Source: Candidatus Latescibacterota bacterium (GTDB lineage: Bacteria > Latescibacterota > UBA2968 > UBA8231). From it: 64,000 bases of DNA. A model generated the notes under the pieces. It did not search any database. It had not been told where the DNA came from and saw only the letters and a program-made list of their open reading frames with translations. Positions within the stretch are counted from its first letter, which is position 1; each line of letters starts with the position of its first letter. The stretch is from contig OZ241362.1 in the NCBI GenBank assembly GCA_965200315.1, positions 2,784,001-2,848,000 on the forward strand, written 5' to 3'. Below, piece by piece: positions 1 through 64,000 of this stretch. The position numbers were made by a program, and so were the translations under genes.

Positions 1-1780
1 CGAGCAAGAGCACGTGCGGCTCTACCAGCAGCGAATGCAGGAGATTGGCGTACAATTTGGCGAGATACCGGTCGGCGACTTTTTCTGGAAGGCCATCGGG
101 CCGATGGAGACCCCGATGGATTTTGTGACGGGCTTGAGCCTGACCCTCGAACAAGCCAATCTCGACTACGCACGGCACTACGCCGAGGTCTATCGGCAGT
201 TGGACGACCCGGAAACCGCAGCGATTCTGGAGCGGATCTACCGCGACGAAATTGGCCACGTCAAGCACGGATTGACGTGGTTTAGGCGCTGGCAGGAGGC
301 CGGGCTGAGCGAATGGGACGCCTATCGCCGGGCGCTGCGCTTTCCGCTAGGGCCGGCGCGAGCCAAGGGCCTTGGCTTCAACCGCGTGGGTCGGCTCCAA
401 GCGGGGCTTTCTGCGGATTATATCGACGAATTGGAGCTGTTCTCGCAGTCGCGGGGACGCTGCCCGGCCGTGTACTGGTTCAATGCCAACTGCGAGGAGC
501 AGGTGGCCTTGGGGCGGCCGGGTCTTACGCCGCCGCAGCGGGTGGCTGAGTTGGAGGCCGACTTCCAAGCGCTGCCCATGCTGTTGTGCGTCCGCGACGA
601 TATGGTGCTGCTGCGCGAGAAGCCTTCGCCGGCCTTTTTGCGGCGGATGCAGGGGTTGGGCTTTGCGATACCGGAATTTGTCGAGCGTAGTGCAGATGGC
701 TTAGCGGCACTTGCCGAGCGCAAGGTCAACGCGCTCAGGCCTTGGGGTTGGAGTCCAGACAGCGCCGAGTTGCTAGCGCCGTTGGTCGAGGGTTTGCCTC
801 GCGGTGGGGAAGGGCCTTGCTGGAGCGCGGCGATTCGGTCGCTCTACGCCAAGTCGTGGAGCGCAGCGCGGCTGGGGGAGTTTCTCGCGGCGCAGGAGAC
901 CGACTATTTCTGCGGGACGGATGTAGTCGGCACGGCCTGCGCGACGACAGAACAATTAGTAGTGCAGATAGAGCACTTGGCGGAGGCGGGTTTTGACTCG
1001 GTGGTCGTCAAGGCCATCTACGGCTCTGCGGGCCGCGGCCAAATCCACTGCCGTGGAGGACAACTGCGCGCGGAGCAGCGCGGTCGCTTGGAGAACATCT
1101 TGCGACAGCAAGGCCAAGTCTTAGTAGAGCCGTGGCTCGACAAGGTGGTGGATCTGTCGCTGCACTTCGACGTGGGGGCCGGAGGTGCGGTGGCGGTGGT
1201 CGGCTGGACGCGGTTTTTCACCGATGGACGCGGCCAGTATCGCGGCTCGTTTGTCGGTGCGCTTACCGCTGGCCTCGACGAGGAGGTAAAGCGATTTCTC
1301 TACGGCGATGGGCGCGATGCACGCCGCTTGCCCCGCTTGGGCGAGCAACTTGCCGAATGGCTCGCTGATCCGTTGTACGCTGCTGGTTATCAGGGGCCAG
1401 TCGGCGTGGATGCCATGGTGTACCGCGACCGCGACCGGATGCGGCTAAAGCCGATTGTGGAGATCAATCCGCGCACGACGATGGGGCGAGTGGCACTCAA
1501 GTTGCAACAGGCGGTTAATTCGGCGCGCACGGCTCTGTGGCTGGTGATTAGCCGTCGCGAGGTGACGGTGGCTGGGTTTGCTGGCTTGGCCGAATGTGCC
1601 GCTGCGCTGGAGGCCGCACATCCGGCCCGGCTGATGCCCGATGGCAAGCAGTTGAGGGACGGGGTGCTTTTTACGACTGATCCGGCGCAGGCCCGTTCTT
1701 TTGCTACCGTGCTGCTGGTCGGCCAATCGCTGGCCGAGTGTGAGGGGTACTTGCGAGAAGTGGGACTGGCACTCAAGTAA
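1..1780 (+). CDS. DUF455 ferritin-like domain fused to a C-terminal ATP-grasp-like domain (5' end lies outside the window)
   Basis: Reading frame is open from the window edge. Ferritin-like diiron motifs LEQANLDY...RDEIGHVKHG. ATP-grasp motifs VVVKAIYGSAGRG, LVEPWLDK, GPVGVDAM and PIVEINPRTTMG. Confidence 0.75.
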   Translation, partial: EQEHVRLYQQRMQEIGVQFGEIPVGDFFWKAIGPMETPMDFVTGLSLTLEQANLDYARHYAEVYRQLDDPETAAILERIYRDEIGHVKHGLTWFRRWQEAGLSEWDAYRRALRFPLGPARAKGLGFNRVGRLQAGLSADYIDELELFSQSRGRCPAVYWFNANCEEQVALGRPGLTPPQRVAELEADFQALPMLLCVRDDMVLLREKPSPAFLRRMQGLGFAIPEFVERSADGLAALAERKVNALRPWGWSPDSAELLAPLVEGLPRGGEGPCWSAAIRSLYAKSWSAARLGEFLAAQETDYFCGTDVVGTACATTEQLVVQIEHLAEAGFDSVVVKAIYGSAGRGQIHCRGGQLRAEQRGRLENILRQQGQVLVEPWLDKVVDLSLHFDVGAGGAVAVVGWTRFFTDGRGQYRGSFVGALTAGLDEEVKRFLYGDGRDARRLPRLGEQLAEWLADPLYAAGYQGPVGVDAMVYRDRDRMRLKPIVEINPRTTMGRVALKLQQAVNSARTALWLVISRREVTVAGFAGLAECAAALEAAHPARLMPDGKQLRDGVLFTTDPAQARSFATVLLVGQSLAECEGYLREVGLALK

Positions 1781-1786
1781 CTGACG

Positions 1787-2180
1787 TTACGCGGCTTCGT
1801 CTAGCAGGTGCCTAAAGGCTTCGAGGCTGGGCACCTGTATGGCCGCCCGGTGTAGCTGCTTGAGGCGCTGCCCATCGTCGATGGTCCCAATGCGAGCGAC
1901 CAACGGACCCGACTCGGCCATCCCAAAGCGAATCTCCAGCACGTCGAGCAAATCTTCAATGGCGCGTTCTCGGCCTCCTTGCTCGATGCCTTTCCCGTGA
2001 AATACTGCACTACCGACGATTCGTATATGGTCGCCTCCGCGATGATGGTCATAATCGTTTCTAACTTTTTTACACTAATCCACCGAATCACTTGGTATTG
2101 CACCAAGACGCGGTAGCCAAGCCGCTCTTGGAGATAGTGCCCCGGATCGGTGCGACCAGCGTCGGGACGCAAATTATACG
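1787..2180 (-). pseudogene. Internally deleted, frameshifted Rpn/DUF4351-like (PD-(D/E)XK transposase-like) remnant
   Basis: One frame reads LRPDAGRTDPGHYLQERLGYRVLVQYQVIR...ESSVVQYFT. A shifted frame continues GIEQGGRERAIEDLLDVLEIRFG...QRLKQLHRAAIQVPSLEAFRHLLDEAA*, a typical Rpn-like C-terminus. Confidence 0.6.
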
Positions 2181-2232
2181 GCGTATTGCTTTTTACATGA
2201 CTCGACAAGGAATCTGGATTGAATGGGAATCT

Positions 2233-2257
2233 GTAGGAGCAACCCTTGCGGTCGCCC
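2233..2257 (+). repeat. REP-like palindrome (GTAG + hairpin)
   Basis: gtaggagcaacccttgcggtcgccc closely matches the copy at 8195 and lies immediately after the EamA stop. Confidence 0.6.
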
Positions 2258-3153
2258 TAATCCCGCTCGACCCAGTTGGCAACCACAATCCCCACAGCCA
2301 CCAGCCCCATGCTGGCCAGCAGATAGGGCGATATGGCCTCGTCCAAGAGCGCGGCACTCAACAGCACACCCACCACCGGCGTGGCAAAACCGAAGCCCCC
2401 CAATCGCCCTGGCGAGTGGTGTTGGAGCAGAAAGACGAGGATGATAAAACACAGCCCAGCGACGACGATGCCTTGGTAGAGCACACCGGCGACGACCGGG
2501 CCGGTTAGGACGAATTCGGCTTCGGATTCTAAAAGCACGCTCCAAGCGGCAAACAGTGGCAGGCTCAGCACGGCCTGCCAAAATAGAACTTGATACGGGT
2601 TAAGCCCCTGCACCAACCGCTTGATCACCACCTGCCGCAAGCCCAACAACAAGCCGCTAGCGGCTACCATCGCGTCACCGAGCAGGTGCTGCGTCTCGGC
2701 CAGCGCTAGCGACTCCCAAAACAGCAGCACCACGCCGGCAAACGAAATGACTAAGCCAAACCACCGACTCCAGCCCAAGCGGTCGCCGACGAGCAAGTGC
2801 GCGAAGAGCGCTGTGAAGAAGGGATAGATATTGACCACCACCCCCGAGCGGCTGGCCGTGGTGTATTGAGTGCCGGCGTTCAAAAGCCATATTTGCAGCG
2901 CGAACAGCAGCGCCAAGCCGCCCAACCCCTTCCATTCGCTGAGGGGTGTGCGCAGCCGAATACCAGCAAAAAGTGCCCCGACCCATACGGTCAGAGCACC
3001 CAGTGCAAAGCGCAAGCCAGCCATCGCCGCCGGCGGCACTCCATCGAGACCCACCTTGATCGCCACCGGATTGCCGCCCCACAGCACCGCGGTTACAATG
3101 GCTAGAGTGCCGGCCTTTAGCCCGACGGCCTCATTGCGAATTTTGGCCGCCAA
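2257..3153 (-). CDS. DMT/EamA family transporter
   Basis: 298 aa with about 10 hydrophobic segments; LWGGNPVAIK, RFALG and PFFTALFAH...GDRL patterns. Confidence 0.85.
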   Translation of the reverse strand: MAAKIRNEAVGLKAGTLAIVTAVLWGGNPVAIKVGLDGVPPAAMAGLRFALGALTVWVGALFAGIRLRTPLSEWKGLGGLALLFALQIWLLNAGTQYTTASRSGVVVNIYPFFTALFAHLLVGDRLGWSRWFGLVISFAGVVLLFWESLALAETQHLLGDAMVAASGLLLGLRQVVIKRLVQGLNPYQVLFWQAVLSLPLFAAWSVLLESEAEFVLTGPVVAGVLYQGIVVAGLCFIILVFLLQHHSPGRLGGFGFATPVVGVLLSAALLDEAISPYLLASMGLVAVGIVVANWVERD

Positions 3154-3154
3154 T

Positions 3155-3796
3155 TTACTCGATAATCTCGGCCTTGACGATATAGTCTAAGTTGGGAAAA
3201 TTTTCTTCGAGATAGGCATTGCCGTTCGTGGCGATCTTCCCTTGGGAAGGCTGCTGGCCGTACTCGGCGTTGATCGCATCGACCACCTCCATGCCTTCTA
3301 CTACTTCCCCGAAGGGCGCAAAACCCATGCCGTCGAGGTTGAGGTTATCTCCCAAGTTGATAAAGAGCTGGGTCGTGCGCGTATTGGGCTGATTGGTTTT
3401 GGCAAAGGTGATCCGTCCTCGCGCATTGCTTTGCTTGACCGGGTCGTCGGAGATATGGGCCCGATGCCAGACCTGGTTCAGCGCTGGATTGCCGCTCAAA
3501 CCCCACTGCACCACAAAGTTAGATACCACGCGGAAAAAGCGCTGCCCGTCGTAGAAACCATTGCGGACCAAGTTGTAGAAGCGGTCGGCACCGATCGGGG
3601 CCCAATCGCGCGTCACTTGGATGACCACCGGGCCGGCGCTGGTCTCCAAGCGCACGGAGAATTCGTCGGGTGCCTGCTCGTTTAGGGCCTCGCCTGTAGG
3701 ATCCATTAATATCTCCTTGCTTGTTTCCCCACCTTGACCGCCGGTTCCACAGCCGAAAGCCCAAAGTGCGATGATTAGTAGTGCGCTCCGCTTCAT
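3155..3796 (-). CDS. Cyclophilin-type peptidyl-prolyl isomerase, probable lipoprotein
   Basis: GFYDGQRFFRVVSNFVVQWG, FAKT...TTQLFINL, FAPFGEVVEGMEVVD; N-terminal AFGC lipobox-like signal. Confidence 0.9.
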   Translation of the reverse strand: MKRSALLIIALWAFGCGTGGQGGETSKEILMDPTGEALNEQAPDEFSVRLETSAGPVVIQVTRDWAPIGADRFYNLVRNGFYDGQRFFRVVSNFVVQWGLSGNPALNQVWHRAHISDDPVKQSNARGRITFAKTNQPNTRTTQLFINLGDNLNLDGMGFAPFGEVVEGMEVVDAINAEYGQQPSQGKIATNGNAYLEENFPNLDYIVKAEIIE

Positions 3797-3823
3797 AATT
3801 TTATGCCTTTATGCTTGGTGTGT

Positions 3824-6067
3824 TTATTGATCCAGCCTGCTCACGGCTGCGACGAGTGCCTCAGTCGTGATACCGAAGTGCGCCCACGTCTCTAGATGGC
3901 CCTCTGACGGGGCGGTCGTGGGGTCGGTAATGCCGATATGCGCCGCTGGAATGCCCAAGTCGCTAGCGACGCCTGCCACCAGCCCGGCGAAACCGCGTAC
4001 GCCAGTATTGGCTGCGCCGATCAGGCCATCTTCTATAGTTACCACGCCCTTGGGATAGCGACCCACTAGTTCTTCTAAGGCAGCGGCCGGCAGCGGCAGC
4101 CCATTAATTATATGCACATCCACCGAGCCTTCGAGCTGCTCAGCCGCTTCACCGGCCAGAAAAGCCGGCGCACCAAAAGCCAAGATCGCCCGCTCGGCTC
4201 CAGAGTACGTGCGATAGGCCGTCAGCGGCTCCCAAGCGTCGCCCGGCTCCCACAGCGGCCCAGAGCCGTCTTGCTTTGCGAGGATGGGCAGGGAATCGCG
4301 CGGGATGCCGATGATGTGCCCTCCGTAGTGCGCCGCCATATCGCAGACCGCCAAAAACGCCGCCCGCGCATCGGCTGGCCCGTAGAAGCGGTGCAGATAG
4401 GGCAAATAGCTCAAGCCGACGTTGATCCACTCCAAGCCCCAACCCGAAAAGTGATCGCGCCCGGTGCAGGCTCCCACGTGCGAGACGTGGAAGGCGACGT
4501 TGAGGCCCTCGTTGACGCCGGTGAGGTTGCGCTGATAACGCCAGACGTCAAAGCCCTCGCGGGCAATGCCCTCGTAAAAGGCGGCAAACGTCGATACCAC
4601 ATTGAGCTGCGGACCCGGCCTGCTCATCGCCAATCCATCGGTGATCAAACAAGCGGCTTGCTCCTCAATGCTCATCTCGAATTGGTGATCCGCGGCCAAG
4701 AAACCGCGCGCCTTCGCCAGCTTGGTCGAGGGGTCGAGGTCGCAGCTAACGACGAAGACGTCGTCGGGGAAATGCGCGGCCACCGCTGCGTACGCAGCCT
4801 CGGACCCGGCGCGAGGGCTTTCGCTTATGCCCACTGTGGGCAAGCTAACCTTTTCCCGCGCATCTTGCGGCAGAACCAAATTGCTGCTGCCGGGAGCAGG
4901 TCTAGCTCGGGTTTCAACTTGGCGCTTCTCGCCTTGGCGCAGCGTCGCTAGGGCTTGGTCCGCAGCCGCTGTCTTTTGAAACATCGGATTGCTCAGCACT
5001 TGCGCGGCGTCGCGGCCCTTCATGTGGCCGTCGTGATGCCCTTCGCCGCCGGGGAGCTTGTTGACCAAGAAGAGGCACTCGAGCATCGGCACTACGTCTC
5101 GGTAGCTCATCAGCGAGCCGGGGACCCAGATGCGAGTGCTGAGATCGACGCCGTGCTCGGCGGCGAACGCTGCGACCTCGGAACCAATGCCCAAGCGATC
5201 GCCAAAGTCGCCGAGGAGTTCGTGCGTTCCCGTGGGATAGATCAACGTCGGTCGCCCTTGCTGCGCCAGTTTGTAGCTTTCGACATAGGTTTCGTAGAGT
5301 GCTGCATCGTCGTGCAGGGTCTCGATCTCGATAACTTCCACGCCCATCGCCGCAACGATCGGACGCGGGTCCTTGTCCATAATGCCCTCGGTCACGCCCG
5401 AAAGCTGGATGCCGTTGCGGTGCATGACGAAGGTAATCGGCGCTCCGTGGACGGCTGCGCCGTTGAAGCCGTTGAGCGCTTGACCCGAGATGTAGCCGGC
5501 GTCGCCACAGTGGCAGACGACCCAGCTACCCTCGCCGAGCTTGGCCCGCTTGCCGAGGGCTTGGCCCACGGCCACCGGGATCATCACCCCCAAGCGCCCG
5601 CCGTTGAGTTGGGTGCCACCCGGCAGCCAAGACACGTGCCCGGGAGCGTCGAGCCCGCGGCGGAAACCCTCGACGACAATCTCCTCATCGATAAAGCCCA
5701 GTGCCGCCAGTGCCGCGTAGTAGCCCACGGAGGTGTGGGCGTGTTCGATGGTGTACTCGATGCGTTCGTAGTCGGTGACAGCCAAGGTCAGCAAGAGCGG
5801 CGGAATCAGCTCTAGACCGCCGCCGAGGTGGTCCAGTTCGCCGATTTCGGCCAACGAGGCCAGCGAGCGGATTGCGATCGCGGCTGCTTCGATCTGCAAG
5901 CCTTCTAGGGCGGCGATTTGCGCTGGATGCAGTGCTTGTTGTTTGCCGATATCCACGGTGAGCGGCAAGACCTCGGAATGCACTTTCTCGCCTAGATAGC
6001 GCACTCCGCTCAACAGCTCTTTGTTGCGCTGCTGTTGGCCTACTTGCGCCGCTTCGATCCCCCGCAT
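3824..6067 (-). CDS. Single-chain transketolase/DXS-like TPP-dependent enzyme
   Basis: DHLGGGL, HAH, GH, GDAG...N TPP motif, DLDPST, SIEEQ and STFAAF motifs; C-terminal TIEDG. Confidence 0.75.
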   Translation of the reverse strand: MRGIEAAQVGQQQRNKELLSGVRYLGEKVHSEVLPLTVDIGKQQALHPAQIAALEGLQIEAAAIAIRSLASLAEIGELDHLGGGLELIPPLLLTLAVTDYERIEYTIEHAHTSVGYYAALAALGFIDEEIVVEGFRRGLDAPGHVSWLPGGTQLNGGRLGVMIPVAVGQALGKRAKLGEGSWVVCHCGDAGYISGQALNGFNGAAVHGAPITFVMHRNGIQLSGVTEGIMDKDPRPIVAAMGVEVIEIETLHDDAALYETYVESYKLAQQGRPTLIYPTGTHELLGDFGDRLGIGSEVAAFAAEHGVDLSTRIWVPGSLMSYRDVVPMLECLFLVNKLPGGEGHHDGHMKGRDAAQVLSNPMFQKTAAADQALATLRQGEKRQVETRARPAPGSSNLVLPQDAREKVSLPTVGISESPRAGSEAAYAAVAAHFPDDVFVVSCDLDPSTKLAKARGFLAADHQFEMSIEEQAACLITDGLAMSRPGPQLNVVSTFAAFYEGIAREGFDVWRYQRNLTGVNEGLNVAFHVSHVGACTGRDHFSGWGLEWINVGLSYLPYLHRFYGPADARAAFLAVCDMAAHYGGHIIGIPRDSLPILAKQDGSGPLWEPGDAWEPLTAYRTYSGAERAILAFGAPAFLAGEAAEQLEGSVDVHIINGLPLPAAALEELVGRYPKGVVTIEDGLIGAANTGVRGFAGLVAGVASDLGIPAAHIGITDPTTAPSEGHLETWAHFGITTEALVAAVSRLDQ

Positions 6068-6143
6068 GTAGAACTCCCTAAGTGGGTATTTTCAGTTGAG
6101 TAAAGGACAGTAAAAGTATAAACCCAGCACCTTATGCGGGCAA

Positions 6144-7154
6144 TTAACGCGGCTTGAACTGCACGGCCAATTTCTCGGCCCAAGCCTTGTTCGCGTCGAT
6201 GGTGCGCCCGGCGTTGTGCGGCGTGTGTACCACGTTGTGCCGCCCCAATAGCGGATCGTCTAAAGGCAGCGGCTCTTGGTCCCACACGTCCGCCGCTAGG
6301 CTCAGCTCATCGGCCATCACCCGGCGCCGGATTGCGTCGGTATCGCAGATTTTGGCTCTGGTTACCAGCACCACCAGACAGCCCTTGGGCAGCGCGTCAA
6401 TGTGCTCAGCCTCGACTAAGCCGCGCGTCGATTCCGTCAGCGGCACCATGGGCGCGAACACTTCGGCATCGGTGACTAGCTGCTCTAGATGGTACTCGCG
6501 GCGCGACCCGGCCCGGTGAAAGCACGGCTCCGTGGCAAACGGATCCCAAGCCGCCACCTCGGCTCCCAGCATCGCGGCGAAGCTGGCGTAGCGGCTGGCG
6601 ATATTGCCGGCTCCTACGATCCGCACGCGCTTGCCGCACAGCGTACCGCTGGCAAAGGCCGGGTCGTCGCCAAACTGGTGCCCGCGTGCGCCGGGCCGGC
6701 CTTGGCCTCCGAGCGGCTCGTAGTCCCAAGGCGCTTGGCTTTGGATGATCTCTCGGTGCAACTGCGGAATCCGCCGCAGCCCGCACAGCGTCAAGGCCAA
6801 GCCAAATTCTGCCACAGTCTGCGACCAAAACCCCTCGCTCGGATGGTCGTAAACAACGACGCCGGCCTCGGCCAGATACTCGCTACAGCCCTCGCCCAAC
6901 CGCCGGCCATAAGACCCCTGAAAGGTCGCTTCCTGCAAGGCACTGAAACTCTGTAGGCACGTCAGACTCGCTGGCACCCCCAGCGTAGCCAACCGCGTCA
7001 CTTGGCTCGACTCTTCGACCACCTCGCCCAAGAGCCGCTCGTCTCCATGCGCTAGACGCACAAAGCCCGCTTGGGGCCACAGGGTGCGAAAGTGGTCGGC
7101 GGCAAAAGGCCAAACTCCGTCAAAATCTGGATGAACGACGATCAGATCGCCCAT
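6144..7154 (-). CDS. D-isomer 2-hydroxyacid dehydrogenase family NAD-binding protein
   Basis: IVGAGNIA Rossmann motif, AADVWDQEPL and HTPHNAG. Start placed at MGDLIVV, 1 nt downstream of the upstream gene's stop. Confidence 0.85.
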   Translation of the reverse strand: MGDLIVVHPDFDGVWPFAADHFRTLWPQAGFVRLAHGDERLLGEVVEESSQVTRLATLGVPASLTCLQSFSALQEATFQGSYGRRLGEGCSEYLAEAGVVVYDHPSEGFWSQTVAEFGLALTLCGLRRIPQLHREIIQSQAPWDYEPLGGQGRPGARGHQFGDDPAFASGTLCGKRVRIVGAGNIASRYASFAAMLGAEVAAWDPFATEPCFHRAGSRREYHLEQLVTDAEVFAPMVPLTESTRGLVEAEHIDALPKGCLVVLVTRAKICDTDAIRRRVMADELSLAADVWDQEPLPLDDPLLGRHNVVHTPHNAGRTIDANKAWAEKLAVQFKPR

Positions 7155-7155
7155 A

Positions 7156-8037
7156 TCATTCGCCCTCCTCACAAAAAAACGGCTGCGTCCAAGCAAACGC
7201 CTCTCCGGCCCCCCAACACTCAAAGCGCACGTAGCCCGCCCGCTCCGGCACTTCCACCTCAATTTCCCGTCCATCGGCCACGGCTATCCGCCTCGCTCCG
7301 GCGCGTAAGGCCACGATCCGCGCCGCATTCTCCGTCTCGATCCAGATTTTGCTGCCCTCAACTTGGACCTCGGTGATCTCAACGCCCGTCGAAGCGTAAA
7401 AGCGACCAGCGCGCAGGGCCTCCACCACGCCGCTAGCCGTTTCCTCCTCCACGTAGGCCACATTCCACCCCAAGCCCACATCGCCTCTCGCCGCGTGGCT
7501 GTCGTCGTTGGCAAACCCCCACAGGCGTCTTCCCGCGCTCAGCAGCATGTCCCAGCGATTCGTCGCGTAGGGGCTGCCCTCCAAACGGCAAATCACGCCG
7601 TTGTATATCTCCAAGCCCACAAAGCCCTCGCAAGCCTGCAAAAGCTCCTGAGGACAGTGGTTGAAATTGCCGTGCCAGTTGGGGTGGTTAAAAAGGGCAA
7701 AACCACCACCCGATTCGTTGACCTCGTCAATTACCTGCTGCCGGTCCGCATGCGGCGCGACCCACGCTGCTCCCCCTACGTGCAAAACGTGCGGGCCATT
7801 CGCTGAAATCTCATTGCCTGGCACCAAAATCATCCCTTGGGCGCCGTATGGCTCGTAGTCTTCCAAGGACGTATAGATGTCGTGATCGGTGATCGCCAAG
7901 AAGCCGTAGCCGCGGCCCGCGTAGTCGTCGATTACCGCTTGGTGATCGCGCTCGCCGTCGCTGGCGGTCGTGTGCGTGTGCAGGTTGCCGACTAGCCAGC
8001 GGCCTCCGTTCAAATTCTGATAGGGATGTTTTATCAT
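7156..8037 (-). CDS. PHP-domain (CehA/McbA-like) metallohydrolase
   Basis: GNLHTHTTASDG, AITDHD, FNHPNW, LEIYNG and ANDDSH motifs. Confidence 0.85.
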   Translation of the reverse strand: MIKHPYQNLNGGRWLVGNLHTHTTASDGERDHQAVIDDYAGRGYGFLAITDHDIYTSLEDYEPYGAQGMILVPGNEISANGPHVLHVGGAAWVAPHADRQQVIDEVNESGGGFALFNHPNWHGNFNHCPQELLQACEGFVGLEIYNGVICRLEGSPYATNRWDMLLSAGRRLWGFANDDSHAARGDVGLGWNVAYVEEETASGVVEALRAGRFYASTGVEITEVQVEGSKIWIETENAARIVALRAGARRIAVADGREIEVEVPERAGYVRFECWGAGEAFAWTQPFFCEEGE

Positions 8038-8194
8038 CGGGATTCTCCTCGTTGGGAAGCGGCCTCAAAATACGAGAGCACCCTGCGAGCGACAAGGGAG
8101 GCGGTGTTGACGCGAAAAGTACGTGGCCCTTTAATACAGACCCGTGCAGCAACAAATTTTAAGAACCCATACCCATAACTGAATGTTACGCATT

Positions 8195-8280
8195 GTAGGG
8201 GCAACCCTTGTGGTTGCCCTTTTTGAGAGCCCGCTGGCTGAATGCGCCGTGTGGTTGGCACCCACAAGGGACGCCTCGAC
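8195..8280. repeat. Inverted REP pair (BIME-like)
   Basis: gtaggggcaacccttgtggttgccc at 8195-8219 and the inverted variant ggcacccacaagggacgcctcgac at 8257-8280, in an intergenic region. Confidence 0.7.
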
Positions 8281-8328
8281 ATAGATGCGTAACGTCAGAC
8301 CCATAATTAAAATCGCCACAGGAACCCG

Positions 8329-9483
8329 ATGAAAATCACCGATATTCGCACACTTTCGCTCTCGCGCCCCCATGAACCCGAACGCCAGTGGTACAGCGCC
8401 ACCTTCCACGTTCCCAAAGCCGACTGCTCGATCTGCATCATCGAGACCGACGAGGGCTTGCAGGGCATCGCCGAGCCTTGCGCTTATGGTGTGCCGCCTG
8501 CCATCGCCGCTCGCATCGACGAACTCAAGCCCAGTCTCATCGGCCGCGACCCCCGCGACGAAGGGCTGACGCCGCACAACGAAGCAGAGCGCGCCAACGA
8601 CATTGCCAACGCCGGCCTCAACTGCGCGCTGTGGGATTTGCGCGGCAAAATCGCGGGGAAACCCACCGCCGACCTGCTCTGCGCGGTAGGACAGAAACCC
8701 CTGCGCCGCCTCCGCCTCTACGCTTCCTCGGGCGTACGCTACGACTGGGACGACCACCCCGAATCCGTCGTCGAAGAAGCCATCGGCTATGCCGGAGAGG
8801 GCTTCACCGCCTACAAGATGCGCTTGGGCACTCACTGGGCTTGGTCGGGCGTCACCGTCGATCGCTTCCTAAAAATCGCGCACCAAGTCCACGAGGCCGT
8901 AGGTGAGCGCATGGAATTAGCTCTCGACGGCAATTGCCGCCTCTCAATGGAGGAGGCGCTGCCCATCGCCGAAGCTCTTGACGAAATGGGTTGGGCTTGG
9001 TTTGAGGAGCCGGTCGAACGCGTTCCCGCAGACTACGCTCGGCTCAATGAGGCCGTCTCCATCCCCATCACCGGCGGCGAGCCGTTTACCACCTGGGCGC
9101 AGTTCGAGCCTTTTATGGAAGCGGGAGGCTTCGGCATCGTCCAGCCCGACGCTGGCGTCTGCGGCATTGACCTCTGCATGGAGGTCGGCCACAGAGCTTA
9201 CGCAGACTACGGCGGCATACCCCTGATCCCGCACAACTGGCACAATGGCCTGATGACGATGGCCAATGCCCAGATGGTCGCGGCGCTGCCCGACCCGCGC
9301 TTAGTCGAGCTAAATATGAAGCAGGGGCCTCTACAGTGGGAGATTCTGCGCGAGAAGCCGCTGATCGAAGACGGCCACTTGGTTCTGCCCGACGCCCCGG
9401 GCTTCGGCGTCGAATTGGCCGACGACCTCGAAGCGCGCTTCCCGTATATCGAAGGCTCTTGGGGCGATCCCGTACAGCGCTGA
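8329..9483 (+). CDS. Mandelate racemase/muconate lactonizing enzyme family (enolase superfamily)
   Basis: ALWDLRGK, KMR, LDGN, WFEEP, GGE, IVQPD and PHNW motifs. Confidence 0.9.
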   Translation: MKITDIRTLSLSRPHEPERQWYSATFHVPKADCSICIIETDEGLQGIAEPCAYGVPPAIAARIDELKPSLIGRDPRDEGLTPHNEAERANDIANAGLNCALWDLRGKIAGKPTADLLCAVGQKPLRRLRLYASSGVRYDWDDHPESVVEEAIGYAGEGFTAYKMRLGTHWAWSGVTVDRFLKIAHQVHEAVGERMELALDGNCRLSMEEALPIAEALDEMGWAWFEEPVERVPADYARLNEAVSIPITGGEPFTTWAQFEPFMEAGGFGIVQPDAGVCGIDLCMEVGHRAYADYGGIPLIPHNWHNGLMTMANAQMVAALPDPRLVELNMKQGPLQWEILREKPLIEDGHLVLPDAPGFGVELADDLEARFPYIEGSWGDPVQR

Positions 9484-9490
9484 GGACATA

Positions 9491-10324
9491 ATGGTTACCG
9501 ATCGCGAAAATTACCTCTTCGACCTGCGCGGCTACCTGCACTTAGAGGGAGCACTTACCGCCGATGAGGTCAAAGACCTCAACGATTGCCTCGACGCGAT
9601 CCCGCCGCTAGAGCCGGGCGATTGGTATGGCCACGTCCACGCCCATACCTATGGCACGATTGACGGCCTCAACTTGCAGCAAATCTACGAGGCGGGCGAG
9701 CCTTTTGAGCGAATGATCGACCATCCCGCTTGGATTGAGAAAGTGAAGCATTTCGTCGGCGGCGAGGGCACCTTCGACTACGCACACGGGCCGCTCTTCA
9801 TCGACGAAAACTTTGCCAACTTCCGCCAGCCCGGGGAGGCCATTGGCCTGCACTCCGGCGGCTACCCGCCCATCATGCGCAACCAATTTCGCTACCACGG
9901 CGGACGCTACATGTGCGGCCAAATCAACATCCTCGTCGCGCTCACGGACATCGGCCCGGGCGACGGCAGCACCATGCTGATCCCCGGCAGCCACAAATCC
10001 AACTTCACGCATCCCGACCTAGACCGACATCGCATGAAGCCCGAAGGCGCTACCGTTGAGGGCATCACCGGCGCGGTCGAGTGCCAGATGGCCAAGGGCG
10101 ACGCCTTGCTTTTCGTCGATGGCCTCTCGCACGGCTCGGCCCGACGCCAAAACGAGGGCACTCGCCGAATCTTCGTCTATCGCTACGGCCCCTCTTGGGG
10201 CAACTTCCGCCACGGCTACCATCCCTCGGACGAGCTGTTGGCGCGCCTGACGCCCGAGCGGCGACAGATCGTCTGGCCGCAGCGGCCCCGTCCCCAAGGA
10301 CCGCAAAAAAAGGCTACTGAGTAA
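9491..10324 (+). CDS. Phytanoyl-CoA dioxygenase (PhyH) family protein
   Basis: YLFDLRGYLHL, LHSGG, VALTDIGPGDGSTMLIPGSHK and LSHGS. Confidence 0.85.
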   Translation: MVTDRENYLFDLRGYLHLEGALTADEVKDLNDCLDAIPPLEPGDWYGHVHAHTYGTIDGLNLQQIYEAGEPFERMIDHPAWIEKVKHFVGGEGTFDYAHGPLFIDENFANFRQPGEAIGLHSGGYPPIMRNQFRYHGGRYMCGQINILVALTDIGPGDGSTMLIPGSHKSNFTHPDLDRHRMKPEGATVEGITGAVECQMAKGDALLFVDGLSHGSARRQNEGTRRIFVYRYGPSWGNFRHGYHPSDELLARLTPERRQIVWPQRPRPQGPQKKATE

Positions 10325-10328
10325 ATCC

Positions 10329-11210
10329 ATGAAGGGCATCATCCTCGCCGGCGGCCAAGGCACACGCCTTTATCCCCTGACCGTATCGGTCTCCAAGCAG
10401 ATCCTGCCGATCTTCGACAAGCCGATGATTTACTACCCGCTCTCGGTGCTCATGCTGGCCGATATCCGCGAGGTGCTCATCATCTCCAGTCCAGAGCACA
10501 TCGGCCTCTATCGCCAGCTCTTCGGCGACGGCGAGCGGCTGGGGCTGCGTATTGAATACGCGGTCCAAGACCGGCCCGAGGGCGTGGCTCACGCCTTTGT
10601 CGTGGGGGCCGATTTCGCTGGCTGCGATCCCTGTGCCTTGATATTCGGCGACAACTTCCTCTACGGGCACGGCTTGACGGCGATTCTACAGTGCGCTAGC
10701 CAGCTACGGGAGGGGGGATTGGCTTTCGCGTACTATGTGAGCGATCCCACGCGCTACGGGGTCGTCGAATTCGACGCTGGAGGCAACGCCGTTAGCATTG
10801 AAGAGAAGCCGCAAACCCCCAAGTCCAACTACGCGGTCATCGGCCTTTATTTTTACGACGGCGAGGTCGTCGATATCGTCCGTGGCCTCAAGCACTCGGC
10901 TCGTGGCGAGCTGGAGATTACCGATGTCAACAACGAGTATCTGCGTCGACAGCAACTCAAAGTCGAGGTGTTGGGGCGAGGTTTTGCTTGGTTCGACACT
11001 GGGACGCACGAGAGCCTCCTAGAAGCCAACAACTTCGTCCAAACCATCGAGCACCGGCAGGGGCTCAAAGTGGGCTGCGTCGAGGAAATAGCGTACCGCA
11101 GGGGCTACATTGGCGCGGAGCAGCTTCTCCGCATTGCCAATTATTCCGAAGACAATGAATACTGCCTCTATCTCAAGCACCTCGTCGAACAGTCCGGGCC
11201 AACGTTCTGA
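10329..11210 (+). CDS. rfbA: Glucose-1-phosphate thymidylyltransferase
   Basis: MKGIILAGGQGTRLYP, SKQILPIFDKPMIYYPLS, EEKP, RGELEITD and WFDTGTHESL. Confidence 0.95.
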   Translation: MKGIILAGGQGTRLYPLTVSVSKQILPIFDKPMIYYPLSVLMLADIREVLIISSPEHIGLYRQLFGDGERLGLRIEYAVQDRPEGVAHAFVVGADFAGCDPCALIFGDNFLYGHGLTAILQCASQLREGGLAFAYYVSDPTRYGVVEFDAGGNAVSIEEKPQTPKSNYAVIGLYFYDGEVVDIVRGLKHSARGELEITDVNNEYLRRQQLKVEVLGRGFAWFDTGTHESLLEANNFVQTIEHRQGLKVGCVEEIAYRRGYIGAEQLLRIANYSEDNEYCLYLKHLVEQSGPTF

Positions 11211-11401
11211 CGCCTTTTGCGTCGGTAGAGGGCAAATTGTGTCATGGCGGGCCAACTTGGTCAAGAGGCTTTCTGAGAGTAGCGGTTTATTGGTTATTTA
11301 GAATGCCTTATATTTTAGCACTGGTTGCCCTTGATCAAGGACGGCCTGAGCGGCTGTTTGGCACTCGTCATTCTCAAATAAGTGCATAGCACTCGCTGGC
11401 T

Positions 11402-12259
11402 ATGAGACCCCTCGACGAATACGTAAGACAACAGCTCAACGATCATGCCGCTAGGATAGGTGAGGCTCTCGCTGCCGATGTGATGGCAGTCGCCAGTCCA
11501 ATTCTCCCAGGCCTAGAGGTACGGGTTCGCCATGCAGTAGAACTGATTTCTCAACGTAGGGCTACTTTGGCAATTGTCCTCGAAACCAATGGCGGTATAG
11601 TTGAGGTCGTTGAGCGAATGGTTGACACTATTCGGAATTATTACGACGAGGTTGTCTTCATAGTTCCGAATAGAGCAATGTCTGCGGGGACGCTCTTTGT
11701 CATGTCGGGAGATCGAATCCTTATGGACTTTTTCTCTTGCCTTGGTCCTATTGATCCACAAATCGAAGAGGACGGCAAGCTCGTACCGGCACTGGCATAT
11801 TTGAATCAATTCGAGCGGCTGAATGCAAAGGCTGAACAAGGAAACTTGACATCAGCAGAGTACGCACTTCTCAGCAAGTTGGACCTCGGCGAGCTATACC
11901 AGTTCGAGCAAGCAAGAGCACTTTCAATAGAGCTACTCGTAAAGTGGCTATCGAGATACAAGTTCAAAAACTGGACTCAAACCGAGGCGAGAAAGGATCC
12001 TGTCACTCCTAAGATGAGGGAGGACAGAGCCAGAGAAATTGCGGAGAGCTTGAGTAACAGCGAATACTGGCACTCGCATGGGAGAGGGATAAACATGAAA
12101 ACTCTGACCGACGAGCTACGGCTCAAAATTGAGGATTACTCGGTGAACCCAACTCTAGGCCCCTTAATTAGGGAGTATTACGAATTGCTTCAAGATTACA
12201 TGGGCCGCGAACAAATTATCTCCTTCGTGCATACCGTGCATACAGAGAAGTACTTCTAG
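11402..12259 (+). CDS. SDH family ClpP-fold serine protease
   Basis: LETNGG, AMSAGT (nucleophile Ser), LGPIDPQ and HSHGRGI; base composition less GC-rich than the flanks. Confidence 0.8.
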   Translation: MRPLDEYVRQQLNDHAARIGEALAADVMAVASPILPGLEVRVRHAVELISQRRATLAIVLETNGGIVEVVERMVDTIRNYYDEVVFIVPNRAMSAGTLFVMSGDRILMDFFSCLGPIDPQIEEDGKLVPALAYLNQFERLNAKAEQGNLTSAEYALLSKLDLGELYQFEQARALSIELLVKWLSRYKFKNWTQTEARKDPVTPKMREDRAREIAESLSNSEYWHSHGRGINMKTLTDELRLKIEDYSVNPTLGPLIREYYELLQDYMGREQIISFVHTVHTEKYF

Positions 12260-12320
12260 ATGTAGATGTCGGACCTTATCGGCCACCTCCCCTAGTCCCA
12301 AGCTATAAGGATAAAATGTC

Positions 12321-12512
12321 ATGGCCAAACAAATTAGCCAACCTAGAAAAAAAGCTGAGATCCTTAAAATCAACCCGAAGGTTGATCCAGTCCTAGTAGA
12401 GCGGTACGAGAAGTTGGATTCTGAGTTGCGTCGGCTGGGGGTAAATACCAAGCCCACGTTCAATCTCAAGCCACCGCTAGGCGACGATCGCCTGCATCTC
12501 TTCAACGGATAG
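12321..12512 (+). CDS. Small basic hypothetical protein (63 aa)
   Basis: taagga RBS upstream; fills the gap between the protease and oadG. Confidence 0.5.
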   Translation: MAKQISQPRKKAEILKINPKVDPVLVERYEKLDSELRRLGVNTKPTFNLKPPLGDDRLHLFNG

Positions 12513-12514
12513 CC

Positions 12515-12781
12515 ATGTCGATCTTCGCACTCCGTTTCAGTTACCAGAACATCGCCACCGGCCAGGGTTTCGACCTAGCCTTCGTGGGCATGAGCATCGT
12601 CTTCACCGCCTTGGTATTGGTCAGCGTCTTTATCGCTGTCCTGCCGAGGATCCTCGCCGCGATCCACCCCTACATTCCCCCGGCCCAACTGCACACGCAG
12701 AGTCATAGCAGAGAAACCGACGCACCCGCCATCGGCGCGGCCATCGGCCTCGCCCTGCACGCGCGCCGCCAAGACGACTAA
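12515..12781 (+). CDS. oadG: Na+-translocating decarboxylase gamma subunit (OadG family)
   Basis: VGMSIVFTALVLV TM segment, Pro/His-rich linker, AAIGLALH tail; directly upstream of oadB. Confidence 0.75.
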   Translation: MSIFALRFSYQNIATGQGFDLAFVGMSIVFTALVLVSVFIAVLPRILAAIHPYIPPAQLHTQSHSRETDAPAIGAAIGLALHARRQDD

Positions 12782-12787
12782 TCGGCC

Positions 12788-13915
12788 ATGGATACTCTCC
12801 TCAAATTCCTCTCTACTACGGCCGTGGCCAACATGTCGGGCGGCAACCTGCTGATGATCGCTATCGGCGCTATCTTCATCTCGCTAGCCATCCGCAAAGA
12901 CTACGAGCCGCTGCTGCTGTTGCCCATCGGCTTCGGCTGCATCGTCGGCAACCTTCCGTCTATCTCCAGCATGGCCATCGGCGTGTACGACCAAGGCAGT
13001 GTGCTCTACTACATCTACTTTGGAGTTAGTCAAGGGATCTTCCCGCCGCTGATTTTTCTCGGCATCGGCGCGATGACCGACTTCTCGACCATGCTCTCCA
13101 ACCCCCGGTTGGTGCTGCTGGGCGCAGCCGCGCAGACGGGCATTTTCCTGACCCTGATCGGCGCACTCTATTTGGGTTTTACTCCGACCGAGGCCGGGGC
13201 CATCGGCATTATCGGCGGGGCCGACGGACCAACGGCGATCTTCCTCGCGGCCAAGCTAGCTCCTCACCTGCTCGGGGCTATCGCCATTGCCGCGTACTCC
13301 TACATGGCCCTCGTGCCGGTCATTCAGCCGCCGGTGATGAAACTTTTGACCACCCGCAAGGAGCGGCTTATTCGCATGAAGCCCCCGCGCGAGGTCTCGC
13401 AGCGCGAGAAGATCATCTTTCCCATCGCCGCTTTTCTGATATGTGCGCTCCTCGCCCCCGGTGCGATCGGGCTGCTCGGCATGCTGTTTTTCGGCAATCT
13501 GCTCAAGGAAAGCGGCGTCACCGAGCGCTTGGCCCAGACCGCCCGCACCTCAATGGTCGATATCGTCACCATCCTCCTCGGGTTCTCGGTCGGCTGCTCA
13601 ACCCAAGCCCAGACCTTTCTCACGCAGCAGTCGGTACTCATCTTCAGCCTCGGTGCTTTGTCCTTTGCCATCGCCACGGCCAGCGGCGTACTCTTCGCCA
13701 AGTTTTTGAACCTCTTCACCAAAGACAAAATCAACCCCCTCGTCGGTGCTGCCGGGGTCTCGGCCGTGCCCGACTCGGCCCGCGTGGTGCAAATGATGGG
13801 CCAGCGCGAAGACCCCAATAACTACCTGCTGATGCACGCGATGGCTCCCAATGTCGCCGGGGTCATCGGCTCGGCGATAGGTGCCGGCGTCTTGTGGTCC
13901 GTGCTGGTGGGATAG
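12788..13915 (+). CDS. oadB: Na+-translocating decarboxylase beta subunit
   Basis: YEPLLLLPIGFG, GIIGGADGPT, AAYSYMALVPVIQPP, GVSAVP and HAMAPNVAGVIGSA. Confidence 0.95.
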   Translation: MDTLLKFLSTTAVANMSGGNLLMIAIGAIFISLAIRKDYEPLLLLPIGFGCIVGNLPSISSMAIGVYDQGSVLYYIYFGVSQGIFPPLIFLGIGAMTDFSTMLSNPRLVLLGAAAQTGIFLTLIGALYLGFTPTEAGAIGIIGGADGPTAIFLAAKLAPHLLGAIAIAAYSYMALVPVIQPPVMKLLTTRKERLIRMKPPREVSQREKIIFPIAAFLICALLAPGAIGLLGMLFFGNLLKESGVTERLAQTARTSMVDIVTILLGFSVGCSTQAQTFLTQQSVLIFSLGALSFAIATASGVLFAKFLNLFTKDKINPLVGAAGVSAVPDSARVVQMMGQREDPNNYLLMHAMAPNVAGVIGSAIGAGVLWSVLVG

Positions 13916-13932
13916 ACAACGAGGATGCGACC

Positions 13933-15744
13933 GTGAACAAGAAGAAAATTCGCTTCATGTGTACCGCCTTTCGCGACGGCTTCCAGTCGGTCTATGGAGC
14001 GCGCGTTTTCACGTCCGATTTTCTGCCGGCCGTCGCCGCGGCCAAGGAAGCTGGCATCGACTACTTTGAGGCCGGCGGCGGTGCCTGTTTCCAATCGTTC
14101 TACTTCTACTGCGGCGAAGACGCCTTTGCCGCGATGGACGCCTTTCGCGCCACGGTCGGCCCGGACGCCGACTTGCAGACCTTGGCGCGGGGGGTCAACG
14201 TGGTCGGCCTCGAATCGCAGCCGAGCGACATCATCAAGCTCCACGCCGAGCTTTTCAAAAAGCACGGTATCACCACCATCCGCAATTTCGACGCGCTCAA
14301 CGACGTCGATAACCTTATCTACTCGGGGCAGTGCATCGTCGATGCCGGGCTCAAACACCAAGTCTGTGTCACGCTGATGGAACTGCCTCCGGGCTGCTCT
14401 GGTGCCCACGACGCGGCCTTCTACACCAGTACATTGCGCCAGATACTAGACGCCGGCATTCCCTACGATGCGGTCTGCTTCAAGGATGCCTCGGGCACGG
14501 CCGTCCCCGCCAAAATCTATGAAACCATCTCCGAGGCGCGTCTCATGCTGCCCGAGGGCACCTTCATCCACTTCCACACGCACGAAACAGCCGGCATTGG
14601 CGTCAGTGCCAACATGGCCGCCCTCGACGCCGGTGCCGACGCCATTGACCTGTCTATGGCTCCCTGCTCCGGCGGCACCTGCCAACCCGACATCATCGTC
14701 ATGTGGCACGCGCTGCGCGGCTCCGACTACGATCTTGACATCGACGTCGACAAGGTCCGCGACGCCGAGGAGGTCTTCAAGGAGTGCATGGCCGACTATT
14801 TCCTGCCGCCCGAAGCGGTGGCCGTGGAGCCGATGATTCCCTGGAGCCCCATGCCCGGTGGCGCGCTGACGGCCAACACCCAGATGCTGCGCGACAACGG
14901 CATCATGGACAAGTACCCAGATATGATCAAGGCCATGCGCGAAGTAGTAGAAAAGGGCGGGTTTGGCACTTCAGTGACGCCGGTCTCGCAATTTTACTTT
15001 CAGCAGGCTTTCAACAACGTCATGTTCGGCCCATGGGAGCGAATCGCCGCGCCCTACGGCCAGATGGTCTTGGGCTACTTCGGCAAGACGCCGGTCGCGC
15101 CCGACCCCTCGGTCGTCGAGATCGCCGCCCAACAGCTCGGGCTAGATCCAACGACCCAAAAACCGCTCGAACGCAACGACGCCGACCCGAACAAGGGCGT
15201 CGAGCCGGCCCGCCAACAACTGCGGGAAGCTGGCCTTGAAGAGACAGACGAAAACGTTTTTATCGTCGCCGCCTGCCAAGACAAGGGACTCGCCTTCCTC
15301 AAGGGAGAAGGCGAAATCGGCGTACGCAAAGTAGAAAAAGAGCAAAAAGAAGCGGCCCCAACCGACGGTCCGGCGCACTATGCGATCACCGTTGATGGCC
15401 GCCGCTATGCCGTGGCTATTGACGGCGACACGGCCACCGTTGACGGCCGCCGCTTCCAAGTCAGCCTAGAACAGTCGACAGAATCGACCGATGTGGCGGC
15501 TCCCTCCTCGCCGGCACCCAAGGCCGGAGATGGCACGCCGGTCCAAGCCCAGATGCCCGGGAAAGTAATCCGCCACCTCGTCCAACCTGGCGATCACGTA
15601 GAAGCGGGCGACGGAATCCTCGTGCTCGAAGCCATGAAGATGGAAATGCCGGTAACGGCCCCCGTCGGAGGCACGGTAGCCGATATTTTGGTCCATGCCG
15701 GAGATCAGGTGGCTGACGGACAGGTGCTAGCGCACATAAGCTAA
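13933..15744 (+). CDS. oadA: Oxaloacetate decarboxylase alpha / pyruvate carboxylase B-type carboxyltransferase with biotin carrier
   Basis: FRDGFQS, FKDASG, HFHTH, MPGG, VTPVSQ and C-terminal EAMKM biotinylation motif; GTG start after gagga. Confidence 0.85.
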   Translation: MNKKKIRFMCTAFRDGFQSVYGARVFTSDFLPAVAAAKEAGIDYFEAGGGACFQSFYFYCGEDAFAAMDAFRATVGPDADLQTLARGVNVVGLESQPSDIIKLHAELFKKHGITTIRNFDALNDVDNLIYSGQCIVDAGLKHQVCVTLMELPPGCSGAHDAAFYTSTLRQILDAGIPYDAVCFKDASGTAVPAKIYETISEARLMLPEGTFIHFHTHETAGIGVSANMAALDAGADAIDLSMAPCSGGTCQPDIIVMWHALRGSDYDLDIDVDKVRDAEEVFKECMADYFLPPEAVAVEPMIPWSPMPGGALTANTQMLRDNGIMDKYPDMIKAMREVVEKGGFGTSVTPVSQFYFQQAFNNVMFGPWERIAAPYGQMVLGYFGKTPVAPDPSVVEIAAQQLGLDPTTQKPLERNDADPNKGVEPARQQLREAGLEETDENVFIVAACQDKGLAFLKGEGEIGVRKVEKEQKEAAPTDGPAHYAITVDGRRYAVAIDGDTATVDGRRFQVSLEQSTESTDVAAPSSPAPKAGDGTPVQAQMPGKVIRHLVQPGDHVEAGDGILVLEAMKMEMPVTAPVGGTVADILVHAGDQVADGQVLAHIS

Positions 15745-16445
15745 GCCATCTCCCCGCTCCACAACTCGCGTCGCGTCCCATCGTCCTCGCGCAGCAGCAA
15801 TTGCCCGGCCGAGCCAAAGCCCAGCACCACGCCCGTGTACTCACCGACTGCGACGTACTGACCCAAGTTGACGCAGTGAGACTCCCAAGCCGCACTCAGC
15901 GCAGCAAATCCGCCTCTTTCCCAGCGCCCGATCCACTCCTGCAAATGCGGCAGTAACTCGTCCAATGCCCGCTCTACATCGCGCTCGGTGCCCGTCTCAA
16001 TCCGCAGCGAGGTGGCGGGCTGGCCGATGGACGCGGCTTCGTCGGCATCCATGTTGACGTTGAGGCCGATTCCAAGGACGACCCCATTACAGCGCTCGGC
16101 CAAAATGCCGCAGATCTTGCGGCCATCCACTAGCACGTCGTTGGGCCACTTGGTCTGCGCCGCCAAGCCGTTTTTCTCCAAATAGGCCGCCACGCCCAAG
16201 GCAGCGGCCTGCGGTAGCGACAGGACCTGCAACGGCGACGCATCGCTCCGCAACAGCGCGGAAAAGGTCAGGTTGCGACCGGGCTGGGCAAGCCACTGCC
16301 GCTCGTAGCGGCCCCGGCCAGCGGTCTGAGAACGAGCGGCGAGCACGAAGCCGTCGGGCAGGTCCCGGCCCTCGCGCAACCACTCGACCAAGGTCGTATT
16401 GGTCGAGGGCAGTTCGTCGCGCCACTGGGGTTTTTGGAATTGCAT
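15741..16445 (-). CDS. birA: Biotin-protein ligase (no HTH)
   Basis: STN, QTAGRGR, KWPNDV, KICGILAE and GIGLNVN; convergent with oadA. Confidence 0.92.
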   Translation of the reverse strand: MQFQKPQWRDELPSTNTTLVEWLREGRDLPDGFVLAARSQTAGRGRYERQWLAQPGRNLTFSALLRSDASPLQVLSLPQAAALGVAAYLEKNGLAAQTKWPNDVLVDGRKICGILAERCNGVVLGIGLNVNMDADEAASIGQPATSLRIETGTERDVERALDELLPHLQEWIGRWERGGFAALSAAWESHCVNLGQYVAVGEYTGVVLGFGSAGQLLLREDDGTRRELWSGEMA

Positions 16446-16575
16446 CGTTTTAAATATATGGACGAAGGTTGTGCGCTGGGAAAGCTCGCATTTGACCATG
16501 AGATGTTCCTCTTGGTATTTTCGTACAAGCCCCCTTTGAGCCGATCTCATGCCTTTAGCTATAGGAGACAATCCC

Positions 16576-17955
16576 ATGCCTGTTTCTAGACGCCAGTTCC
16601 TTAAAAGCGCGGCAGCCGTTTCCATCGGCTTTGCCGGCCTCCATCGCCACCTCGCGTGGGGTGCACCAGCACTCGAAAATAGCTTTGGGCCGCTCGTGCC
16701 TGACCCCGAAGGCATCCTCGACCTGCCCGAGGGCTTTAGCTATCGGATTCTCTCGCGCATCGGCCAAGCCATGGACGACGGCCTGCGATTGCCGGGCGCA
16801 GCCGACGGAATGGCCGCTTTCCCCGGGCCAGAGGGCCGCATCGTTTTGGTGCGCAACCACGAGCTGAGCAGCGGGGCGCGGGAGGCCGGTGCCTTCGGCG
16901 ACGACAACGAGGAACTGGGCAAACTACCCAAAGAAGATCTGTACGATTGGGGCCACGGCGAGATGCCGGGCTTGGGCGGCACCACGACCCTCGTGTACAA
17001 CGCGCAAACCGGCGCAGTGGAGCGGGAATTTCTCAGCTTGGCCGGCACTGCGGTCAACTGCGCCGGGGGGCCGACCCCGTGGCATAGCTGGATTAGCTGC
17101 GAAGAGACGACCCAGCGGGTTGAGGGGCAGATCGAGAAAGACCATGGCTACAACTTCGAGGTCCCCGCTACCACAGAAATCCGCCGCGCCGCGCCCGTGC
17201 CGCTCAAGGCCATGGGGCGCTTCAAGCACGAGGCCATCGCCGTCGATCCCCGCTCGGGCATCGTCTATCAAACCGAAGATACCAGCGACAGCTTGATCTA
17301 CCGCTACATCCCCGATGCACCGGGCAAACTAATAGCTGGGCGGCTGCAAGCCTTGGCCGTAATTGACCATCCCGGCTTGGATACCCGCAACTGGGACAAA
17401 GCACTGGTGAGCCCGGGCGAACCGCTCGCCGTGCGCTGGGTCGATATAGAAAACGTCGAGTCGCCAGACGACGACTTGCGCTTCCAAGGGTTTGACGGCA
17501 AGGGCTGCGCCCGCTTTGCCCGCGGCGAGGGCATGTGGTACGGCCGCGAAGCGATTTACTTTGCCTGCACCAGCGGCGGCGAGAAAAAGAAAGGGCAGAT
17601 TTTCCGCTACCAGCCTAGCCCGCACGAGGGCACGACCGATGAGAGCAAGGCTCCGGGGACGCTCGAACTCTTCGTCGAGCCGAACGACGGCGACTTAGTC
17701 GACAATGCCGACAACCTCACGGTCTCGCCCTTCGGCGACCTGATCGTCTGCGAGGACGGCAGCGGGGAAAACAACCTAGTCGGCATAACGCCCGCAGGCC
17801 AGATCTACCGCTTTGGGCACAATCGCATGAACAATTCCGAATTTGCCGGCGCGACCTTCTCGCCCGACGGCCAAGTGCTCTTCGTCAATATCCAGCATCC
17901 CGGCACCACGCTGGCCATCTACGGCCCTTGGGATCGGCGGCAGTCTGACGGTTAG
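16576..17955 (+). CDS. phoX: PhoX family alkaline phosphatase (DUF839), Tat-exported
   Basis: SRRQFLK Tat motif; RNHE, NCAGGPTPW, SCEE, MGRFKHEA, RGEG, DNL, CED and VNIQHPG. Confidence 0.9.
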   Translation: MPVSRRQFLKSAAAVSIGFAGLHRHLAWGAPALENSFGPLVPDPEGILDLPEGFSYRILSRIGQAMDDGLRLPGAADGMAAFPGPEGRIVLVRNHELSSGAREAGAFGDDNEELGKLPKEDLYDWGHGEMPGLGGTTTLVYNAQTGAVEREFLSLAGTAVNCAGGPTPWHSWISCEETTQRVEGQIEKDHGYNFEVPATTEIRRAAPVPLKAMGRFKHEAIAVDPRSGIVYQTEDTSDSLIYRYIPDAPGKLIAGRLQALAVIDHPGLDTRNWDKALVSPGEPLAVRWVDIENVESPDDDLRFQGFDGKGCARFARGEGMWYGREAIYFACTSGGEKKKGQIFRYQPSPHEGTTDESKAPGTLELFVEPNDGDLVDNADNLTVSPFGDLIVCEDGSGENNLVGITPAGQIYRFGHNRMNNSEFAGATFSPDGQVLFVNIQHPGTTLAIYGPWDRRQSDG

Positions 17956-18162
17956 CTAGAAGCGTCTGAAAGCTTGGCGTCCGGCGGTTTGCTACGTTCC
18001 CAGCGTACCGTCTGAGAGACTCAGCAGCTTCTGAGAATCTCTGGCTTGCCGCGCCCAAGTCCGGCGGGCGATACAGTGCTGTGTCGTATTCTGCGAAGCA
18101 TTCTTAAAGCTCTCGTCGGACCGCTTTGCGGGGCGGCCGAGAGCCTTGGCGTCCAGCGGTTT

Positions 18163-18187
18163 TCGAGGGCGAGACGCCCTCGATCCC
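18163..18187. repeat. REP-like hairpin of a second class
   Basis: tcgagggc-gagac-gccctcga-tccc perfect 8-bp stem upstream of the res gene. Confidence 0.45.
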
Positions 18188-18254
18188 AGCGGCTGGGAAC
18201 CGCGCGAGAGACCCAACCTGGAGTCTTAAGAAGGCTTCTAAGGGAGTTATATAC

Positions 18255-20852
18255 TTGGCGATCCTGTTTAACGAATTAAAGCAATCCGCTCTTGAATGGC
18301 GCAAGAACGGATATGCCTGTGATGAATACCCACTTATAGGCGAAATCCTCGCGTTCCAGATTGAAACACAGGAAGGCACCGCAACGCTCAAGTTCCTGCG
18401 TGACCCTCAGTTTCTCGCCCTTGAGGTGTATTGGTATGTCCGTCTCAAACTGAACACCCCTCACATCATAGACCTCTACAAGCACTACTACGGGGACGAT
18501 AAGAGAACTTTTTTTGAGACTCTCGGCGTTCCCATCTCGAGGGATGCGTTGGAATGGGCGACCACAGAGGCCGTTATCGAGAAGGTCAAAAGCGATCCCG
18601 ATTTTGTCTCTAAAAAGAAAATTCAGGCATTGCACGAGGCGGCGATGTTGGACTATCCGAGTTACATCCTCGCCTTGGCAATGGGTGCCGGGAAAACCGT
18701 GCTGATCGGGACGATTATAGCCACCGAGTTTGCCATGTCCCTGCGCTACCATCCCAAGGGCCACTTCATGAAAAACGCCCTCGTATTTGCGCCCGGCACG
18801 ACGATAATAGAATCCTTGCGCGAACTTAGCGATATGCCTTATGAGAACATTCTGCCGCCCGATCTCTATCGAGATTTTGCCGCCAATTTGAAAATTGAAT
18901 ACCCGAACAACGAAAAGGACATACAGGCTCAGACCAGCAGCAGCTATAACTTGATTATCACCAATACCGAAAAAATCAGTCTGCGAGCGCGGCGGAGAAG
19001 TAATCAGACCGAACTGGATTTCAAGGAAAAGGAACTACAAGCGAATTTGAGACTGCAAAAAATCGCCAGTCTGCCGGACCTCGGCATCTTCTCCGATGAA
19101 GCGCATCACACCTATGGAAATACCTTCAATCAGCTAAAGCGGGTGCGGGAAACCATCAACTACATCCATGAAAAAACCCCTATTGTCGCAGTCGTAAACA
19201 CCACCGGAACGCCTTATTACAAGAGACAGTATCTGAAAGAGGTTATTGTCTGGTATGGACTTGGAGATGGCATCAAGGATAACATCCTCAAAGATCTCAA
19301 CGACGGAATTCACCAATACGACATTAGCAAGCAGGCGGAGCAGAGCGTATTCAATGACATTATCCGGGAGTTTTTCAACCAATACGGCAAGGTCTCACTT
19401 CCGAACGGAGCAAAGGCGAAAATTGCTTTTTACTTTAAGACACAAGATCACTTGGACGATTCCCGTCCTTGGATTGAGCAGGCCATGACGGGAATGGGCG
19501 AAAACGTTTCTCAGATATTGGTTAATACCCAGCAATCAAGCCCGCCGGAAGTGGATGAATTTAAGCGCCTCAACAACCCGGCTAACCAGAAGCGCGTGAT
19601 TCTTCTGATTGGCAAAGGCGTTGAAGGATGGAACTGCCCAAGCCTGTTTGCCTGTGCGCTCATCAAAGAGCAGACGGCGAGCAACAACTACGTTTTACAG
19701 GCGGCGACCCGGTGCCTGCGACAGGTGCCGGGAAACAGGCACTCGGCGAAGGTATTTGTCGATTACGGCAATGTGCGGACGCTAGACAAGGAACTAAAAG
19801 ATAATTTTGGCACTGACCTCGACCTGCTCAGCGCGGCGTCGGGAGACAAGGAGACCGTAACACTGCGTATTGTAAAAACGGAACTGCCCAAACTGGAAAT
19901 CACCCGCACGATCAAGCGGGTTGTCCGCACTGAAAAACCAAGCGGTCATATCGCCCTGAACAAACCGGAATCGCAAGAAGTTCCTGTAGTACTACGCAGT
20001 ATCCTGACGCCGGATTTTAGCGGGCCACGGGAAATCCTGCTGCCGACTGGCGACACCAAGGAACTACCGGCCATAGCGGAGATGACGGGTTGCCATACTG
20101 CCGCTTGGAAGATCGCCTCGCGCTACCACCTGCCGGTAATGCCAATTTTGAAAAAACTCAATAGCCTGTATCCCGAAGGAGAAATGCCAAATAGCCATTT
20201 ATATGGGCTGTTCGAGCAAGTCGAGAGACAGCAAGCGAACTACGAAACCGTAGAAGAAAAAGTCACTGAGGCGATGGCCTTGATTCGGGTTCAGGATGAG
20301 AATGGAAATGATATTTTTGAAAAGGATGAGGACGGCGTTTACGTCCACCATCTGCGCCTGCTTAGGCGGACTTACGACCGGATGAGAACCGGCGGCCTGT
20401 TTGCCGACCGCGAGGAATATGTAGACGAGCACGACCTGACTTTTCACTACACGCCGTACAATTTTGACAGCGAACCGGAGCGGTCCTTTTTCCGGCAAAT
20501 TCTGTCCGCGCTCAATACAAACCCCGATGATGTGGAGGTGTTTCTGTTTACGGGCGGATTGACCGACCCAAAGAAGACTGACTTTCATTTTGAATACATG
20601 GGTGAGGACAAGCGATATCACCGCTATTTCCCCGACTTTGTCATTGTCAAGAAGACGGGCGAGTTTTACATTGTCGAGGTGAAAGATGAAAGCGAGCGTG
20701 GCGATAGAATAGTAGAGGCGAAGAAAAAGGCGGTAGAGAGATTGCAGAAGATGCAACCCGATAAGTTCAGGTATAATATCGTCTATACTTCGGCGACCGC
20801 AACGAGCGCGGCGCAAATCAAGCCAGTTGCTACTTGGATAAACTCACAGTGA
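18255..20852 (+). CDS. res: Type III restriction enzyme Res subunit (SF2 helicase + PD-(D/E)XK nuclease)
   Basis: AMGAGKT Walker A, DEAHH, TGTP, EGWN, QAATRCLR and C-terminal YFPDF...IVEVKD; TTG start after agggag. Confidence 0.85.
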   Translation: MAILFNELKQSALEWRKNGYACDEYPLIGEILAFQIETQEGTATLKFLRDPQFLALEVYWYVRLKLNTPHIIDLYKHYYGDDKRTFFETLGVPISRDALEWATTEAVIEKVKSDPDFVSKKKIQALHEAAMLDYPSYILALAMGAGKTVLIGTIIATEFAMSLRYHPKGHFMKNALVFAPGTTIIESLRELSDMPYENILPPDLYRDFAANLKIEYPNNEKDIQAQTSSSYNLIITNTEKISLRARRRSNQTELDFKEKELQANLRLQKIASLPDLGIFSDEAHHTYGNTFNQLKRVRETINYIHEKTPIVAVVNTTGTPYYKRQYLKEVIVWYGLGDGIKDNILKDLNDGIHQYDISKQAEQSVFNDIIREFFNQYGKVSLPNGAKAKIAFYFKTQDHLDDSRPWIEQAMTGMGENVSQILVNTQQSSPPEVDEFKRLNNPANQKRVILLIGKGVEGWNCPSLFACALIKEQTASNNYVLQAATRCLRQVPGNRHSAKVFVDYGNVRTLDKELKDNFGTDLDLLSAASGDKETVTLRIVKTELPKLEITRTIKRVVRTEKPSGHIALNKPESQEVPVVLRSILTPDFSGPREILLPTGDTKELPAIAEMTGCHTAAWKIASRYHLPVMPILKKLNSLYPEGEMPNSHLYGLFEQVERQQANYETVEEKVTEAMALIRVQDENGNDIFEKDEDGVYVHHLRLLRRTYDRMRTGGLFADREEYVDEHDLTFHYTPYNFDSEPERSFFRQILSALNTNPDDVEVFLFTGGLTDPKKTDFHFEYMGEDKRYHRYFPDFVIVKKTGEFYIVEVKDESERGDRIVEAKKKAVERLQKMQPDKFRYNIVYTSATATSAAQIKPVATWINSQ

Positions 20853-20971
20853 GGAGGTAGGCATGAAAACTCATAACTTATTCTTGATCATATTCTGACG
20901 ACTATCAAAAATTAAAGTCGCTACTGGAAACTCACAGTTGTTGAAACCTTCCTTTTGCAGGTAAAAATTAA

Positions 20972-22795
20972 ATGAAAACTCCACTCAAAATCGCCCCGAT
21001 CAAAGGTCGCCCAATGCTGCATTGGGTTGGCAAGAAACCACTAGACGTTGTGCGGCATTTTCCAGCGCAGTTGTGTGAGACGGTGGAAGTTGACAATCCG
21101 TCGGCCGAGCCGTCCTATAAGGAGTTTGTCAAGAGTAATTACAATCTGCTCTTTCACGGCGATAACAAGGAGATTCTCTCCTCGCTTTTGACTGCCGGAT
21201 TTCGGAGCAAGATTGATCTAATCTATATTGATCCGCCCTTTGATTCTGGAGCGGATTATGTCCGCACAGTTCGGTTGCGCGGGCAGTCTGTAAAACTGGA
21301 AGGCAAGGAGCATTCTTCTATTGAACAGGCGCAGTACGAGGATATATGGGCAAACGATAATTATTTACAGTTCATGTATGAACGGCTGATTTTAATGCGG
21401 GAATTGCTGAGTGATAAGGGCAGCATTTATCTGCATTGTGACCCGAACAAGTCTCACTCTCTTAAACTGCTCATGGATGAGGTATTCGGTACAGAAAATT
21501 TCTTGAATGATATTTCATGGTGCTACAGCGAGCGAGAGGCAGATAAAAAGAAATACAATTGGAAACACGACTGCCTACTATTCTATAGCAAGGATTCAAC
21601 AGCAAATAGGATTTTTAATTGGCGAGAAATTGCTATTGATTATGCGGAATCTAGCGTCAAAAAGTACAACCTGACAGACAATGCAGGTCGGCGGTTTCAA
21701 ATTAGAGGGGGCGGTGGACACCTAACTGGAAAACAACAACTCAAACTTGAAGATGAACAGAAATATCCCGATTGGACTTACCGAGATTATTTGGATGAAA
21801 AAGAAGGTGTCCCGCCCCGCGATTATTTCACCGATATAGATTTTGAGAATCGCGCATCGAATCGCAGGACAGAATATCCCACCCAAAAACCCGAGGCCCT
21901 TTTAGAACGTATAATCAAGGCGTCAAGCAATGAAGGTTCCATCGTCTTGGACTGCTTCTGCGGCTCCGGCACTACCGCCGCTGTTGCGGAAAAGCTGGGC
22001 CGCCGCTGGATTATGGCGGACCTGAACAAGGGCGCGATTCAAACCACCATCAAGCGACTGCAAGGCATTATCCAAAAAAAGAACGGCGATCTTATAGACA
22101 ATGGACGAGGGTTGATTCACTACCGGGTGAACAACTACGATTTTGCCAAAGAGAATGGACTTAAAAAAATTATCATCTCCAAATACGGTATTCAAACAGA
22201 TCGCAAGGACTTATTCTTTGACGGGTTAGCCGGCGAACAGTTGGCGAAAATCATTGAATTGAACCGACCACTGACTCGCCTAGACATTCAGATTATCAAG
22301 GACGAAATCGCCAACAACCGGCCTGACGAAACGCGCGATATCGCGGTTTTCTGCAACGGATCGGAATTGGGGATCATCGAAGAACTCGCCCAGGAGAAAA
22401 GTCCGATCAATAAAATAATCGTCCGCGACATTCAACAAGACGGCATGATCACTAACCATCCACCAGAAGCAGACGTGAGAATTGCCAAAAAAGGCAAAGA
22501 AGTTAAGATCAAAATTACCGACTACATTAGCCCTTCCATCCTTGCGAGAATGGAAATAGACAGAACATTCTTCGAGGAGCAAATCGGCGACTTTCAGGCA
22601 CAGATCGACTGCGTTCTAATTGACACCGACTACAACGGCGAAAATTTCAACATCGTAGAAAGCGACCTGCCGCAGAGGAAAACCGATTTCATCAAGGGTG
22701 AATACAAATTGACGCTTCCCCGCGCCGATGCGACAGTGGCGGTAAAAATAGTCGATATGCTGGGAGAGGAAGTGGTCGCGGTCGCACAACCGTAA
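20972..22795 (+). CDS. mod: Type III R-M Mod subunit, beta-class amino-methyltransferase
   Basis: IYIDPPF, YPTQKPEALLERII and LDCFCGSGTT in beta order; adjacent to res; lower GC. Confidence 0.88.
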   Translation: MKTPLKIAPIKGRPMLHWVGKKPLDVVRHFPAQLCETVEVDNPSAEPSYKEFVKSNYNLLFHGDNKEILSSLLTAGFRSKIDLIYIDPPFDSGADYVRTVRLRGQSVKLEGKEHSSIEQAQYEDIWANDNYLQFMYERLILMRELLSDKGSIYLHCDPNKSHSLKLLMDEVFGTENFLNDISWCYSEREADKKKYNWKHDCLLFYSKDSTANRIFNWREIAIDYAESSVKKYNLTDNAGRRFQIRGGGGHLTGKQQLKLEDEQKYPDWTYRDYLDEKEGVPPRDYFTDIDFENRASNRRTEYPTQKPEALLERIIKASSNEGSIVLDCFCGSGTTAAVAEKLGRRWIMADLNKGAIQTTIKRLQGIIQKKNGDLIDNGRGLIHYRVNNYDFAKENGLKKIIISKYGIQTDRKDLFFDGLAGEQLAKIIELNRPLTRLDIQIIKDEIANNRPDETRDIAVFCNGSELGIIEELAQEKSPINKIIVRDIQQDGMITNHPPEADVRIAKKGKEVKIKITDYISPSILARMEIDRTFFEEQIGDFQAQIDCVLIDTDYNGENFNIVESDLPQRKTDFIKGEYKLTLPRADATVAVKIVDMLGEEVVAVAQP

Positions 22796-22847
22796 ACTTT
22801 CAAACAAGAAAGAGCAAAAGAAGTTTTCTAGGGTAGATTTATTTTTT

Positions 22848-24794
22848 ATGAGCCAGCCCTGTATCAGCGACGCCCAATCCCTCGAGCCGCCCCCAGCCGT
22901 TCTCGACGCCGCGCTGGGCCGGCTCGGCTTTGAGCGCTTTCTGCCCGGCCAACGCGAGGCCATCGAAACCCTGCTCGCCACCGGTCGCCTGCTTTTGGTC
23001 GCCCCCACTGGCGGCGGCAAGAGTTTGACCTACCAGCTACCTGCGGCCCTCCTGCCAGGCACGGCCTTAGTGGTCTCGCCGCTCATCGCCCTGATGCACG
23101 ATCAAGTGCAAGCATTAGAAAGGCGCGGCCTCGCCGCCACGTACCTATCCTCCACTCTCGATGGCGACGAGTTGCGCCGCCGCATGCGCGGGGTAGCCCA
23201 AGGCCAGTACAAGCTGGTCTATGCCGCGCCCGAACGGCTGACCTTCTCCGGCTTCCGCGCCCTCCTGAGCCAGATCAAGTGCTCGCTCATTGCCGTGGAC
23301 GAAGCCCACTGCATCAGCGAGTGGGGCCACGACTTCCGGCCCGAGTACTTGCAGATCGGCGAGCTAGTAAGCGAGTTGCCCGATTGTCGAGTCCTCGCCT
23401 GCACCGCCACGGCCACGCCGGTGGTGCGCGACGAAATCCTCGAACGCCTCGGGCTGCCAAGCGGCACCCCACAGCTAGTGCGCGGCTTTGCGCGGCCCAA
23501 CCTCTCGCTGCGAGTCGTCGAAATCAACAGGGCCGCCGAGCGGCGGCGGCGGGTTGATGCCTTGCTGGCCGAAGCACTCAAAGGCCCCAACCGCAAACCG
23601 GGCACCGCCATCGTCTATGCGCCTACCCGCAAGGGCACGGAGGAAGAAGCCGCCCGGCTGCAAGGGGATGGCTGGCGGGTGGCCGCTTATCACGCGGGCA
23701 TGACGGGGCCAGACCGCGACGCCGTTCAGCGCGCCTTTATGCAAGATCAAATCCAAGTCGTGGTGGCTACCAATGCCTTTGGCATGGGTATTGACCGCGC
23801 CGATGTGCGCGCCATTGCCCATCTGGCCCCACCCAGCTCAATTGAAGCGTACTATCAGGAAGTGGGCCGCGCTGGGCGCGACGGCCAAGACGCCTACTGC
23901 CTGCTGCTGGTCTCGCCCGGCGACATGGCACTGCGCCGGCACCTAATACAAAGCGATGCCAACGGCCGCGCTCCCGACCAAGCGGTGGTCCAGCACAAGT
24001 GGAATCTCTTTTTAGAGCTGATGCGTTGGTGCGAGGGCGGCTCCTGTCGCCACGACGCGATTTTGCGCTACTTCGGCGACGAGGAAGAAACGCTCTCGGG
24101 CTGTGGTCGCTGCGACGTCTGTTGTAGTCTCTCTCATGCCGAGGCGGGCGATGCCACAGAGGTCGCCACCACCGTGCGCAAAGCCCTTTGCGCGGTCGCC
24201 CGCCTGCACGGACGCTACGGCATCCAAATGGCGGCCAAGCTCCTGCGCGGCACTCAAGACGTGCGTCTTGCACGCGACGGCCTAGATCGAACTCCGACCT
24301 TTGGCATCCTCAAGGAGTATCCTGAGCGCTGGCTTTTGCAGCTTTTGCGCCGGTTGGTCACGGCCGGTTGGATCGATTTTTCCGGCGGCGAGCGGCCGGT
24401 CGTGATCCTCACGGAAGAGGGACGCCAAGTCATTCACGCCGAGCGGCCCGCACGCCTACTGCTGCCGCCGAAGTCGGCCCCGCCCCCGGCAGCCCGCACC
24501 GCGCGCGTCCGTCCTTCGGCTGAGCTCAGGTCGAAGCCTCGCATTCCCGATCCTAGCGAGAGTTTTGACGAAAATGCCCAAGCCCTCTTCGATGCACTGC
24601 GCCATCACCGCATGACGCTGGCCCGCGACGAAAAGGTTCCGCCCTACGTCATCGCCAGCGACCGCACGCTCCGCGATATCGTCCTGCTGCGGCCTGCCAA
24701 CCTCGAAGAGCTCAAACTGGCGCACGGCATTGGCCCGGCCAAGGCCGAAAAATACGGCGACGGTCTGCTGGCTATCGTCCAACAGGCTGCCTGA
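22848..24794 (+). CDS. recQ: RecQ family DNA helicase with RQC and HRDC domains
   Basis: PTGGGKS, DEAHCISEWGHDFRPEY, TATA, ATNAFGMGID, QEVGRAGRDG, CGRCDVC and HRDC (VPPYVI...GIGPAKAEKYG). Confidence 0.95.
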   Translation: MSQPCISDAQSLEPPPAVLDAALGRLGFERFLPGQREAIETLLATGRLLLVAPTGGGKSLTYQLPAALLPGTALVVSPLIALMHDQVQALERRGLAATYLSSTLDGDELRRRMRGVAQGQYKLVYAAPERLTFSGFRALLSQIKCSLIAVDEAHCISEWGHDFRPEYLQIGELVSELPDCRVLACTATATPVVRDEILERLGLPSGTPQLVRGFARPNLSLRVVEINRAAERRRRVDALLAEALKGPNRKPGTAIVYAPTRKGTEEEAARLQGDGWRVAAYHAGMTGPDRDAVQRAFMQDQIQVVVATNAFGMGIDRADVRAIAHLAPPSSIEAYYQEVGRAGRDGQDAYCLLLVSPGDMALRRHLIQSDANGRAPDQAVVQHKWNLFLELMRWCEGGSCRHDAILRYFGDEEETLSGCGRCDVCCSLSHAEAGDATEVATTVRKALCAVARLHGRYGIQMAAKLLRGTQDVRLARDGLDRTPTFGILKEYPERWLLQLLRRLVTAGWIDFSGGERPVVILTEEGRQVIHAERPARLLLPPKSAPPPAARTARVRPSAELRSKPRIPDPSESFDENAQALFDALRHHRMTLARDEKVPPYVIASDRTLRDIVLLRPANLEELKLAHGIGPAKAEKYGDGLLAIVQQAA

Positions 24795-24858
24795 ATGCTC
24801 ATAAACCAAAGGGGGAAGTAACTAAAAGTTTGTTTCTTTTGAGGATATGTTACCCTCG

Positions 24859-24898
24859 GCAGCGGCTCGGCATCTGCGTCGCCGAAAATAATCGTGCC
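24859..24898 (-). pseudogene. 40-nt fragment of a clan AA aspartic protease gene
   Basis: Encodes GTIIFGDADAEPL, identical in protein to 57734-57773 (35/40 nt). Confidence 0.65.
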
Positions 24899-24908
24899 GA
24901 CGGTCGAG

Positions 24909-25097
24909 CTAAGCGGTTGCTGGCGGCTCCGTTTTCTGGTCACCCAAACGACAGGAGGGCAATCTGATATACTGTCGGCCGCTGGCCTGCTCTTGCGCTT
25001 TGAGGTCCTCGACGATCAAATCTAAGTCGTAACCAAACCGCGCTGCATGTTCCTGTCTAATGCGCCGCACTTCGGCGACGATGGGATCATCTTTCAT
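24909..25097 (-). CDS. Small protein downstream of the PIN gene (putative antitoxin/partner)
   Basis: MKDDPIVAEVRRIRQEHAARFGYDL; 4-nt ATGA overlap with the PIN gene. Confidence 0.7.
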   Translation of the reverse strand: MKDDPIVAEVRRIRQEHAARFGYDLDLIVEDLKAQEQASGRQYIRLPSCRLGDQKTEPPATA

Positions 25098-25591
25098 GGC
25101 GCATCCTCCAAAAGTTCCTCCGGCTTACAGATGATCGCCGGCTCATATCCTTTATCTCGACAGAATGCCTCAATTCGCACCCTTGCGCTTGCACCAGCTA
25201 AATGGCGATAGTTCCACGTCAACAGATATGTACAGCGGTTGACTACGGCGACCGCAACGTGCAAGGCATCCTCAAGAGAAGTCTTAGGAATTGCTGCATT
25301 CTCTACCAACGTATGAGCCAAAGCTGTCGCGTTTGGGGTAATTTTGAGTAACTCCACACCTTTCAGTATATCCAGTCTGCGCTGAGCTACCTGCACATCA
25401 CCTCCACCTGCCTCTTGGAGCACCAGTTGCGAAGCAACAACTCTGAAGTCCTGTCTTCTATGCTCCCAACATTCTTGGGTCGATTGCTGATGTCCGGCTA
25501 TGACTACATCGCGGCTTGGCTTGGCCGCGAGGCAACTCGCCACCGTCGTCTCCAAGTAAACGACGGGGAGACTAGCCAGCTTGCTATTCAC
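25094..25591 (-). CDS. PIN domain (VapC-like) protein
   Basis: VYLETTV, SQLVLQEAGGGD, DALHVAVA and LLTWNYRHLA. Confidence 0.85.
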   Translation of the reverse strand: MNSKLASLPVVYLETTVASCLAAKPSRDVVIAGHQQSTQECWEHRRQDFRVVASQLVLQEAGGGDVQVAQRRLDILKGVELLKITPNATALAHTLVENAAIPKTSLEDALHVAVAVVNRCTYLLTWNYRHLAGASARVRIEAFCRDKGYEPAIICKPEELLEDAP

Positions 25592-25828
25592 GATGCGCTC
25601 CGCTGGCCTTGCGGCTCAAGGCCGATTCCAAGATGACGCCTAGCACGTCAACTGCACTTTCTTGACATGGGCTATGGACATAACTGACATAAGTATAGAA
25701 GAATTTCGCGGTTAGGAAAATTTTTGCTACTTTGAGGAGAGTCGCCGTCGGGTCGCGAATGGCTACGGCGACGGTCTGCTCGCCATCGTCCAACAGGCCG
25801 CCTAACTCGCTCGTCTGGAGAACGTTTC

Positions 25829-26800
25829 ATGGCTACAATTCGCTGGGGCATCATTGGCTGCGGTGACGTCACCGAAGTAAAGAGCGGCCCCGCTCTTTAT
25901 AAGACGCCCGATTCCGAACTGGTAGCGGTCATGCGCCGCAGCACTGACAAGGCCCGCGACTATGCCGCACGCCACGGCGTACCCAAGTGGTACGACCAAG
26001 CCGACGCACTCATCGGCGACCCGGACGTCAATGCGGTCTATATCGCGACGCCCCCCGACACCCACGCTCACTACGCGGCCCAAGTCGCCCGCGCCGGCAA
26101 ACCTGTTTACGTCGAAAAGCCGATGGCGCGCAACTACGGAGAGTGCTTGGCAATGATCGACGCCTGCCGCCGGGCCGGGGTGCCGCTTTTCGTCGCGTAC
26201 TACCGCCGCGCCCTGCCCGCTTTCCTCAAGGTCCAGTCGCTAGTTGAGGAAGGGGCTATCGGCGCGGTGCGCTTCGCTTCCATCGCGCTCTGCCAACCCG
26301 CGTCAGAGGAGCCCGACGACCTGCCTTGGCGCGTCGTCCCTGAGATTTCGGGCGGCGGCTATTTCTTCGACTTGGCCTCTCACCAGCTCGACTTCCTCGA
26401 CTTTCTCCTCGGCCCCATCGCCCAAGCCTCGGGCCACGCGCTCAACCAAGCCGGGCTCTACCAAGCCGAAGACGCCGTTACCGCCAGCTTTGCCTTCGAG
26501 TCCGGCGCACTCGGCTTAGGAGTTTGGAACTTCGCCGCGGACCAGCACCGCGACCGGATCGAAATTGTCGGCGACAAGGGCCGAATCGCCTTTTCCACGT
26601 TTGCTTTCACCCCGGTCGAATTGATTGCCAACGCCGGCCCCCAAACCTTCGCCATTGACCCACCCCAACACGTCCAGCAACCCCTAGTCCAGACGGTAGT
26701 AGATGCCCTATTGGGTCGGGGCACATGCCCCAGCACCGGCGCAAGCGCCGCTCACACTAGCCGGGTCATGGACCAAATCGTTCACGGTCATGCCGCCTAA
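25829..26800 (+). CDS. Gfo/Idh/MocA family oxidoreductase
   Basis: WGIIGCGDV, YIATPP, VYVEKPM and DLASHQLD. Confidence 0.9.
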   Translation: MATIRWGIIGCGDVTEVKSGPALYKTPDSELVAVMRRSTDKARDYAARHGVPKWYDQADALIGDPDVNAVYIATPPDTHAHYAAQVARAGKPVYVEKPMARNYGECLAMIDACRRAGVPLFVAYYRRALPAFLKVQSLVEEGAIGAVRFASIALCQPASEEPDDLPWRVVPEISGGGYFFDLASHQLDFLDFLLGPIAQASGHALNQAGLYQAEDAVTASFAFESGALGLGVWNFAADQHRDRIEIVGDKGRIAFSTFAFTPVELIANAGPQTFAIDPPQHVQQPLVQTVVDALLGRGTCPSTGASAAHTSRVMDQIVHGHAA

Positions 26801-27248
26801 AAGCCACGTCCTCAAAGCATCGATGACCTTGCCCCTCGGGCGCGAGGAGGTCTTCGCCTTCTTCGCCGAGGCGCAAAACCTCGAGCGCATTACCCCACCC
26901 GAATTGAAATTCGGCATCGTCAGCCCGACTCCCATCACAATTGCCGCCGGCACCCTCATCGACTATCGCCTCAGCCTCTTTGGCCTGTCCTTCACTTGGT
27001 GTTCGCGGATTTCACACTGGGACCCACCCCACTACTTTGTAGACGAGCAACTCAAGGGGCCTTATAGCTTTTGGCACCACACCCATACCTTCACTGAAAG
27101 CAGCGAGGGGACTGTGATCGGCGACCGCGTTCTCTACCGTCTGCCGCTGTGGCCGTTGAGCGCAATCGGTTTGCCTCTCGTCAAACTCCAGCTCAAACGC
27201 ATTTTTGCTTACCGGCAGCAGGCAATTCGCGAGCTATTGCTCCGCTAA
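26790..27248 (+). CDS. SRPBCC family protein
   Basis: VFAFFAEAQNLERITPP, FVDEQLKGPYSFWHHTH and IFAYRQ. Confidence 0.85.
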   Translation: MPPKSHVLKASMTLPLGREEVFAFFAEAQNLERITPPELKFGIVSPTPITIAAGTLIDYRLSLFGLSFTWCSRISHWDPPHYFVDEQLKGPYSFWHHTHTFTESSEGTVIGDRVLYRLPLWPLSAIGLPLVKLQLKRIFAYRQQAIRELLLR

Positions 27249-27410
27249 CGCCGCAGCGTTCGCTGCAAAATCACCTCCCTTTCCCGCCATTTTTGTCGCT
27301 CTAATCTGACAACTTTGCAATCAACGCTTGGGCAACGACCCAAATTTTCTTATTTATATAAACTTCCTCCTGCATGTATTCCATCTATCGCACCTAAAAG
27401 GGGGTTCGAC

Positions 27411-28703
27411 ATGCTGATTCGCGGAAAGTGGGGCCTCCTCGCCCTGCTAGCTTTTGTTTTTTTCGCAGTCCCCAATACTGCCTTCGCCCAAGACAAGCTC
27501 GACACCGGCGACACGGCTTGGATTCTGATTTCCACCGGCTTGGTTCTCTTTATGATGATCCCCGGCTTGGCCATGTTTTACGCCGGTTTGGTCCGCACCC
27601 GCAATGTGCTCTCGGTCTTTATGCACTGCTTTGGGATTGCAGCCCTGATCACGGTCTTGTGGACCATTTTCGGTTATAGCTTGGCCTTTACGGCCAGCAA
27701 CCCCTTTATCGGCAACCTGTCCAAGTCTTTTCTCAGCGGCGTTACTGTAGATAGCCTTTCGGGCACCATCCCGGAATTGCTGTTCTTCGTCTTCCAGATG
27801 ACGTTTGCCATCATCACCCCTGGGCTTTTTGTCGGTGCCTTTGCCGAGCGCATGAAGTTTTCGGCCGTGCTGTGGTTCAGTGGGCTGTGGTGCGTTTTGG
27901 TCTATCTGCCCATCACGCACATGGTCTGGGGAGAGGGCGGCTACTTGGGTGCAATGGGCGTCTTTGACTTTGCTGGCGGCATCGTCGTCCACATCACTGC
28001 CGGAGCAGCCGCGTTGGTCGCCGCGATCCTCGTCGGCAAGCGCACCGGCTATCCCGAGCAGCCCATGCCCCCGCACAACATGACCATGAATCTCGTCGGC
28101 ACGGCCATGCTCTGGGTGGGGTGGTTCGGCTTCAATGGCGGCAGTGCCTTGGCGGCGAATGGGCAGGCGGCTATGGCGGTCGTAGTCACCCAGATCTCGC
28201 CCAGCGTCGCGGCACTGACGTGGATTTTTATCGAATGGATCAAAAACGGCAAACCAAGTGCGCTCGGTTTTGCCACTGGTGCCATCGCCGGGCTGGCAGC
28301 CATTACCCCGGCTTCCGGGACAGTGGGGCCGCTCGGCGCTTTTGCCATCGGCCTGTGCTCCGGTGTCGTCGCTTATTGGGCCGCCACTTGGCTCAAGCGC
28401 ACCTGCGGGTACGACGACGCGCTCGACGTAGTAGGGGTTCACGGCTTCGGCGGCTTGGTCGGAGTTTTGCTGGTGTCCTTCTTCGCCTCGACCTCTTTGG
28501 GTGGCACCGTCGAGGGCCTCAACATGGGCAAGCAATTCGGCATCCAAGCCTTCGCCGCTGTCGTCACAGCCGTTTACACTCTGATCGTCTCGTTTATCAT
28601 TCTCAAGGTCATCGACTCAGTCAGCGGCCTGCGGGTAGATGAAGAGACCGAGGCCGACGGACTCGATGTGGGCGAGCACGGCGAAGTGGGATACGACCTG
28701 TAG
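27411..28703 (+). CDS. amtB: Ammonium transporter
   Basis: PGLAMFYAG, FQMTFAIIT, DFAGGIVVH, WVGWFGFNGGS, AITP, DDALDVVGVHG and GLD..EHGE. Confidence 0.95.
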   Translation: MLIRGKWGLLALLAFVFFAVPNTAFAQDKLDTGDTAWILISTGLVLFMMIPGLAMFYAGLVRTRNVLSVFMHCFGIAALITVLWTIFGYSLAFTASNPFIGNLSKSFLSGVTVDSLSGTIPELLFFVFQMTFAIITPGLFVGAFAERMKFSAVLWFSGLWCVLVYLPITHMVWGEGGYLGAMGVFDFAGGIVVHITAGAAALVAAILVGKRTGYPEQPMPPHNMTMNLVGTAMLWVGWFGFNGGSALAANGQAAMAVVVTQISPSVAALTWIFIEWIKNGKPSALGFATGAIAGLAAITPASGTVGPLGAFAIGLCSGVVAYWAATWLKRTCGYDDALDVVGVHGFGGLVGVLLVSFFASTSLGGTVEGLNMGKQFGIQAFAAVVTAVYTLIVSFIILKVIDSVSGLRVDEETEADGLDVGEHGEVGYDL

Positions 28704-28741
28704 TTCGCGGCCCAATAGCTCGCCGCTTGGATGGGGCTCCT

Positions 28742-29584
28742 ATGGATGCTTCTTGCTTGCAGTACGCGTTGACCGAGGCCGAACGCCTAGAGTTCTCCCA
28801 GCGCGGCTACGTTGTCTTCGACGAGATGCTGCCTCCCGACGTGGTTGACCCACTAGTGGAAGTCTCCGACCGGATTGACGCGGAGGAACGCCAAAAGCGC
28901 GGCGTCGGCCCCTACGACCGGCTGACCGTCCGCGACATGGTTTGGCGCGACGAACGCTACCTAGCCTTGGTCGATTGGCCCCGAGCACTGCCCAAGGTCT
29001 GGGGAACCCTCGGCTGGAATATCCAGATTTACCACACCGTCCTCGCCTACAGTCCGGCCGCCGAGCCTAACAACTGCCAAGTCAAGATGCAGGGCTGGCA
29101 CCAAGACTCGGACCGCGTCAACCACGAGATCGAGTCCATCCCCCGGCCGCGGATTTCGGTCAAGATGGCCTATTTCCTCAGCGACTGTTCGGCAGCAGGC
29201 CGCGCCAATTTCTGGGTCGTGCCCGGCAGCCATGTGCTGGCCGAGTATGACATCCCCGACGACGGCTCTTTGCCCCGCAACGCCGTCCCCGTGTTGGTGC
29301 CGCAGGGCGGGGCTGTGCTCTTCGACCGTCGGATTTGGCACTCGGCCAGTTCCAATGTCTCCGCTGTTGCCCGCAAAGTGCTTTTCTACGGCTACTCCTA
29401 TCGCTGGCTCCGCCCCCGCGACGACCAGACCGTCGAACACCTTTTTGAGCACTCTGACCCGATTCGCCGCCAGCTATTGGGGTATGCGCCTACCGGCGGC
29501 TACGGTTACACCTCGCCTACCGATGAGGACGTTCCACTGCGCGTCTTTCTGCGCCAACATCTCGGGGCCGAAGCCGCCTCCTGA
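28742..29584 (+). CDS. PhyH family dioxygenase
   Basis: WHQD, VVPGSH, FDRRIWH and YGYSYRWLRP. Confidence 0.85.
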   Translation: MDASCLQYALTEAERLEFSQRGYVVFDEMLPPDVVDPLVEVSDRIDAEERQKRGVGPYDRLTVRDMVWRDERYLALVDWPRALPKVWGTLGWNIQIYHTVLAYSPAAEPNNCQVKMQGWHQDSDRVNHEIESIPRPRISVKMAYFLSDCSAAGRANFWVVPGSHVLAEYDIPDDGSLPRNAVPVLVPQGGAVLFDRRIWHSASSNVSAVARKVLFYGYSYRWLRPRDDQTVEHLFEHSDPIRRQLLGYAPTGGYGYTSPTDEDVPLRVFLRQHLGAEAAS

Positions 29585-30606
29585 TGCGGGCGTTGGTAAC
29601 TGGCGGCACCGGCTTTGTCGGAGGTGCCTTGGTCCGCGCCCTCGTCGCTAGCGGCGCACAAATCCGGGTGCTGGCGCGGCCCGCTAGTCAGACCGAGGCG
29701 CTGGAGACTTTGGGCGTCGAAATCGTCCGCGGCGACATCCTCGTTCGTGCGAGCATCGAAGCCGCGCTCGCAGGTTGCGATACCCTCTTCCACGCCGCAG
29801 CCCTCTACGACCTGTGGGGGTTGGACGAGGCCGAACTCTTGGCCACTGAAACCGAGGGGACCCGCAACGCCATGGCGGCGGCGTTGGCAGTCGGCGTCGC
29901 CAAGGTCGTCTATACCAGTACCGCTGTCTGTCTCGGCGAGGCCAAAGGCCACGTTGCCACCGAAACAACAGTCCATCGCGGCTACTTTCTCTCCAGTTAT
30001 GAAAAGGCCAAACGCGCAGCCGAGCAGGTGGCGTTCTCGTATGCAGACAAAGGAGTGCCGCTCGTCTGCGTCCAGCCCGCTGCCATCTACGGTCCGGGCG
30101 ACCGCAAACCCTCCGGGCGCTTTATCATTAACCTGCTCAACGGTCGGGTTCCCGCGCTCTTTCCCGGCTGGATGAGCTTGGTGTACATTGACGACGCAGC
30201 TCGGGGGCACGTGCTGGCGGCTAAAAATGGCCGCGTCGGGGAGCGCTACATACTCGCGGGCACTGTCGGCAAACTCACCGAACTCGGCCAGCAGGTCTGT
30301 CGCTTAGCCGGACGCTGGTCGCCGCCGACCATTCCCGCTCTGCTGGCGGCCCCCTACGCGCTCGGCGGCGAGGCCCTTTCGCGCCTGACCCGCAGACCGC
30401 CGGTTCTGTCGTGGGAAACCTACCGACTCGCCGCGCACGGTTTTCGCGCCGATGGAAGCCGTGTCACCGAGGAGTTGGGCCTAGTCTACACGGACCAAGA
30501 AGAAGGGTTGACGCGGACGATCAATTGGTACTGGGAGCAGGGCTTGCTTAGACGCCGTCCGGCTTGTTTTCGCACAAGGAACCCGCAAAACGCCGATCAT
30601 CGGTAG
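29584..30606 (+). CDS. NAD-dependent epimerase/dehydratase (dihydroflavonol reductase/HpnA-like)
   Basis: LVTGGTGFVGG, HAAA, YTST, YEKAK and IYGPGD. Confidence 0.88.
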   Translation: MRALVTGGTGFVGGALVRALVASGAQIRVLARPASQTEALETLGVEIVRGDILVRASIEAALAGCDTLFHAAALYDLWGLDEAELLATETEGTRNAMAAALAVGVAKVVYTSTAVCLGEAKGHVATETTVHRGYFLSSYEKAKRAAEQVAFSYADKGVPLVCVQPAAIYGPGDRKPSGRFIINLLNGRVPALFPGWMSLVYIDDAARGHVLAAKNGRVGERYILAGTVGKLTELGQQVCRLAGRWSPPTIPALLAAPYALGGEALSRLTRRPPVLSWETYRLAAHGFRADGSRVTEELGLVYTDQEEGLTRTINWYWEQGLLRRRPACFRTRNPQNADHR

Positions 30607-30639
30607 GCAATGTCGTTGGGTGGGCTGCTAATTCTCTGC

Positions 30640-31082
30640 TCACAACGGAGCGCGACAAGTACCACTTTCAAAAGTGGGCCGTTGAACTTGCCGAGGGCTT
30701 TGTAACGGCGAAACGATCCGCAGATGGCGGTATTGATGGCCGGATTTACTTTGATGGTGATAATACCGAGGATTTGGAAAGCATGATCTTGGAAGTGAAG
30801 GGGGGTAGGACGGTATCACAAGCCGATCTGCGCGGGCTGCGCGGTGCGCGGGCCGATAGTAGCGCATTGTTGGGGGGGCTTATTGTCCTACATCCACTTG
30901 GGCAACGACAAGAAACGAATTTCAAGCGCTAGATGGCGCGGGCCGGTACGGTGTCGATTAGAGGCCGGAAGTATCCCAAGCTACAACTCAGGACCGTAGA
31001 GCAAATACTAGCCGGTGAGAACTTCGATACGCCGCCGGTACTAGGCCGTCAGCAGAAGGCGCAACAACAACTTGACCTTTAG
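30640..31082 (+). pseudogene. C-terminal remnant of a methyltransferase-restriction (Mrr-like) fusion
   Basis: DKYHFQKWAV...ADGGIDGR...LEVKGG; in-frame TAG at 30930-30932, then YPKLQLRTVEQIL; N-terminus missing. Confidence 0.65.
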
Positions 31083-31163
31083 GACAAAGCCCCTATCATT
31101 GCCATTAGTAATGGCGTCCGTCCAACAGGATGCGTCCCATCCATCACCGTAGGAGGAATCCCT

Positions 31164-32660
31164 ATGTTCCGCATCATCGCCGCTTTTATCGCCTTCGTCT
31201 TGGTCGCCTGCGACCGCGACGCGCCAACGCAGCCCACAGGAGGAGCGGGCAAAGCCAACTGTCCGTTGTGCGAATACTTAGGAGATAGTAAATACACGAT
31301 TCCCGACGGGGTAACCGTACCCGAAAACGAACCCGACAGCACCGCTACCGACCCCTCACAGGACGAATCTCCCGACACCGTTACCGACCCCTCACAAGAT
31401 GAATCCCCAGAAAACATCGACCCCCCACAAATTGACCCCCCACAAAACTACGCTCTGAGTACACCTCCTCCGACTTGGGTATTTGCAGGAGATGTACCGA
31501 ATTCCGAACGGATTGAGCTCCAAGAGGAGATGGAGGCCGCCCGCGCTTTCTTCGCCGAGCGGTACGGCGTCGAGGCAACCGACTTTACCGTGCTGGTCGC
31601 TACCGACAATGAAGCTCTCGCCCCGGTGTTCCGGGATGCAACCGGCATGGACCTTGGGTATGACTACCCAATCTGGTCGCGTCACAGCGGCGGAGAGGAA
31701 CCGGCGGCACTTCCATTGCCTTTTGTTGAGATTGCCAATAACGGCAGGGGTGTCGTGGTGCTTACGTACGGGAAACACGCTTTCTCTACTCTCAAGGAAG
31801 CCATCGTCCATGAGTACTTCCACGTTTTACAGAACGATCTCGCTCCAAGCACCAAGTTCGACGCACCCTTCTGGATGGTGGAAGGCACGGCCATGTATGC
31901 CGAATACGTGTACAGCCAATCAGGGCCGGACCGACGGCCTTTTTTTGATATGTACTCCCCCTACAGAGACTTAGGGGAGGCGATTAATGAGTTTGAGATA
32001 ATGACTCCGAGTGAATTGGAGAGATTAGACTCCGTGGAGGCTTTCCGCTCCGGCAAGCTCCACATCATTTACACCTATGCTATGGCCTTCGCTGGGTTGT
32101 ATTTTTTGGTCGAGCAAGCGGAGGAGGACTCGTACCTGAGGTATTGGGAGTTACTCAATGACCGCCCGCCCAATCAGGCATTTGAGGACGCCTTCGGCAT
32201 TGGCCTTGAAGACTTCTACGGGGCATTCGAGGAGTGGCTGCCCTCCCAGCTCCCCTCCCAAGTCCAGCTATCGGTGTTACTCCGCTGGCCAGGCAAGGAA
32301 GCCCCAGATCCGCGGGCCTCTGTCGCTCCTGTCTTCCCCAAAACAAATCCCGTAGACGTAAATATGGGTTGGATGTGGGGGGGTATGGATATGATAAATG
32401 GTAATGGTGTTCATACAATCATAGCTTCTGCTTCTGCCGAGGACTCTTTAGCAATTTATCTAGCACTCGAGAGGTGGTCGCTAGACGAATGCACGGTATA
32501 TACCCTTGGTTGGTACAAGGATGGCGGATGGACGGATCAGTTTACAGAAGCGACGCTAGTTGAGTTCTCTGGCCCAACAAGCATTGAGTGGACACTCCCC
32601 GCACACCCGGACGAGCTTCCGCCACTGGCCGAGCAGCCGACGATGCTTTGCGCTCCTTAG
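31164..32660 (+). CDS. Lipoprotein with a zincin-like HExxH metallopeptidase domain
   Basis: aggagg RBS, LVAC lipobox, CPLC, Pro/Asp-rich repeats and HEYFH...WMVEGTA. Confidence 0.7.
   Translation: MFRIIAAFIAFVLVACDRDAPTQPTGGAGKANCPLCEYLGDSKYTIPDGVTVPENEPDSTATDPSQDESPDTVTDPSQDESPENIDPPQIDPPQNYALSTPPPTWVFAGDVPNSERIELQEEMEAARAFFAERYGVEATDFTVLVATDNEALAPVFRDATGMDLGYDYPIWSRHSGGEEPAALPLPFVEIANNGRGVVVLTYGKHAFSTLKEAIVHEYFHVLQNDLAPSTKFDAPFWMVEGTAMYAEYVYSQSGPDRRPFFDMYSPYRDLGEAINEFEIMTPSELERLDSVEAFRSGKLHIIYTYAMAFAGLYFLVEQAEEDSYLRYWELLNDRPPNQAFEDAFGIGLEDFYGAFEEWLPSQLPSQVQLSVLLRWPGKEAPDPRASVAPVFPKTNPVDVNMGWMWGGMDMINGNGVHTIIASASAEDSLAIYLALERWSLDECTVYTLGWYKDGGWTDQFTEATLVEFSGPTSIEWTLPAHPDELPPLAEQPTMLCAP
31341..31445 (+). 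repeat. Intragenic tandem repeats (2x36 nt, 2x15 nt)
   Basis: TATDPSQDESPD/TVTDPSQDESPE followed by IDPPQ x2. Confidence 0.8.
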
Positions 32661-32726
32661 TGTCCGCGTCCGAGATCGCTTAGTTTTTCTAGGGTCATTA
32701 CTGCTCTTTGCCAGTGGTGACCATCT

Positions 32727-32761
32727 GGCCGCTCAGAGCCTCATTCTGAGCGGCCTTTTTT
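32727..32761 (+). terminator. Rho-independent terminator
   Basis: ggccgctcaga-gcctcat-tctgagcggcc followed by a T run. Confidence 0.75.
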
Positions 32762-32795
32762 CTCCCAGCGGCGTGGTAGCGGCTAGCAACCGGAC

Positions 32796-33455
32796 CTATC
32801 CGCTCAGTGCCGAGGGGCTGTCGCGGTGCCGCCCGTCAGGCACGTTCTCGTTTGACAATGCGGTAGCGAGACTCGTGTCCGCGTAGGCGGGGTCCTCTAG
32901 TGAGTAACGTGCCCAGTGCTCGAGTTCCGCGTGGGCATGGAGGACCTCGGGATGCTGAAGGGTCTCCGCATCGAGTGAATCCAGAAATGCCAGCCCCTCT
33001 TCCACGCTTTTGGACTTAAGCGCCTGTAGGTGCGTCGCAGCGAACTCTGGATGGGGCAGCAGCTTCCAAGCGCGCAGGCTGGGCACTGCCGCCTCCGAGT
33101 GCTTCCAGTTCGCCAAAAACGCCTGCGCCTGTGTATAGAGCCCCCATGGGTTATCCGGCTCCCGTTCCAAGATCGCGTCGGCTTGCTCTTGGATCTCTTT
33201 ATGCCCGTGGATCTGCCCGTGCAACTGACGCGCGTAGAGCGCCCGTAGCTCAGCGTCCTCGGGCGCACGATCCAACCATTCCCGGGCGAGTATAGCTCCT
33301 GCTTCAAACGACCACAGCCGATTGTGCTCGCGCAGCTTCGCTTTGGCTGCTTCCAGCTCTTGGGGCGAGTAGCGCTGCTCGGTCCTGCAGCTAGCACAGA
33401 CCGCGAGAACAACCAAGAAGCCGATGATCAAATGAATTGGAAATCGATACGGCAT
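32796..33455 (-). CDS. TPR-like helical lipoprotein, probably C-terminally truncated
   Basis: Signal peptide ending ...CASC; helical repeats (ILEREPDNPWGLY); tail after ADTSLA looks non-homologous. Confidence 0.5.
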   Translation of the reverse strand: MPYRFPIHLIIGFLVVLAVCASCRTEQRYSPQELEAAKAKLREHNRLWSFEAGAILAREWLDRAPEDAELRALYARQLHGQIHGHKEIQEQADAILEREPDNPWGLYTQAQAFLANWKHSEAAVPSLRAWKLLPHPEFAATHLQALKSKSVEEGLAFLDSLDAETLQHPEVLHAHAELEHWARYSLEDPAYADTSLATALSNENVPDGRHRDSPSALSG

Positions 33456-33555
33456 GAGGTCCCTCCGAGTGAGGTGTGCGAAATTACCGCGCCTCGGGCC
33501 AATCCAACCAGCCAATCGCCCGCTGGAAATACTCTAAATGGACGGCTCGTTCCAT

Positions 33556-34207
33556 CTAGTATCTCACCAATTCGCGGTCTCCGTAGTGGGCATCGAATTG
33601 GTAGAGATGCCCAAGGCGCGTGAATGGCTGAACGACGAACTGAGCATTCGGCCCGCCGGCAACTCCCCAGTAGGACAGCTCAATGTCGATCTCGCGATAA
33701 CTCTGCTGGGAGGCCAAGTCATCCCACGTGAAGAAACCGAACACTACGCGGGGATCGAAATCCTCGGCTTCCGCACGGAGCGCAATGCGATAGGTCCCAT
33801 AGCCAAAGGTCCTGTCGGAGATGACCTCGGTCGCCTGCCAGCCTTCTTCGCGCTGCGCCAGAGTGAGGTGGAGACCCTCTCCATCGGACCAAAGTACCGT
33901 CCGGCTCAATGACGGTTGCCGGTTCGGCGAACGTCGGCTTGGTCCACCAGCCACCGCCGACGTGGATATAGACGGCCACCCGGTGGGCTGCGGGCTCGAC
34001 CTCATGTACTCGCCCTTCGAGAAGGAGCTCCCTGTCTCCCCAAACCGGGATCTCCGTCACCGCAATCGCCTGCCCCTGCTGAACCCTAAGAGAAGGGTGC
34101 TCTGGAGGTGCTGACGCTGCGACGCGAGCCAAAGCCAGAACCAGAATGCCAACTCGAAAGACGGCAATACTCAACAAAAGGTTGTAAGCTGTTTTGAGCT
34201 TCTGCAA
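33556..34207 (-). pseudogene. Glycoside hydrolase family 16 remnant (split and truncated)
   Basis: N-part (WWTKPTF) and C-part (GYGTY...VFGFFTW...REIDIELSYWG) lie in different frames joined near 33893; stops early. Confidence 0.7.
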
Positions 34208-34270
34208 AGGACAAATCCTGAGAACGTAGGTGGACTTTTCACGTGGATCGTTTGTGGACTCAGACCCTTT

Positions 34271-35365
34271 TCACTGTGCAGAACCCGTTTGCAAAAACGC
34301 ATTTAAGGTATCTAAGTCCATGCCCTCAATGCCCAGTTCGCGCACACTCCGCCCCGTGCCCCACCCATCAACCCCCATCACCACAGACCCGATATCCACC
34401 AACCCGCGCATCAAAGGCGCGTCCACGTCGTATTGCGCACCCACATCGTGCCAAGTTGAAAGACCGTATGGAATATCCTCGCTAAGCCAACGGCTCTCGA
34501 GCGACCGAGGCGCTTTGAGTTGCGTGAGCATTAGGCTGCCATTAATCGTTGCCCACAAATCCCCCCGAGGGCCAAAACCCGCACGGTAAAACGCTTCATC
34601 GGCCGATACGAGATCGTAACCCAAAGCTGTTGCGATGGCCCTCCGCTCTGCATCCACGGCCATGATCGTCTTTGCCACCGATGGGGATACCCCTTCTTCG
34701 TAGAAATAGAACTCACCGTGCGAATATTCGATTCGTCCTGCGTTCATCAACACACCCGCAGGATGCACGACCGGATTCATCGCGGCCAAACCACAGGCCA
34801 TCGCGGTGGGATAGGTCTGAATGCCCGGGAACAGCGACGACAGACGAGCGCGCACGCGATCTGTTTCTGTCGCTGGCAACACCCCCAAACCCAAGCCCGT
34901 CACGGCTCCCCAAATCGTCGCGGTATCCGGCGCTGTTTTCCGACACACATAAGGCGCGGTATCCACCTCCGCAAGCGCGATCTCTGCTACTCCTTGGTCG
35001 CTCAATAGCGTCGCCCATTCCAACGTGCCCAATGTGCCCGGCATCAGCACGACTACATGTTCGGGTCTGAGATAGGGGGCGCAAGCAATGGCAAATGGTT
35101 TGTGGGCATACGCCGGCACGATTAGCAGGATTAAGTCAGACGCATTCAGAGCCGCTTCAATATCCGTGGTCATGCAGTGAATTTTTGCGGCTCCCGTCTC
35201 TTCGACCCCCACCAAGTGAATCACGCCTTGATCGCTCACCGGATCGAGCGTGTGCCCAAATTCTGGCAATTCGCAAAGCGTAATATCGAAACCTTTCAGG
35301 GTCAGATTTGCAGCCGTGGCAAATGCCGTATTGCCGCCGCCGAGAATGGTAATATGTTCGGACAT
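34271..35365 (-). CDS. NAD/NADP octopine/nopaline (opine) dehydrogenase family
   Basis: ILGGGNTA, NPVVHPAG, FYFYEEG, DAERRAI and RWLSEDIPYGL. Confidence 0.88.
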   Translation of the reverse strand: MSEHITILGGGNTAFATAANLTLKGFDITLCELPEFGHTLDPVSDQGVIHLVGVEETGAAKIHCMTTDIEAALNASDLILLIVPAYAHKPFAIACAPYLRPEHVVVLMPGTLGTLEWATLLSDQGVAEIALAEVDTAPYVCRKTAPDTATIWGAVTGLGLGVLPATETDRVRARLSSLFPGIQTYPTAMACGLAAMNPVVHPAGVLMNAGRIEYSHGEFYFYEEGVSPSVAKTIMAVDAERRAIATALGYDLVSADEAFYRAGFGPRGDLWATINGSLMLTQLKAPRSLESRWLSEDIPYGLSTWHDVGAQYDVDAPLMRGLVDIGSVVMGVDGWGTGRSVRELGIEGMDLDTLNAFLQTGSAQ

Positions 35366-35477
35366 GGAAGTATCCTTTTTTTGTCTTATACGACGTCTTC
35401 TGGCGACCGTCAGCGGGTTCCTGAGTCCATCGCCCTACTCATTAATTTAGCACGGCTTTTCGCCTGTGGTCGGATGC

Positions 35478-36920
35478 TCAGTAGAGGTCGTCTTTTGTCG
35501 TAATGGAGCACCAGCGCGAGTTGAAAAGTGAGCGAAGCAAAATATCCCGTGCGTCGGGCGTGTCAATTTGTTTTAACCCATAAGCGGCGTAAAATCGGTT
35601 GTAGCGGTTTTCGTCCTCGAGCATCTCGAGCAATGCCTCAAGCGCAATACAACCCGTTGCGCCGGACTTGGCCAAGGTTAGCGCGGCGTTGCGGCGCACT
35701 CGGTAGTCCCCATCGCCGAGTGCGTCTGTCAGGTCGGCAATCAGCTCATCAGAAAAAACGCCGATGGCACCCAAAGCCTCAATCGCATTGCGGCGCACCC
35801 ACCAGTGGCGATCGCTCATCGCCTTTCTCAGGGCGGGTTTGGCCTCCACTGCGCTCGCGCCCAAGCGTCCCAACACATGGGCGGCGACCGCTCGCACCCA
35901 CCAGTGCTCGTCGGACAACATCCCCACCAAAGCCCCTGCGGCCGGTTCGCCTATCAACGCCAATGCCAGTGCCGCACAACCACTCGTGGGATTGGTCCCG
36001 TGGGCATTGTCCGGCGTTTTGGCCTCGGTCTCTTCGATCGTGGCCAGTGCTTCCTCCCGCATGGCGGCGACGAGTTCGGGCACGGCCGGCGCACCAAACT
36101 CGGCTAGCCCATACGCCGCATCCAAGCGCTCGCACTCCGATCCGCGCTTTAAGACCGAGAGTAAATTCTTCAGATCGCCTTTTTGGGTCTGCTGCTTTTT
36201 TTCGGGCTTGCCGCACAACCAGTGCCAGACATCTCGCGATAGAGCCGGATGCCGATCCTCGATGCCGGGCGACCACGCACGACTTTGATGATCCCAAGTC
36301 GGTTTCTCTGGCTCCCGAGTACGAGCAAACTGAAACCTCAGCATATACCGATTTTTGGTACTGACATTCTCTGTTGCGCGATGCCAAGAATCAAAGTGAA
36401 TAAGCGCCACCGTCCCCGCAGGACCACAAAATGCCCGCGCTTCTTCCTGCGTTTGCTCAGGATCAGCAGCACTAATGGTTTTGTACATCTGCATCCCGGG
36501 CAACACCCCCGACGGCCCCATATCCTCTGTAGTATCTTGCGGAAAGTAAAAAGCGAGCACCCAATAAAATCTCGGATGTCGCAAATTGTGATCGTACACA
36601 TAACAATCCTTGTGCCATTGCTGTCCTCGTCGCCCGGGCGGATTCAAGTGGCAATGTCGATGGGGGTTCAAAATGTAATCTGGCCCCAATAAACTGGTCA
36701 GGGCACCCTGCACATTGGGGTGCTCAAACACGCGCCCGATTTGCGGAACCCGAGGCAAAATGTTATTTCCGGGATTGCCTTCTTTTGCAAAAACCACCTC
36801 AATCTGATCGCGAATACTGGCGTGAAATGAGGGGGGATAATCCGCCTGCACAGTAAGACATCCATCCACGATAAATCGCTGCACTTCTTCGTCGCTCAAC
36901 AACTGAATTGAATCCGCCAT
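35478..36920 (-). CDS. PhyH-like dioxygenase fused to HEAT/PBS-lyase repeats
   Basis: HRHCH, WHKD, HFDSWHR; repeated WWVR..A..ALG motifs. Confidence 0.8.
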   Translation of the reverse strand: MADSIQLLSDEEVQRFIVDGCLTVQADYPPSFHASIRDQIEVVFAKEGNPGNNILPRVPQIGRVFEHPNVQGALTSLLGPDYILNPHRHCHLNPPGRRGQQWHKDCYVYDHNLRHPRFYWVLAFYFPQDTTEDMGPSGVLPGMQMYKTISAADPEQTQEEARAFCGPAGTVALIHFDSWHRATENVSTKNRYMLRFQFARTREPEKPTWDHQSRAWSPGIEDRHPALSRDVWHWLCGKPEKKQQTQKGDLKNLLSVLKRGSECERLDAAYGLAEFGAPAVPELVAAMREEALATIEETEAKTPDNAHGTNPTSGCAALALALIGEPAAGALVGMLSDEHWWVRAVAAHVLGRLGASAVEAKPALRKAMSDRHWWVRRNAIEALGAIGVFSDELIADLTDALGDGDYRVRRNAALTLAKSGATGCIALEALLEMLEDENRYNRFYAAYGLKQIDTPDARDILLRSLFNSRWCSITTKDDLY

Positions 36921-36953
36921 AGGAAACTCCTCCGCTAAAAATTTCTACGATCG

Positions 36954-37730
36954 TCAATCGACCAAACCCCAGAGACGCTGCCGCGCCTCGGGCCAATCCG
37001 ACCAGCCGGGGTGCAGATGCTTCAGCACCGCCAAGTCGCGCTTGCGGCCGCCGGGCGGGAAGTAGTTCCAGCCCATGGCGCGACGCGGACCGGCAGCCGT
37101 TTTCACTCCGGTGGCATGCCAGCACGAGGGCGTCCACACCAAAGTCCACCGTGGGTCGAGGACGACCTCAACTTCGTTAGGATGGCGAGCGAAGCAGTGC
37201 GTCGGCACCCCGTCGTGGGTGCCGGTGGCCAGTTCAAGTTGTAGTAGTTCGGCCTCCACTTCTTCGCGGGGACGGTGCTGGCTGCCGGGTAGCACCCTCA
37301 GTGGTGCATTGCTGGCGTCGTGCCGATCAAGAGCAGTGCGGAAGGAGACCTGCTTCACTTCCGGCCCGCCGTCCACGTGCCAGTGGACCTGCCGCTGCGG
37401 TCGGCCATCGGCGCTGACAATTTTCGCGGCATCGCCGATGCCGCAGGCACCCACGTGTACCTCTTCGGCGTCTAGGAGCCGCTGCGCCGCCGCGACCAAC
37501 TCGGGCTGCTCCACCATCTGCAGCAGCGGCTCGCCGATCATCAGGAACTGGCAGGCCAGCCGATTGCAGCCCCCGGGGAACTCGGTGCGCTCCCACTCCG
37601 GCTCCGTCTCCTGCTGCCGAAAGTCGATCTGGCGCATGCCCGCGGCACCGAGGGGGTTGGGGATCAGGAAGAACCCGTTGCGCTCGAAGTGGGCGAGCTG
37701 TTCGTCGGTAATGTCGAGGGATTCGTCCAT
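36954..37730 (-). CDS. PhyH family dioxygenase
   Basis: FERNGF, WHVD, LRVLPGSQ and WHATG. Confidence 0.8.
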   Translation of the reverse strand: MDESLDITDEQLAHFERNGFFLIPNPLGAAGMRQIDFRQQETEPEWERTEFPGGCNRLACQFLMIGEPLLQMVEQPELVAAAQRLLDAEEVHVGACGIGDAAKIVSADGRPQRQVHWHVDGGPEVKQVSFRTALDRHDASNAPLRVLPGSQHRPREEVEAELLQLELATGTHDGVPTHCFARHPNEVEVVLDPRWTLVWTPSCWHATGVKTAAGPRRAMGWNYFPPGGRKRDLAVLKHLHPGWSDWPEARQRLWGLVD

Positions 37731-37736
37731 CAGGCA

Positions 37737-37793
37737 TTACAGGTCTAAATAATCGATCAAATCGAAGAAGCAGCGCTGTTCGGGGGTCGTCAT
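37737..37793 (-). pseudogene. N-terminal remnant of another PhyH gene
   Basis: MTTPEQRCFFDLIDYLDL* resembles the PhyH start at 9491 (RENYLFDLRGYLHL). Confidence 0.4.
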
Positions 37794-37883
37794 CGGCGGG
37801 CCTTTGCTCAGCGTATGGTGGACGTTAGATTGTGCCGGCGCAAGGTAGTGAATCCGCTCTTGCCTTTCAAGGAGGAAAACGCC

Positions 37884-38537
37884 ATGGGATTTGAAGTGTA
37901 CGATTGTCGCCGGGATATCCGCAATATTCTGGTGCGGCCGCAAATTCGCGCCCGCTTCTGCCGCTTAGAGCCAAACACAGGCTCGCTCGACGCTTGGCAC
38001 ACTCACGACTTGGGCGACGAAATCTTTATCATTTTGTCGGGTCGAGTGGAGTTCAAAATCAACGGCGAGGTGAAAGAAGTTGGGCCGGGGCAAATGTGCT
38101 ACGCCCTAACCGACGAGCCGCACTCAGTGCGAGTCATCGGCGACGAGCCAGTCTACATGTACCTCTCGGTGACGCCGCACATCCAGCCGACGCATACGTT
38201 TTACGACGACAAGGGCGAGCGCCGGCGGCCCCACTTCAGGCCGTCGAGCGACTACGATACCACGACGGATTCGACCACGCCGGTCGCCGAGTTGATCGAC
38301 GGTCACATCGATGCAGTGCATACCCTAGCGGCCCAAGCACAGGAGAGCGTGCGCATCCAAGAAGAGCGGGGCCGCGAACTCAAGCAGGCCCTAGCGGCTG
38401 GCGATATGGAAGCGGCCAGCCGCGTGCGCGAGGCCATGTGGGCACCGCTTTTGCAGCTCTTCAAGCAGACGAGCGCCGTGGCGGACGGCTGGAATGGCCT
38501 AGCTCCCCGGGCCGGGTCTGTCGATGCAGTATATTGA
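37884..38537 (+). CDS. Cupin domain protein with a helical C-terminus
   Basis: WHTHDLGDEIFIILSG...PH; aaggagg RBS. Confidence 0.8.
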   Translation: MGFEVYDCRRDIRNILVRPQIRARFCRLEPNTGSLDAWHTHDLGDEIFIILSGRVEFKINGEVKEVGPGQMCYALTDEPHSVRVIGDEPVYMYLSVTPHIQPTHTFYDDKGERRRPHFRPSSDYDTTTDSTTPVAELIDGHIDAVHTLAAQAQESVRIQEERGRELKQALAAGDMEAASRVREAMWAPLLQLFKQTSAVADGWNGLAPRAGSVDAVY

Positions 38538-38556
38538 GCCGTCTCAACACCACCGC

Positions 38557-39291
38557 ATGAGCAAACGCACCAATAACCTTGGACAGCCGATTAGCTTCGC
38601 TCTGCCCGATTGGACGCCACCACCCCACCCGCCGAGAGAATGTATGGAAGGTCGCCTCTGTCGGTTGGAACCACTGCAAGTCGATAGCCATCTTGACGAT
38701 CTGTATCAGGACAATGCCTCTGATGCGGAAGGCAAGAGTTGGACCTACTTGGCATACGGCCCATTTCCCGACAAAGACAGCTACCGAGATTGGATGACCG
38801 AAACATGCCTAGGTGACGATCCGCTGTTCTTTGCCATTGTGGACAAGAGCGCTGGGACAGCATCTGGCGTCGCGAGCTATCTCAACATCGCACCTGCAAG
38901 CGGCGCTATTGAAGTGGGTCACATCCACTATTCCCCGCAGCTACAGCGAACGCCATTGGCCACCGAAGCCATGTACCTCATGATGAAGAAGGCGTTTGAA
39001 TTAGGCTACCGACGCTATTGTTGGAAGTGCGACAGCCTGAACAAAGCATCTCGGGTAGCCGCCCAACGTCTGGGACTTTCGTTTGAGGGGATTTTTCGCC
39101 AAGCAAGTGTCTATAACGGGCGCAATCGGGATACCGCGTGGTACGCAGCCATTGATTCTGAGTGGCCGGAGCTAGAGCGAGCCTTCCTGACTTGGTTAGC
39201 TCCAGACAATTTTGACGACCAGGGCAGGCAGCGATTGCGCCTCTCAGATCTCACCCAACCTATACTCAAAAACCAAGGAAATACGCAATGA
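38557..39291 (+). CDS. GNAT (RimJ/RimL-like) N-acetyltransferase
   Basis: WTYLAYGPF, IEVGHI, LGYRRYCWKCDSLN and GRNRDTAWY. Confidence 0.9.
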   Translation: MSKRTNNLGQPISFALPDWTPPPHPPRECMEGRLCRLEPLQVDSHLDDLYQDNASDAEGKSWTYLAYGPFPDKDSYRDWMTETCLGDDPLFFAIVDKSAGTASGVASYLNIAPASGAIEVGHIHYSPQLQRTPLATEAMYLMMKKAFELGYRRYCWKCDSLNKASRVAAQRLGLSFEGIFRQASVYNGRNRDTAWYAAIDSEWPELERAFLTWLAPDNFDDQGRQRLRLSDLTQPILKNQGNTQ

Positions 39292-40076
39292 GCCAGATCA
39301 TCCCCGAGCAATATACCTGCTACCGAGCCAAAAAAGCGCTCACCATCGACGGCCACCTCACTGAAGCGTCTTGGAAGCGCGCCCCGCGCACTCCCTTGTT
39401 CGTCGACATCGAAGGGGACAAAAAGCCCCTGCCTCGCTTTGCCACTCGGGTCGCCATGCTGTGGGACGACGACTATTTCTACTTTGGTGCCGATATGGAA
39501 GAGCCGCACGTATGGGGCACATTGACCAAGCGCGACTCGGTCATTTGCAATGACAACGATTTCGAGATCTTCATCGACCCAGACGACGATGGAGAGCACT
39601 ATATGGAATTTGAGATCAACCCGCTCAATGTGGCTTGGGATCTCTATCTGCCCAAGCAATACAACCGAGGCGGCGAGGCCGACTGGGGCTTCGATTTTGA
39701 AGGCATCAAGCACGCCGTGCAGATCGACGGCACCCTCAATTGCTCGGACGATGTGGATCGGGGTTGGTCGGTGGAGGTGGCCATCCCTTGGAGCAGCATG
39801 GAAAAGTACGCCGGCACTGCCTGCCCTCCCAACCCCGGCGATCGCTGGCGGGTCAACTTTTCCCGCGTCGAATGGGAGTTCGACCGCTACAAGGGCGGTT
39901 ATTTGAAGAAAGAGGGTGTGCCCTGCGACAATTGGGTGTGGTCACCGATGGGAGTAATCAATATGCACGAGCCTCAGATGTGGGGATACGTGCAGTTTTC
40001 TGCCATCACTGTGGGCGAAGGGGAAGACGCTTTTTCAGCGACTCCGGCGGCACGTCCAGCACCGGAAGCACCGTAA
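39288..40076 (+). CDS. Carbohydrate-binding family 9-like (DOMON) protein
   Basis: IDGHLTEASW, MLWDD, NDFEIFIDPD, WSVEVAIPW and WRVNFSRVEW. Confidence 0.8.
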   Translation: MSQIIPEQYTCYRAKKALTIDGHLTEASWKRAPRTPLFVDIEGDKKPLPRFATRVAMLWDDDYFYFGADMEEPHVWGTLTKRDSVICNDNDFEIFIDPDDDGEHYMEFEINPLNVAWDLYLPKQYNRGGEADWGFDFEGIKHAVQIDGTLNCSDDVDRGWSVEVAIPWSSMEKYAGTACPPNPGDRWRVNFSRVEWEFDRYKGGYLKKEGVPCDNWVWSPMGVINMHEPQMWGYVQFSAITVGEGEDAFSATPAARPAPEAP

Positions 40077-40147
40077 CATCGCGGCCTTTGCCTGTCGGAT
40101 GGGGAAGTGTCCTTTATACTCCAGACGCAGCCACTCGGCGCAGTGGG

Positions 40148-40570
40148 TCAGTCGTGAGTTATGATCTTCCACTTCTTCTTCTGCATCGGAATCACATACC
40201 CAGATCCTTCAGGTGCTTCCCTGTGTTCCCGAGCCTCGCGCGTGATCTCCGGCCACCAATGTAGGAAGTGCATAACTTGGGTCCAGATTTTCTTTTCTGG
40301 ATATTGGCTAGCAAAAAAAAAGGCCGTCAAGCCCGACTCACGCCAAGCAGCCCTTTCGGCCCGATTCCGAGAAATCCGAATATCGCCCGAGATCACGATC
40401 CACTCCCCCTCACGGCCTAATGCTTCAAGCCAAGTGACATCCTCTGTCTGCTGATTAAAACGGACTCTAAGGTGCTCTACTGTCCAGTCTCCTCGTTCTA
40501 CACGGTCATCTAGGGCAATCAACGCCTCAGCTAGACGATGAGAGATGTTGTTGTCGAGGAAAAACCTCAC
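40148..40570 (-). CDS. VapC45-like PIN toxin
   Basis: RFFLDNNIS, DVTWL..LG, WIVISGDIRI and ERAAWRESGL. Confidence 0.8.
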   Translation of the reverse strand: MRFFLDNNISHRLAEALIALDDRVERGDWTVEHLRVRFNQQTEDVTWLEALGREGEWIVISGDIRISRNRAERAAWRESGLTAFFFASQYPEKKIWTQVMHFLHWWPEITREAREHREAPEGSGYVIPMQKKKWKIITHD

Positions 40571-41244
40571 GCTGCTAATTGTGCCTCGTATGTGACAGCA
40601 TCGCTTACTTCCTTAAGAGTGGCATCGTACCACCAAGCGACCCGGTCCATGTCTTGCTCGGCTCGATAGGTGCGACTCAGGAGACGAGTGCGGACACCGC
40701 TGGGATTGCATATCGGTGCTCCGAAACTACGAGTAGGTTCGATGATGACTGTGCTCTCCCGGCCCATAGGATGCCAACACACCGGGGCACCTGTTTCCGA
40801 AAAATCTAGCTCGTCGTCAGGCAGAACAGTCCTGACGAAGTCCTTAAAGTACTGTTCGTCGGTGACGATGTCGTGCAGTGCAGTCTCTTCCACTTGCTGG
40901 AGGATACGGCGGCCATCTGTGCGAAAGCTGCGCTGCGAAAATGGATGCGAATGGCCCGTGAGCTGAGCTGCTTTGTGCGAGGCAATGCGCAAGGTCGACC
41001 ACGGTACCCCCTTCTCGCGAAAACTCCTCAAGGCTCGGACTTCGATAAGATCGACAAAGCGCAAGATAGGGGTTTCCCCGGCCTCCGTTGAAGCAAACAC
41101 AGGCGGCAGCTTGTGACGAGATTCATTCCAGGTGTAGCTATAACCCCGCGTCCAACGCCGAATGGTGCTGACGGGAACACCCGTCAGCCGGGCCGCTTCC
41201 GCGACGCTATAGACGCCATGTCCAATATATAAGTAATCTGCCAT
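40567..41244 (-). CDS. VapB45-like antitoxin (HTH + DUF433)
   Basis: YSVAEAARLTGVPVSTIRRW, FVDLIEV and IEPTRSFGAP; 4-nt overlap with the PIN gene. Confidence 0.8.
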   Translation of the reverse strand: MADYLYIGHGVYSVAEAARLTGVPVSTIRRWTRGYSYTWNESRHKLPPVFASTEAGETPILRFVDLIEVRALRSFREKGVPWSTLRIASHKAAQLTGHSHPFSQRSFRTDGRRILQQVEETALHDIVTDEQYFKDFVRTVLPDDELDFSETGAPVCWHPMGRESTVIIEPTRSFGAPICNPSGVRTRLLSRTYRAEQDMDRVAWWYDATLKEVSDAVTYEAQLAA

Positions 41245-41361
41245 TTTGTGCTCCTTTATAGAGCGATCTTTGTCGCCTTGAATCTACCTAACCGATTTCC
41301 GCAGGTCTTTTACCTTAAGATACATAGAGCTACCGCGTCAATGCCACGCTGGCTTGTACCT

Positions 41362-43122
41362 TTACCCCTCGTCCGCGTCCACTCGGCGCATGTATCGAGT
41401 GTACGCTCCTCGCAGCGCTACCCCCAGCAATAGCGCCACCAACCCCCCAACCAACGCCACGCTCCAACGCCCCACGTAAAACCCCGAAAAGCCGATAATG
41501 CCCCCTCCCACGGCCACCGCACCAAGCAGGGCGAGACCCAAGCCGTGTATAATCGGTGAGCCGCCAGTGGCCTCAACGCCCGCCTTTTGCGCGATCGGCC
41601 CCCACCATCCCATCGGTCGCGCCTCTTTGTAGAAAGCCAAGAGCTTTTCCTCTGGCTCTGGCTTGGTGTAAAGTGCCACCGCGACCCAGAGCAAGCACGT
41701 TGCGGCAATCGACGATAGAACTATCACATACGCCGTATCCTGCCCCGCATCGATCCAATGGGCAAAAACCACGTACTTGTTCAAGAGAAAGACCACCGGC
41801 CCGCCGAAAGAGGCGGCCAGTCGCGCCTTACCGTTAAAGCGCCACCACCACCACTGGCCCCAATTGGCCGTCAGTTCGGCCGAAGAAAGCCCGAGCATAA
41901 AGACCGCGATATCGATGACGTTCTCGGCCTGTAGTGCGACCGCCAGTGAAAGGCCCATGATCGCCAGCATCACCACTCTGCCGACGCCCATGTAGTGCCC
42001 CATCTCAGCGCCGCGTTTGATAAAGCGCCGATACACATCGTTGATAAAGACCTGGGCCCCGAAGTTCATGTTGGAATCCACCGTGGACATGATCGACGCG
42101 AACATCGCCACCAGCACCAGCCCCAGAAGACCCGAAGGCAGGTAGTGGCCCAGCAAGAGACCGTAGGCCAGTTCCTTCTCCATGCTGCCGTCGTGCAGGC
42201 CCGGCCATTTGACCATCGCCCCCAGAGCCGGCAGGGTCAGCACAGCCAGCATTAGGAAGAGCACAATCTCGGTCCAGACGTACATCCGCGTCGCCTCGCG
42301 GCTGTTGCGGCACGACAGCAGCCGTTGGCCCTCCATCGCTCCGGCCATCGGGGCCACGTCGCCTCCGTAGCCGATCGCGGTGCCCATCGTCCACGCGATA
42401 ATCCCCACCACTCCCAAAAGCTCGTGACTCATCGGCGGATGCCAGCTAACGACCCCTTCCCCAAACTGCGTGACCAGTGCCTGATAGAGCCCTGTCGGCC
42501 CGCCGAAGTCGGCCCACACCAAGCCCATTAGCACGAGCGAGGACGCGATCATGATCGCGGTCTGGATCAAATCCGACATCACCACGCCCATGTAGCCGGA
42601 GAGCACCACATAGACCAAAATGATCGGAATGACCAGCAGAAAGGTCTCAAAGCGCGACCAGCCCAAGAGCGCCTCAGACACTTTCGTCAGCCCCAAGAGC
42701 CCGGCCCCGGTCCAAGCTACCACGGCGACAAAGGCGCTGCGCAGCGAGACCCAAGCGCGCATCGTCGGCGCAGCCGCACCGCCAAAGCGGAGTTCGTAAA
42801 ATTCCGGCGAGGTGAAAATTTTCAACCGCCGCCAGCACGCGGCAAAGAGCAGCCCGCCGATCATCAGTGCCAGCCCGAAGCGGCTCAAATACCACCAGCA
42901 GATAAAGGTCCCGGTGATGACCGTCATGCCGCAATACGCGGGTGCCACATCGGCGTTCATGCAGGTGACCGCATAGCTGGTGCCGCTCATCCATCCCTTC
43001 ATCTTGCGCCCACCCAAGAAGTAATTTTCCATACTATGTTGGGCGAATCTCCTGTAGTACAGTCCCATCCCTACCAAGAAGATCATGTAGAGCGCCATCA
43101 GCGCGTAATCCAGACCCGACAC
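41362..43122 (-). CDS. Sodium:solute symporter (SSS) family transporter
   Basis: YFLGGR, RFGG, SDLIQ, MFASIMSTVDS and many TM segments. Confidence 0.88.
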   Translation of the reverse strand: MSGLDYALMALYMIFLVGMGLYYRRFAQHSMENYFLGGRKMKGWMSGTSYAVTCMNADVAPAYCGMTVITGTFICWWYLSRFGLALMIGGLLFAACWRRLKIFTSPEFYELRFGGAAAPTMRAWVSLRSAFVAVVAWTGAGLLGLTKVSEALLGWSRFETFLLVIPIILVYVVLSGYMGVVMSDLIQTAIMIASSLVLMGLVWADFGGPTGLYQALVTQFGEGVVSWHPPMSHELLGVVGIIAWTMGTAIGYGGDVAPMAGAMEGQRLLSCRNSREATRMYVWTEIVLFLMLAVLTLPALGAMVKWPGLHDGSMEKELAYGLLLGHYLPSGLLGLVLVAMFASIMSTVDSNMNFGAQVFINDVYRRFIKRGAEMGHYMGVGRVVMLAIMGLSLAVALQAENVIDIAVFMLGLSSAELTANWGQWWWWRFNGKARLAASFGGPVVFLLNKYVVFAHWIDAGQDTAYVIVLSSIAATCLLWVAVALYTKPEPEEKLLAFYKEARPMGWWGPIAQKAGVEATGGSPIIHGLGLALLGAVAVGGGIIGFSGFYVGRWSVALVGGLVALLLGVALRGAYTRYMRRVDADEG

Positions 43123-43303
43123 AATCCCTCCTTTGCTTGGGAAGTAGCCAGTTTTTGTGCCGCTCTCTATGCAGAATTAAAAACGCCGCGTCAAGTTGTG
43201 GCACGAGCTGACGTGGGGCAGCGCCGCTTGCAATCTGCATGGCCAATTATCGTTATTTTTGACTAGTGCATCGATCCTTCCCGACAGCAAAAAGGCCAGC
43301 CTT

Positions 43304-44335
43304 ATGCCCGCACCTATCCTCCTGACCGACTCCCAAGTCCAAGCCTACCTAACCAATGGCTATATCACCGTGCAGACCGCTCATCCGCCCGCGGTCCACC
43401 AAAATATCCACCGCCAAATCGAAACCCTCTTCGCCATCGAAGGCAATCCCGGCAACGACATCCTCCCCAAAATCCCGGACCTGCACCAAATTCTCCGCGA
43501 TCCCGCTGTCGCCGGTGCTCTCCAGAGCCTCCTCGGCCCCTCCTACCTCATCCACCCGCACCGCCACTGCCATCACAACCCCAGTGGGTCCCGAGGCCAA
43601 GGCATGCACCAAGATAGCTATGAAAACGACCAGAGCGTCCGCCATCACCGCACCCGCTGGACCATGGCCTTCTACTATCCACAGGACGTCAGCTTGGACA
43701 TGGGGCCGACCGCGATTTTGCCGGCCACTCAGTACTACAATTCGTCTAAACAAGCTTATGAGCGGGAAGAACAGCCCCTCTGCGGCCGGGCCGGAACAGT
43801 GACCATCGTCCACTACGACCTCTGGCATCGCGCCATGCCCAACGCCAGTGACCGCGACCGCTTCATGGTCAAGTTCCTCTTCACCCGCATGGGCGAGCCG
43901 CAGACATCCTCGTGGGACCACCGCGACGGCACTTGGCAAGCCGCAGGCACTGATCCTCCCGCCGAGCTATGCCGTCGCGCCTGGGACTGGATGCGCGGCA
44001 GTGATGATACCACAGCTCCTACGGAGGTTTCGCTCGGCGAGTTGCGTCAGAGCCTAGAGGCTGAAGCCGAAACCGAGCGCCAATCGGCACTGGCCGATTT
44101 CGCGTGCCCTGCGCTGGGCGCAATTCGTCGGCATGGGTGGACGCACGTGTCGGGCCGTTTTATCCACGCGGCTGAAGGACTACCAGCAAGACGAGCCGTT
44201 CTGGGAGACAGTGATGCTCTTTTTTGCCAACCAACCCATGCTGGAACCCACCTACATCGGCCCGATTGTCGATTATATCCACTACCAGAAATTCGTGCCC
44301 CAGCGATTGCCCGGCCCCGACGGCCAGTTCATTGA
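43304..44335 (+). CDS. PhyH-like dioxygenase (paralog of 35478-36920), HEAT region truncated by fusion near 44090
   Basis: NPGNDILP, HRHCH, HQD, YYPQDV..DMGPT and HYDLWHR; homology is lost after EAETER. Confidence 0.7.
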   Translation: MPAPILLTDSQVQAYLTNGYITVQTAHPPAVHQNIHRQIETLFAIEGNPGNDILPKIPDLHQILRDPAVAGALQSLLGPSYLIHPHRHCHHNPSGSRGQGMHQDSYENDQSVRHHRTRWTMAFYYPQDVSLDMGPTAILPATQYYNSSKQAYEREEQPLCGRAGTVTIVHYDLWHRAMPNASDRDRFMVKFLFTRMGEPQTSSWDHRDGTWQAAGTDPPAELCRRAWDWMRGSDDTTAPTEVSLGELRQSLEAEAETERQSALADFACPALGAIRRHGWTHVSGRFIHAAEGLPARRAVLGDSDALFCQPTHAGTHLHRPDCRLYPLPEIRAPAIARPRRPVH

Positions 44336-44874
44336 AGGGCCGGCGGCGCAGCCCAACTTTTCGATGAAGGGCCGTAGCATCACCAAGCTGCTGAGCTTGG
44401 TTGACGAGTGGCACGGCGAACTCAACGCCGATGACTACGCCCTCAGCGAGGAAGATGCGTGGGAGGCGTCTGGTTTTCGCGGATTCGAGTGGGGAGGAAG
44501 AAGACAGTTTCTCGGGCGAGTACGTGGGGTGGTCGATACGCGAGTTATGCACCGCGCTCGACCTGCTGGCCGAAGGGCGCGTCATGCACCACTGCGCGGC
44601 CTCATATGCCCGGCGCTGCTCGGAGGGCGAGCGGTCGGTGTGGTCAATGCAGCTAACCTACCCGACCAAGCTGCCGCAGCGCATTCTGACCATTGCCCTC
44701 GACAACCACAAGAAGACCGTCGTCGATTATCGAGGGAAGTACAACATGCACCCCCAAGACAACAAGCGCACTGCCAAAAAGCACTGGCAGGACCGGCCCT
44801 ACCTCTACTATCTGCGGCAATCGCCGCGCATCTTGCGCTTGTGGATGGAGCGCGAGGATCTGCGGCACGACTAG
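44090..44874 (+). pseudogene. PcfJ-like domain gene remnant, 5'-truncated and frameshifted near 44493
   Basis: FSMKGRS...EWH in one frame; ELCTALDLLAEGRVMHHCAASY...LTI...RGKYN in the next. Confidence 0.65.
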
Positions 44875-44932
44875 CGAGGCAATATGAAGGTCGAGAGCCG
44901 AGGGCGATCGTAGGAACTGGGAGAAGGGTGAG

Positions 44933-45997
44933 CTACAAAGACCCTTTGAACAGGATCGCGCCCATGGTGGACAACCAGCTAGCTAGTACGATGCCGATGG
45001 TCCAGCGGAAATAGACACCGAGCTTGCCGTGGAAGTCGCGTACGGTCGCGTCGTACTTATTGTGCAAATTGCGCTCTGACGTGTCGATCTTATCATTTAG
45101 CGTCTGAAACGACGCCTCTCGCTTCTCATCCGACATGTCAATCTTATCGTTCAGCGTCTGAAACGACGCCTCTCGCTTCTCATCCAGAACCTGAACCGAT
45201 GCGTCAATCTTATCGTTCAGCGTCTGAAACGACGCTTCCCGCTTCCCATCCGACGTGTCGATCTTGTCATGCAGCGTCTGAACTGACGTGGCACTCTCCT
45301 CGCGCAGCGTCTGAACCGACATGTCGATCTTGTCATGCAGCGTCTGAACTGACGCGGCACTCTCCTCGCGCAGCGTCTGAACCGACATGTCAATCTTATC
45401 ATGCAGCGTCTGAACCGACGCTTCCCGCTTCCCATCCGACATGTCAATCTTATCGTTCAGCGTCTGAAACGACGCTTCCTGCTTCCGATCCGACGTGTCG
45501 ATCTTATCATGCAGCGTCTGAACCGACGCGGCACTCTCCTCGCGCAGCGTCTGAACCGACGTGTCAATCTTATCATGCAGCGTCTGAACCGACGCTTCCC
45601 GCTTCCCATCCGACATGTCAATCTTATCGTTCAGCGTCTGAAACGACGCTTCCTGCCTCCGATCCGACGTGTCGATCTTATCATGCAGCGTCTGAACCGA
45701 CGTGGCACTCTCCTCGCGCAGCGTCTGAACCGACATGTCAATCTTATCATGCAGCGTCTGAACTGACGCTTCCCGCTTCCCATCCGACATGTCAATCTTA
45801 TCGTTCAGCGTCTGAAACGACGTGTCGATCTTCTCGTGCAGACCTCGGTGTGACGCCGTGCTCTCCCCGCGCAGCTCCTGAACCGACACATCCAGCTTCT
45901 CACCGACCGCTCGCACGTCGCTTTCAATTAGCTCCAAGCGGCGGTTGATCTGCTGCAATACGTCGCGGGTGGTTATCTCAGATGTTTCAGTGGCCAT
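44933..45997 (-). CDS. KID-repeat coiled-coil protein with a C-terminal membrane anchor (Bdr/DUF1640-like architecture)
   Basis: Short head, long 11/7-aa repeat stalk and terminal FRWTIGIVLASWLSTMGAILF helix; aggag RBS. Confidence 0.75.
   Translation of the reverse strand: MATETSEITTRDVLQQINRRLELIESDVRAVGEKLDVSVQELRGESTASHRGLHEKIDTSFQTLNDKIDMSDGKREASVQTLHDKIDMSVQTLREESATSVQTLHDKIDTSDRRQEASFQTLNDKIDMSDGKREASVQTLHDKIDTSVQTLREESAASVQTLHDKIDTSDRKQEASFQTLNDKIDMSDGKREASVQTLHDKIDMSVQTLREESAASVQTLHDKIDMSVQTLREESATSVQTLHDKIDTSDGKREASFQTLNDKIDASVQVLDEKREASFQTLNDKIDMSDEKREASFQTLNDKIDTSERNLHNKYDATVRDFHGKLGVYFRWTIGIVLASWLSTMGAILFKGSL
45075..45835 (-). repeat. Intragenic tandem array of 33-nt and 21-nt units with a 174-nt higher-order period
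   Basis: Units SFQTLNDKIDM, SVQTLHDKID(M/T), SVQTLREESA(T/A) and SD(G/R/E)K(R/Q)EA; near-identical at the DNA level. Confidence 0.9.
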
Positions 45998-46194
45998 CTC
46001 AGCATTGCTCCTGATTAGGGTTAAAAGTAGGCAACAGGAACAGACAAGCAAAATGCGAACCACCTTTTTTGTCTGGCAAGGTCTCCGTTGTGTAGCTGCT
46101 TTTCTGTATCTAATCGCAGACAGTGTGCCCCCTGCCCGATACAGCCGCCTCTCCCCTTGATAGCTGCCCATCAGGCCCTATCTTGTTTGTCGCC

Positions 46195-47238
46195 ATGACT
46201 GCAACCTTTCGCATAGGCGTCACCCGCGACTTTCTCAAGGCCGACGGCACTCTCGGCTTCGGCGATATTGGCCTCGACCTGCTCGATGAATCCCCAACGG
46301 TCGAGTGGGAGTTTCTAGCGGAAAACACCACCGAGCTGCGCCCCGACCAAATTCGCGGCTACGACGGCCTGCTGGTCCTCGCCGCGATAGTTAGCGCCGA
46401 GACCTTGCAGGGAGCAGACAAGCTGGCAATCGTCGCCCGCTTCGGCGTCGGCTACGACAGCGTTGATGCCGCAGCTTGCAACGAGCAGGGCGTGCTCTTG
46501 ACGATCACTCCCGACGGCGTGCGCCGGCCAGTCGCAGTCATGGCTTTGACGTACCTTTTGGCCCTCAGCCACAAGATGCTGGCCAAGGACCGCTTGGTGC
46601 GCGAGGGCCGCTGGCATGAGCGCCTCGGCTACATGGGCATGGGCGTCACGGGCCGTACGCTTGGGCTGGTCGGCCTGGGCAATATCGGCCGCGAGATTTG
46701 CACCTTAGCCAAGCCCTTCGGCATTCGCTGCATTGCCGCCGATCCTTTCGTCGATGCTGCACAGGCGCACACCGCTGGTGCCGAATTGGTCGAGCTCGAC
46801 CAGTTGCTGCAACGCGCAGATTACGTCTGCATCTGCTGCGCACTCACTGAGGAGACCCATCACCTCATCAGCGAGCGCGAGCTCTCACTGATGAAGGAAA
46901 GCGCCTACCTCATCAACACGGCCCGCGGCCCCATCGTCGATCAGCAGGCCCTTACCCACGCCCTCCAACAGGGTCAAATCGCCGGGGCTGGCCTCGATGT
47001 CTTTGAAACAGAACCTGTTCCCCAGGATGAGCCTGTATTGGCACTCACCGACCAGACTATCGTCGCCCCGCACGGGCTATGCTGGACCGACGAGTGCTTC
47101 CGCCTCATCGGCCACAGTGCCTGCCGCAGTCTCATCGAAGTAGCCTCCGGGCACTTGCCCCAGCACCTCGTCAATCCCCAAGCGGCCGAGCACCCCCGTC
47201 TCCAAGAAAAACTGAACCGCTATCGAGCTATCGGATGA
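46195..47238 (+). CDS. D-isomer 2-hydroxyacid (phosphoglycerate-like) dehydrogenase
   Basis: RFGVGYD, GLVGLGNIG, INTARGPIVD, GLDVFETEP and APH. Confidence 0.9.
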   Translation: MTATFRIGVTRDFLKADGTLGFGDIGLDLLDESPTVEWEFLAENTTELRPDQIRGYDGLLVLAAIVSAETLQGADKLAIVARFGVGYDSVDAAACNEQGVLLTITPDGVRRPVAVMALTYLLALSHKMLAKDRLVREGRWHERLGYMGMGVTGRTLGLVGLGNIGREICTLAKPFGIRCIAADPFVDAAQAHTAGAELVELDQLLQRADYVCICCALTEETHHLISERELSLMKESAYLINTARGPIVDQQALTHALQQGQIAGAGLDVFETEPVPQDEPVLALTDQTIVAPHGLCWTDECFRLIGHSACRSLIEVASGHLPQHLVNPQAAEHPRLQEKLNRYRAIG

Positions 47239-48074
47239 AACCCAACAAAGTCAAACGCACCCTCAAAGAGGGCGGCACTGTCATCGGCACCATGACCTTT
47301 GAATTTTGCACCCCGGGCATTGCCCGCCTCTCTGCCGAGGCTGGTGCCGAATTCATTATGTACGACATGGAGCACACCGGCTGGAGCGTCGAGACAGTGC
47401 GCGACCTGATCGCCACCACCAACTCCGACCACATCGAGCCTTTTGTGCGGGTGCCGGCGACCCAATACCACTTCATCGCCCGCGTCCTCGACGTTGGGGC
47501 CCGAGGCGTCATGGTGCCGATGGTTAGCGACGCGCAGCAGACCGAGGTCATCGTGCAGTCGGGCAAGTACCCGCCGATTGGCCAGCGCGGAGCAGCCTTT
47601 CAAATTGCCCACGACCACTTCGCCGAAGGCTCCATTGTCGGCAAAATTGACCACGCCAATACCGAGAGCCTGCTGATCGCTCAGATCGAAAACCGCCCCG
47701 GCCTCGAAAATGTCGATCGCATCGCCGCGGTAGATGGGATTGATATACTGTGGATTGGAGGTTTTGACCTGAGCAACTTCTTGGGGATTCCTGGGCAGTT
47801 TGACCATCCCGAATTTACCGCCGCCCTCGACCGCGTCGTCGATGCCTGCGAGCACCACGGCAAGGCCGCTGGCTACTTGGTCAATACCATCGAGGAAGGG
47901 ACGGAGATGCTGAGCCGAGGCTTTCGCTGCATAGCTTACGGCGGCGACTTGTGGCTCTACCGCCGCGCCTTGGCCGAAGGCATCGAAGGGCTGCGGACGA
48001 TCGTCTGGCGGCGGTGCCCGCAGAGACCCTATCCATTTGGGTTGAGCCAACTCACAACACAAATCAGGAAGTGA
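47235..48074 (+). CDS. HpcH/HpaI aldolase family, with an apparently foreign C-terminal extension
   Basis: DMEH, VRVP, LDVGARGVMVPMV, QIE and DLS..LGIPGQFDHP. Confidence 0.88.
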   Translation: MKPNKVKRTLKEGGTVIGTMTFEFCTPGIARLSAEAGAEFIMYDMEHTGWSVETVRDLIATTNSDHIEPFVRVPATQYHFIARVLDVGARGVMVPMVSDAQQTEVIVQSGKYPPIGQRGAAFQIAHDHFAEGSIVGKIDHANTESLLIAQIENRPGLENVDRIAAVDGIDILWIGGFDLSNFLGIPGQFDHPEFTAALDRVVDACEHHGKAAGYLVNTIEEGTEMLSRGFRCIAYGGDLWLYRRALAEGIEGLRTIVWRRCPQRPYPFGLSQLTTQIRK

Positions 48075-48078
48075 GAGT

Positions 48079-48315
48079 ATGGACAACCGAATTACTATTG
48101 ATCCTCAAGTGTATCACGGCCAAGCCTGCATTAAGGGGACGCGCCTTCCTGTGCATCAAATCCTCCGGATGCTCGCCAACGGGGATACCATCGAAGACCT
48201 ACTTCAAGAATATCCTTCTATAACATGGGAAGATATCCTCGCTTGCTTCGACTATGCAGCCTCACTGGCTGAAGAGCAAATGGCCCCTCTTGAAGTTCTC
48301 TCGGGCGAGGTATGA
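48079..48315 (+). CDS. DUF433 antitoxin
   Basis: RITIDPQVYHGQACIKGTRLPV...YPSITWEDILAC. Confidence 0.9.
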   Translation: MDNRITIDPQVYHGQACIKGTRLPVHQILRMLANGDTIEDLLQEYPSITWEDILACFDYAASLAEEQMAPLEVLSGEV

Positions 48316-48461
48316 AGATCTTAGTCGATGAGCACATCCCTCTCAGGACGGTCCAAGCCTTGCCTATGATGGGGCATGACGTCCGCGATATTCGTCTTGG
48401 CGTATGCCGGAGACTAGACGAACCGAGCGCGATACCGACGACTCAGGACAAAGCTAAGTGA
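48312..48461 (+). pseudogene. Truncated DUF5615 PIN-like toxin
   Basis: MKILVDEHIP...GHDVRDIR followed by unrelated sequence and a stop at 49 aa; ATGA overlap with DUF433. Confidence 0.7.
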
Positions 48462-48567
48462 CAACGGAAGGAACCTTGGAGCCGAGAAATCGAGACCTTT
48501 GACCGGGCTGCATAGCGTCTGGCGGCGGTAACATAAAAGGTACGCCCGGGCAAGGGCAGGCACGGTA

Positions 48568-48613
48568 CATAAGAAAGCTCAGGCCCTCCTTACAGGACCT
48601 GAGCTTTCTTATG
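48568..48613. terminator. Long hairpin between convergent genes (probable bidirectional terminator)
   Basis: cataagaaagctcagg...cctgagctttcttatg, a 16-bp perfect inverted repeat. Confidence 0.65.
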
Positions 48614-48641
48614 GGCAGTTTGTATTTCGTATTAACTCGGC

Positions 48642-50372
48642 TTACGACGAGTGCATTTCCGAAATAAGTCCCCTAGTATCCTTTAACAAGCCATTGAGTT
48701 CTTGGAAGAGACCGCTGCGAGATTCCTGCATGTTTCTGAGTTCTTCGAGTTCCTCATCTATAGCCGCAATACGCCTGCCGATGGTTTGATCTATATAAGT
48801 GTCAGTAGCTTCATCGAAATGGAGTTCAACTGCGTGGGCGGCTTCATCAAATCCCGCCCGAATAGCTGCCCGGCCTTCGCGCAAGTCCTGTTCCCGTTTG
48901 TCTTCATCGGCATCTTCTTTTATTTGAAACACAATGTTCAAAACAGCCCCTGCTGCGGCCAAAACCCAACCAGCATTTGCGATTGTACGCGTCCACTTTA
49001 CCGCCTCCCACGGCCTAAAGGATTTCCCAAAGACATGACCAATGGATTTAACCATGCCGTGAGTTGCTGTACCCGAATACTGGTTAAGTTTGAACAGACC
49101 GGAGAGGGTTGCGGTTGTGGAGGTAAACGACTTCTCTACTAGGAACCGCCCAAGTTGGCGGGTTACATCTCCACCTTGTTTAATTTTAGACGATGTGGCT
49201 GGATCAATACCGAGACCTTGGACTCTTTCTCTAAGCCTCGATAGCAACTCTTTGGCTAATTCGCTCTCCGCGATTTGCCCGACCCCCTCAGCGAGATCGC
49301 TGATACCCTCTTCCATTGCTTTTTGAACGAGACCTGACAGCTCATCCGTCTGTTTTTCAACGCGCTCTTGGGCCGCCGTTAATTCCCGATCAACAGCCTC
49401 AGTGTCAGCGTCTCCGCGAATTAGGTCAATTAGGTCAGCAGCCTTGCGTCCTTCCTCCCGAATTTTGTTTACCGTCTGCTGGACCCGGCTTTCCGCTGCC
49501 TGCGAAAGCCGCGCCTTACCACTCACTAATGCACGTCTTTGCTGAGTAACCAATTCTTGCAGAGCATCTACATCGACATCATCACTCGACTCGGCTGCGA
49601 GCGCCTCTTGAAGTACTTGTTCGAGCGTATAGAGCGATGTTGTATAACGTGAGGCCAATCCCTTCTCTTCCACAAACGCATTAAAATTATCGACGAAATC
49701 GTCGAAACCACTTCTGTTGTGGGAGATTGTGCGAAACTCTTCATCTTGTTCTGTACGAGCCTCAAGCGCGGCCTCAGCATCCACAAAAGACAGGCGAAGC
49801 TGTTCCGGAGTAAACGGTACGAGAACTTTTCGGAGATCTTCCCGGATCACACCCTGAGCCGCTAACGTATTACCTTCGGCATGTCGTTGCATCTTGTTTA
49901 CGACCAACAGCATTTCGTGAGCTTTTTCCCGCTCAATAGCGAGTTTCCTGAAATGTTCTGCTATATGGGCGTCAAATAGTTCGTTGGTGACAACAAAGAC
50001 CAAAAGGTCGGTTTTGCTGATCGCCTCATAAGTTATTTCGTCGTGGTCGGGTCGTATCTCCGTATGGACGCCAGGTGTATCTATCACTTTGATACCGTTC
50101 CATTCAAACTGTTGCACCTGTTGAGTCGTAATTCCAGCCCCGATTGCAATGTCTTCTCGTCCGATCATCACTTTGAGAATCGAAGATTTACCTGCACTGT
50201 ATTGACCGGCAAAAACCACCTGCACAGCCTCGTCAGTTAGAGCAATTTCTCTCGGAACCCGGTGGGCAAGCTCTCGTACCTTGTCAAAAGGAGCATCTTT
50301 GAGAACCTTTTCTACCTTTTCAAGCAAAGCCTGCCCTCTTTTTGTCCAATGCTGAAGTTTTAAAGTTTTCAT
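48642..50372 (-). CDS. Dynamin-like GTPase (LeoA-like)
   Basis: G1 AGQYSAGKSS, G2 T, G3 DTPG, G4 VNKM; long helical stalk with a hydrophobic tip. Confidence 0.8.
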   Translation of the reverse strand: MKTLKLQHWTKRGQALLEKVEKVLKDAPFDKVRELAHRVPREIALTDEAVQVVFAGQYSAGKSSILKVMIGREDIAIGAGITTQQVQQFEWNGIKVIDTPGVHTEIRPDHDEITYEAISKTDLLVFVVTNELFDAHIAEHFRKLAIEREKAHEMLLVVNKMQRHAEGNTLAAQGVIREDLRKVLVPFTPEQLRLSFVDAEAALEARTEQDEEFRTISHNRSGFDDFVDNFNAFVEEKGLASRYTTSLYTLEQVLQEALAAESSDDVDVDALQELVTQQRRALVSGKARLSQAAESRVQQTVNKIREEGRKAADLIDLIRGDADTEAVDRELTAAQERVEKQTDELSGLVQKAMEEGISDLAEGVGQIAESELAKELLSRLRERVQGLGIDPATSSKIKQGGDVTRQLGRFLVEKSFTSTTATLSGLFKLNQYSGTATHGMVKSIGHVFGKSFRPWEAVKWTRTIANAGWVLAAAGAVLNIVFQIKEDADEDKREQDLREGRAAIRAGFDEAAHAVELHFDEATDTYIDQTIGRRIAAIDEELEELRNMQESRSGLFQELNGLLKDTRGLISEMHSS

Positions 50373-50386
50373 CGGTTACTTCCTCC

Positions 50387-52501
50387 TTATGACTTCATAA
50401 CATGCAGTTCGGTTAATTGATGTGCGAGACGGATTCGGGAGACACCAACCGCATCAAGTTGCCCTACAGGAACATGTGCAACTTGAATTTTTGATTCGAT
50501 ACGGATTTTGCTTCTGTCACAGTCTCGCCCAATGGCTTGAGTCAACATCGAAAATTTGTTACCCTTGCCGATCACGAACCAGACCTTTTCGCCCAGCATC
50601 TTTTCCAGATCCTTACGCAGGTTCTTAGGGAATTTAGTTTTAGGCTCAATCAGTAGCATAATTGCCAGACCAGGAACTCGCGCTACATCCAACATGAGAC
50701 TTCTATGGTCCTTATGCCCAAGCTGATCAAGTGCCTCGTCGAGCAGGGTGCGGTGCAATTCTTTCTGCTGCTTGTTGATTCTCCAAGCCAAATCCCTTTG
50801 TCTGTCTGCCAGTTGTAAGGTATTTGATACAACCGCCTGAAGTTCACGGATTAAGACATTGACTTGCTTTTTGAGAAGGTCTTGATGAAACCAATCTCTA
50901 AATTCTTTATGGAGATTATGTTCTATTTTTCTGACATCAGATTCGAGTCTCCTTGTAAGTTTGTTGCGTTGCTTTATCGCCTTTTCCTCTCGGTCCTCAA
51001 AGAACCCAGAAAGGAACCGCCCTAGCAATCCAATAGCTGCCGCCGCCCAGCCAAAGGGACCACTGGAAAAAATGAGAGCAGCAATACCAAGCCCACTAGA
51101 AATAATATCGGTCGTCCATTTCCAAGCCCGTTTTGCATTGAATATAGAATCCATGCTAATCCTGCGGTCGCCAGCAAATTTACCGACAAAATTCAGTTCA
51201 GACTTGAGTTGCCGTGCAGTTTCTGATAGTTCGTCTTTACATTCATTCTGGATTTGCTCGAAAAGTTTCTTTGCCTTTCGTTTTATACCTTGATTTTCGA
51301 CTAAGCGGTCCCAGCACTTGCCAGCATCGTATGCCTCGTAGTTATCTTCCGCGAATCCCGGAATTTTAGCGCGTAGCGAGTTCATTTCTTTTTTAATGAA
51401 TGTATCAATGCGTTCTTGCCCACTTTTGCGAAAGCCATCAGACCATGACTTGACTTGGCGGTGCTTGTCTATGAGAACTCTGCCACTGGACGAGTTCTGA
51501 GCACTGAAGTCTAGGAGTCTTTCGCTAAACTCAATCATTGGAACAACAGCACCATCAATGAAGCTCTTCCATCGTAAGAATGTTCCACGGCCGACTACCT
51601 CCGAAATAATTTGCTTTTCGATGTAGTTGAAGCGGCTCGTGTGTTCTAATTTGCACTGTTGAGACTTGTATTCGGGCTGTTGAGACAGGAACTTCGATTG
51701 CAAATGGGTGTAAACGAAGCGGATTCGGCTACCCGGACTGTACTTTTCCGCAAACTCGTGGAACTGTCGGACAATAGCATCGAGATCGCTCCGTTTGTGA
51801 TCGAACCAGTTCCTTCGCAAAAAAAGGCGCATATCGTCCGCATTGTTAAGAGCGACTTTAACGTTGCAGATACCCAGAATCGGTTTTCCGAGTGCCCGAA
51901 CACGTGCGAGGCACTCTGCTTCTTCGTTCTGCGGAGCATCGTCAGTGATCAAAAAAAGCACAAGGTCCGATTGAGCGGCGGCCTCAAACGCCTTTTCCTC
52001 GTCCTCACCGCCCTCAAACGCGGCTATACCGGGCACATCGGTAATTTTGAGCCCTTTCCAGTCGTAGCTACGCACGTCTCGGGTCGTGCGCTGGCCTCCC
52101 TTGCCGATGGACGCTCCGTCGCCGTTAGTCAAAATCTCCATCAATGTTGACTTTCCAGTCATCGTTCGACCAAAGAGGGCAATAGAGAATTTGTCCAACC
52201 GTGCATAGTTCTCTTTTGTTTGGCGCACCTGTTTTTCGTGCAACAAATAGAGTTCCGACACCACTTGTTGTAACTGCTCTTGGGTCTTTTTTTTAATATC
52301 GGAGGTTTGGACGTTTCCATCGTTCAGACTTGTCAGTTGTTGTTTCAAGTCCTCCGAAACCTCGTCTATAGCGACCTTGAATCCGTCGAGGTTGTTCTTT
52401 GCAATCCGGTATCCTTCGCGGGCTGACCTAGGGCATTTATTAAGGGCCTTTTGGAAGCTCGGTCTTTTTTTGAAGATTCTTGAGATTATTGCTTTAATCA
52501 T
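50387..52501 (-). CDS. Dynamin-like GTPase, partner subunit
   Basis: G1 FGRTMTGKST, G2 RTT, G3 DVPG, G4 NVK; hydrophobic hairpin GLGIAALIFSSGPFGWAAAAIGLLG; low GC. Confidence 0.8.
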   Translation of the reverse strand: MIKAIISRIFKKRPSFQKALNKCPRSAREGYRIAKNNLDGFKVAIDEVSEDLKQQLTSLNDGNVQTSDIKKKTQEQLQQVVSELYLLHEKQVRQTKENYARLDKFSIALFGRTMTGKSTLMEILTNGDGASIGKGGQRTTRDVRSYDWKGLKITDVPGIAAFEGGEDEEKAFEAAAQSDLVLFLITDDAPQNEEAECLARVRALGKPILGICNVKVALNNADDMRLFLRRNWFDHKRSDLDAIVRQFHEFAEKYSPGSRIRFVYTHLQSKFLSQQPEYKSQQCKLEHTSRFNYIEKQIISEVVGRGTFLRWKSFIDGAVVPMIEFSERLLDFSAQNSSSGRVLIDKHRQVKSWSDGFRKSGQERIDTFIKKEMNSLRAKIPGFAEDNYEAYDAGKCWDRLVENQGIKRKAKKLFEQIQNECKDELSETARQLKSELNFVGKFAGDRRISMDSIFNAKRAWKWTTDIISSGLGIAALIFSSGPFGWAAAAIGLLGRFLSGFFEDREEKAIKQRNKLTRRLESDVRKIEHNLHKEFRDWFHQDLLKKQVNVLIRELQAVVSNTLQLADRQRDLAWRINKQQKELHRTLLDEALDQLGHKDHRSLMLDVARVPGLAIMLLIEPKTKFPKNLRKDLEKMLGEKVWFVIGKGNKFSMLTQAIGRDCDRSKIRIESKIQVAHVPVGQLDAVGVSRIRLAHQLTELHVMKS

Positions 52502-52556
52502 TGTACTGTCCTTGTTTGAGTGGTGGTATTTGACCGGGGCGAAGGATGCGATTCAC

Positions 52557-53345
52557 CTACTCGCCCTCCAACGACCGCCGCATCGCCTCTCCTTGATCGC
52601 GCCAGTACCCGTATAGCACCGCTATATCCGTGCCGACGCAGAAATGCCGCACCCCCATGTCGAGAAAGCGCTTGGCGTCGTCGGCTGTGTTGATTTCGGC
52701 GCGCGGATGGACGCCCATTTCCAAGGCCGTCTTAAAAACCTTTTCTTCGGCCGCGGCAATTTCCGGCACGCCGCGCTGGCCGGCCTTGCCGATGCTCATG
52801 GAGTAATCGGCCCCTCCCCATTGGACCATCTCGGCTCCTTCTACCGAGAGCATGGCCTCCAAATCGGCGACGGCACTTTCCTTTTCGATCATCAAAACCA
52901 CGACCACGTCGCGCAGGGCTTGGACGTATTCTGGGGTGCCGCCATAGCTCATATAGGCGATGCGCCGCATAGCCACCCCATAGGTGCCTTCCTCTCCGGG
53001 CGCGTCGGCGCGTACGCAGCGCACACAGGCCCGCGCGTCGTCCGGGTCGCGCACATCGGCAAACAGTACGCTGCCGAAGCCCGACCCTATGGCCCGTTGG
53101 GCCACGTAAGCGCGGTTTTCGGCATCGACCTTGATCATCGATCCCAAGTCCCATAGCTCGGCGGCGCGGGCGAGGTTGTCCAAGTCGTGTAGGTCAAAGG
53201 GGCCGTACTCGGCGACAAACTCCACGTAGTCGTACGCGCCCGTATGTCCTAGGGCTTCGACGACCGAAGGCCAAGTGGTGTGGATGTGGGTGCCTAGCGT
53301 GGGCTCGCCGGCGTTGAGTTTTTCGCGCAGCTTGTTGGGTCTCAT
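52557..53345 (-). CDS. HpcH/HpaI aldolase family
   Basis: MRPNKLREKL, EFVAEY, MIEK and WGGADYS. Confidence 0.8.
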   Translation of the reverse strand: MRPNKLREKLNAGEPTLGTHIHTTWPSVVEALGHTGAYDYVEFVAEYGPFDLHDLDNLARAAELWDLGSMIKVDAENRAYVAQRAIGSGFGSVLFADVRDPDDARACVRCVRADAPGEEGTYGVAMRRIAYMSYGGTPEYVQALRDVVVVLMIEKESAVADLEAMLSVEGAEMVQWGGADYSMSIGKAGQRGVPEIAAAEEKVFKTALEMGVHPRAEINTADDAKRFLDMGVRHFCVGTDIAVLYGYWRDQGEAMRRSLEGE

Positions 53346-53357
53346 TGTTTTTCTCCT

Positions 53358-54329
53358 TTAAAACTGTTCCTCGTCGCGGTCGGTGGCTGGCGGCGGTGCG
53401 ATCGAAAGTGCCGACACCTCGGCACGCATCTCGTCCGACATGGCAAAGTCGAGCGCGGCGAGCGATGGCTTTAGCTGGTCTAGGTCGCGTCCGCCGACGA
53501 TCGGCGCGGTTACGTCTCGATGCCCCATGACCCACGCGACGGCCAAGGTCGCCGGATGTACGCCTTTGTCGCCGGCATAGCGCACGAAGTGCTCGGCGAC
53601 TTCGTAGAACACGGGCTTGGCGTAGCGCCTGATGTAGTTGTCCTGCTGCAAGAGGCGACCCCGCTCGGGCCGCTTGTCAATCCCGTATTTGCCGGTCAGT
53701 AAGCCGCCGCCCAAGGGGCTATAAGTAATCACGCCCAAACCCTCTGAGCGGGCCAGCGGCAAAATTTCTACCTCCACTTGCCGCTTGGCCAAGCTGTACA
53801 TGGGCTGAATGCACGCAAACTGTGCCAGCCCTTCGCGGGCGCAGTGGCCGAGGGCTTTGGCAATCTGCCAAGCGGCCCAGTTGCTCACGGCTGGGTAGAG
53901 GATTTTGCCGCCGCGCACCAAGTCGTCGAGCGCGGCGAGGGTCTCTTCCATCGGCGTATCTTCGTCGAAGTTATGGACGAAGTAGAGGTCGAGGCGGTCC
54001 GTCTGCAACCGCCTGAGACTGGCCTCTACGGCCTGCACAATATGCCGCCTCGACAGGCCCCGGTCGTTGGGGCCGTCGCCCATTGAGCCGCAGACTTTCG
54101 AGGTGATTACCAATTCGTCGCGCTCGCCTTGGATCAACCGGCCTAATATCTCCTCGGAACGCCCGTTGGAATAGACATTGGCCGTGTCGAAGAAATTGAT
54201 CCCCAACTCGCGGCAGTGGCGATACATCTGCCCGGAGGTAGCCTCGTCCGCATCGCCGCCAAAGGCCATAGTACCGTAGCACAGGGAAGACACTCTGACG
54301 CCTGTGCGGCCTAGGGTATTGTACTGCAC
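53358..54329 (-). CDS. Aldo/keto reductase
   Basis: LGRTGVRVS, FDTANVY, SK, DLYFVH and YSPLGGGLLTGKY. Confidence 0.92.
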   Translation of the reverse strand: MQYNTLGRTGVRVSSLCYGTMAFGGDADEATSGQMYRHCRELGINFFDTANVYSNGRSEEILGRLIQGERDELVITSKVCGSMGDGPNDRGLSRRHIVQAVEASLRRLQTDRLDLYFVHNFDEDTPMEETLAALDDLVRGGKILYPAVSNWAAWQIAKALGHCAREGLAQFACIQPMYSLAKRQVEVEILPLARSEGLGVITYSPLGGGLLTGKYGIDKRPERGRLLQQDNYIRRYAKPVFYEVAEHFVRYAGDKGVHPATLAVAWVMGHRDVTAPIVGGRDLDQLKPSLAALDFAMSDEMRAEVSALSIAPPPATDRDEEQF

Positions 54330-54483
54330 CTTAATATTTTCTCCTTTAGTAGAATTCCGTGCGGCAGGGCAAGCTAAGGAAGAGGGTAGCTATCATCAAG
54401 TGGCGTCATTGGCTACAAAGCACGGTCGTTCTATATTAAGCGCCGCGCTGTACATCCCGCATTACAGGAGTGATTCAACCCCA

Positions 54484-54768
54484 ATGGACGCGCCCCGCCA
54501 ACGCCTGCTCTACTTGCAGGCGCGCACCCCCAGCGTCATGTCCAACATCATCGGCCTAACGCTCATCGAGCCGGTCGCAGGCTTTGCTCCCGAGATTTGC
54601 GCTGAATCAGCACCCGACTGGCCCTACGCAACCGTACACGACGCCGTAGTTGACGGCTGGCAAATCGTCCAATTCCCCCATCTACAAGCGCCGTTCGACG
54701 ATAGGGAGTTGGACGTGATTGGCTATGAGTTCATCCTACAGAAAATGGAGGTTATCGCCGATGAATGA
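54484..54768 (+). CDS. Small hypothetical protein overlapping the PhyH start
   Basis: aggag RBS; PYATVHDAVVDGWQIVQFP...YEFILQK; 8-nt overlap with the next gene. Confidence 0.65.
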   Translation: MDAPRQRLLYLQARTPSVMSNIIGLTLIEPVAGFAPEICAESAPDWPYATVHDAVVDGWQIVQFPHLQAPFDDRELDVIGYEFILQKMEVIADE

Positions 54769-55540
54769 GCATCTGCTCAGCGACTCCGAAGTGGCCCGTT
54801 TCCTCGTCACCGGCTACCACCTCGTCGAGCCGGAATTGCCCGCCGGGCTCAACGAGTCCATCGCCGCCCAGCTCGACGCGCTCGACTGCAACCCCGGCGA
54901 CGCCATCACCGAAGCCGTGCCCGAGCTATGGCAAGTGCTCGATCGCCCGACCGTCAAAGGTGCGCTCGTCAGCCTGCTCGGCCCGGACTACGAGGTGCAG
55001 CCACATCGCCACTGGCACTGCAAGCAGCCGAATTCGCCGCACATGAACTGGCACCAAGACGGCCTCAACAACCGCGACGTGCTGCTCAACCGCTTCCTCG
55101 GGCTGTACTACCCGACCGACGTCACGCCCGACATGGGGCCGACGATCATCGTCCCCGGCACCCAATTCCGCAACGCGCCGACGGACCGCATGGCCACGTA
55201 CACCAACATCCGCGGCCAAGTGCCGCTCGTGGTCAAGGCCGGGACCGTGGCCTTCACTCACTACGATCTCTGGCACGGCACGGCCGCCAATCGCTCGCCT
55301 CACAAGCGCCACATGATCAAGTTCCTCTTCCGCCGCACTCAGGACAACACAGCACCCACTTGGAACCACGATCCCAAGGCAGCCAATAAACCCGCCGACT
55401 GGAACGAGCGCGACCGGGCCGAGGACGTCACCAACATCCTCAACTTCACCAATCCGTTGGGCGTCTCCCAGAGCGACCACTACAAGGAGCGCGCCATCCG
55501 CCGCCAGAACTGGAACTACCTCATGGGCCTGTCGGCCTAA
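54761..55540 (+). CDS. PhyH family dioxygenase
   Basis: HRHWH, WHQD, YYPTDV..DMGPT and HYDLWH. Confidence 0.85.
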   Translation: MNEHLLSDSEVARFLVTGYHLVEPELPAGLNESIAAQLDALDCNPGDAITEAVPELWQVLDRPTVKGALVSLLGPDYEVQPHRHWHCKQPNSPHMNWHQDGLNNRDVLLNRFLGLYYPTDVTPDMGPTIIVPGTQFRNAPTDRMATYTNIRGQVPLVVKAGTVAFTHYDLWHGTAANRSPHKRHMIKFLFRRTQDNTAPTWNHDPKAANKPADWNERDRAEDVTNILNFTNPLGVSQSDHYKERAIRRQNWNYLMGLSA

Positions 55541-55568
55541 TCCCAACTCCTAGCAAAGAAAGCATTCT

Positions 55569-56246
55569 ATGACCGTTCAGATCGCCCGCGTTGAAGAGCG
55601 TTTCAAATGCCCCGGACCCCAGCCCAACGGCCTGCAAGCCGCGCCCGACGGCCTCTGGTGCATCGACCAAGTAGACCTCAAGATCTATAAATTCGACTAC
55701 GAAAGCGGCGAAGTCCTCTTTGAAGCCCAGACCGACACTGCACACTCCAGCGGCATTACGCTTGGCGACGGATCGCTGTGGATCGCCTCGACCTTTGAGC
55801 TTAAGATCGCCCGCCTCGACCCGGCTACGGGCCAAACCATCGCCAAGCTAGATTCGCCCGGCAATGGCGTCGTCGCTTGGGTCGCCGACCAGCAGAATGG
55901 CCGCGTCACCGGGGCCCACGGCCTCGAGTGGAAGGACGGCAAGGTGTACGTGGCCTCGCCGCCTTCGCAATTCGTTCACGTAATGGATGCCAGCACTTGG
56001 GAAGAAGTCCATTCCTTTCGCGTCCCCGGCCTCCGGGTCCACGGCCTAGCTTGGGCTGACAACGGCACCCTCTGGGTCGCCGACACCTCGGCCGGCACCA
56101 TCAACCGCCTCGATCCCGAAGACGGGCGCATCTGGGAGGTCATCCGCGTCGAAGCTCCCACCGAAGTCCACGGGATGACCATCCACGAGGGTGTGCTCTG
56201 GTACTGCGACGCTGCCACGCGCGCCATTGGCCAACTATACATATAG
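55569..56246 (+). CDS. Beta-propeller protein (glutamine cyclotransferase/Vgb-like repeats)
   Basis: Repeated P/H-x-GL...LW blades (PNGL, SGIT, HGLE, HGLA, HGMT). Confidence 0.65.
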   Translation: MTVQIARVEERFKCPGPQPNGLQAAPDGLWCIDQVDLKIYKFDYESGEVLFEAQTDTAHSSGITLGDGSLWIASTFELKIARLDPATGQTIAKLDSPGNGVVAWVADQQNGRVTGAHGLEWKDGKVYVASPPSQFVHVMDASTWEEVHSFRVPGLRVHGLAWADNGTLWVADTSAGTINRLDPEDGRIWEVIRVEAPTEVHGMTIHEGVLWYCDAATRAIGQLYI

Positions 56247-56261
56247 AAGAGAGGGGCTGCA

Positions 56262-57377
56262 TTGAAGATTACAGAGGTCAAAACCGCTGAAGTGCGCGTA
56301 AACCACTATCTCTACCATTACGTCCGCATCCACACCGACGAGGGCATCTACGGCACTGGCGAGGCCAGCCACGTCGATGGCGGCTGGCGCGGCTCCACCC
56401 AGACCATGGCCGCCCAGCTTATCGGCAAGGACCCGCGCGATGTCGATGCGCTCTTTGAGGGCATTCGCCGCAGCTACATCTTCCGCGGCGGCATGTCGGG
56501 CTTGGCGATTTCGGCACTGACCGGCCTTGAGGTCGCGCTTTGGGATTTGGCTGGCAAGGCCCAAGGCGTACCCGTTTACCGGCTCTTGGGCGGCAAATTC
56601 CGCGATCGGGTGCGCCTCTACGTCGACAGTGCCCATTCGGACTACAAAGAGCGCGCCGAGGACGCGCGCGCAAAAGGCTTCACCGCGATTAAGTTCGATC
56701 TCGACGACGCGGGCCACCCGGAAAAGCTCGATCCTTGGAACTGGTCGGTGGCCCCTGCCGAGCTGGAGGATTTGGTCGATCAAGCGCATCAGATCCGCGA
56801 GGCCGTCGGCCCCCACATGGACTTGGCTATTGACCTGCACGGGCGCTACGATGCCACGGCCGGGATGAAGTTCGCCCACGCGCTCGAAGGTCTGAATCTG
56901 ATGTGGCTCGAAGAGCCGGTGCCGCCCGAGAATATCGACGCCCTCAAGCGCATCACCGACTCGACCCGCACCCCGATCTGCGCTGGCGAAAACGCCTATC
57001 TGCGCTACGGTTTCCGCGACATGCTCGAACAGCAGGCGGTCGATATCATCATGCCCGACATTTCCAAGTGCGGCGGCCTCTCCGAGTGTCGCAAAATTGC
57101 CAACATGGCCGAGACCTACTACATCCCCTTTGCCCCGCACAACAATTCCAGCGCCTTGAGCACCGTGGCCGACGCCCACGTCTGCGCCAGCGTGCCCAAT
57201 TTTCTCGCCTTGGAGTTCCACCGCTACGACGACCCGACTTGGAATGACGTAGTGCTCGCCGATGAGCCGGTGATTCAGGAAGGGCACGTGGTGTTGAGCG
57301 ATAAGCGAGGGCTGGGAGCGGAACTGAACGAGGCGTTTTTGCAGAGTATGCTGGACGGGGTGCCGCTCTGGCAGTAG
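56262..57377 (+). CDS. Mandelate racemase family (galactonate dehydratase-like)
   Basis: ALWDLAGKAQGVPVYRLLGGKFRD, KFD, DLHGRY, WLEEP, GEN and APHN. Confidence 0.9.
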   Translation: MKITEVKTAEVRVNHYLYHYVRIHTDEGIYGTGEASHVDGGWRGSTQTMAAQLIGKDPRDVDALFEGIRRSYIFRGGMSGLAISALTGLEVALWDLAGKAQGVPVYRLLGGKFRDRVRLYVDSAHSDYKERAEDARAKGFTAIKFDLDDAGHPEKLDPWNWSVAPAELEDLVDQAHQIREAVGPHMDLAIDLHGRYDATAGMKFAHALEGLNLMWLEEPVPPENIDALKRITDSTRTPICAGENAYLRYGFRDMLEQQAVDIIMPDISKCGGLSECRKIANMAETYYIPFAPHNNSSALSTVADAHVCASVPNFLALEFHRYDDPTWNDVVLADEPVIQEGHVVLSDKRGLGAELNEAFLQSMLDGVPLWQ

Positions 57378-57500
57378 GTACTCGAAGGCATCCTTGAGTT
57401 TGTTGATCATGCCACGTCCAAAGAATGCTGTTGACATTATGGGCGTCGCCGCGAAAATGCTAGCTAGCAGTAGGAAAAGGCTCAAAGAAAGGACTTTGCC

Positions 57501-57874
57501 ATGGGAGCAACGCACGTCACTGTAACGATTCGCAACCCGGCCGCGCCGGACCGCACTTGGGAAGGGCTTTTTCTGGTGGATACCGGGCGACCGATTGTCT
57601 CGTCCCGAGGCCGCACCTCGAATCCATCGGCCTCAAGTCGAAAGGCCAACGGACGTATGAACTGGCCAATGGGGCCGAACTAATACTCGACGTCACGAGC
57701 GCGGACATCGAATTTATGGGAGAATTCGTCGGCGGCACGATCATCTTCGGCGACGCGGACGCCGAGCCACTGCTCGGGCTGACGGCGATCGAATCGGTCG
57801 GCATTGAAGTCGATCCGCTGAATCAGCGGCTAAAAAGGCTACCAGCGGTTCGCCTCAAACGATTTGTAGAGTAG
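57501..57874 (+). pseudogene. Clan AA (retropepsin-like) aspartic protease with a 1-nt frameshift at the DTG|A catalytic motif
   Basis: LVDTG in one frame; ATDCLVP...EPLLGLTAIES.GIEVDP in the next; shift in a G run near 57587. Confidence 0.8.
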
Positions 57875-58012
57875 AGTAGAGCAGTGGCTCGATAAGAGAG
57901 CTAACGAATCACTCCCTTAATGATCTCAATGCTAATGGTGTGATGGTGCGGACGATGCGTCCGTTCGCATCAACCACGCGAATATTCCTCACGCCTAAGC
58001 TACAGTTGATTG

Positions 58013-58339
58013 TCAAGCTATGGTCCGCAACGGGCTTCGCACTTGGTCTTGGTCTTGGTCTTGGAAGGGAGTACGGATCGGCCTGATTGACATCAACTTG
58101 GTAGCCAAGATTGCCCGCCGACCAATAAAACGCACGTCCAAATCTGGGACGAAGGGGAGGGCACTGAAAACCTCATCCCATTTAAGACCCTGCATCAAAT
58201 TTTTCTCATGCCAAACATCACCGGTAAAACCTAAAGCGTGCGCCATCTCGTGGAGAACAATTCGTTGAAGAAAATACGACGAACAACTAGATACCAGCCC
58301 AACACCGAACAGATCGCGGAACGTCATTCCAGCGATCAT
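58013..58339 (-). pseudogene. Leishmanolysin-like zincin fragment
   Basis: VLHEMAHALGF and RFIGRRAI; no credible N- or C-terminus. Confidence 0.5.
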
Positions 58340-58463
58340 TCGGCTCTTGGTGAGTAAGGGATTTAGAGCTTAACTCCTGAGATGAATTTTGATCGGGGGG
58401 TGAAGTGGATTTCATCCACCGCTTGGTCGAACTCCAAACGCGCTCATATTAAGGAAACCTACC

Positions 58464-58859
58464 ATGACCCAACGCAAAGCACACAACCTCGCCTGGCCTT
58501 GGACCGAAAATTTCCGCATCTCGCAGGCAGTGCAAGTCGGCGATACGATCTATGTCTCCGGCCAAGGGCCGCTCGACTCAGAGGGCCAACTCGTCGGCGA
58601 AGGCGACATGGCCGCGCAGTCGCGCCAAGTCTTTGCCAACATCCGCGCCGTACTCGTCGAGGCCGGCGCGACCATGGACGACGTGGTCAAGATCACCTCG
58701 TTTATCACCGATACCAGCCGCTATGCAGAATACTCGGCCGCCCGCGCCGAAACCTTTCCCAACCACATCCCCGCCAGTTCTACCGTGACGGTCGCCGACT
58801 TGGTGATACCCGGTATGCTCGTCGAGGTCGAAGCCATAGCCGTTGTGGGTAGCAGCTAA
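58464..58859 (+). CDS. RidA/YjgF/UK114 family protein
   Basis: SQAVQVGDTIYVSGQ, DVVK and LVEVEAIA. Confidence 0.9.
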   Translation: MTQRKAHNLAWPWTENFRISQAVQVGDTIYVSGQGPLDSEGQLVGEGDMAAQSRQVFANIRAVLVEAGATMDDVVKITSFITDTSRYAEYSAARAETFPNHIPASSTVTVADLVIPGMLVEVEAIAVVGSS

Positions 58860-59086
58860 CTACCTCGGCTCCCGATATACATCCGGCCCGGAGCCGCCGA
58901 CCAAGATATCCAAATCAACGCCCTTGTCGGCTTGGAGCACGTCCCGCGTGGCGACCGCGCAAACTAGTCTATATCGTGCCCGATGAGTCACCGGGTAGAA
59001 GGCCCGTTATAGATTTTTCCCGTGGATCATGTGTCAGAGATAAACGTCTTGGGAAAAATCCTCGACCAAGTCTTTGGCCAAATAGG

Positions 59087-59202
59087 CTGTCAATTATCCT
59101 GTCAAATAAGAGCGAATTTTGCCCAGTTTCCTTGTTGATATAATATAAGTTCATTATTTATTGTATATTAAAAAAATTTACTATCTGTCAAATTAACTGT
59201 CA
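59087..59202 (+). promoter_or_regulatory. AT-rich promoter with two CTGTCA-N6-CTGTCA direct-repeat pairs
   Basis: CTGTCA at 59087, 59099, 59185 and 59197 (12-nt period) upstream of fic. Confidence 0.5.
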
Positions 59203-59217
59203 TATAAGGGGACAAAT

Positions 59218-60411
59218 ATGGACTGGGAAAGGTTCTCCTTCGAGTACAATCTCAACGCTCAAGACTTCTTTTGCGACCTCGTCTCTATCGAGGCATACAA
59301 GGAAGCCTCTCTGAACCTAGCGTTCCCACAAGAGTGGCAGAACCAGCTCAACAGGCTGAACCGAGTGCGTGCGGTTCATGGAACGACTGCAATAGAGGGC
59401 AACCCTCTTTCCGAGGCCGAGGTTGCCCAGCAGATGGAACGACTCGAACAACAAAATCACCACGATGACAGGAAGACCGCGACAAAGGAACAAGTGCAGA
59501 TCAGGAACGCCGGGGAGGCTCAGGCTTGGGTGAGGCAACGATTTCTTCCGAACAGCCCGCCTATTGGCTTGCAAGACATCCTCACAATGCACGAGATGAT
59601 CACCCGGGATTCGGATACCGGCCATAATGTTCCTGGGGAATTCCGCCGCTTTTCCGTCACCGTGGGCACGGAAGATCTTGGAGGAGTCCATAGAGGTGCC
59701 CCGTACGAATGGCTGCCTCGCTTAATGGAGGAGTACATCGATTTCATCAACTCTCGCCGGCTCGACGACAATCATCCGGTTATACGCGCCCTGCTCGCCC
59801 ACTTCTTCTTGGTGACCATTCACCCTTTTGGAGATGGCAACGGCAGGGTCTCCCGACTCGTTGAAGCAGGCGTCCTCTTTCAGCGTGGGTACAATGTCCA
59901 TGGCTTTTACGGACTCTCCAATTACTTCTATCGCCACGAACAGGAATACAAATCAATCCTACAACAATGCCGCAGAAGCCAGCCTTTTGACGTGAGGCCG
60001 TTTATTCGCTTCGGCGTGGCCGGCTTTGCGAGTGAGCTCAAAGACATAAACAATTTCATCAAGACGAAGATCAATCGGCTGGTGTACCGGACCATGATCG
60101 TCCGTGCATTCAATAAAAGGATAGGTGCTAGACGGCGGCTCCTAAACCAAAGAGAATTCAGTCTCCTCGACTTTCTCCTGAGCGAGACCGAGCCGGTAGA
60201 TCCCTTCTCAGATACCTCGTCCAGCAGAATCAGTCTGTCAGAGCTACTGGAGGCAAACTACATGCAGTCGGCATATCGGAATGTCACGAGACGAACTTTT
60301 CATAGGGAGTTGGTACGACTCAGTGAACTTGGGTTCATCAAGTTCACTAAAGAGGAGTCGATTCAGGACTGGGTCGTGGAGTTGGATTTTGGAGCCATAC
60401 CAAAGTATTAA
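59218..60411 (+). CDS. Fic family protein with a probable C-terminal winged HTH
   Basis: Canonical HPFGDGNGRVSR, N-terminal TTAIEGN inhibitory-like motif and VTRRTFHRELVRL..LGFI. Confidence 0.9.
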   Translation: MDWERFSFEYNLNAQDFFCDLVSIEAYKEASLNLAFPQEWQNQLNRLNRVRAVHGTTAIEGNPLSEAEVAQQMERLEQQNHHDDRKTATKEQVQIRNAGEAQAWVRQRFLPNSPPIGLQDILTMHEMITRDSDTGHNVPGEFRRFSVTVGTEDLGGVHRGAPYEWLPRLMEEYIDFINSRRLDDNHPVIRALLAHFFLVTIHPFGDGNGRVSRLVEAGVLFQRGYNVHGFYGLSNYFYRHEQEYKSILQQCRRSQPFDVRPFIRFGVAGFASELKDINNFIKTKINRLVYRTMIVRAFNKRIGARRRLLNQREFSLLDFLLSETEPVDPFSDTSSSRISLSELLEANYMQSAYRNVTRRTFHRELVRLSELGFIKFTKEESIQDWVVELDFGAIPKY

Positions 60412-60431
60412 GTGATGCGCTAAGCACTGAA

Positions 60432-62156
60432 CTACCTCGGCTCCCGATATACATCCGGCCCGGAGCCACCGACCAAGATATCCAAGTCAACGCCTTTGTC
60501 GGCTTGAAGCACGTGCTTGATATACAAGCCGGCATAACCCCGCGTGACGACCGGCGCGGGCGGCGTCCACGCTTGTCGCCTGCTTTGTAGCTCCTCGTCG
60601 GGCACCGCCATGTTCAACGACCGCTTCTCCACGTCTAACTCGATCAGGTCGCCGTCCTGCACCAAGGCCAGCGGGCCACCCACGGCGGCTTCGGGCGCGA
60701 CGTGCAGAATCACCGTGCCGTAGGCCGTGCCGCTCATCCGTCCGTCCGAGATGCAAACCATGTCGCGCACGCCTTGCTGCAATAGCTTCTTGGGCAATCC
60801 GAACTTCCCGGCCTCGGGCATCCCGGGGAAACCTTTTGGGCCGATGCCCTTTAAGACCAACACGCTATCTTTGTCCACGTCGAGATTGGGATCGTCAATC
60901 CGCGCCCTGTAGTTTTCTATACTTTCAAACACCACGGCTCGTCCGCGGTGCTGCATCAGCTCGGGCGCGGCGGCCGACGGCTTGATAATCGCCCCATCCG
61001 GGCAGAGGTTGCCCCGCAGCACGGCGATCCCGGCCGCTTCCTTGAGCGGATTGTCGATCGCGGCGATGACCTCTCGGTTGTAGCATTGGGCACCCGAGGT
61101 GTTTTCGCCGAGCGTCTTGCCCGTCACCGTCAACGTATCCAGATGCAGATGCTCCTTCATCTCTTGGATCACGGCGGGCAAGCCCCCGGCGTAGAAGAAG
61201 TCCTCCATCAGATATTTGCCCGAAGGCATTAGGTTGACCAAGTGCGGCATGCGGCTGCCCAAGCGGTCGAAGTCGTCTAATTCCAACTCGACGCCGAGCC
61301 GTCCGGCGATGGCCAACAGATGCACCACGAAGTTGGTCGAACCGCCCAGCACTGCGTTGACCTTGATGGCGTTTTCTATGGCTGGCCGCGTCAAAATGCG
61401 CGACATGTACAAACCTTCTCTCACCATCTCGACGATGCGATTGCCCGCCAGATGCCCCAAGCGCTTGCGCCGCGCATCTGGCCCTGGAATGGCTGCACCG
61501 CTCGGCAGCGTCAGCCCGACAGTCTCGACCATGCAGGCCATCGTTGAGGCCGTGCCCATGGTCATGCAGTGGCCGTCCGAGCGCGAAATCCCGCCCTCGG
61601 CCTCCAGGTAATCTAAGCGCGAGATGCTCCCGGCTCGCAGCTCGGTCGTAAAGCGATAGACATCCGTGCCGGAGCCGATATCCTGATTGCGGAACTTGCC
61701 GTTGAGCATCGGCCCGCCCGTCACCGCAATGGTCGGCAAATCTACGCTCGCCGCGCCCATCAGGCTGGCTGGCGTCGTTTTGTCGCAGCTAGTTAGCAGC
61801 ACCACCCCGTCGAGCGGATTGGCGCGGATGCTTTCCTCCACGTCCATGCTCGCCAAATTGCGGTAGAGCATGGTCGTTGGCTTCATCATTGTCTCGCCGA
61901 GCGAAGTGACTGGAAATTCGAGCGGAAAGCCCCCGGCCTCGTACACCCCGCGCTTGACCTGCTCGGCCAAGACCCGCAGATGGGCGTTGCAAGGATTCAA
62001 GTCCGACCACGTGTTGCAGATCCCGATCACGGGTCGGCCGTCGAACATCTGCTCGGGATGGCCTTGGTTTTTGGCCCAGCCGCGGGATACAAATCCTTGG
62101 TGCCACTCGTCGCCAAACCACCCCGCACTGCGGAGCTTCTTGTTGTCGCCTGTCAT
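60432..62156 (-). CDS. IlvD/Edd family dehydratase (sugar-acid/arabinonate dehydratase-like)
   Basis: NPCNAH, CDKTTP, GHCMTMGTASTM, GGSTN and SDGRMSGTAYG. Confidence 0.92.
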   Translation of the reverse strand: MTGDNKKLRSAGWFGDEWHQGFVSRGWAKNQGHPEQMFDGRPVIGICNTWSDLNPCNAHLRVLAEQVKRGVYEAGGFPLEFPVTSLGETMMKPTTMLYRNLASMDVEESIRANPLDGVVLLTSCDKTTPASLMGAASVDLPTIAVTGGPMLNGKFRNQDIGSGTDVYRFTTELRAGSISRLDYLEAEGGISRSDGHCMTMGTASTMACMVETVGLTLPSGAAIPGPDARRKRLGHLAGNRIVEMVREGLYMSRILTRPAIENAIKVNAVLGGSTNFVVHLLAIAGRLGVELELDDFDRLGSRMPHLVNLMPSGKYLMEDFFYAGGLPAVIQEMKEHLHLDTLTVTGKTLGENTSGAQCYNREVIAAIDNPLKEAAGIAVLRGNLCPDGAIIKPSAAAPELMQHRGRAVVFESIENYRARIDDPNLDVDKDSVLVLKGIGPKGFPGMPEAGKFGLPKKLLQQGVRDMVCISDGRMSGTAYGTVILHVAPEAAVGGPLALVQDGDLIELDVEKRSLNMAVPDEELQSRRQAWTPPAPVVTRGYAGLYIKHVLQADKGVDLDILVGGSGPDVYREPR

Positions 62157-62209
62157 GGCATTATTCCAATGTACATTCGCATATCGTTGGAATTTGTCTC
62201 AGCGGAGGA

Positions 62210-62510
62210 TTAGATCAATAGGTCTCTACCGAAACGCAGCACAAACGTGGCAAGGTCTTCGCCGATAAGCAAGCCAACCGGTTTTTCCGTTTCCTCCCGG
62301 AGTTGATCGAGGGCATTGTCAAGTTATGTGGTTATGGAGGATGCCGTGGATACAATCCTCGTTTAGTGCCTCTACAAGACGTTCAAACCCTCCCTCGGAG
62401 TTTCATCTTCGCAGATAAGGAACGCTGAACGATTGCATCGTTGCGATCAAAATCATATAGATGAGCCCTTTGCTCTCGTCATCTTCGGGAGCCTTCAGCG
62501 CGTAAATCAT
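62210..62510 (-). pseudogene. Degraded low-GC gene remnant, possibly a restriction endonuclease C-terminus
   Basis: aggaga RBS + ATG, multiple stops, terminal frame LDQLREETEKPVGLLIGEDLATFVLRFGRDLLI*. Confidence 0.3.
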
Positions 62511-62584
62511 TAGTCTTTCTCCTATGGTTAGGGTCAAAAAGAGTAGCGTCCTTTGTACAATTTTCAGCAACGCTCTTATGCTAC

Positions 62585-63466
62585 CTACGCCGGCATCTCT
62601 CGCCGCGTGTGCACTCGCCCCACCCGGGCCGTTTCTTCATTCCCCCCAGAAAAAACGCGCGCCCCAGCGTCAATTTTCTCCGCGACCGTTTCGGGTGCGG
62701 CCCCGTCCAAAAAGGCCACGCCGTTTTGCCGACACGCCGCCTTGACCCGCTCGTGCGTCTCCTGCATCTGCTCGGGCCACGGCTGCGGCATCGTCCGATA
62801 CCCCAGCGAAATGCTCAAGTCGCCCGGGCCCATTTCGGCAAAGCCGATCCCCGGCACGGACAGGATTTCCTCGATGTGAGGCAGGGCGGCCACCGACTCG
62901 ATCTTTAGCCCTAACAGCAACTCGCCTTCCGGGTTGAGCGGCCACGGATCGGCCTTGGCTAGATACTCGTCGCGGCTCGCGCCCCACACGCCGGCACACA
63001 CCCCCTCTGAGCCAACGCCGCGCGTGCCCCGGCCCAAATCGGTGCCAACGCCGATGGTGTTGATCGGATAGCGGCACGACTCGACAAAAGCTCGGACGGC
63101 TCCGGCCGATTCGGCTTGGCAAAGCAGAATTCCGTGAGCACCTCGGCCCAAGATCTGCCGAAACTGCCAAGCGTTGTAGCGCACGATTTCTTCGGACCGG
63201 CCCTCGACCGGGGCCTCGACGATGATCGCCGGAGTCCGGTGCCCGCTGCGGGTCGGCCCACCGGCGATCAAGCCGCGCAAGTACTCGTCTAGCCCCGCCA
63301 TGTCGAACGAACCGTGTTCCATGCCGACGTTGATGTAGTCGGCCCAAGTGCCGGCGTCCTCTTTGCCCTGCTCGTAGGTCAGCACGTGTCCGGCGTGGGC
63401 ACCTGTGTAGTAGATTGGCTGATCCTCGGCGAGGAGTTCGACAGCGCGGTTGATTTTCTTACTCAT
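62585..63466 (-). CDS. HpcH/HpaI aldolase/citrate lyase family
   Basis: MEHG, KIES and EMGPGDLSISLG. Confidence 0.8.
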   Translation of the reverse strand: MSKKINRAVELLAEDQPIYYTGAHAGHVLTYEQGKEDAGTWADYINVGMEHGSFDMAGLDEYLRGLIAGGPTRSGHRTPAIIVEAPVEGRSEEIVRYNAWQFRQILGRGAHGILLCQAESAGAVRAFVESCRYPINTIGVGTDLGRGTRGVGSEGVCAGVWGASRDEYLAKADPWPLNPEGELLLGLKIESVAALPHIEEILSVPGIGFAEMGPGDLSISLGYRTMPQPWPEQMQETHERVKAACRQNGVAFLDGAAPETVAEKIDAGARVFSGGNEETARVGRVHTRREMPA

Positions 63467-63496
63467 TGAGTCGCTCCTTAAAAAGGAAGGTCTGTT

Positions 63497-64000
63497 TTAA
63501 CTCCACGAATCCACTCCCAAGAGCTTCCGCCCCAGAGCGGTCAACTCGGCCGGCTGCTGATGCTGGTGTTCCCAATCCCGCGCATCGCCGGGCCAGCGGG
63601 ACGTCGGTCGCCGCTCCTGCCAAGCCGCGATCCGCTTCTCGCGGGTGACTTCTCCGTTTGCGGGTACCGGCGACATGGTGATATACTGCGCCAAGCGCGG
63701 CCGAGCGGACCGATTGTGGCCGTTGCCGTGGGCCAACAACCGATGCCAGATCAGCAAGTCTCCGGCTTGGCCCGCAATCGACTGGACCGTTAGTCCTGTT
63801 AGATCGGGTCGGCGCGTATTGCGATCTGCCGGCTGGGACTTGACCCATTCGTCGAATATCCGGTGAAAGCCGGGCACGCACTGGAAGCCGCCTTGGTCCT
63901 CTGCTGTATCCGTCAGATACAGCACTCCTTGCACCCCAAAGGCCACCGGCTGCTGTGCCGTATCGACATCCCAGTGAATCATCCCCGTGTTGCACCATTC
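63497..64000 (-). CDS. PhyH family dioxygenase (5' end beyond the window)
   Basis: IHWD, VQGVLYLTDT, GGFQCVPGFH and IWHRLLAHGN. Confidence 0.8.
   Translation of the reverse strand, partial: EWCNTGMIHWDVDTAQQPVAFGVQGVLYLTDTAEDQGGFQCVPGFHRIFDEWVKSQPADRNTRRPDLTGLTVQSIAGQAGDLLIWHRLLAHGNGHNRSARPRLAQYITMSPVPANGEVTREKRIAAWQERRPTSRWPGDARDWEHQHQQPAELTALGRKLLGVDSWS

Follow-up and report, generated by a model that had tools for sequence, protein, structure and literature searches.

The genome analysed here comes from a sponge metagenome and belongs to a sponge-associated bacterium, and the window is the whole 64,000-nucleotide stretch of it that was examined. Small defence and TA cassettes are spliced at the ends of ordinary genes, often with a copy of the gene tail behind them.

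Two duplicated gene ends in the window

The first islet lies behind recQ (22848..24794, + strand), which carries the Pfam domains DEAD, Helicase_C, RecQ_Zn_bind, RQC and HRDC. The functional end of the gene, a 40-nt direct repeat at 24753..24792 (+) followed by TGA, recurs at 25764-25803 with 37 of 40 positions identical. This displaced tail, copy 2, closes with TAA (25764..25806, +) and is followed by the native spacer and a GFO/IDH/MocA gene. All three differences between the copies are synonymous, the stops differ (TGA and TAA) and the identical runs are only 17, 2, 14 and 4 nt long. The cargo between the copies (24795..25763, - strand) has a GC content of 0.52, against 0.59 for the genome, and contains two overlapping ORFs of 62 aa (24909-25097) and 165 aa (25094-25591) in a TA-like layout, together with a 54-nt fragment (24849-24902) of a clan-AA aspartic-protease-like gene that matches an ORF at 57557-57874. 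No above-threshold match to this cargo was obtained in Pfam or PADLOC; the 165-aa ORF shows a weak PIN match only (E 0.047).

Copy 2 is identical to the single-copy, empty-site allele of the congener G003 and is flanked by sequence that matches the spacer of the empty site. The recQ site is empty, with a single copy, in 10 congeners; two carry the same cargo, five carry other cargo between two copies, and three further congeners have an insert without a second copy. The repeat boundaries are constant with five different cargos, and at the remnant joint of G001 a short homology of 5/6 nt is found. The same scars are present in the other species G013 and G004. The initial annotation had considered that relatives might carry larger elements with integrases at such sites; in G001 and G011 the recQ site holds inserts of 5-9 kb, and these contain no integrase.

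The second islet is located at an IlvD/Edd-family dehydratase gene (60432..62156, -; Pfam ILVD_EDD_N and ILV_EDD_C). The functional end (60423..60514, -) is copy 1 of a 92-nt repeat, and the displaced tail, copy 2 (58851..58942, -; 92 nt at 92% identity), abuts a Ribonuc_L-PSP gene (58464-58859). The cargo (58943..60422, +) carries a SoFic-like gene (59218-60411; Pfam Fic, PADLOC SoFic 3.9e-49), and the 90 nt ahead of this gene have no match in any congener searched. An 85-nt core of the repeat contains four differences, all synonymous, and by eye the remnant extends ~18 nt more upstream across a 24-nt internal deletion. The flank of copy 2 has the empty-site arrangement of sequenced congeners, 13 of 25 of which have an empty site. 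Thirteen of 14 relatives are closer to copy 2 than to copy 1 and one is equally close to both; copy 1 carries substitutions present in none or only one of the 14. In both islets the copies behave as two alleles of the gene, in support of the earlier proposal. In G007 and G023 the Fic cargo is 87% identical and stands without a remnant, compared with a remnant of ~135 nt in this genome (G000), and the G007 insert has the 4-nt sequence GCTA at both ends. Among 14 relatives, neither private substitutions nor per-window distances revealed a block that would mark a donor tract upstream in IlvD, a search to which the ~8-10% interspecies divergence leaves little power.

Insertions at stop codons and a further repeat

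The initial annotation had named five gene-end duplications, the one at res tentatively, of which those at recQ and the IlvD-like gene stand and those at SSS, HpcH and res do not. At the sodium:solute symporter gene (SSS; 41362..43122, -; Pfam SSF) a PIN_10 toxin-like and HTH_66 pair (40148..41244, -; Pfam) comes directly after the stop. This cargo is a real insertion, because in six congeners the flanking matches are only 21-91 nt apart; G008 has a clean insertion into the spacer. The second copy proposed there was rejected, the match being exact over only 12 nt (23/32); in relatives with an empty site, the native spacer gives an alignment to the candidate that is at least equally good. Two convergent HpcH genes (47079-48074, +, a Pfam HpcH/HpaI aldolase; 52557-53345, -) enclose cargo at 48079..52501 with a GC content of 0.44-0.52. 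It comprises a DUF433 gene (48079-48315, +; Pfam) and two dynamin-type GTPase genes, LeoA-like (48642-50372, -; PADLOC LeoA 7.8e-109) and LeoBC-like (50387-52501, -; PADLOC LeoBC 2.6e-97), and is missing in at least 13 congeners. The stop of the first HpcH gene was lost at the cargo joint and its last 20 codons come from cargo DNA; in G003, G021, G010 and G007 the gene ends 20 codons sooner at TAA, followed by a hairpin. Within 6 kb, no second copy of either HpcH gene was found at the DNA or protein level. At both SSS and HpcH, cargo has been inserted at the stop codon and no convincing second copy is found. The tail duplication of res (18126-20852) was likewise rejected, the best match being 21 nt long and 4.4 kb away.

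One repeat had been overlooked in that list. In a PhyH-family gene (36954..37730, -; Pfam PhyH) the stretch 36981-37007 recurs as a 27-nt second copy at 33487..33513 (-), with 26 of 27 positions identical and a stop directly after it. Its reading as a gene-end scar is uncertain because the intervening 3.5 kb are conserved in many congeners.

Scars across the genome and among relatives

The recurrence of gene tails genome-wide is far above chance. The survey of tails against the next 5 kb that the initial annotation had proposed gave 54 of 3355 genes (score >=20), against 0 of 3355 when these tails were compared with a 5-kb stretch 30 kb away. Gene heads compared with upstream DNA gave 31 matches and the far control 0. 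Of the repeat pairs, 52 fall on a stop codon and 21, genome-wide, pass the remnant rule; from these, 18 were judged by eye to be clean scars. Their anatomy, seen directly at these ~18 sites, is gene, cargo and leftover gene end, and the repeat ends between -6 and +8 nt from the stop in 13 of the 18. Most repeats measure 26-98 nt and contain mismatches. The ~18 repeats are all different, which agrees with the earlier remark that the targets have no common motif. The expectation of purely synonymous differences holds for recQ and the IlvD core and fails for the 18 clean sites as a whole, where the tally is 32 synonymous against 33 non-synonymous codon differences. Nor is the pattern specific to 3' ends, as had been proposed: four clean mirror-image scars were found among seven 5'-end cases inspected (at least four in the genome), starting at the start codon or a few nucleotides before it.

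The cargos are mostly low-GC TA or defence genes, with a GC content under the genome value of 0.592 in 19 of 21. By Pfam and PADLOC they include Phd/YoeB, DUF3226 with AAA_21 (PDC-M38), UPF0150, DUF2442 with DUF4160, PDC-S01, SoFic, a C5 methylase, HEC-01A and PDC-S27. Metabolic operons are also present, so that the content is broader than the TA/Fic cargo first described. Pairwise comparison of the 21 cargos revealed no common sequence, and terminal inverted repeats were absent at the three window cargos tested. The islets had been described as integrase-free, and indeed no integrase or transposase was found among the 48+15 cargo ORFs scanned with Pfam and PADLOC. Four tyrosine recombinases are encoded in the genome, the nearest ~60 kb from any scar, with no serine recombinase and no Ku. 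ComEC and DprA are present, which is uninformative on competence because most control genomes have both.

Empty sites were looked for in relatives, as had been suggested, and found. Comparison with 25 congeners directly shows these sites to be empty, occupied by other cargo, or occupied by the same cargo but with a remnant that differs or is lacking. Site 2498191, where the repeat is 316 nt long and 99.4% identical, is empty in all 20 genomes having both flanking matches. For the same cargo at this site the remnant is 316 nt in this genome and ~45 nt in G008; together with the Fic islet, this shows the same cargo and site to have a long, short or no remnant depending on the species. The 2498191 joint has a similar stretch of 22 nt, a candidate short homology that could alternatively be a piece of remnant moving with the cargo. 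Site 2876242 is empty in at least 12 congeners, and none of the 25 carries its cargo there. Relatives resemble copy 1 more closely than the remnant at site 3848271, where the differences reflect remnant decay, not two alleles. The remnants retain the native flank, and those of recQ and IlvD also retain a resident-like allele.

Possible origin of the scars and known systems

The pattern has the appearance of scars left repeatedly by recombination with foreign DNA, not of a new type of mobile element. Our best reading is that these are scars of recombinase-free, homology-guided capture at gene-gain hotspots, either by HFIR/3'-end displacement or by single-crossover integration. Between these we lean towards recombination scars, as opposed to mobile elements, made by one-sided homology and an illegitimate joint (HFIR, 3'-end/C-terminal displacement). 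The sequence of events, the one-sided capture of linear DNA and its mode of entry are our inference, as follows. The incoming DNA, derived from a relative or another replicon with an acquired chromosomal gene end, would bring the end of a conserved gene with foreign cargo behind it. On one side ordinary homologous recombination would take place within the conserved gene; on the other, where there is no homologue, an illegitimate joint with little or no homology would form inside the resident gene, tens to hundreds of bases short of its end. The incoming end would then complete the gene, with the cargo next and the resident end left as a dead remnant adjoining its native neighbour; at 5' ends the displacement would be the mirror image. 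Later, double crossovers in the conserved flanks may swap, spread or remove cargo and so create a hotspot, and the cargo that survives would be selfish or beneficial, such as TA pairs and defence genes. Against this reading, the donor tract that it predicts in the gene just ahead of the repeat was not detected at IlvD, where the comparison has little power. At none of the sites was a donor identified, and for this reason microhomology at the illegitimate joint could be assessed only indirectly. The 3':5' ratio of ~18:4-7 is not predicted by this mechanism and needs selection or ascertainment as an explanation.

One possible, less probable option is Campbell-type integration, in which a single crossover with a circular fragment or small replicon carrying a gene end and cargo duplicates that fragment. 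It was the route first proposed, from a relative's gene end plus cargo, and it belongs to the same class, homology-guided rather than site-specific. Its final anatomy would be identical, the 316-nt, 99.4%-identical repeat at 2498191 would be a good RecA substrate, and the upstream donor tract that it predicts to be missing was not seen at IlvD, a weak test. Against it stand the shortness of most repeats (26-98 nt) and their mismatches, as the broken runs at recQ show; repeats of this kind are at or under the usual minimal homology for RecA-dependent recombination. Circular or excised forms were not found in the contigs of four runs, which cannot reveal rare forms. Integrative elements classically restore the 3' end of their target gene and leave a remnant on the opposite side, and the anatomy matches this pattern. 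We nevertheless regard as improbable that decayed or non-autonomous elements with att in the gene 3' end, or CIME-like ones moved in trans, have lost their integrase. The constant recQ boundaries across cargos speak for such elements; one ancestral event with cargo turnover would fit them, and a site-specific process is also compatible. Opposed to this are the lack of integrases in the cargos and in the G001 and G011 inserts, the scarcity of recombinases genome-wide with none near the scars, the ~18 repeats without a common motif and the 5'-end mirror cases. A fixed crossover site also does not easily account for the variable remnant length at the same cargo and site, and both 'att' copies would have to be kept in ~18 islets with all else decayed.

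It is highly improbable that a new system, acting in trans and independently of sequence, docks cassettes at stop and start codons, and the trans-acting recombinase or dedicated docking machinery once suggested finds no support. The joints are strikingly near stop and start codons, and some cargos, among them the DUF2442/DUF4160 pair, that of site 2498191 and the DUF433 gene, are at different loci in different genomes. Yet short intergenic spacers and the need for intact genes explain the joint positions, no candidate machinery was seen, the cargos have no common end sequence or structure, and insertions occur with and without duplication and with remnants of variable length. Strain-chimeric assembly might be expected from a sponge metagenome in which related strains co-occur, and its probability is negligible: a 21.8-kb contig from a run of another study spans 23309-42500 with one mismatch, a strain variant from another sample has the same structure over 23309-30791 with 29 differences, and the scars recur in G013 and G004. 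For practical purposes the artefact is refuted at the recQ, PhyH and SSS sites.

The gene-end scar is a known kind of event. One comparison is with integrase-mediated islands that restore the 3' end of a protein gene, represented by e14 and phage 21 at icd, and with CIMEs. They share with our sites the order gene, element, leftover end and copy differences that are mostly synonymous; they differ in using one att core and their own or a helper integrase, whereas here no integrase, common core or fixed length was found. HFIR was reportedly introduced by de Vries and Wackernagel in 2002, Prudhomme and colleagues in 2002 and Meier and Wackernagel in 2003. According to excerpts of later papers, a single homologous anchor and an illegitimate joint import foreign DNA without a recombinase (PMC2884548, PMC5361080), and HFIR has been invoked for dimorphic loci of natural genomes (Touzain et al., 2010). 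In these excerpts the likeness to our scars is the single anchor, the illegitimate joint and the independence from a recombinase. In the mechanism that we infer, by contrast, the joint falls short of the gene end on its upstream side, and the resident end is displaced and not deleted.

C-terminal displacement is said to go back to Jackson and colleagues in 2009. In the excerpted account of T6SS effector-immunity, Rhs and CDI loci, displacement is sequential or C-terminal, and the authors propose HFIR and note no integrase (Kirchberger et al., 2017; PMC5361080). As described there, a new module is added after the conserved 5' portion, and the former 3' end is pushed back and orphaned together with the genes downstream of it, as in our sites. 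The hosts in that account are polymorphic toxins whose displaced pieces are reusable; here they are ordinary genes (recQ, IlvD-like, oxidoreductases) with short dead stubs, unrelated TA/defence cargo and 5'-end mirrors. Minimal mobile elements of Neisseria were reportedly defined by Saunders and Snyder in 2002 and by Snyder and colleagues in 2007. In the sections of PMC3787668 used here, they are whole-gene cassettes that differ from strain to strain between the same conserved flanking genes, without mobility genes, exchanged by homologous recombination in the flanks. By that description the recQ-GFO, IlvD-RidA and HpcH-HpcH sites behave in the same way. As defined there, such elements have no duplicated gene end, whereas the scars here have one, and the scars would record the rarer one-sided event that first made or remade the insertion.

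Gene-end duplications in the window and across the genome

The initial annotation named five genes as being followed by accessory cargo and then by a second copy of their own end, and such a copy is present at recQ and at the IlvD-like gene (gene assignments are from Pfam). The last 40 nt of recQ (22848-24794), at 24753-24792, are found again at 25764-25803 with three differences, all synonymous; the stop is TGA in one copy and TAA in the other, and an overlapping pair of ORFs (62 and 165 aa) lies between them. The end of the IlvD/Edd dehydratase gene (60432-62156, minus strand), at 60423-60514, is repeated over 92 nt at 58851-58942 with 92% identity and with a Fic gene (59218-60411) in between. 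Every one of the four differences in its 85-nt core is synonymous, and the remnant, as we call the displaced second copy, goes ~18 nt further upstream, past a 24-nt deletion. For the SSS transporter gene (41362-43122, minus strand) the insertion is real, with a PIN_10 and HTH_66 cargo immediately after the stop codon, but the duplication is not: the match is 12 nt exact (23/32), this "second copy" aligns equally well as the native spacer of relatives with an empty site, and in the congener G008 the same cargo is a clean insertion into that spacer near the SSS gene. At the HpcH aldolase gene (HpcH1, 47079-48074, plus strand) there is no second copy at the DNA or protein level, and the best match to the end of the res-like gene (18126-20852) is only 21 nt long and 4.4 kb off. 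The res-like helicase forms a pair with an N6_N4 methylase gene (20972-22795) directly upstream of recQ; the GC content of this pair (18126-22795) is 0.44-0.55 against 0.59 for the genome, and it may be another acquired restriction-modification islet.

A repeat that had not been named was seen at the PhyH gene (36954-37730, minus strand), where 27 nt near the 3' end (36981-37007) appear again at 33487-33513 (26/27) with a stop directly after. The intervening 3.5 kb are kept in many congeners, and the region as a whole is a complicated mosaic. A HEAT/PhyH gene (35478-36920) is flanked by the octopine-DH-like and PhyH genes in ~10 congeners; in G021, G010, G020 and G022 it is gone from this locus and located elsewhere. 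It is a single metabolic gene relocating between loci.

Across the genome (one contig, 5.36 Mb, GC 0.59, from source runs that are sponge metagenomes) the pattern goes beyond chance. For 3355 genes encoding 150 aa or more, the final 100 nt (+15) were compared with the next 5 kb, a score of at least 20 being counted as a match and a 5-kb stretch 30 kb away serving as control. It was found that 54 of the 3355 tails match downstream, against none in the control, and that 31 gene heads match within the 5 kb upstream, again with none in the control; these gene-based counts are approximate, as the genes come from a crude in-house caller and some, such as HpcH1, are mis-called. A scan that started from repeats gave 495 isolated direct-repeat pairs. 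In 52 of these the upstream copy sits on a stop codon; an open-frame rule removing tandem paralogues reduced them to 21, and inspection by eye to 18 clean sites. These start at genome positions 183477, 213891, 895955, 1625104, 1754165, 1818948, 2498191, 2656147, 2808753 (recQ), 2842858 (IlvD), 2876242, 2905583, 3239561, 3848271, 3885360, 4175456, 4274487 and 5080869. Three sites were dropped by eye: 210220 is an acidic low-complexity repeat next to paralogues, 4674217 is a terminator or a member of a repeat family, and 4782727 has 26 nt and no intervening ORF. In the genome comparison of the 4674217 cargo, a ~120-nt dispersed repeat family (4674278-4674400 and more than 60 other places, 70-97% identity) came to light, possibly a MITE- or REP-like element. 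Thousands of clustered repeat pairs with scores of 35-40, at ~120-150 kb and 590-600 kb, look like CRISPR arrays.

All 18 clean sites share one layout, in which foreign DNA comes after the functional copy and is itself followed by the displaced copy with the native downstream flank. The repeats are 28-316 nt long, their spacing is 0.5-4.7 kb, and 13 of the 18 end between -6 and +8 nt from the stop. The description of all substitutions as synonymous holds for the cleanest cases and fails across the 18 sites (32 synonymous versus 33 non-synonymous codon differences); outside the cleanest cases the remnant is decaying, and at 3848271 relatives match the functional copy and not the remnant.

Neither is the pattern restricted to gene 3' ends, as had been supposed. 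Clean 5' mirror images were seen in four of the seven head-type candidates examined, with gene starts at 1401480, 3036383, 4732454 and 5156641; the repeat starts at the start codon or a few nt before it, and the remnant is 0.65-1.6 kb upstream, past an inserted gene. At the mirror loci L057 (1401000-1405000), L059, L061 and L062 the first 28-117 nt of the gene occur a second time upstream of an inserted gene for a methylase or an ATPase. In type, the inserted genes match the cargo at 3' sites: a C5 DNA methylase, a PDC-S01-like fragment, an AAA_21/HEC-01A ATPase and a DUF234/PDC-S27 ATPase. In 5.4 Mb we count ~18 3' scars and at least four 5' scars (4-7), an excess that is probably due to selection and ascertainment, because a promoterless 3' stub would be harmless while a 5' stub would retain promoter and start.

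Cargo genes and genome setting

The GC content of the cargo is under the genome mean in 19 of 21 cases. Its families, mostly of defence or toxin-antitoxin (TA) type, are Phd/YoeB with HTH_3, DUF3226 with AAA_21 (PDC-M38A/B, AbiLi-like), UPF0150, DUF2442 with DUF4160, AAA_14/DUF4143 (PDC-S01), Fic (SoFic, 3.9e-49) and HTH_31. The cargo had been described as TA and Fic genes, but a carbonic anhydrase and a 4.6-kb ArsP-CobW-WD40-ZIP operon are carried as well. The bias may reflect that TA and defence genes make up an unusually large part of the mobile DNA that arrives, and that they are kept. As the initial annotation stated for the window, mobility functions are missing: no integrase or transposase domain was found in any cargo ORF scanned, the three window cargos tested have no terminal inverted repeats, and all-against-all BLASTN of the 21 cargos gave no common sequence. 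Phage_integrase is encoded four times in the genome (420, 1219, 1693 and 4974 kb), never closer than ~60 kb to a scar; a search of the genome for Resolvase and for Ku returned none of either. ComEC and DprA are present, but most control genomes have them too.

The recQ cargo has at its left end a 54-nt stretch (24849-24902) that recurs at many congener loci and was considered as a shared terminal motif. It is not the terminus of an element, since it is a pseudogene fragment derived from a clan-AA aspartic-protease-like gene present in multiple copies. A small gene of this type is found at 57557-57874 (TIGR03698, E 8e-13, under cut-off), and copies adjoin variable cassettes in many congeners. 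Within the recQ coding region itself, a ~30-nt segment (24509-24541) matches many unrelated congener loci and genome positions 3474434-3474462 at 97-100%.

The HpcH site shows what an insertion can do to the host gene. The joint between HpcH1 and a DUF433 gene falls exactly on the stop codon of HpcH1, and in this genome a LeoA/LeoBC-like defence pair comes next. In four relatives HpcH1 ends in TAA and a hairpin; here the TAA is absent and 20 extra codons come from cargo DNA (48015-48074), because the insertion removed the native stop, and the tail is a natural C-terminal extension made by islet capture. In G002 the same joint retains a TGA. The dynamin-like GTPase pair (48642-52501; PADLOC LeoA 7.8e-109, LeoBC 2.6e-97), of low GC content (0.44-0.52), lies between HpcH1 and the convergent second HpcH gene (52557-53345, minus strand) and is, from its sequence, a candidate Eleos-like defence system. 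Leo genes occur at this site in G004, G007 and G014 and are missing from at least 13 of the 25 congeners compared.

States of the sites in congeners and contigs

Empty sites, which the initial annotation had proposed to look for in relatives, do exist: in the 25 congeners, single-copy states are present at several scar sites. Between recQ and the neighbouring GFO/IDH/MocA gene (25829-26800), ten genomes have a single copy with the two genes abutting, and G013 and G004 have the same cargo and both copies. In G002, G014, G009, G011 and G001 other cargo lies between two copies (a 590-aa ORF, a 0.8-kb insert, or one or two secreted-type P_proprotein/CARDB proteins of 1150-1300 aa with a DUF5615 gene), and in G005, G008 and G016 there are inserts without a second copy. 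Larger elements with an integrase at the same site would make these islets decayed ordinary islands; no recQ-GFO insert carries an integrase, including those of 5-9 kb in G001 and G011. The repeat boundaries at recQ are constant throughout (~58 nt in relatives), which suggests one old duplication followed by cargo turnover. The remnant of the genome under study is identical to the empty allele of G003; its functional copy has a different stop and flank and resembles G005, which points to a second patch laid on top.

At the IlvD site 13 of 25 genomes are empty, with IlvD and a Ribonuc_L-PSP gene tail-to-tail and zero spacer. G007 and G023 lack a remnant and have Fic cargo that is 87% identical, bounded on either side by a 4-nt GCTA; Fic fragments occur in G008 and G004, and other cargo in G002 and G019. 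All 14 relatives are at least as near to the remnant as to the functional copy (13 closer, one equal), and at both recQ and IlvD the flank of the second copy is the empty-site arrangement of congeners. Asked in this way, which copy is the resident one is clear at recQ and IlvD, weak at 2876242 and reversed at 3848271, where the remnant is decayed. Site 2498191 is empty in all 20 genomes having both flanking matches; G008 has the same cargo with a remnant of only ~45 nt, against 316 nt here, where the copies differ at just two positions and the event is probably recent, and in G001 this cargo is at another locus and ends in a 22-nt stretch resembling the host-gene position where our remnant begins. 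The remnant length for the same cargo and site also varies at IlvD (~135 nt here, 0 nt in G007 and G023), with the recQ boundary constant. Site 2876242 is empty in at least 12 genomes and has the cargo in none of the 25; site 3848271 has variable content, four genomes being empty with the same neighbour and three having its DUF2442/DUF4160 pair at other loci.

That the duplicates are strain-chimeric assembly artefacts, the doubt raised at the outset, is contradicted at the recQ, PhyH and SSS sites by a 21.8-kb contig from a different study's run, which spans 23309-42500 and has a single mismatch. In another sample a strain variant shows the same structure over 23309-30791, where it has 29 differences. 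A search for circular junctions joining the repeat copies had also been suggested; the contigs of four runs show no joint that skips a cargo and no circular form, though contigs drop rare variants and are silent on rare excision. The joints listed in these contigs have sides of less than 30 nt and resemble conserved domains of other organisms.

Origin of the scars and comparison with known systems

The scars fit a recombinase-free, homology-guided capture and not a site-specific or transposable element. This reading is drawn from the unrelated targets, with no recombinases, terminal repeats or shared ends; from the 3' and 5' mirror forms, in which the outer repeat boundary is the gene boundary; from remnants that keep the native flank and, at recQ and IlvD, the resident allele; and from empty or alternative states at the same sites, with remnants that differ in length even where cargo and site are the same. 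The gene boundary is where the homology of donor and recipient stops. The simplest path is homology-facilitated illegitimate recombination (HFIR). A linear donor piece, consisting of a gene end and its cargo, would recombine homologously inside the gene, and its far end would then be joined, with little or no homology, upstream of the resident gene end, which would be displaced. Microhomology of a few bases would be expected at the illegitimate joint; viewed only indirectly, the joints show 5/6 nt in G001 at the recQ remnant, the 22-nt similar stretch (2498191) and the GCTA. HFIR would also leave a donor tract upstream of the repeat. This was sought at IlvD by private substitutions and per-window distances; compared with 14 relatives, the final 1 kb of the gene shows no block of private or re-affiliated substitutions, in a comparison that has little power at this divergence.

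A single crossover of a circularised fragment, as suggested by the initial annotation, gives the same product as the observed scars, but the repeats are short and mismatched, so it is disfavoured for most sites. The trans-acting recombinase proposed as the other route is not supported, and the islets do not fit integrase-borne elements or integrase-less elements moved in trans (CIMEs). The cargos and the 5-9-kb recQ inserts of G001 and G011 have no integrase, the repeats share no motif or att core, and the crossover point is not fixed, as remnant length varies. A transposon with target-site duplication is contradicted by the lack of a transposase and, at three cargos, of terminal inverted repeats, and by duplications of 26-316 nt. 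Integron cassettes do not fit either, as the 21 cargos share no sequence by BLASTN and no tyrosine recombinase lies within 60 kb (attC was judged by sequence, not structure), and mutagenic repeats of the DGR type would leave adenine-specific substitutions next to a reverse transcriptase, neither of which is seen. One further option is that a trans-acting, sequence-independent docking process of this lineage targets gene boundaries, linked for example to the end of transcription or of translation, or to replication restart. It would place defence and TA cassettes that lack a recombinase at the stop and start codons of genes, and the displaced ends would be its footprint and not accidents of illegitimate joining; we regard this as very improbable.

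On the capture reading, this uncultivated sponge symbiont, whose genome has very few recombinases, frequently gains defence and TA genes at gene ends without the help of a recombinase. The displaced gene end is a countable footprint that marks insertions by one-sided recombination and, at recQ and IlvD, separates the incoming from the resident allele. It could be used to estimate what share of defence hotspots in unculturable genomes is built by illegitimate joins versus clean double crossovers or integrases. For annotation it is a warning that the short "pseudogene" tails found behind accessory cassettes are by-products of capture, as are C-terminal extensions like that of HpcH1. In the incomplete literature collection searched, we found no study that counts such scars at the ends of housekeeping genes over a whole genome. 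HFIR has been proposed for dimorphic loci in E. coli (PMC2884548), and also to explain the orphan arrays of T6SS and Rhs loci (PMC5361080). The hotspot behaviour seen here matches the minimal mobile elements of Neisseria as defined in PMC3787668: at recQ-GFO, IlvD and HpcH, differing cassettes without mobility genes lie between the same conserved flanking genes.
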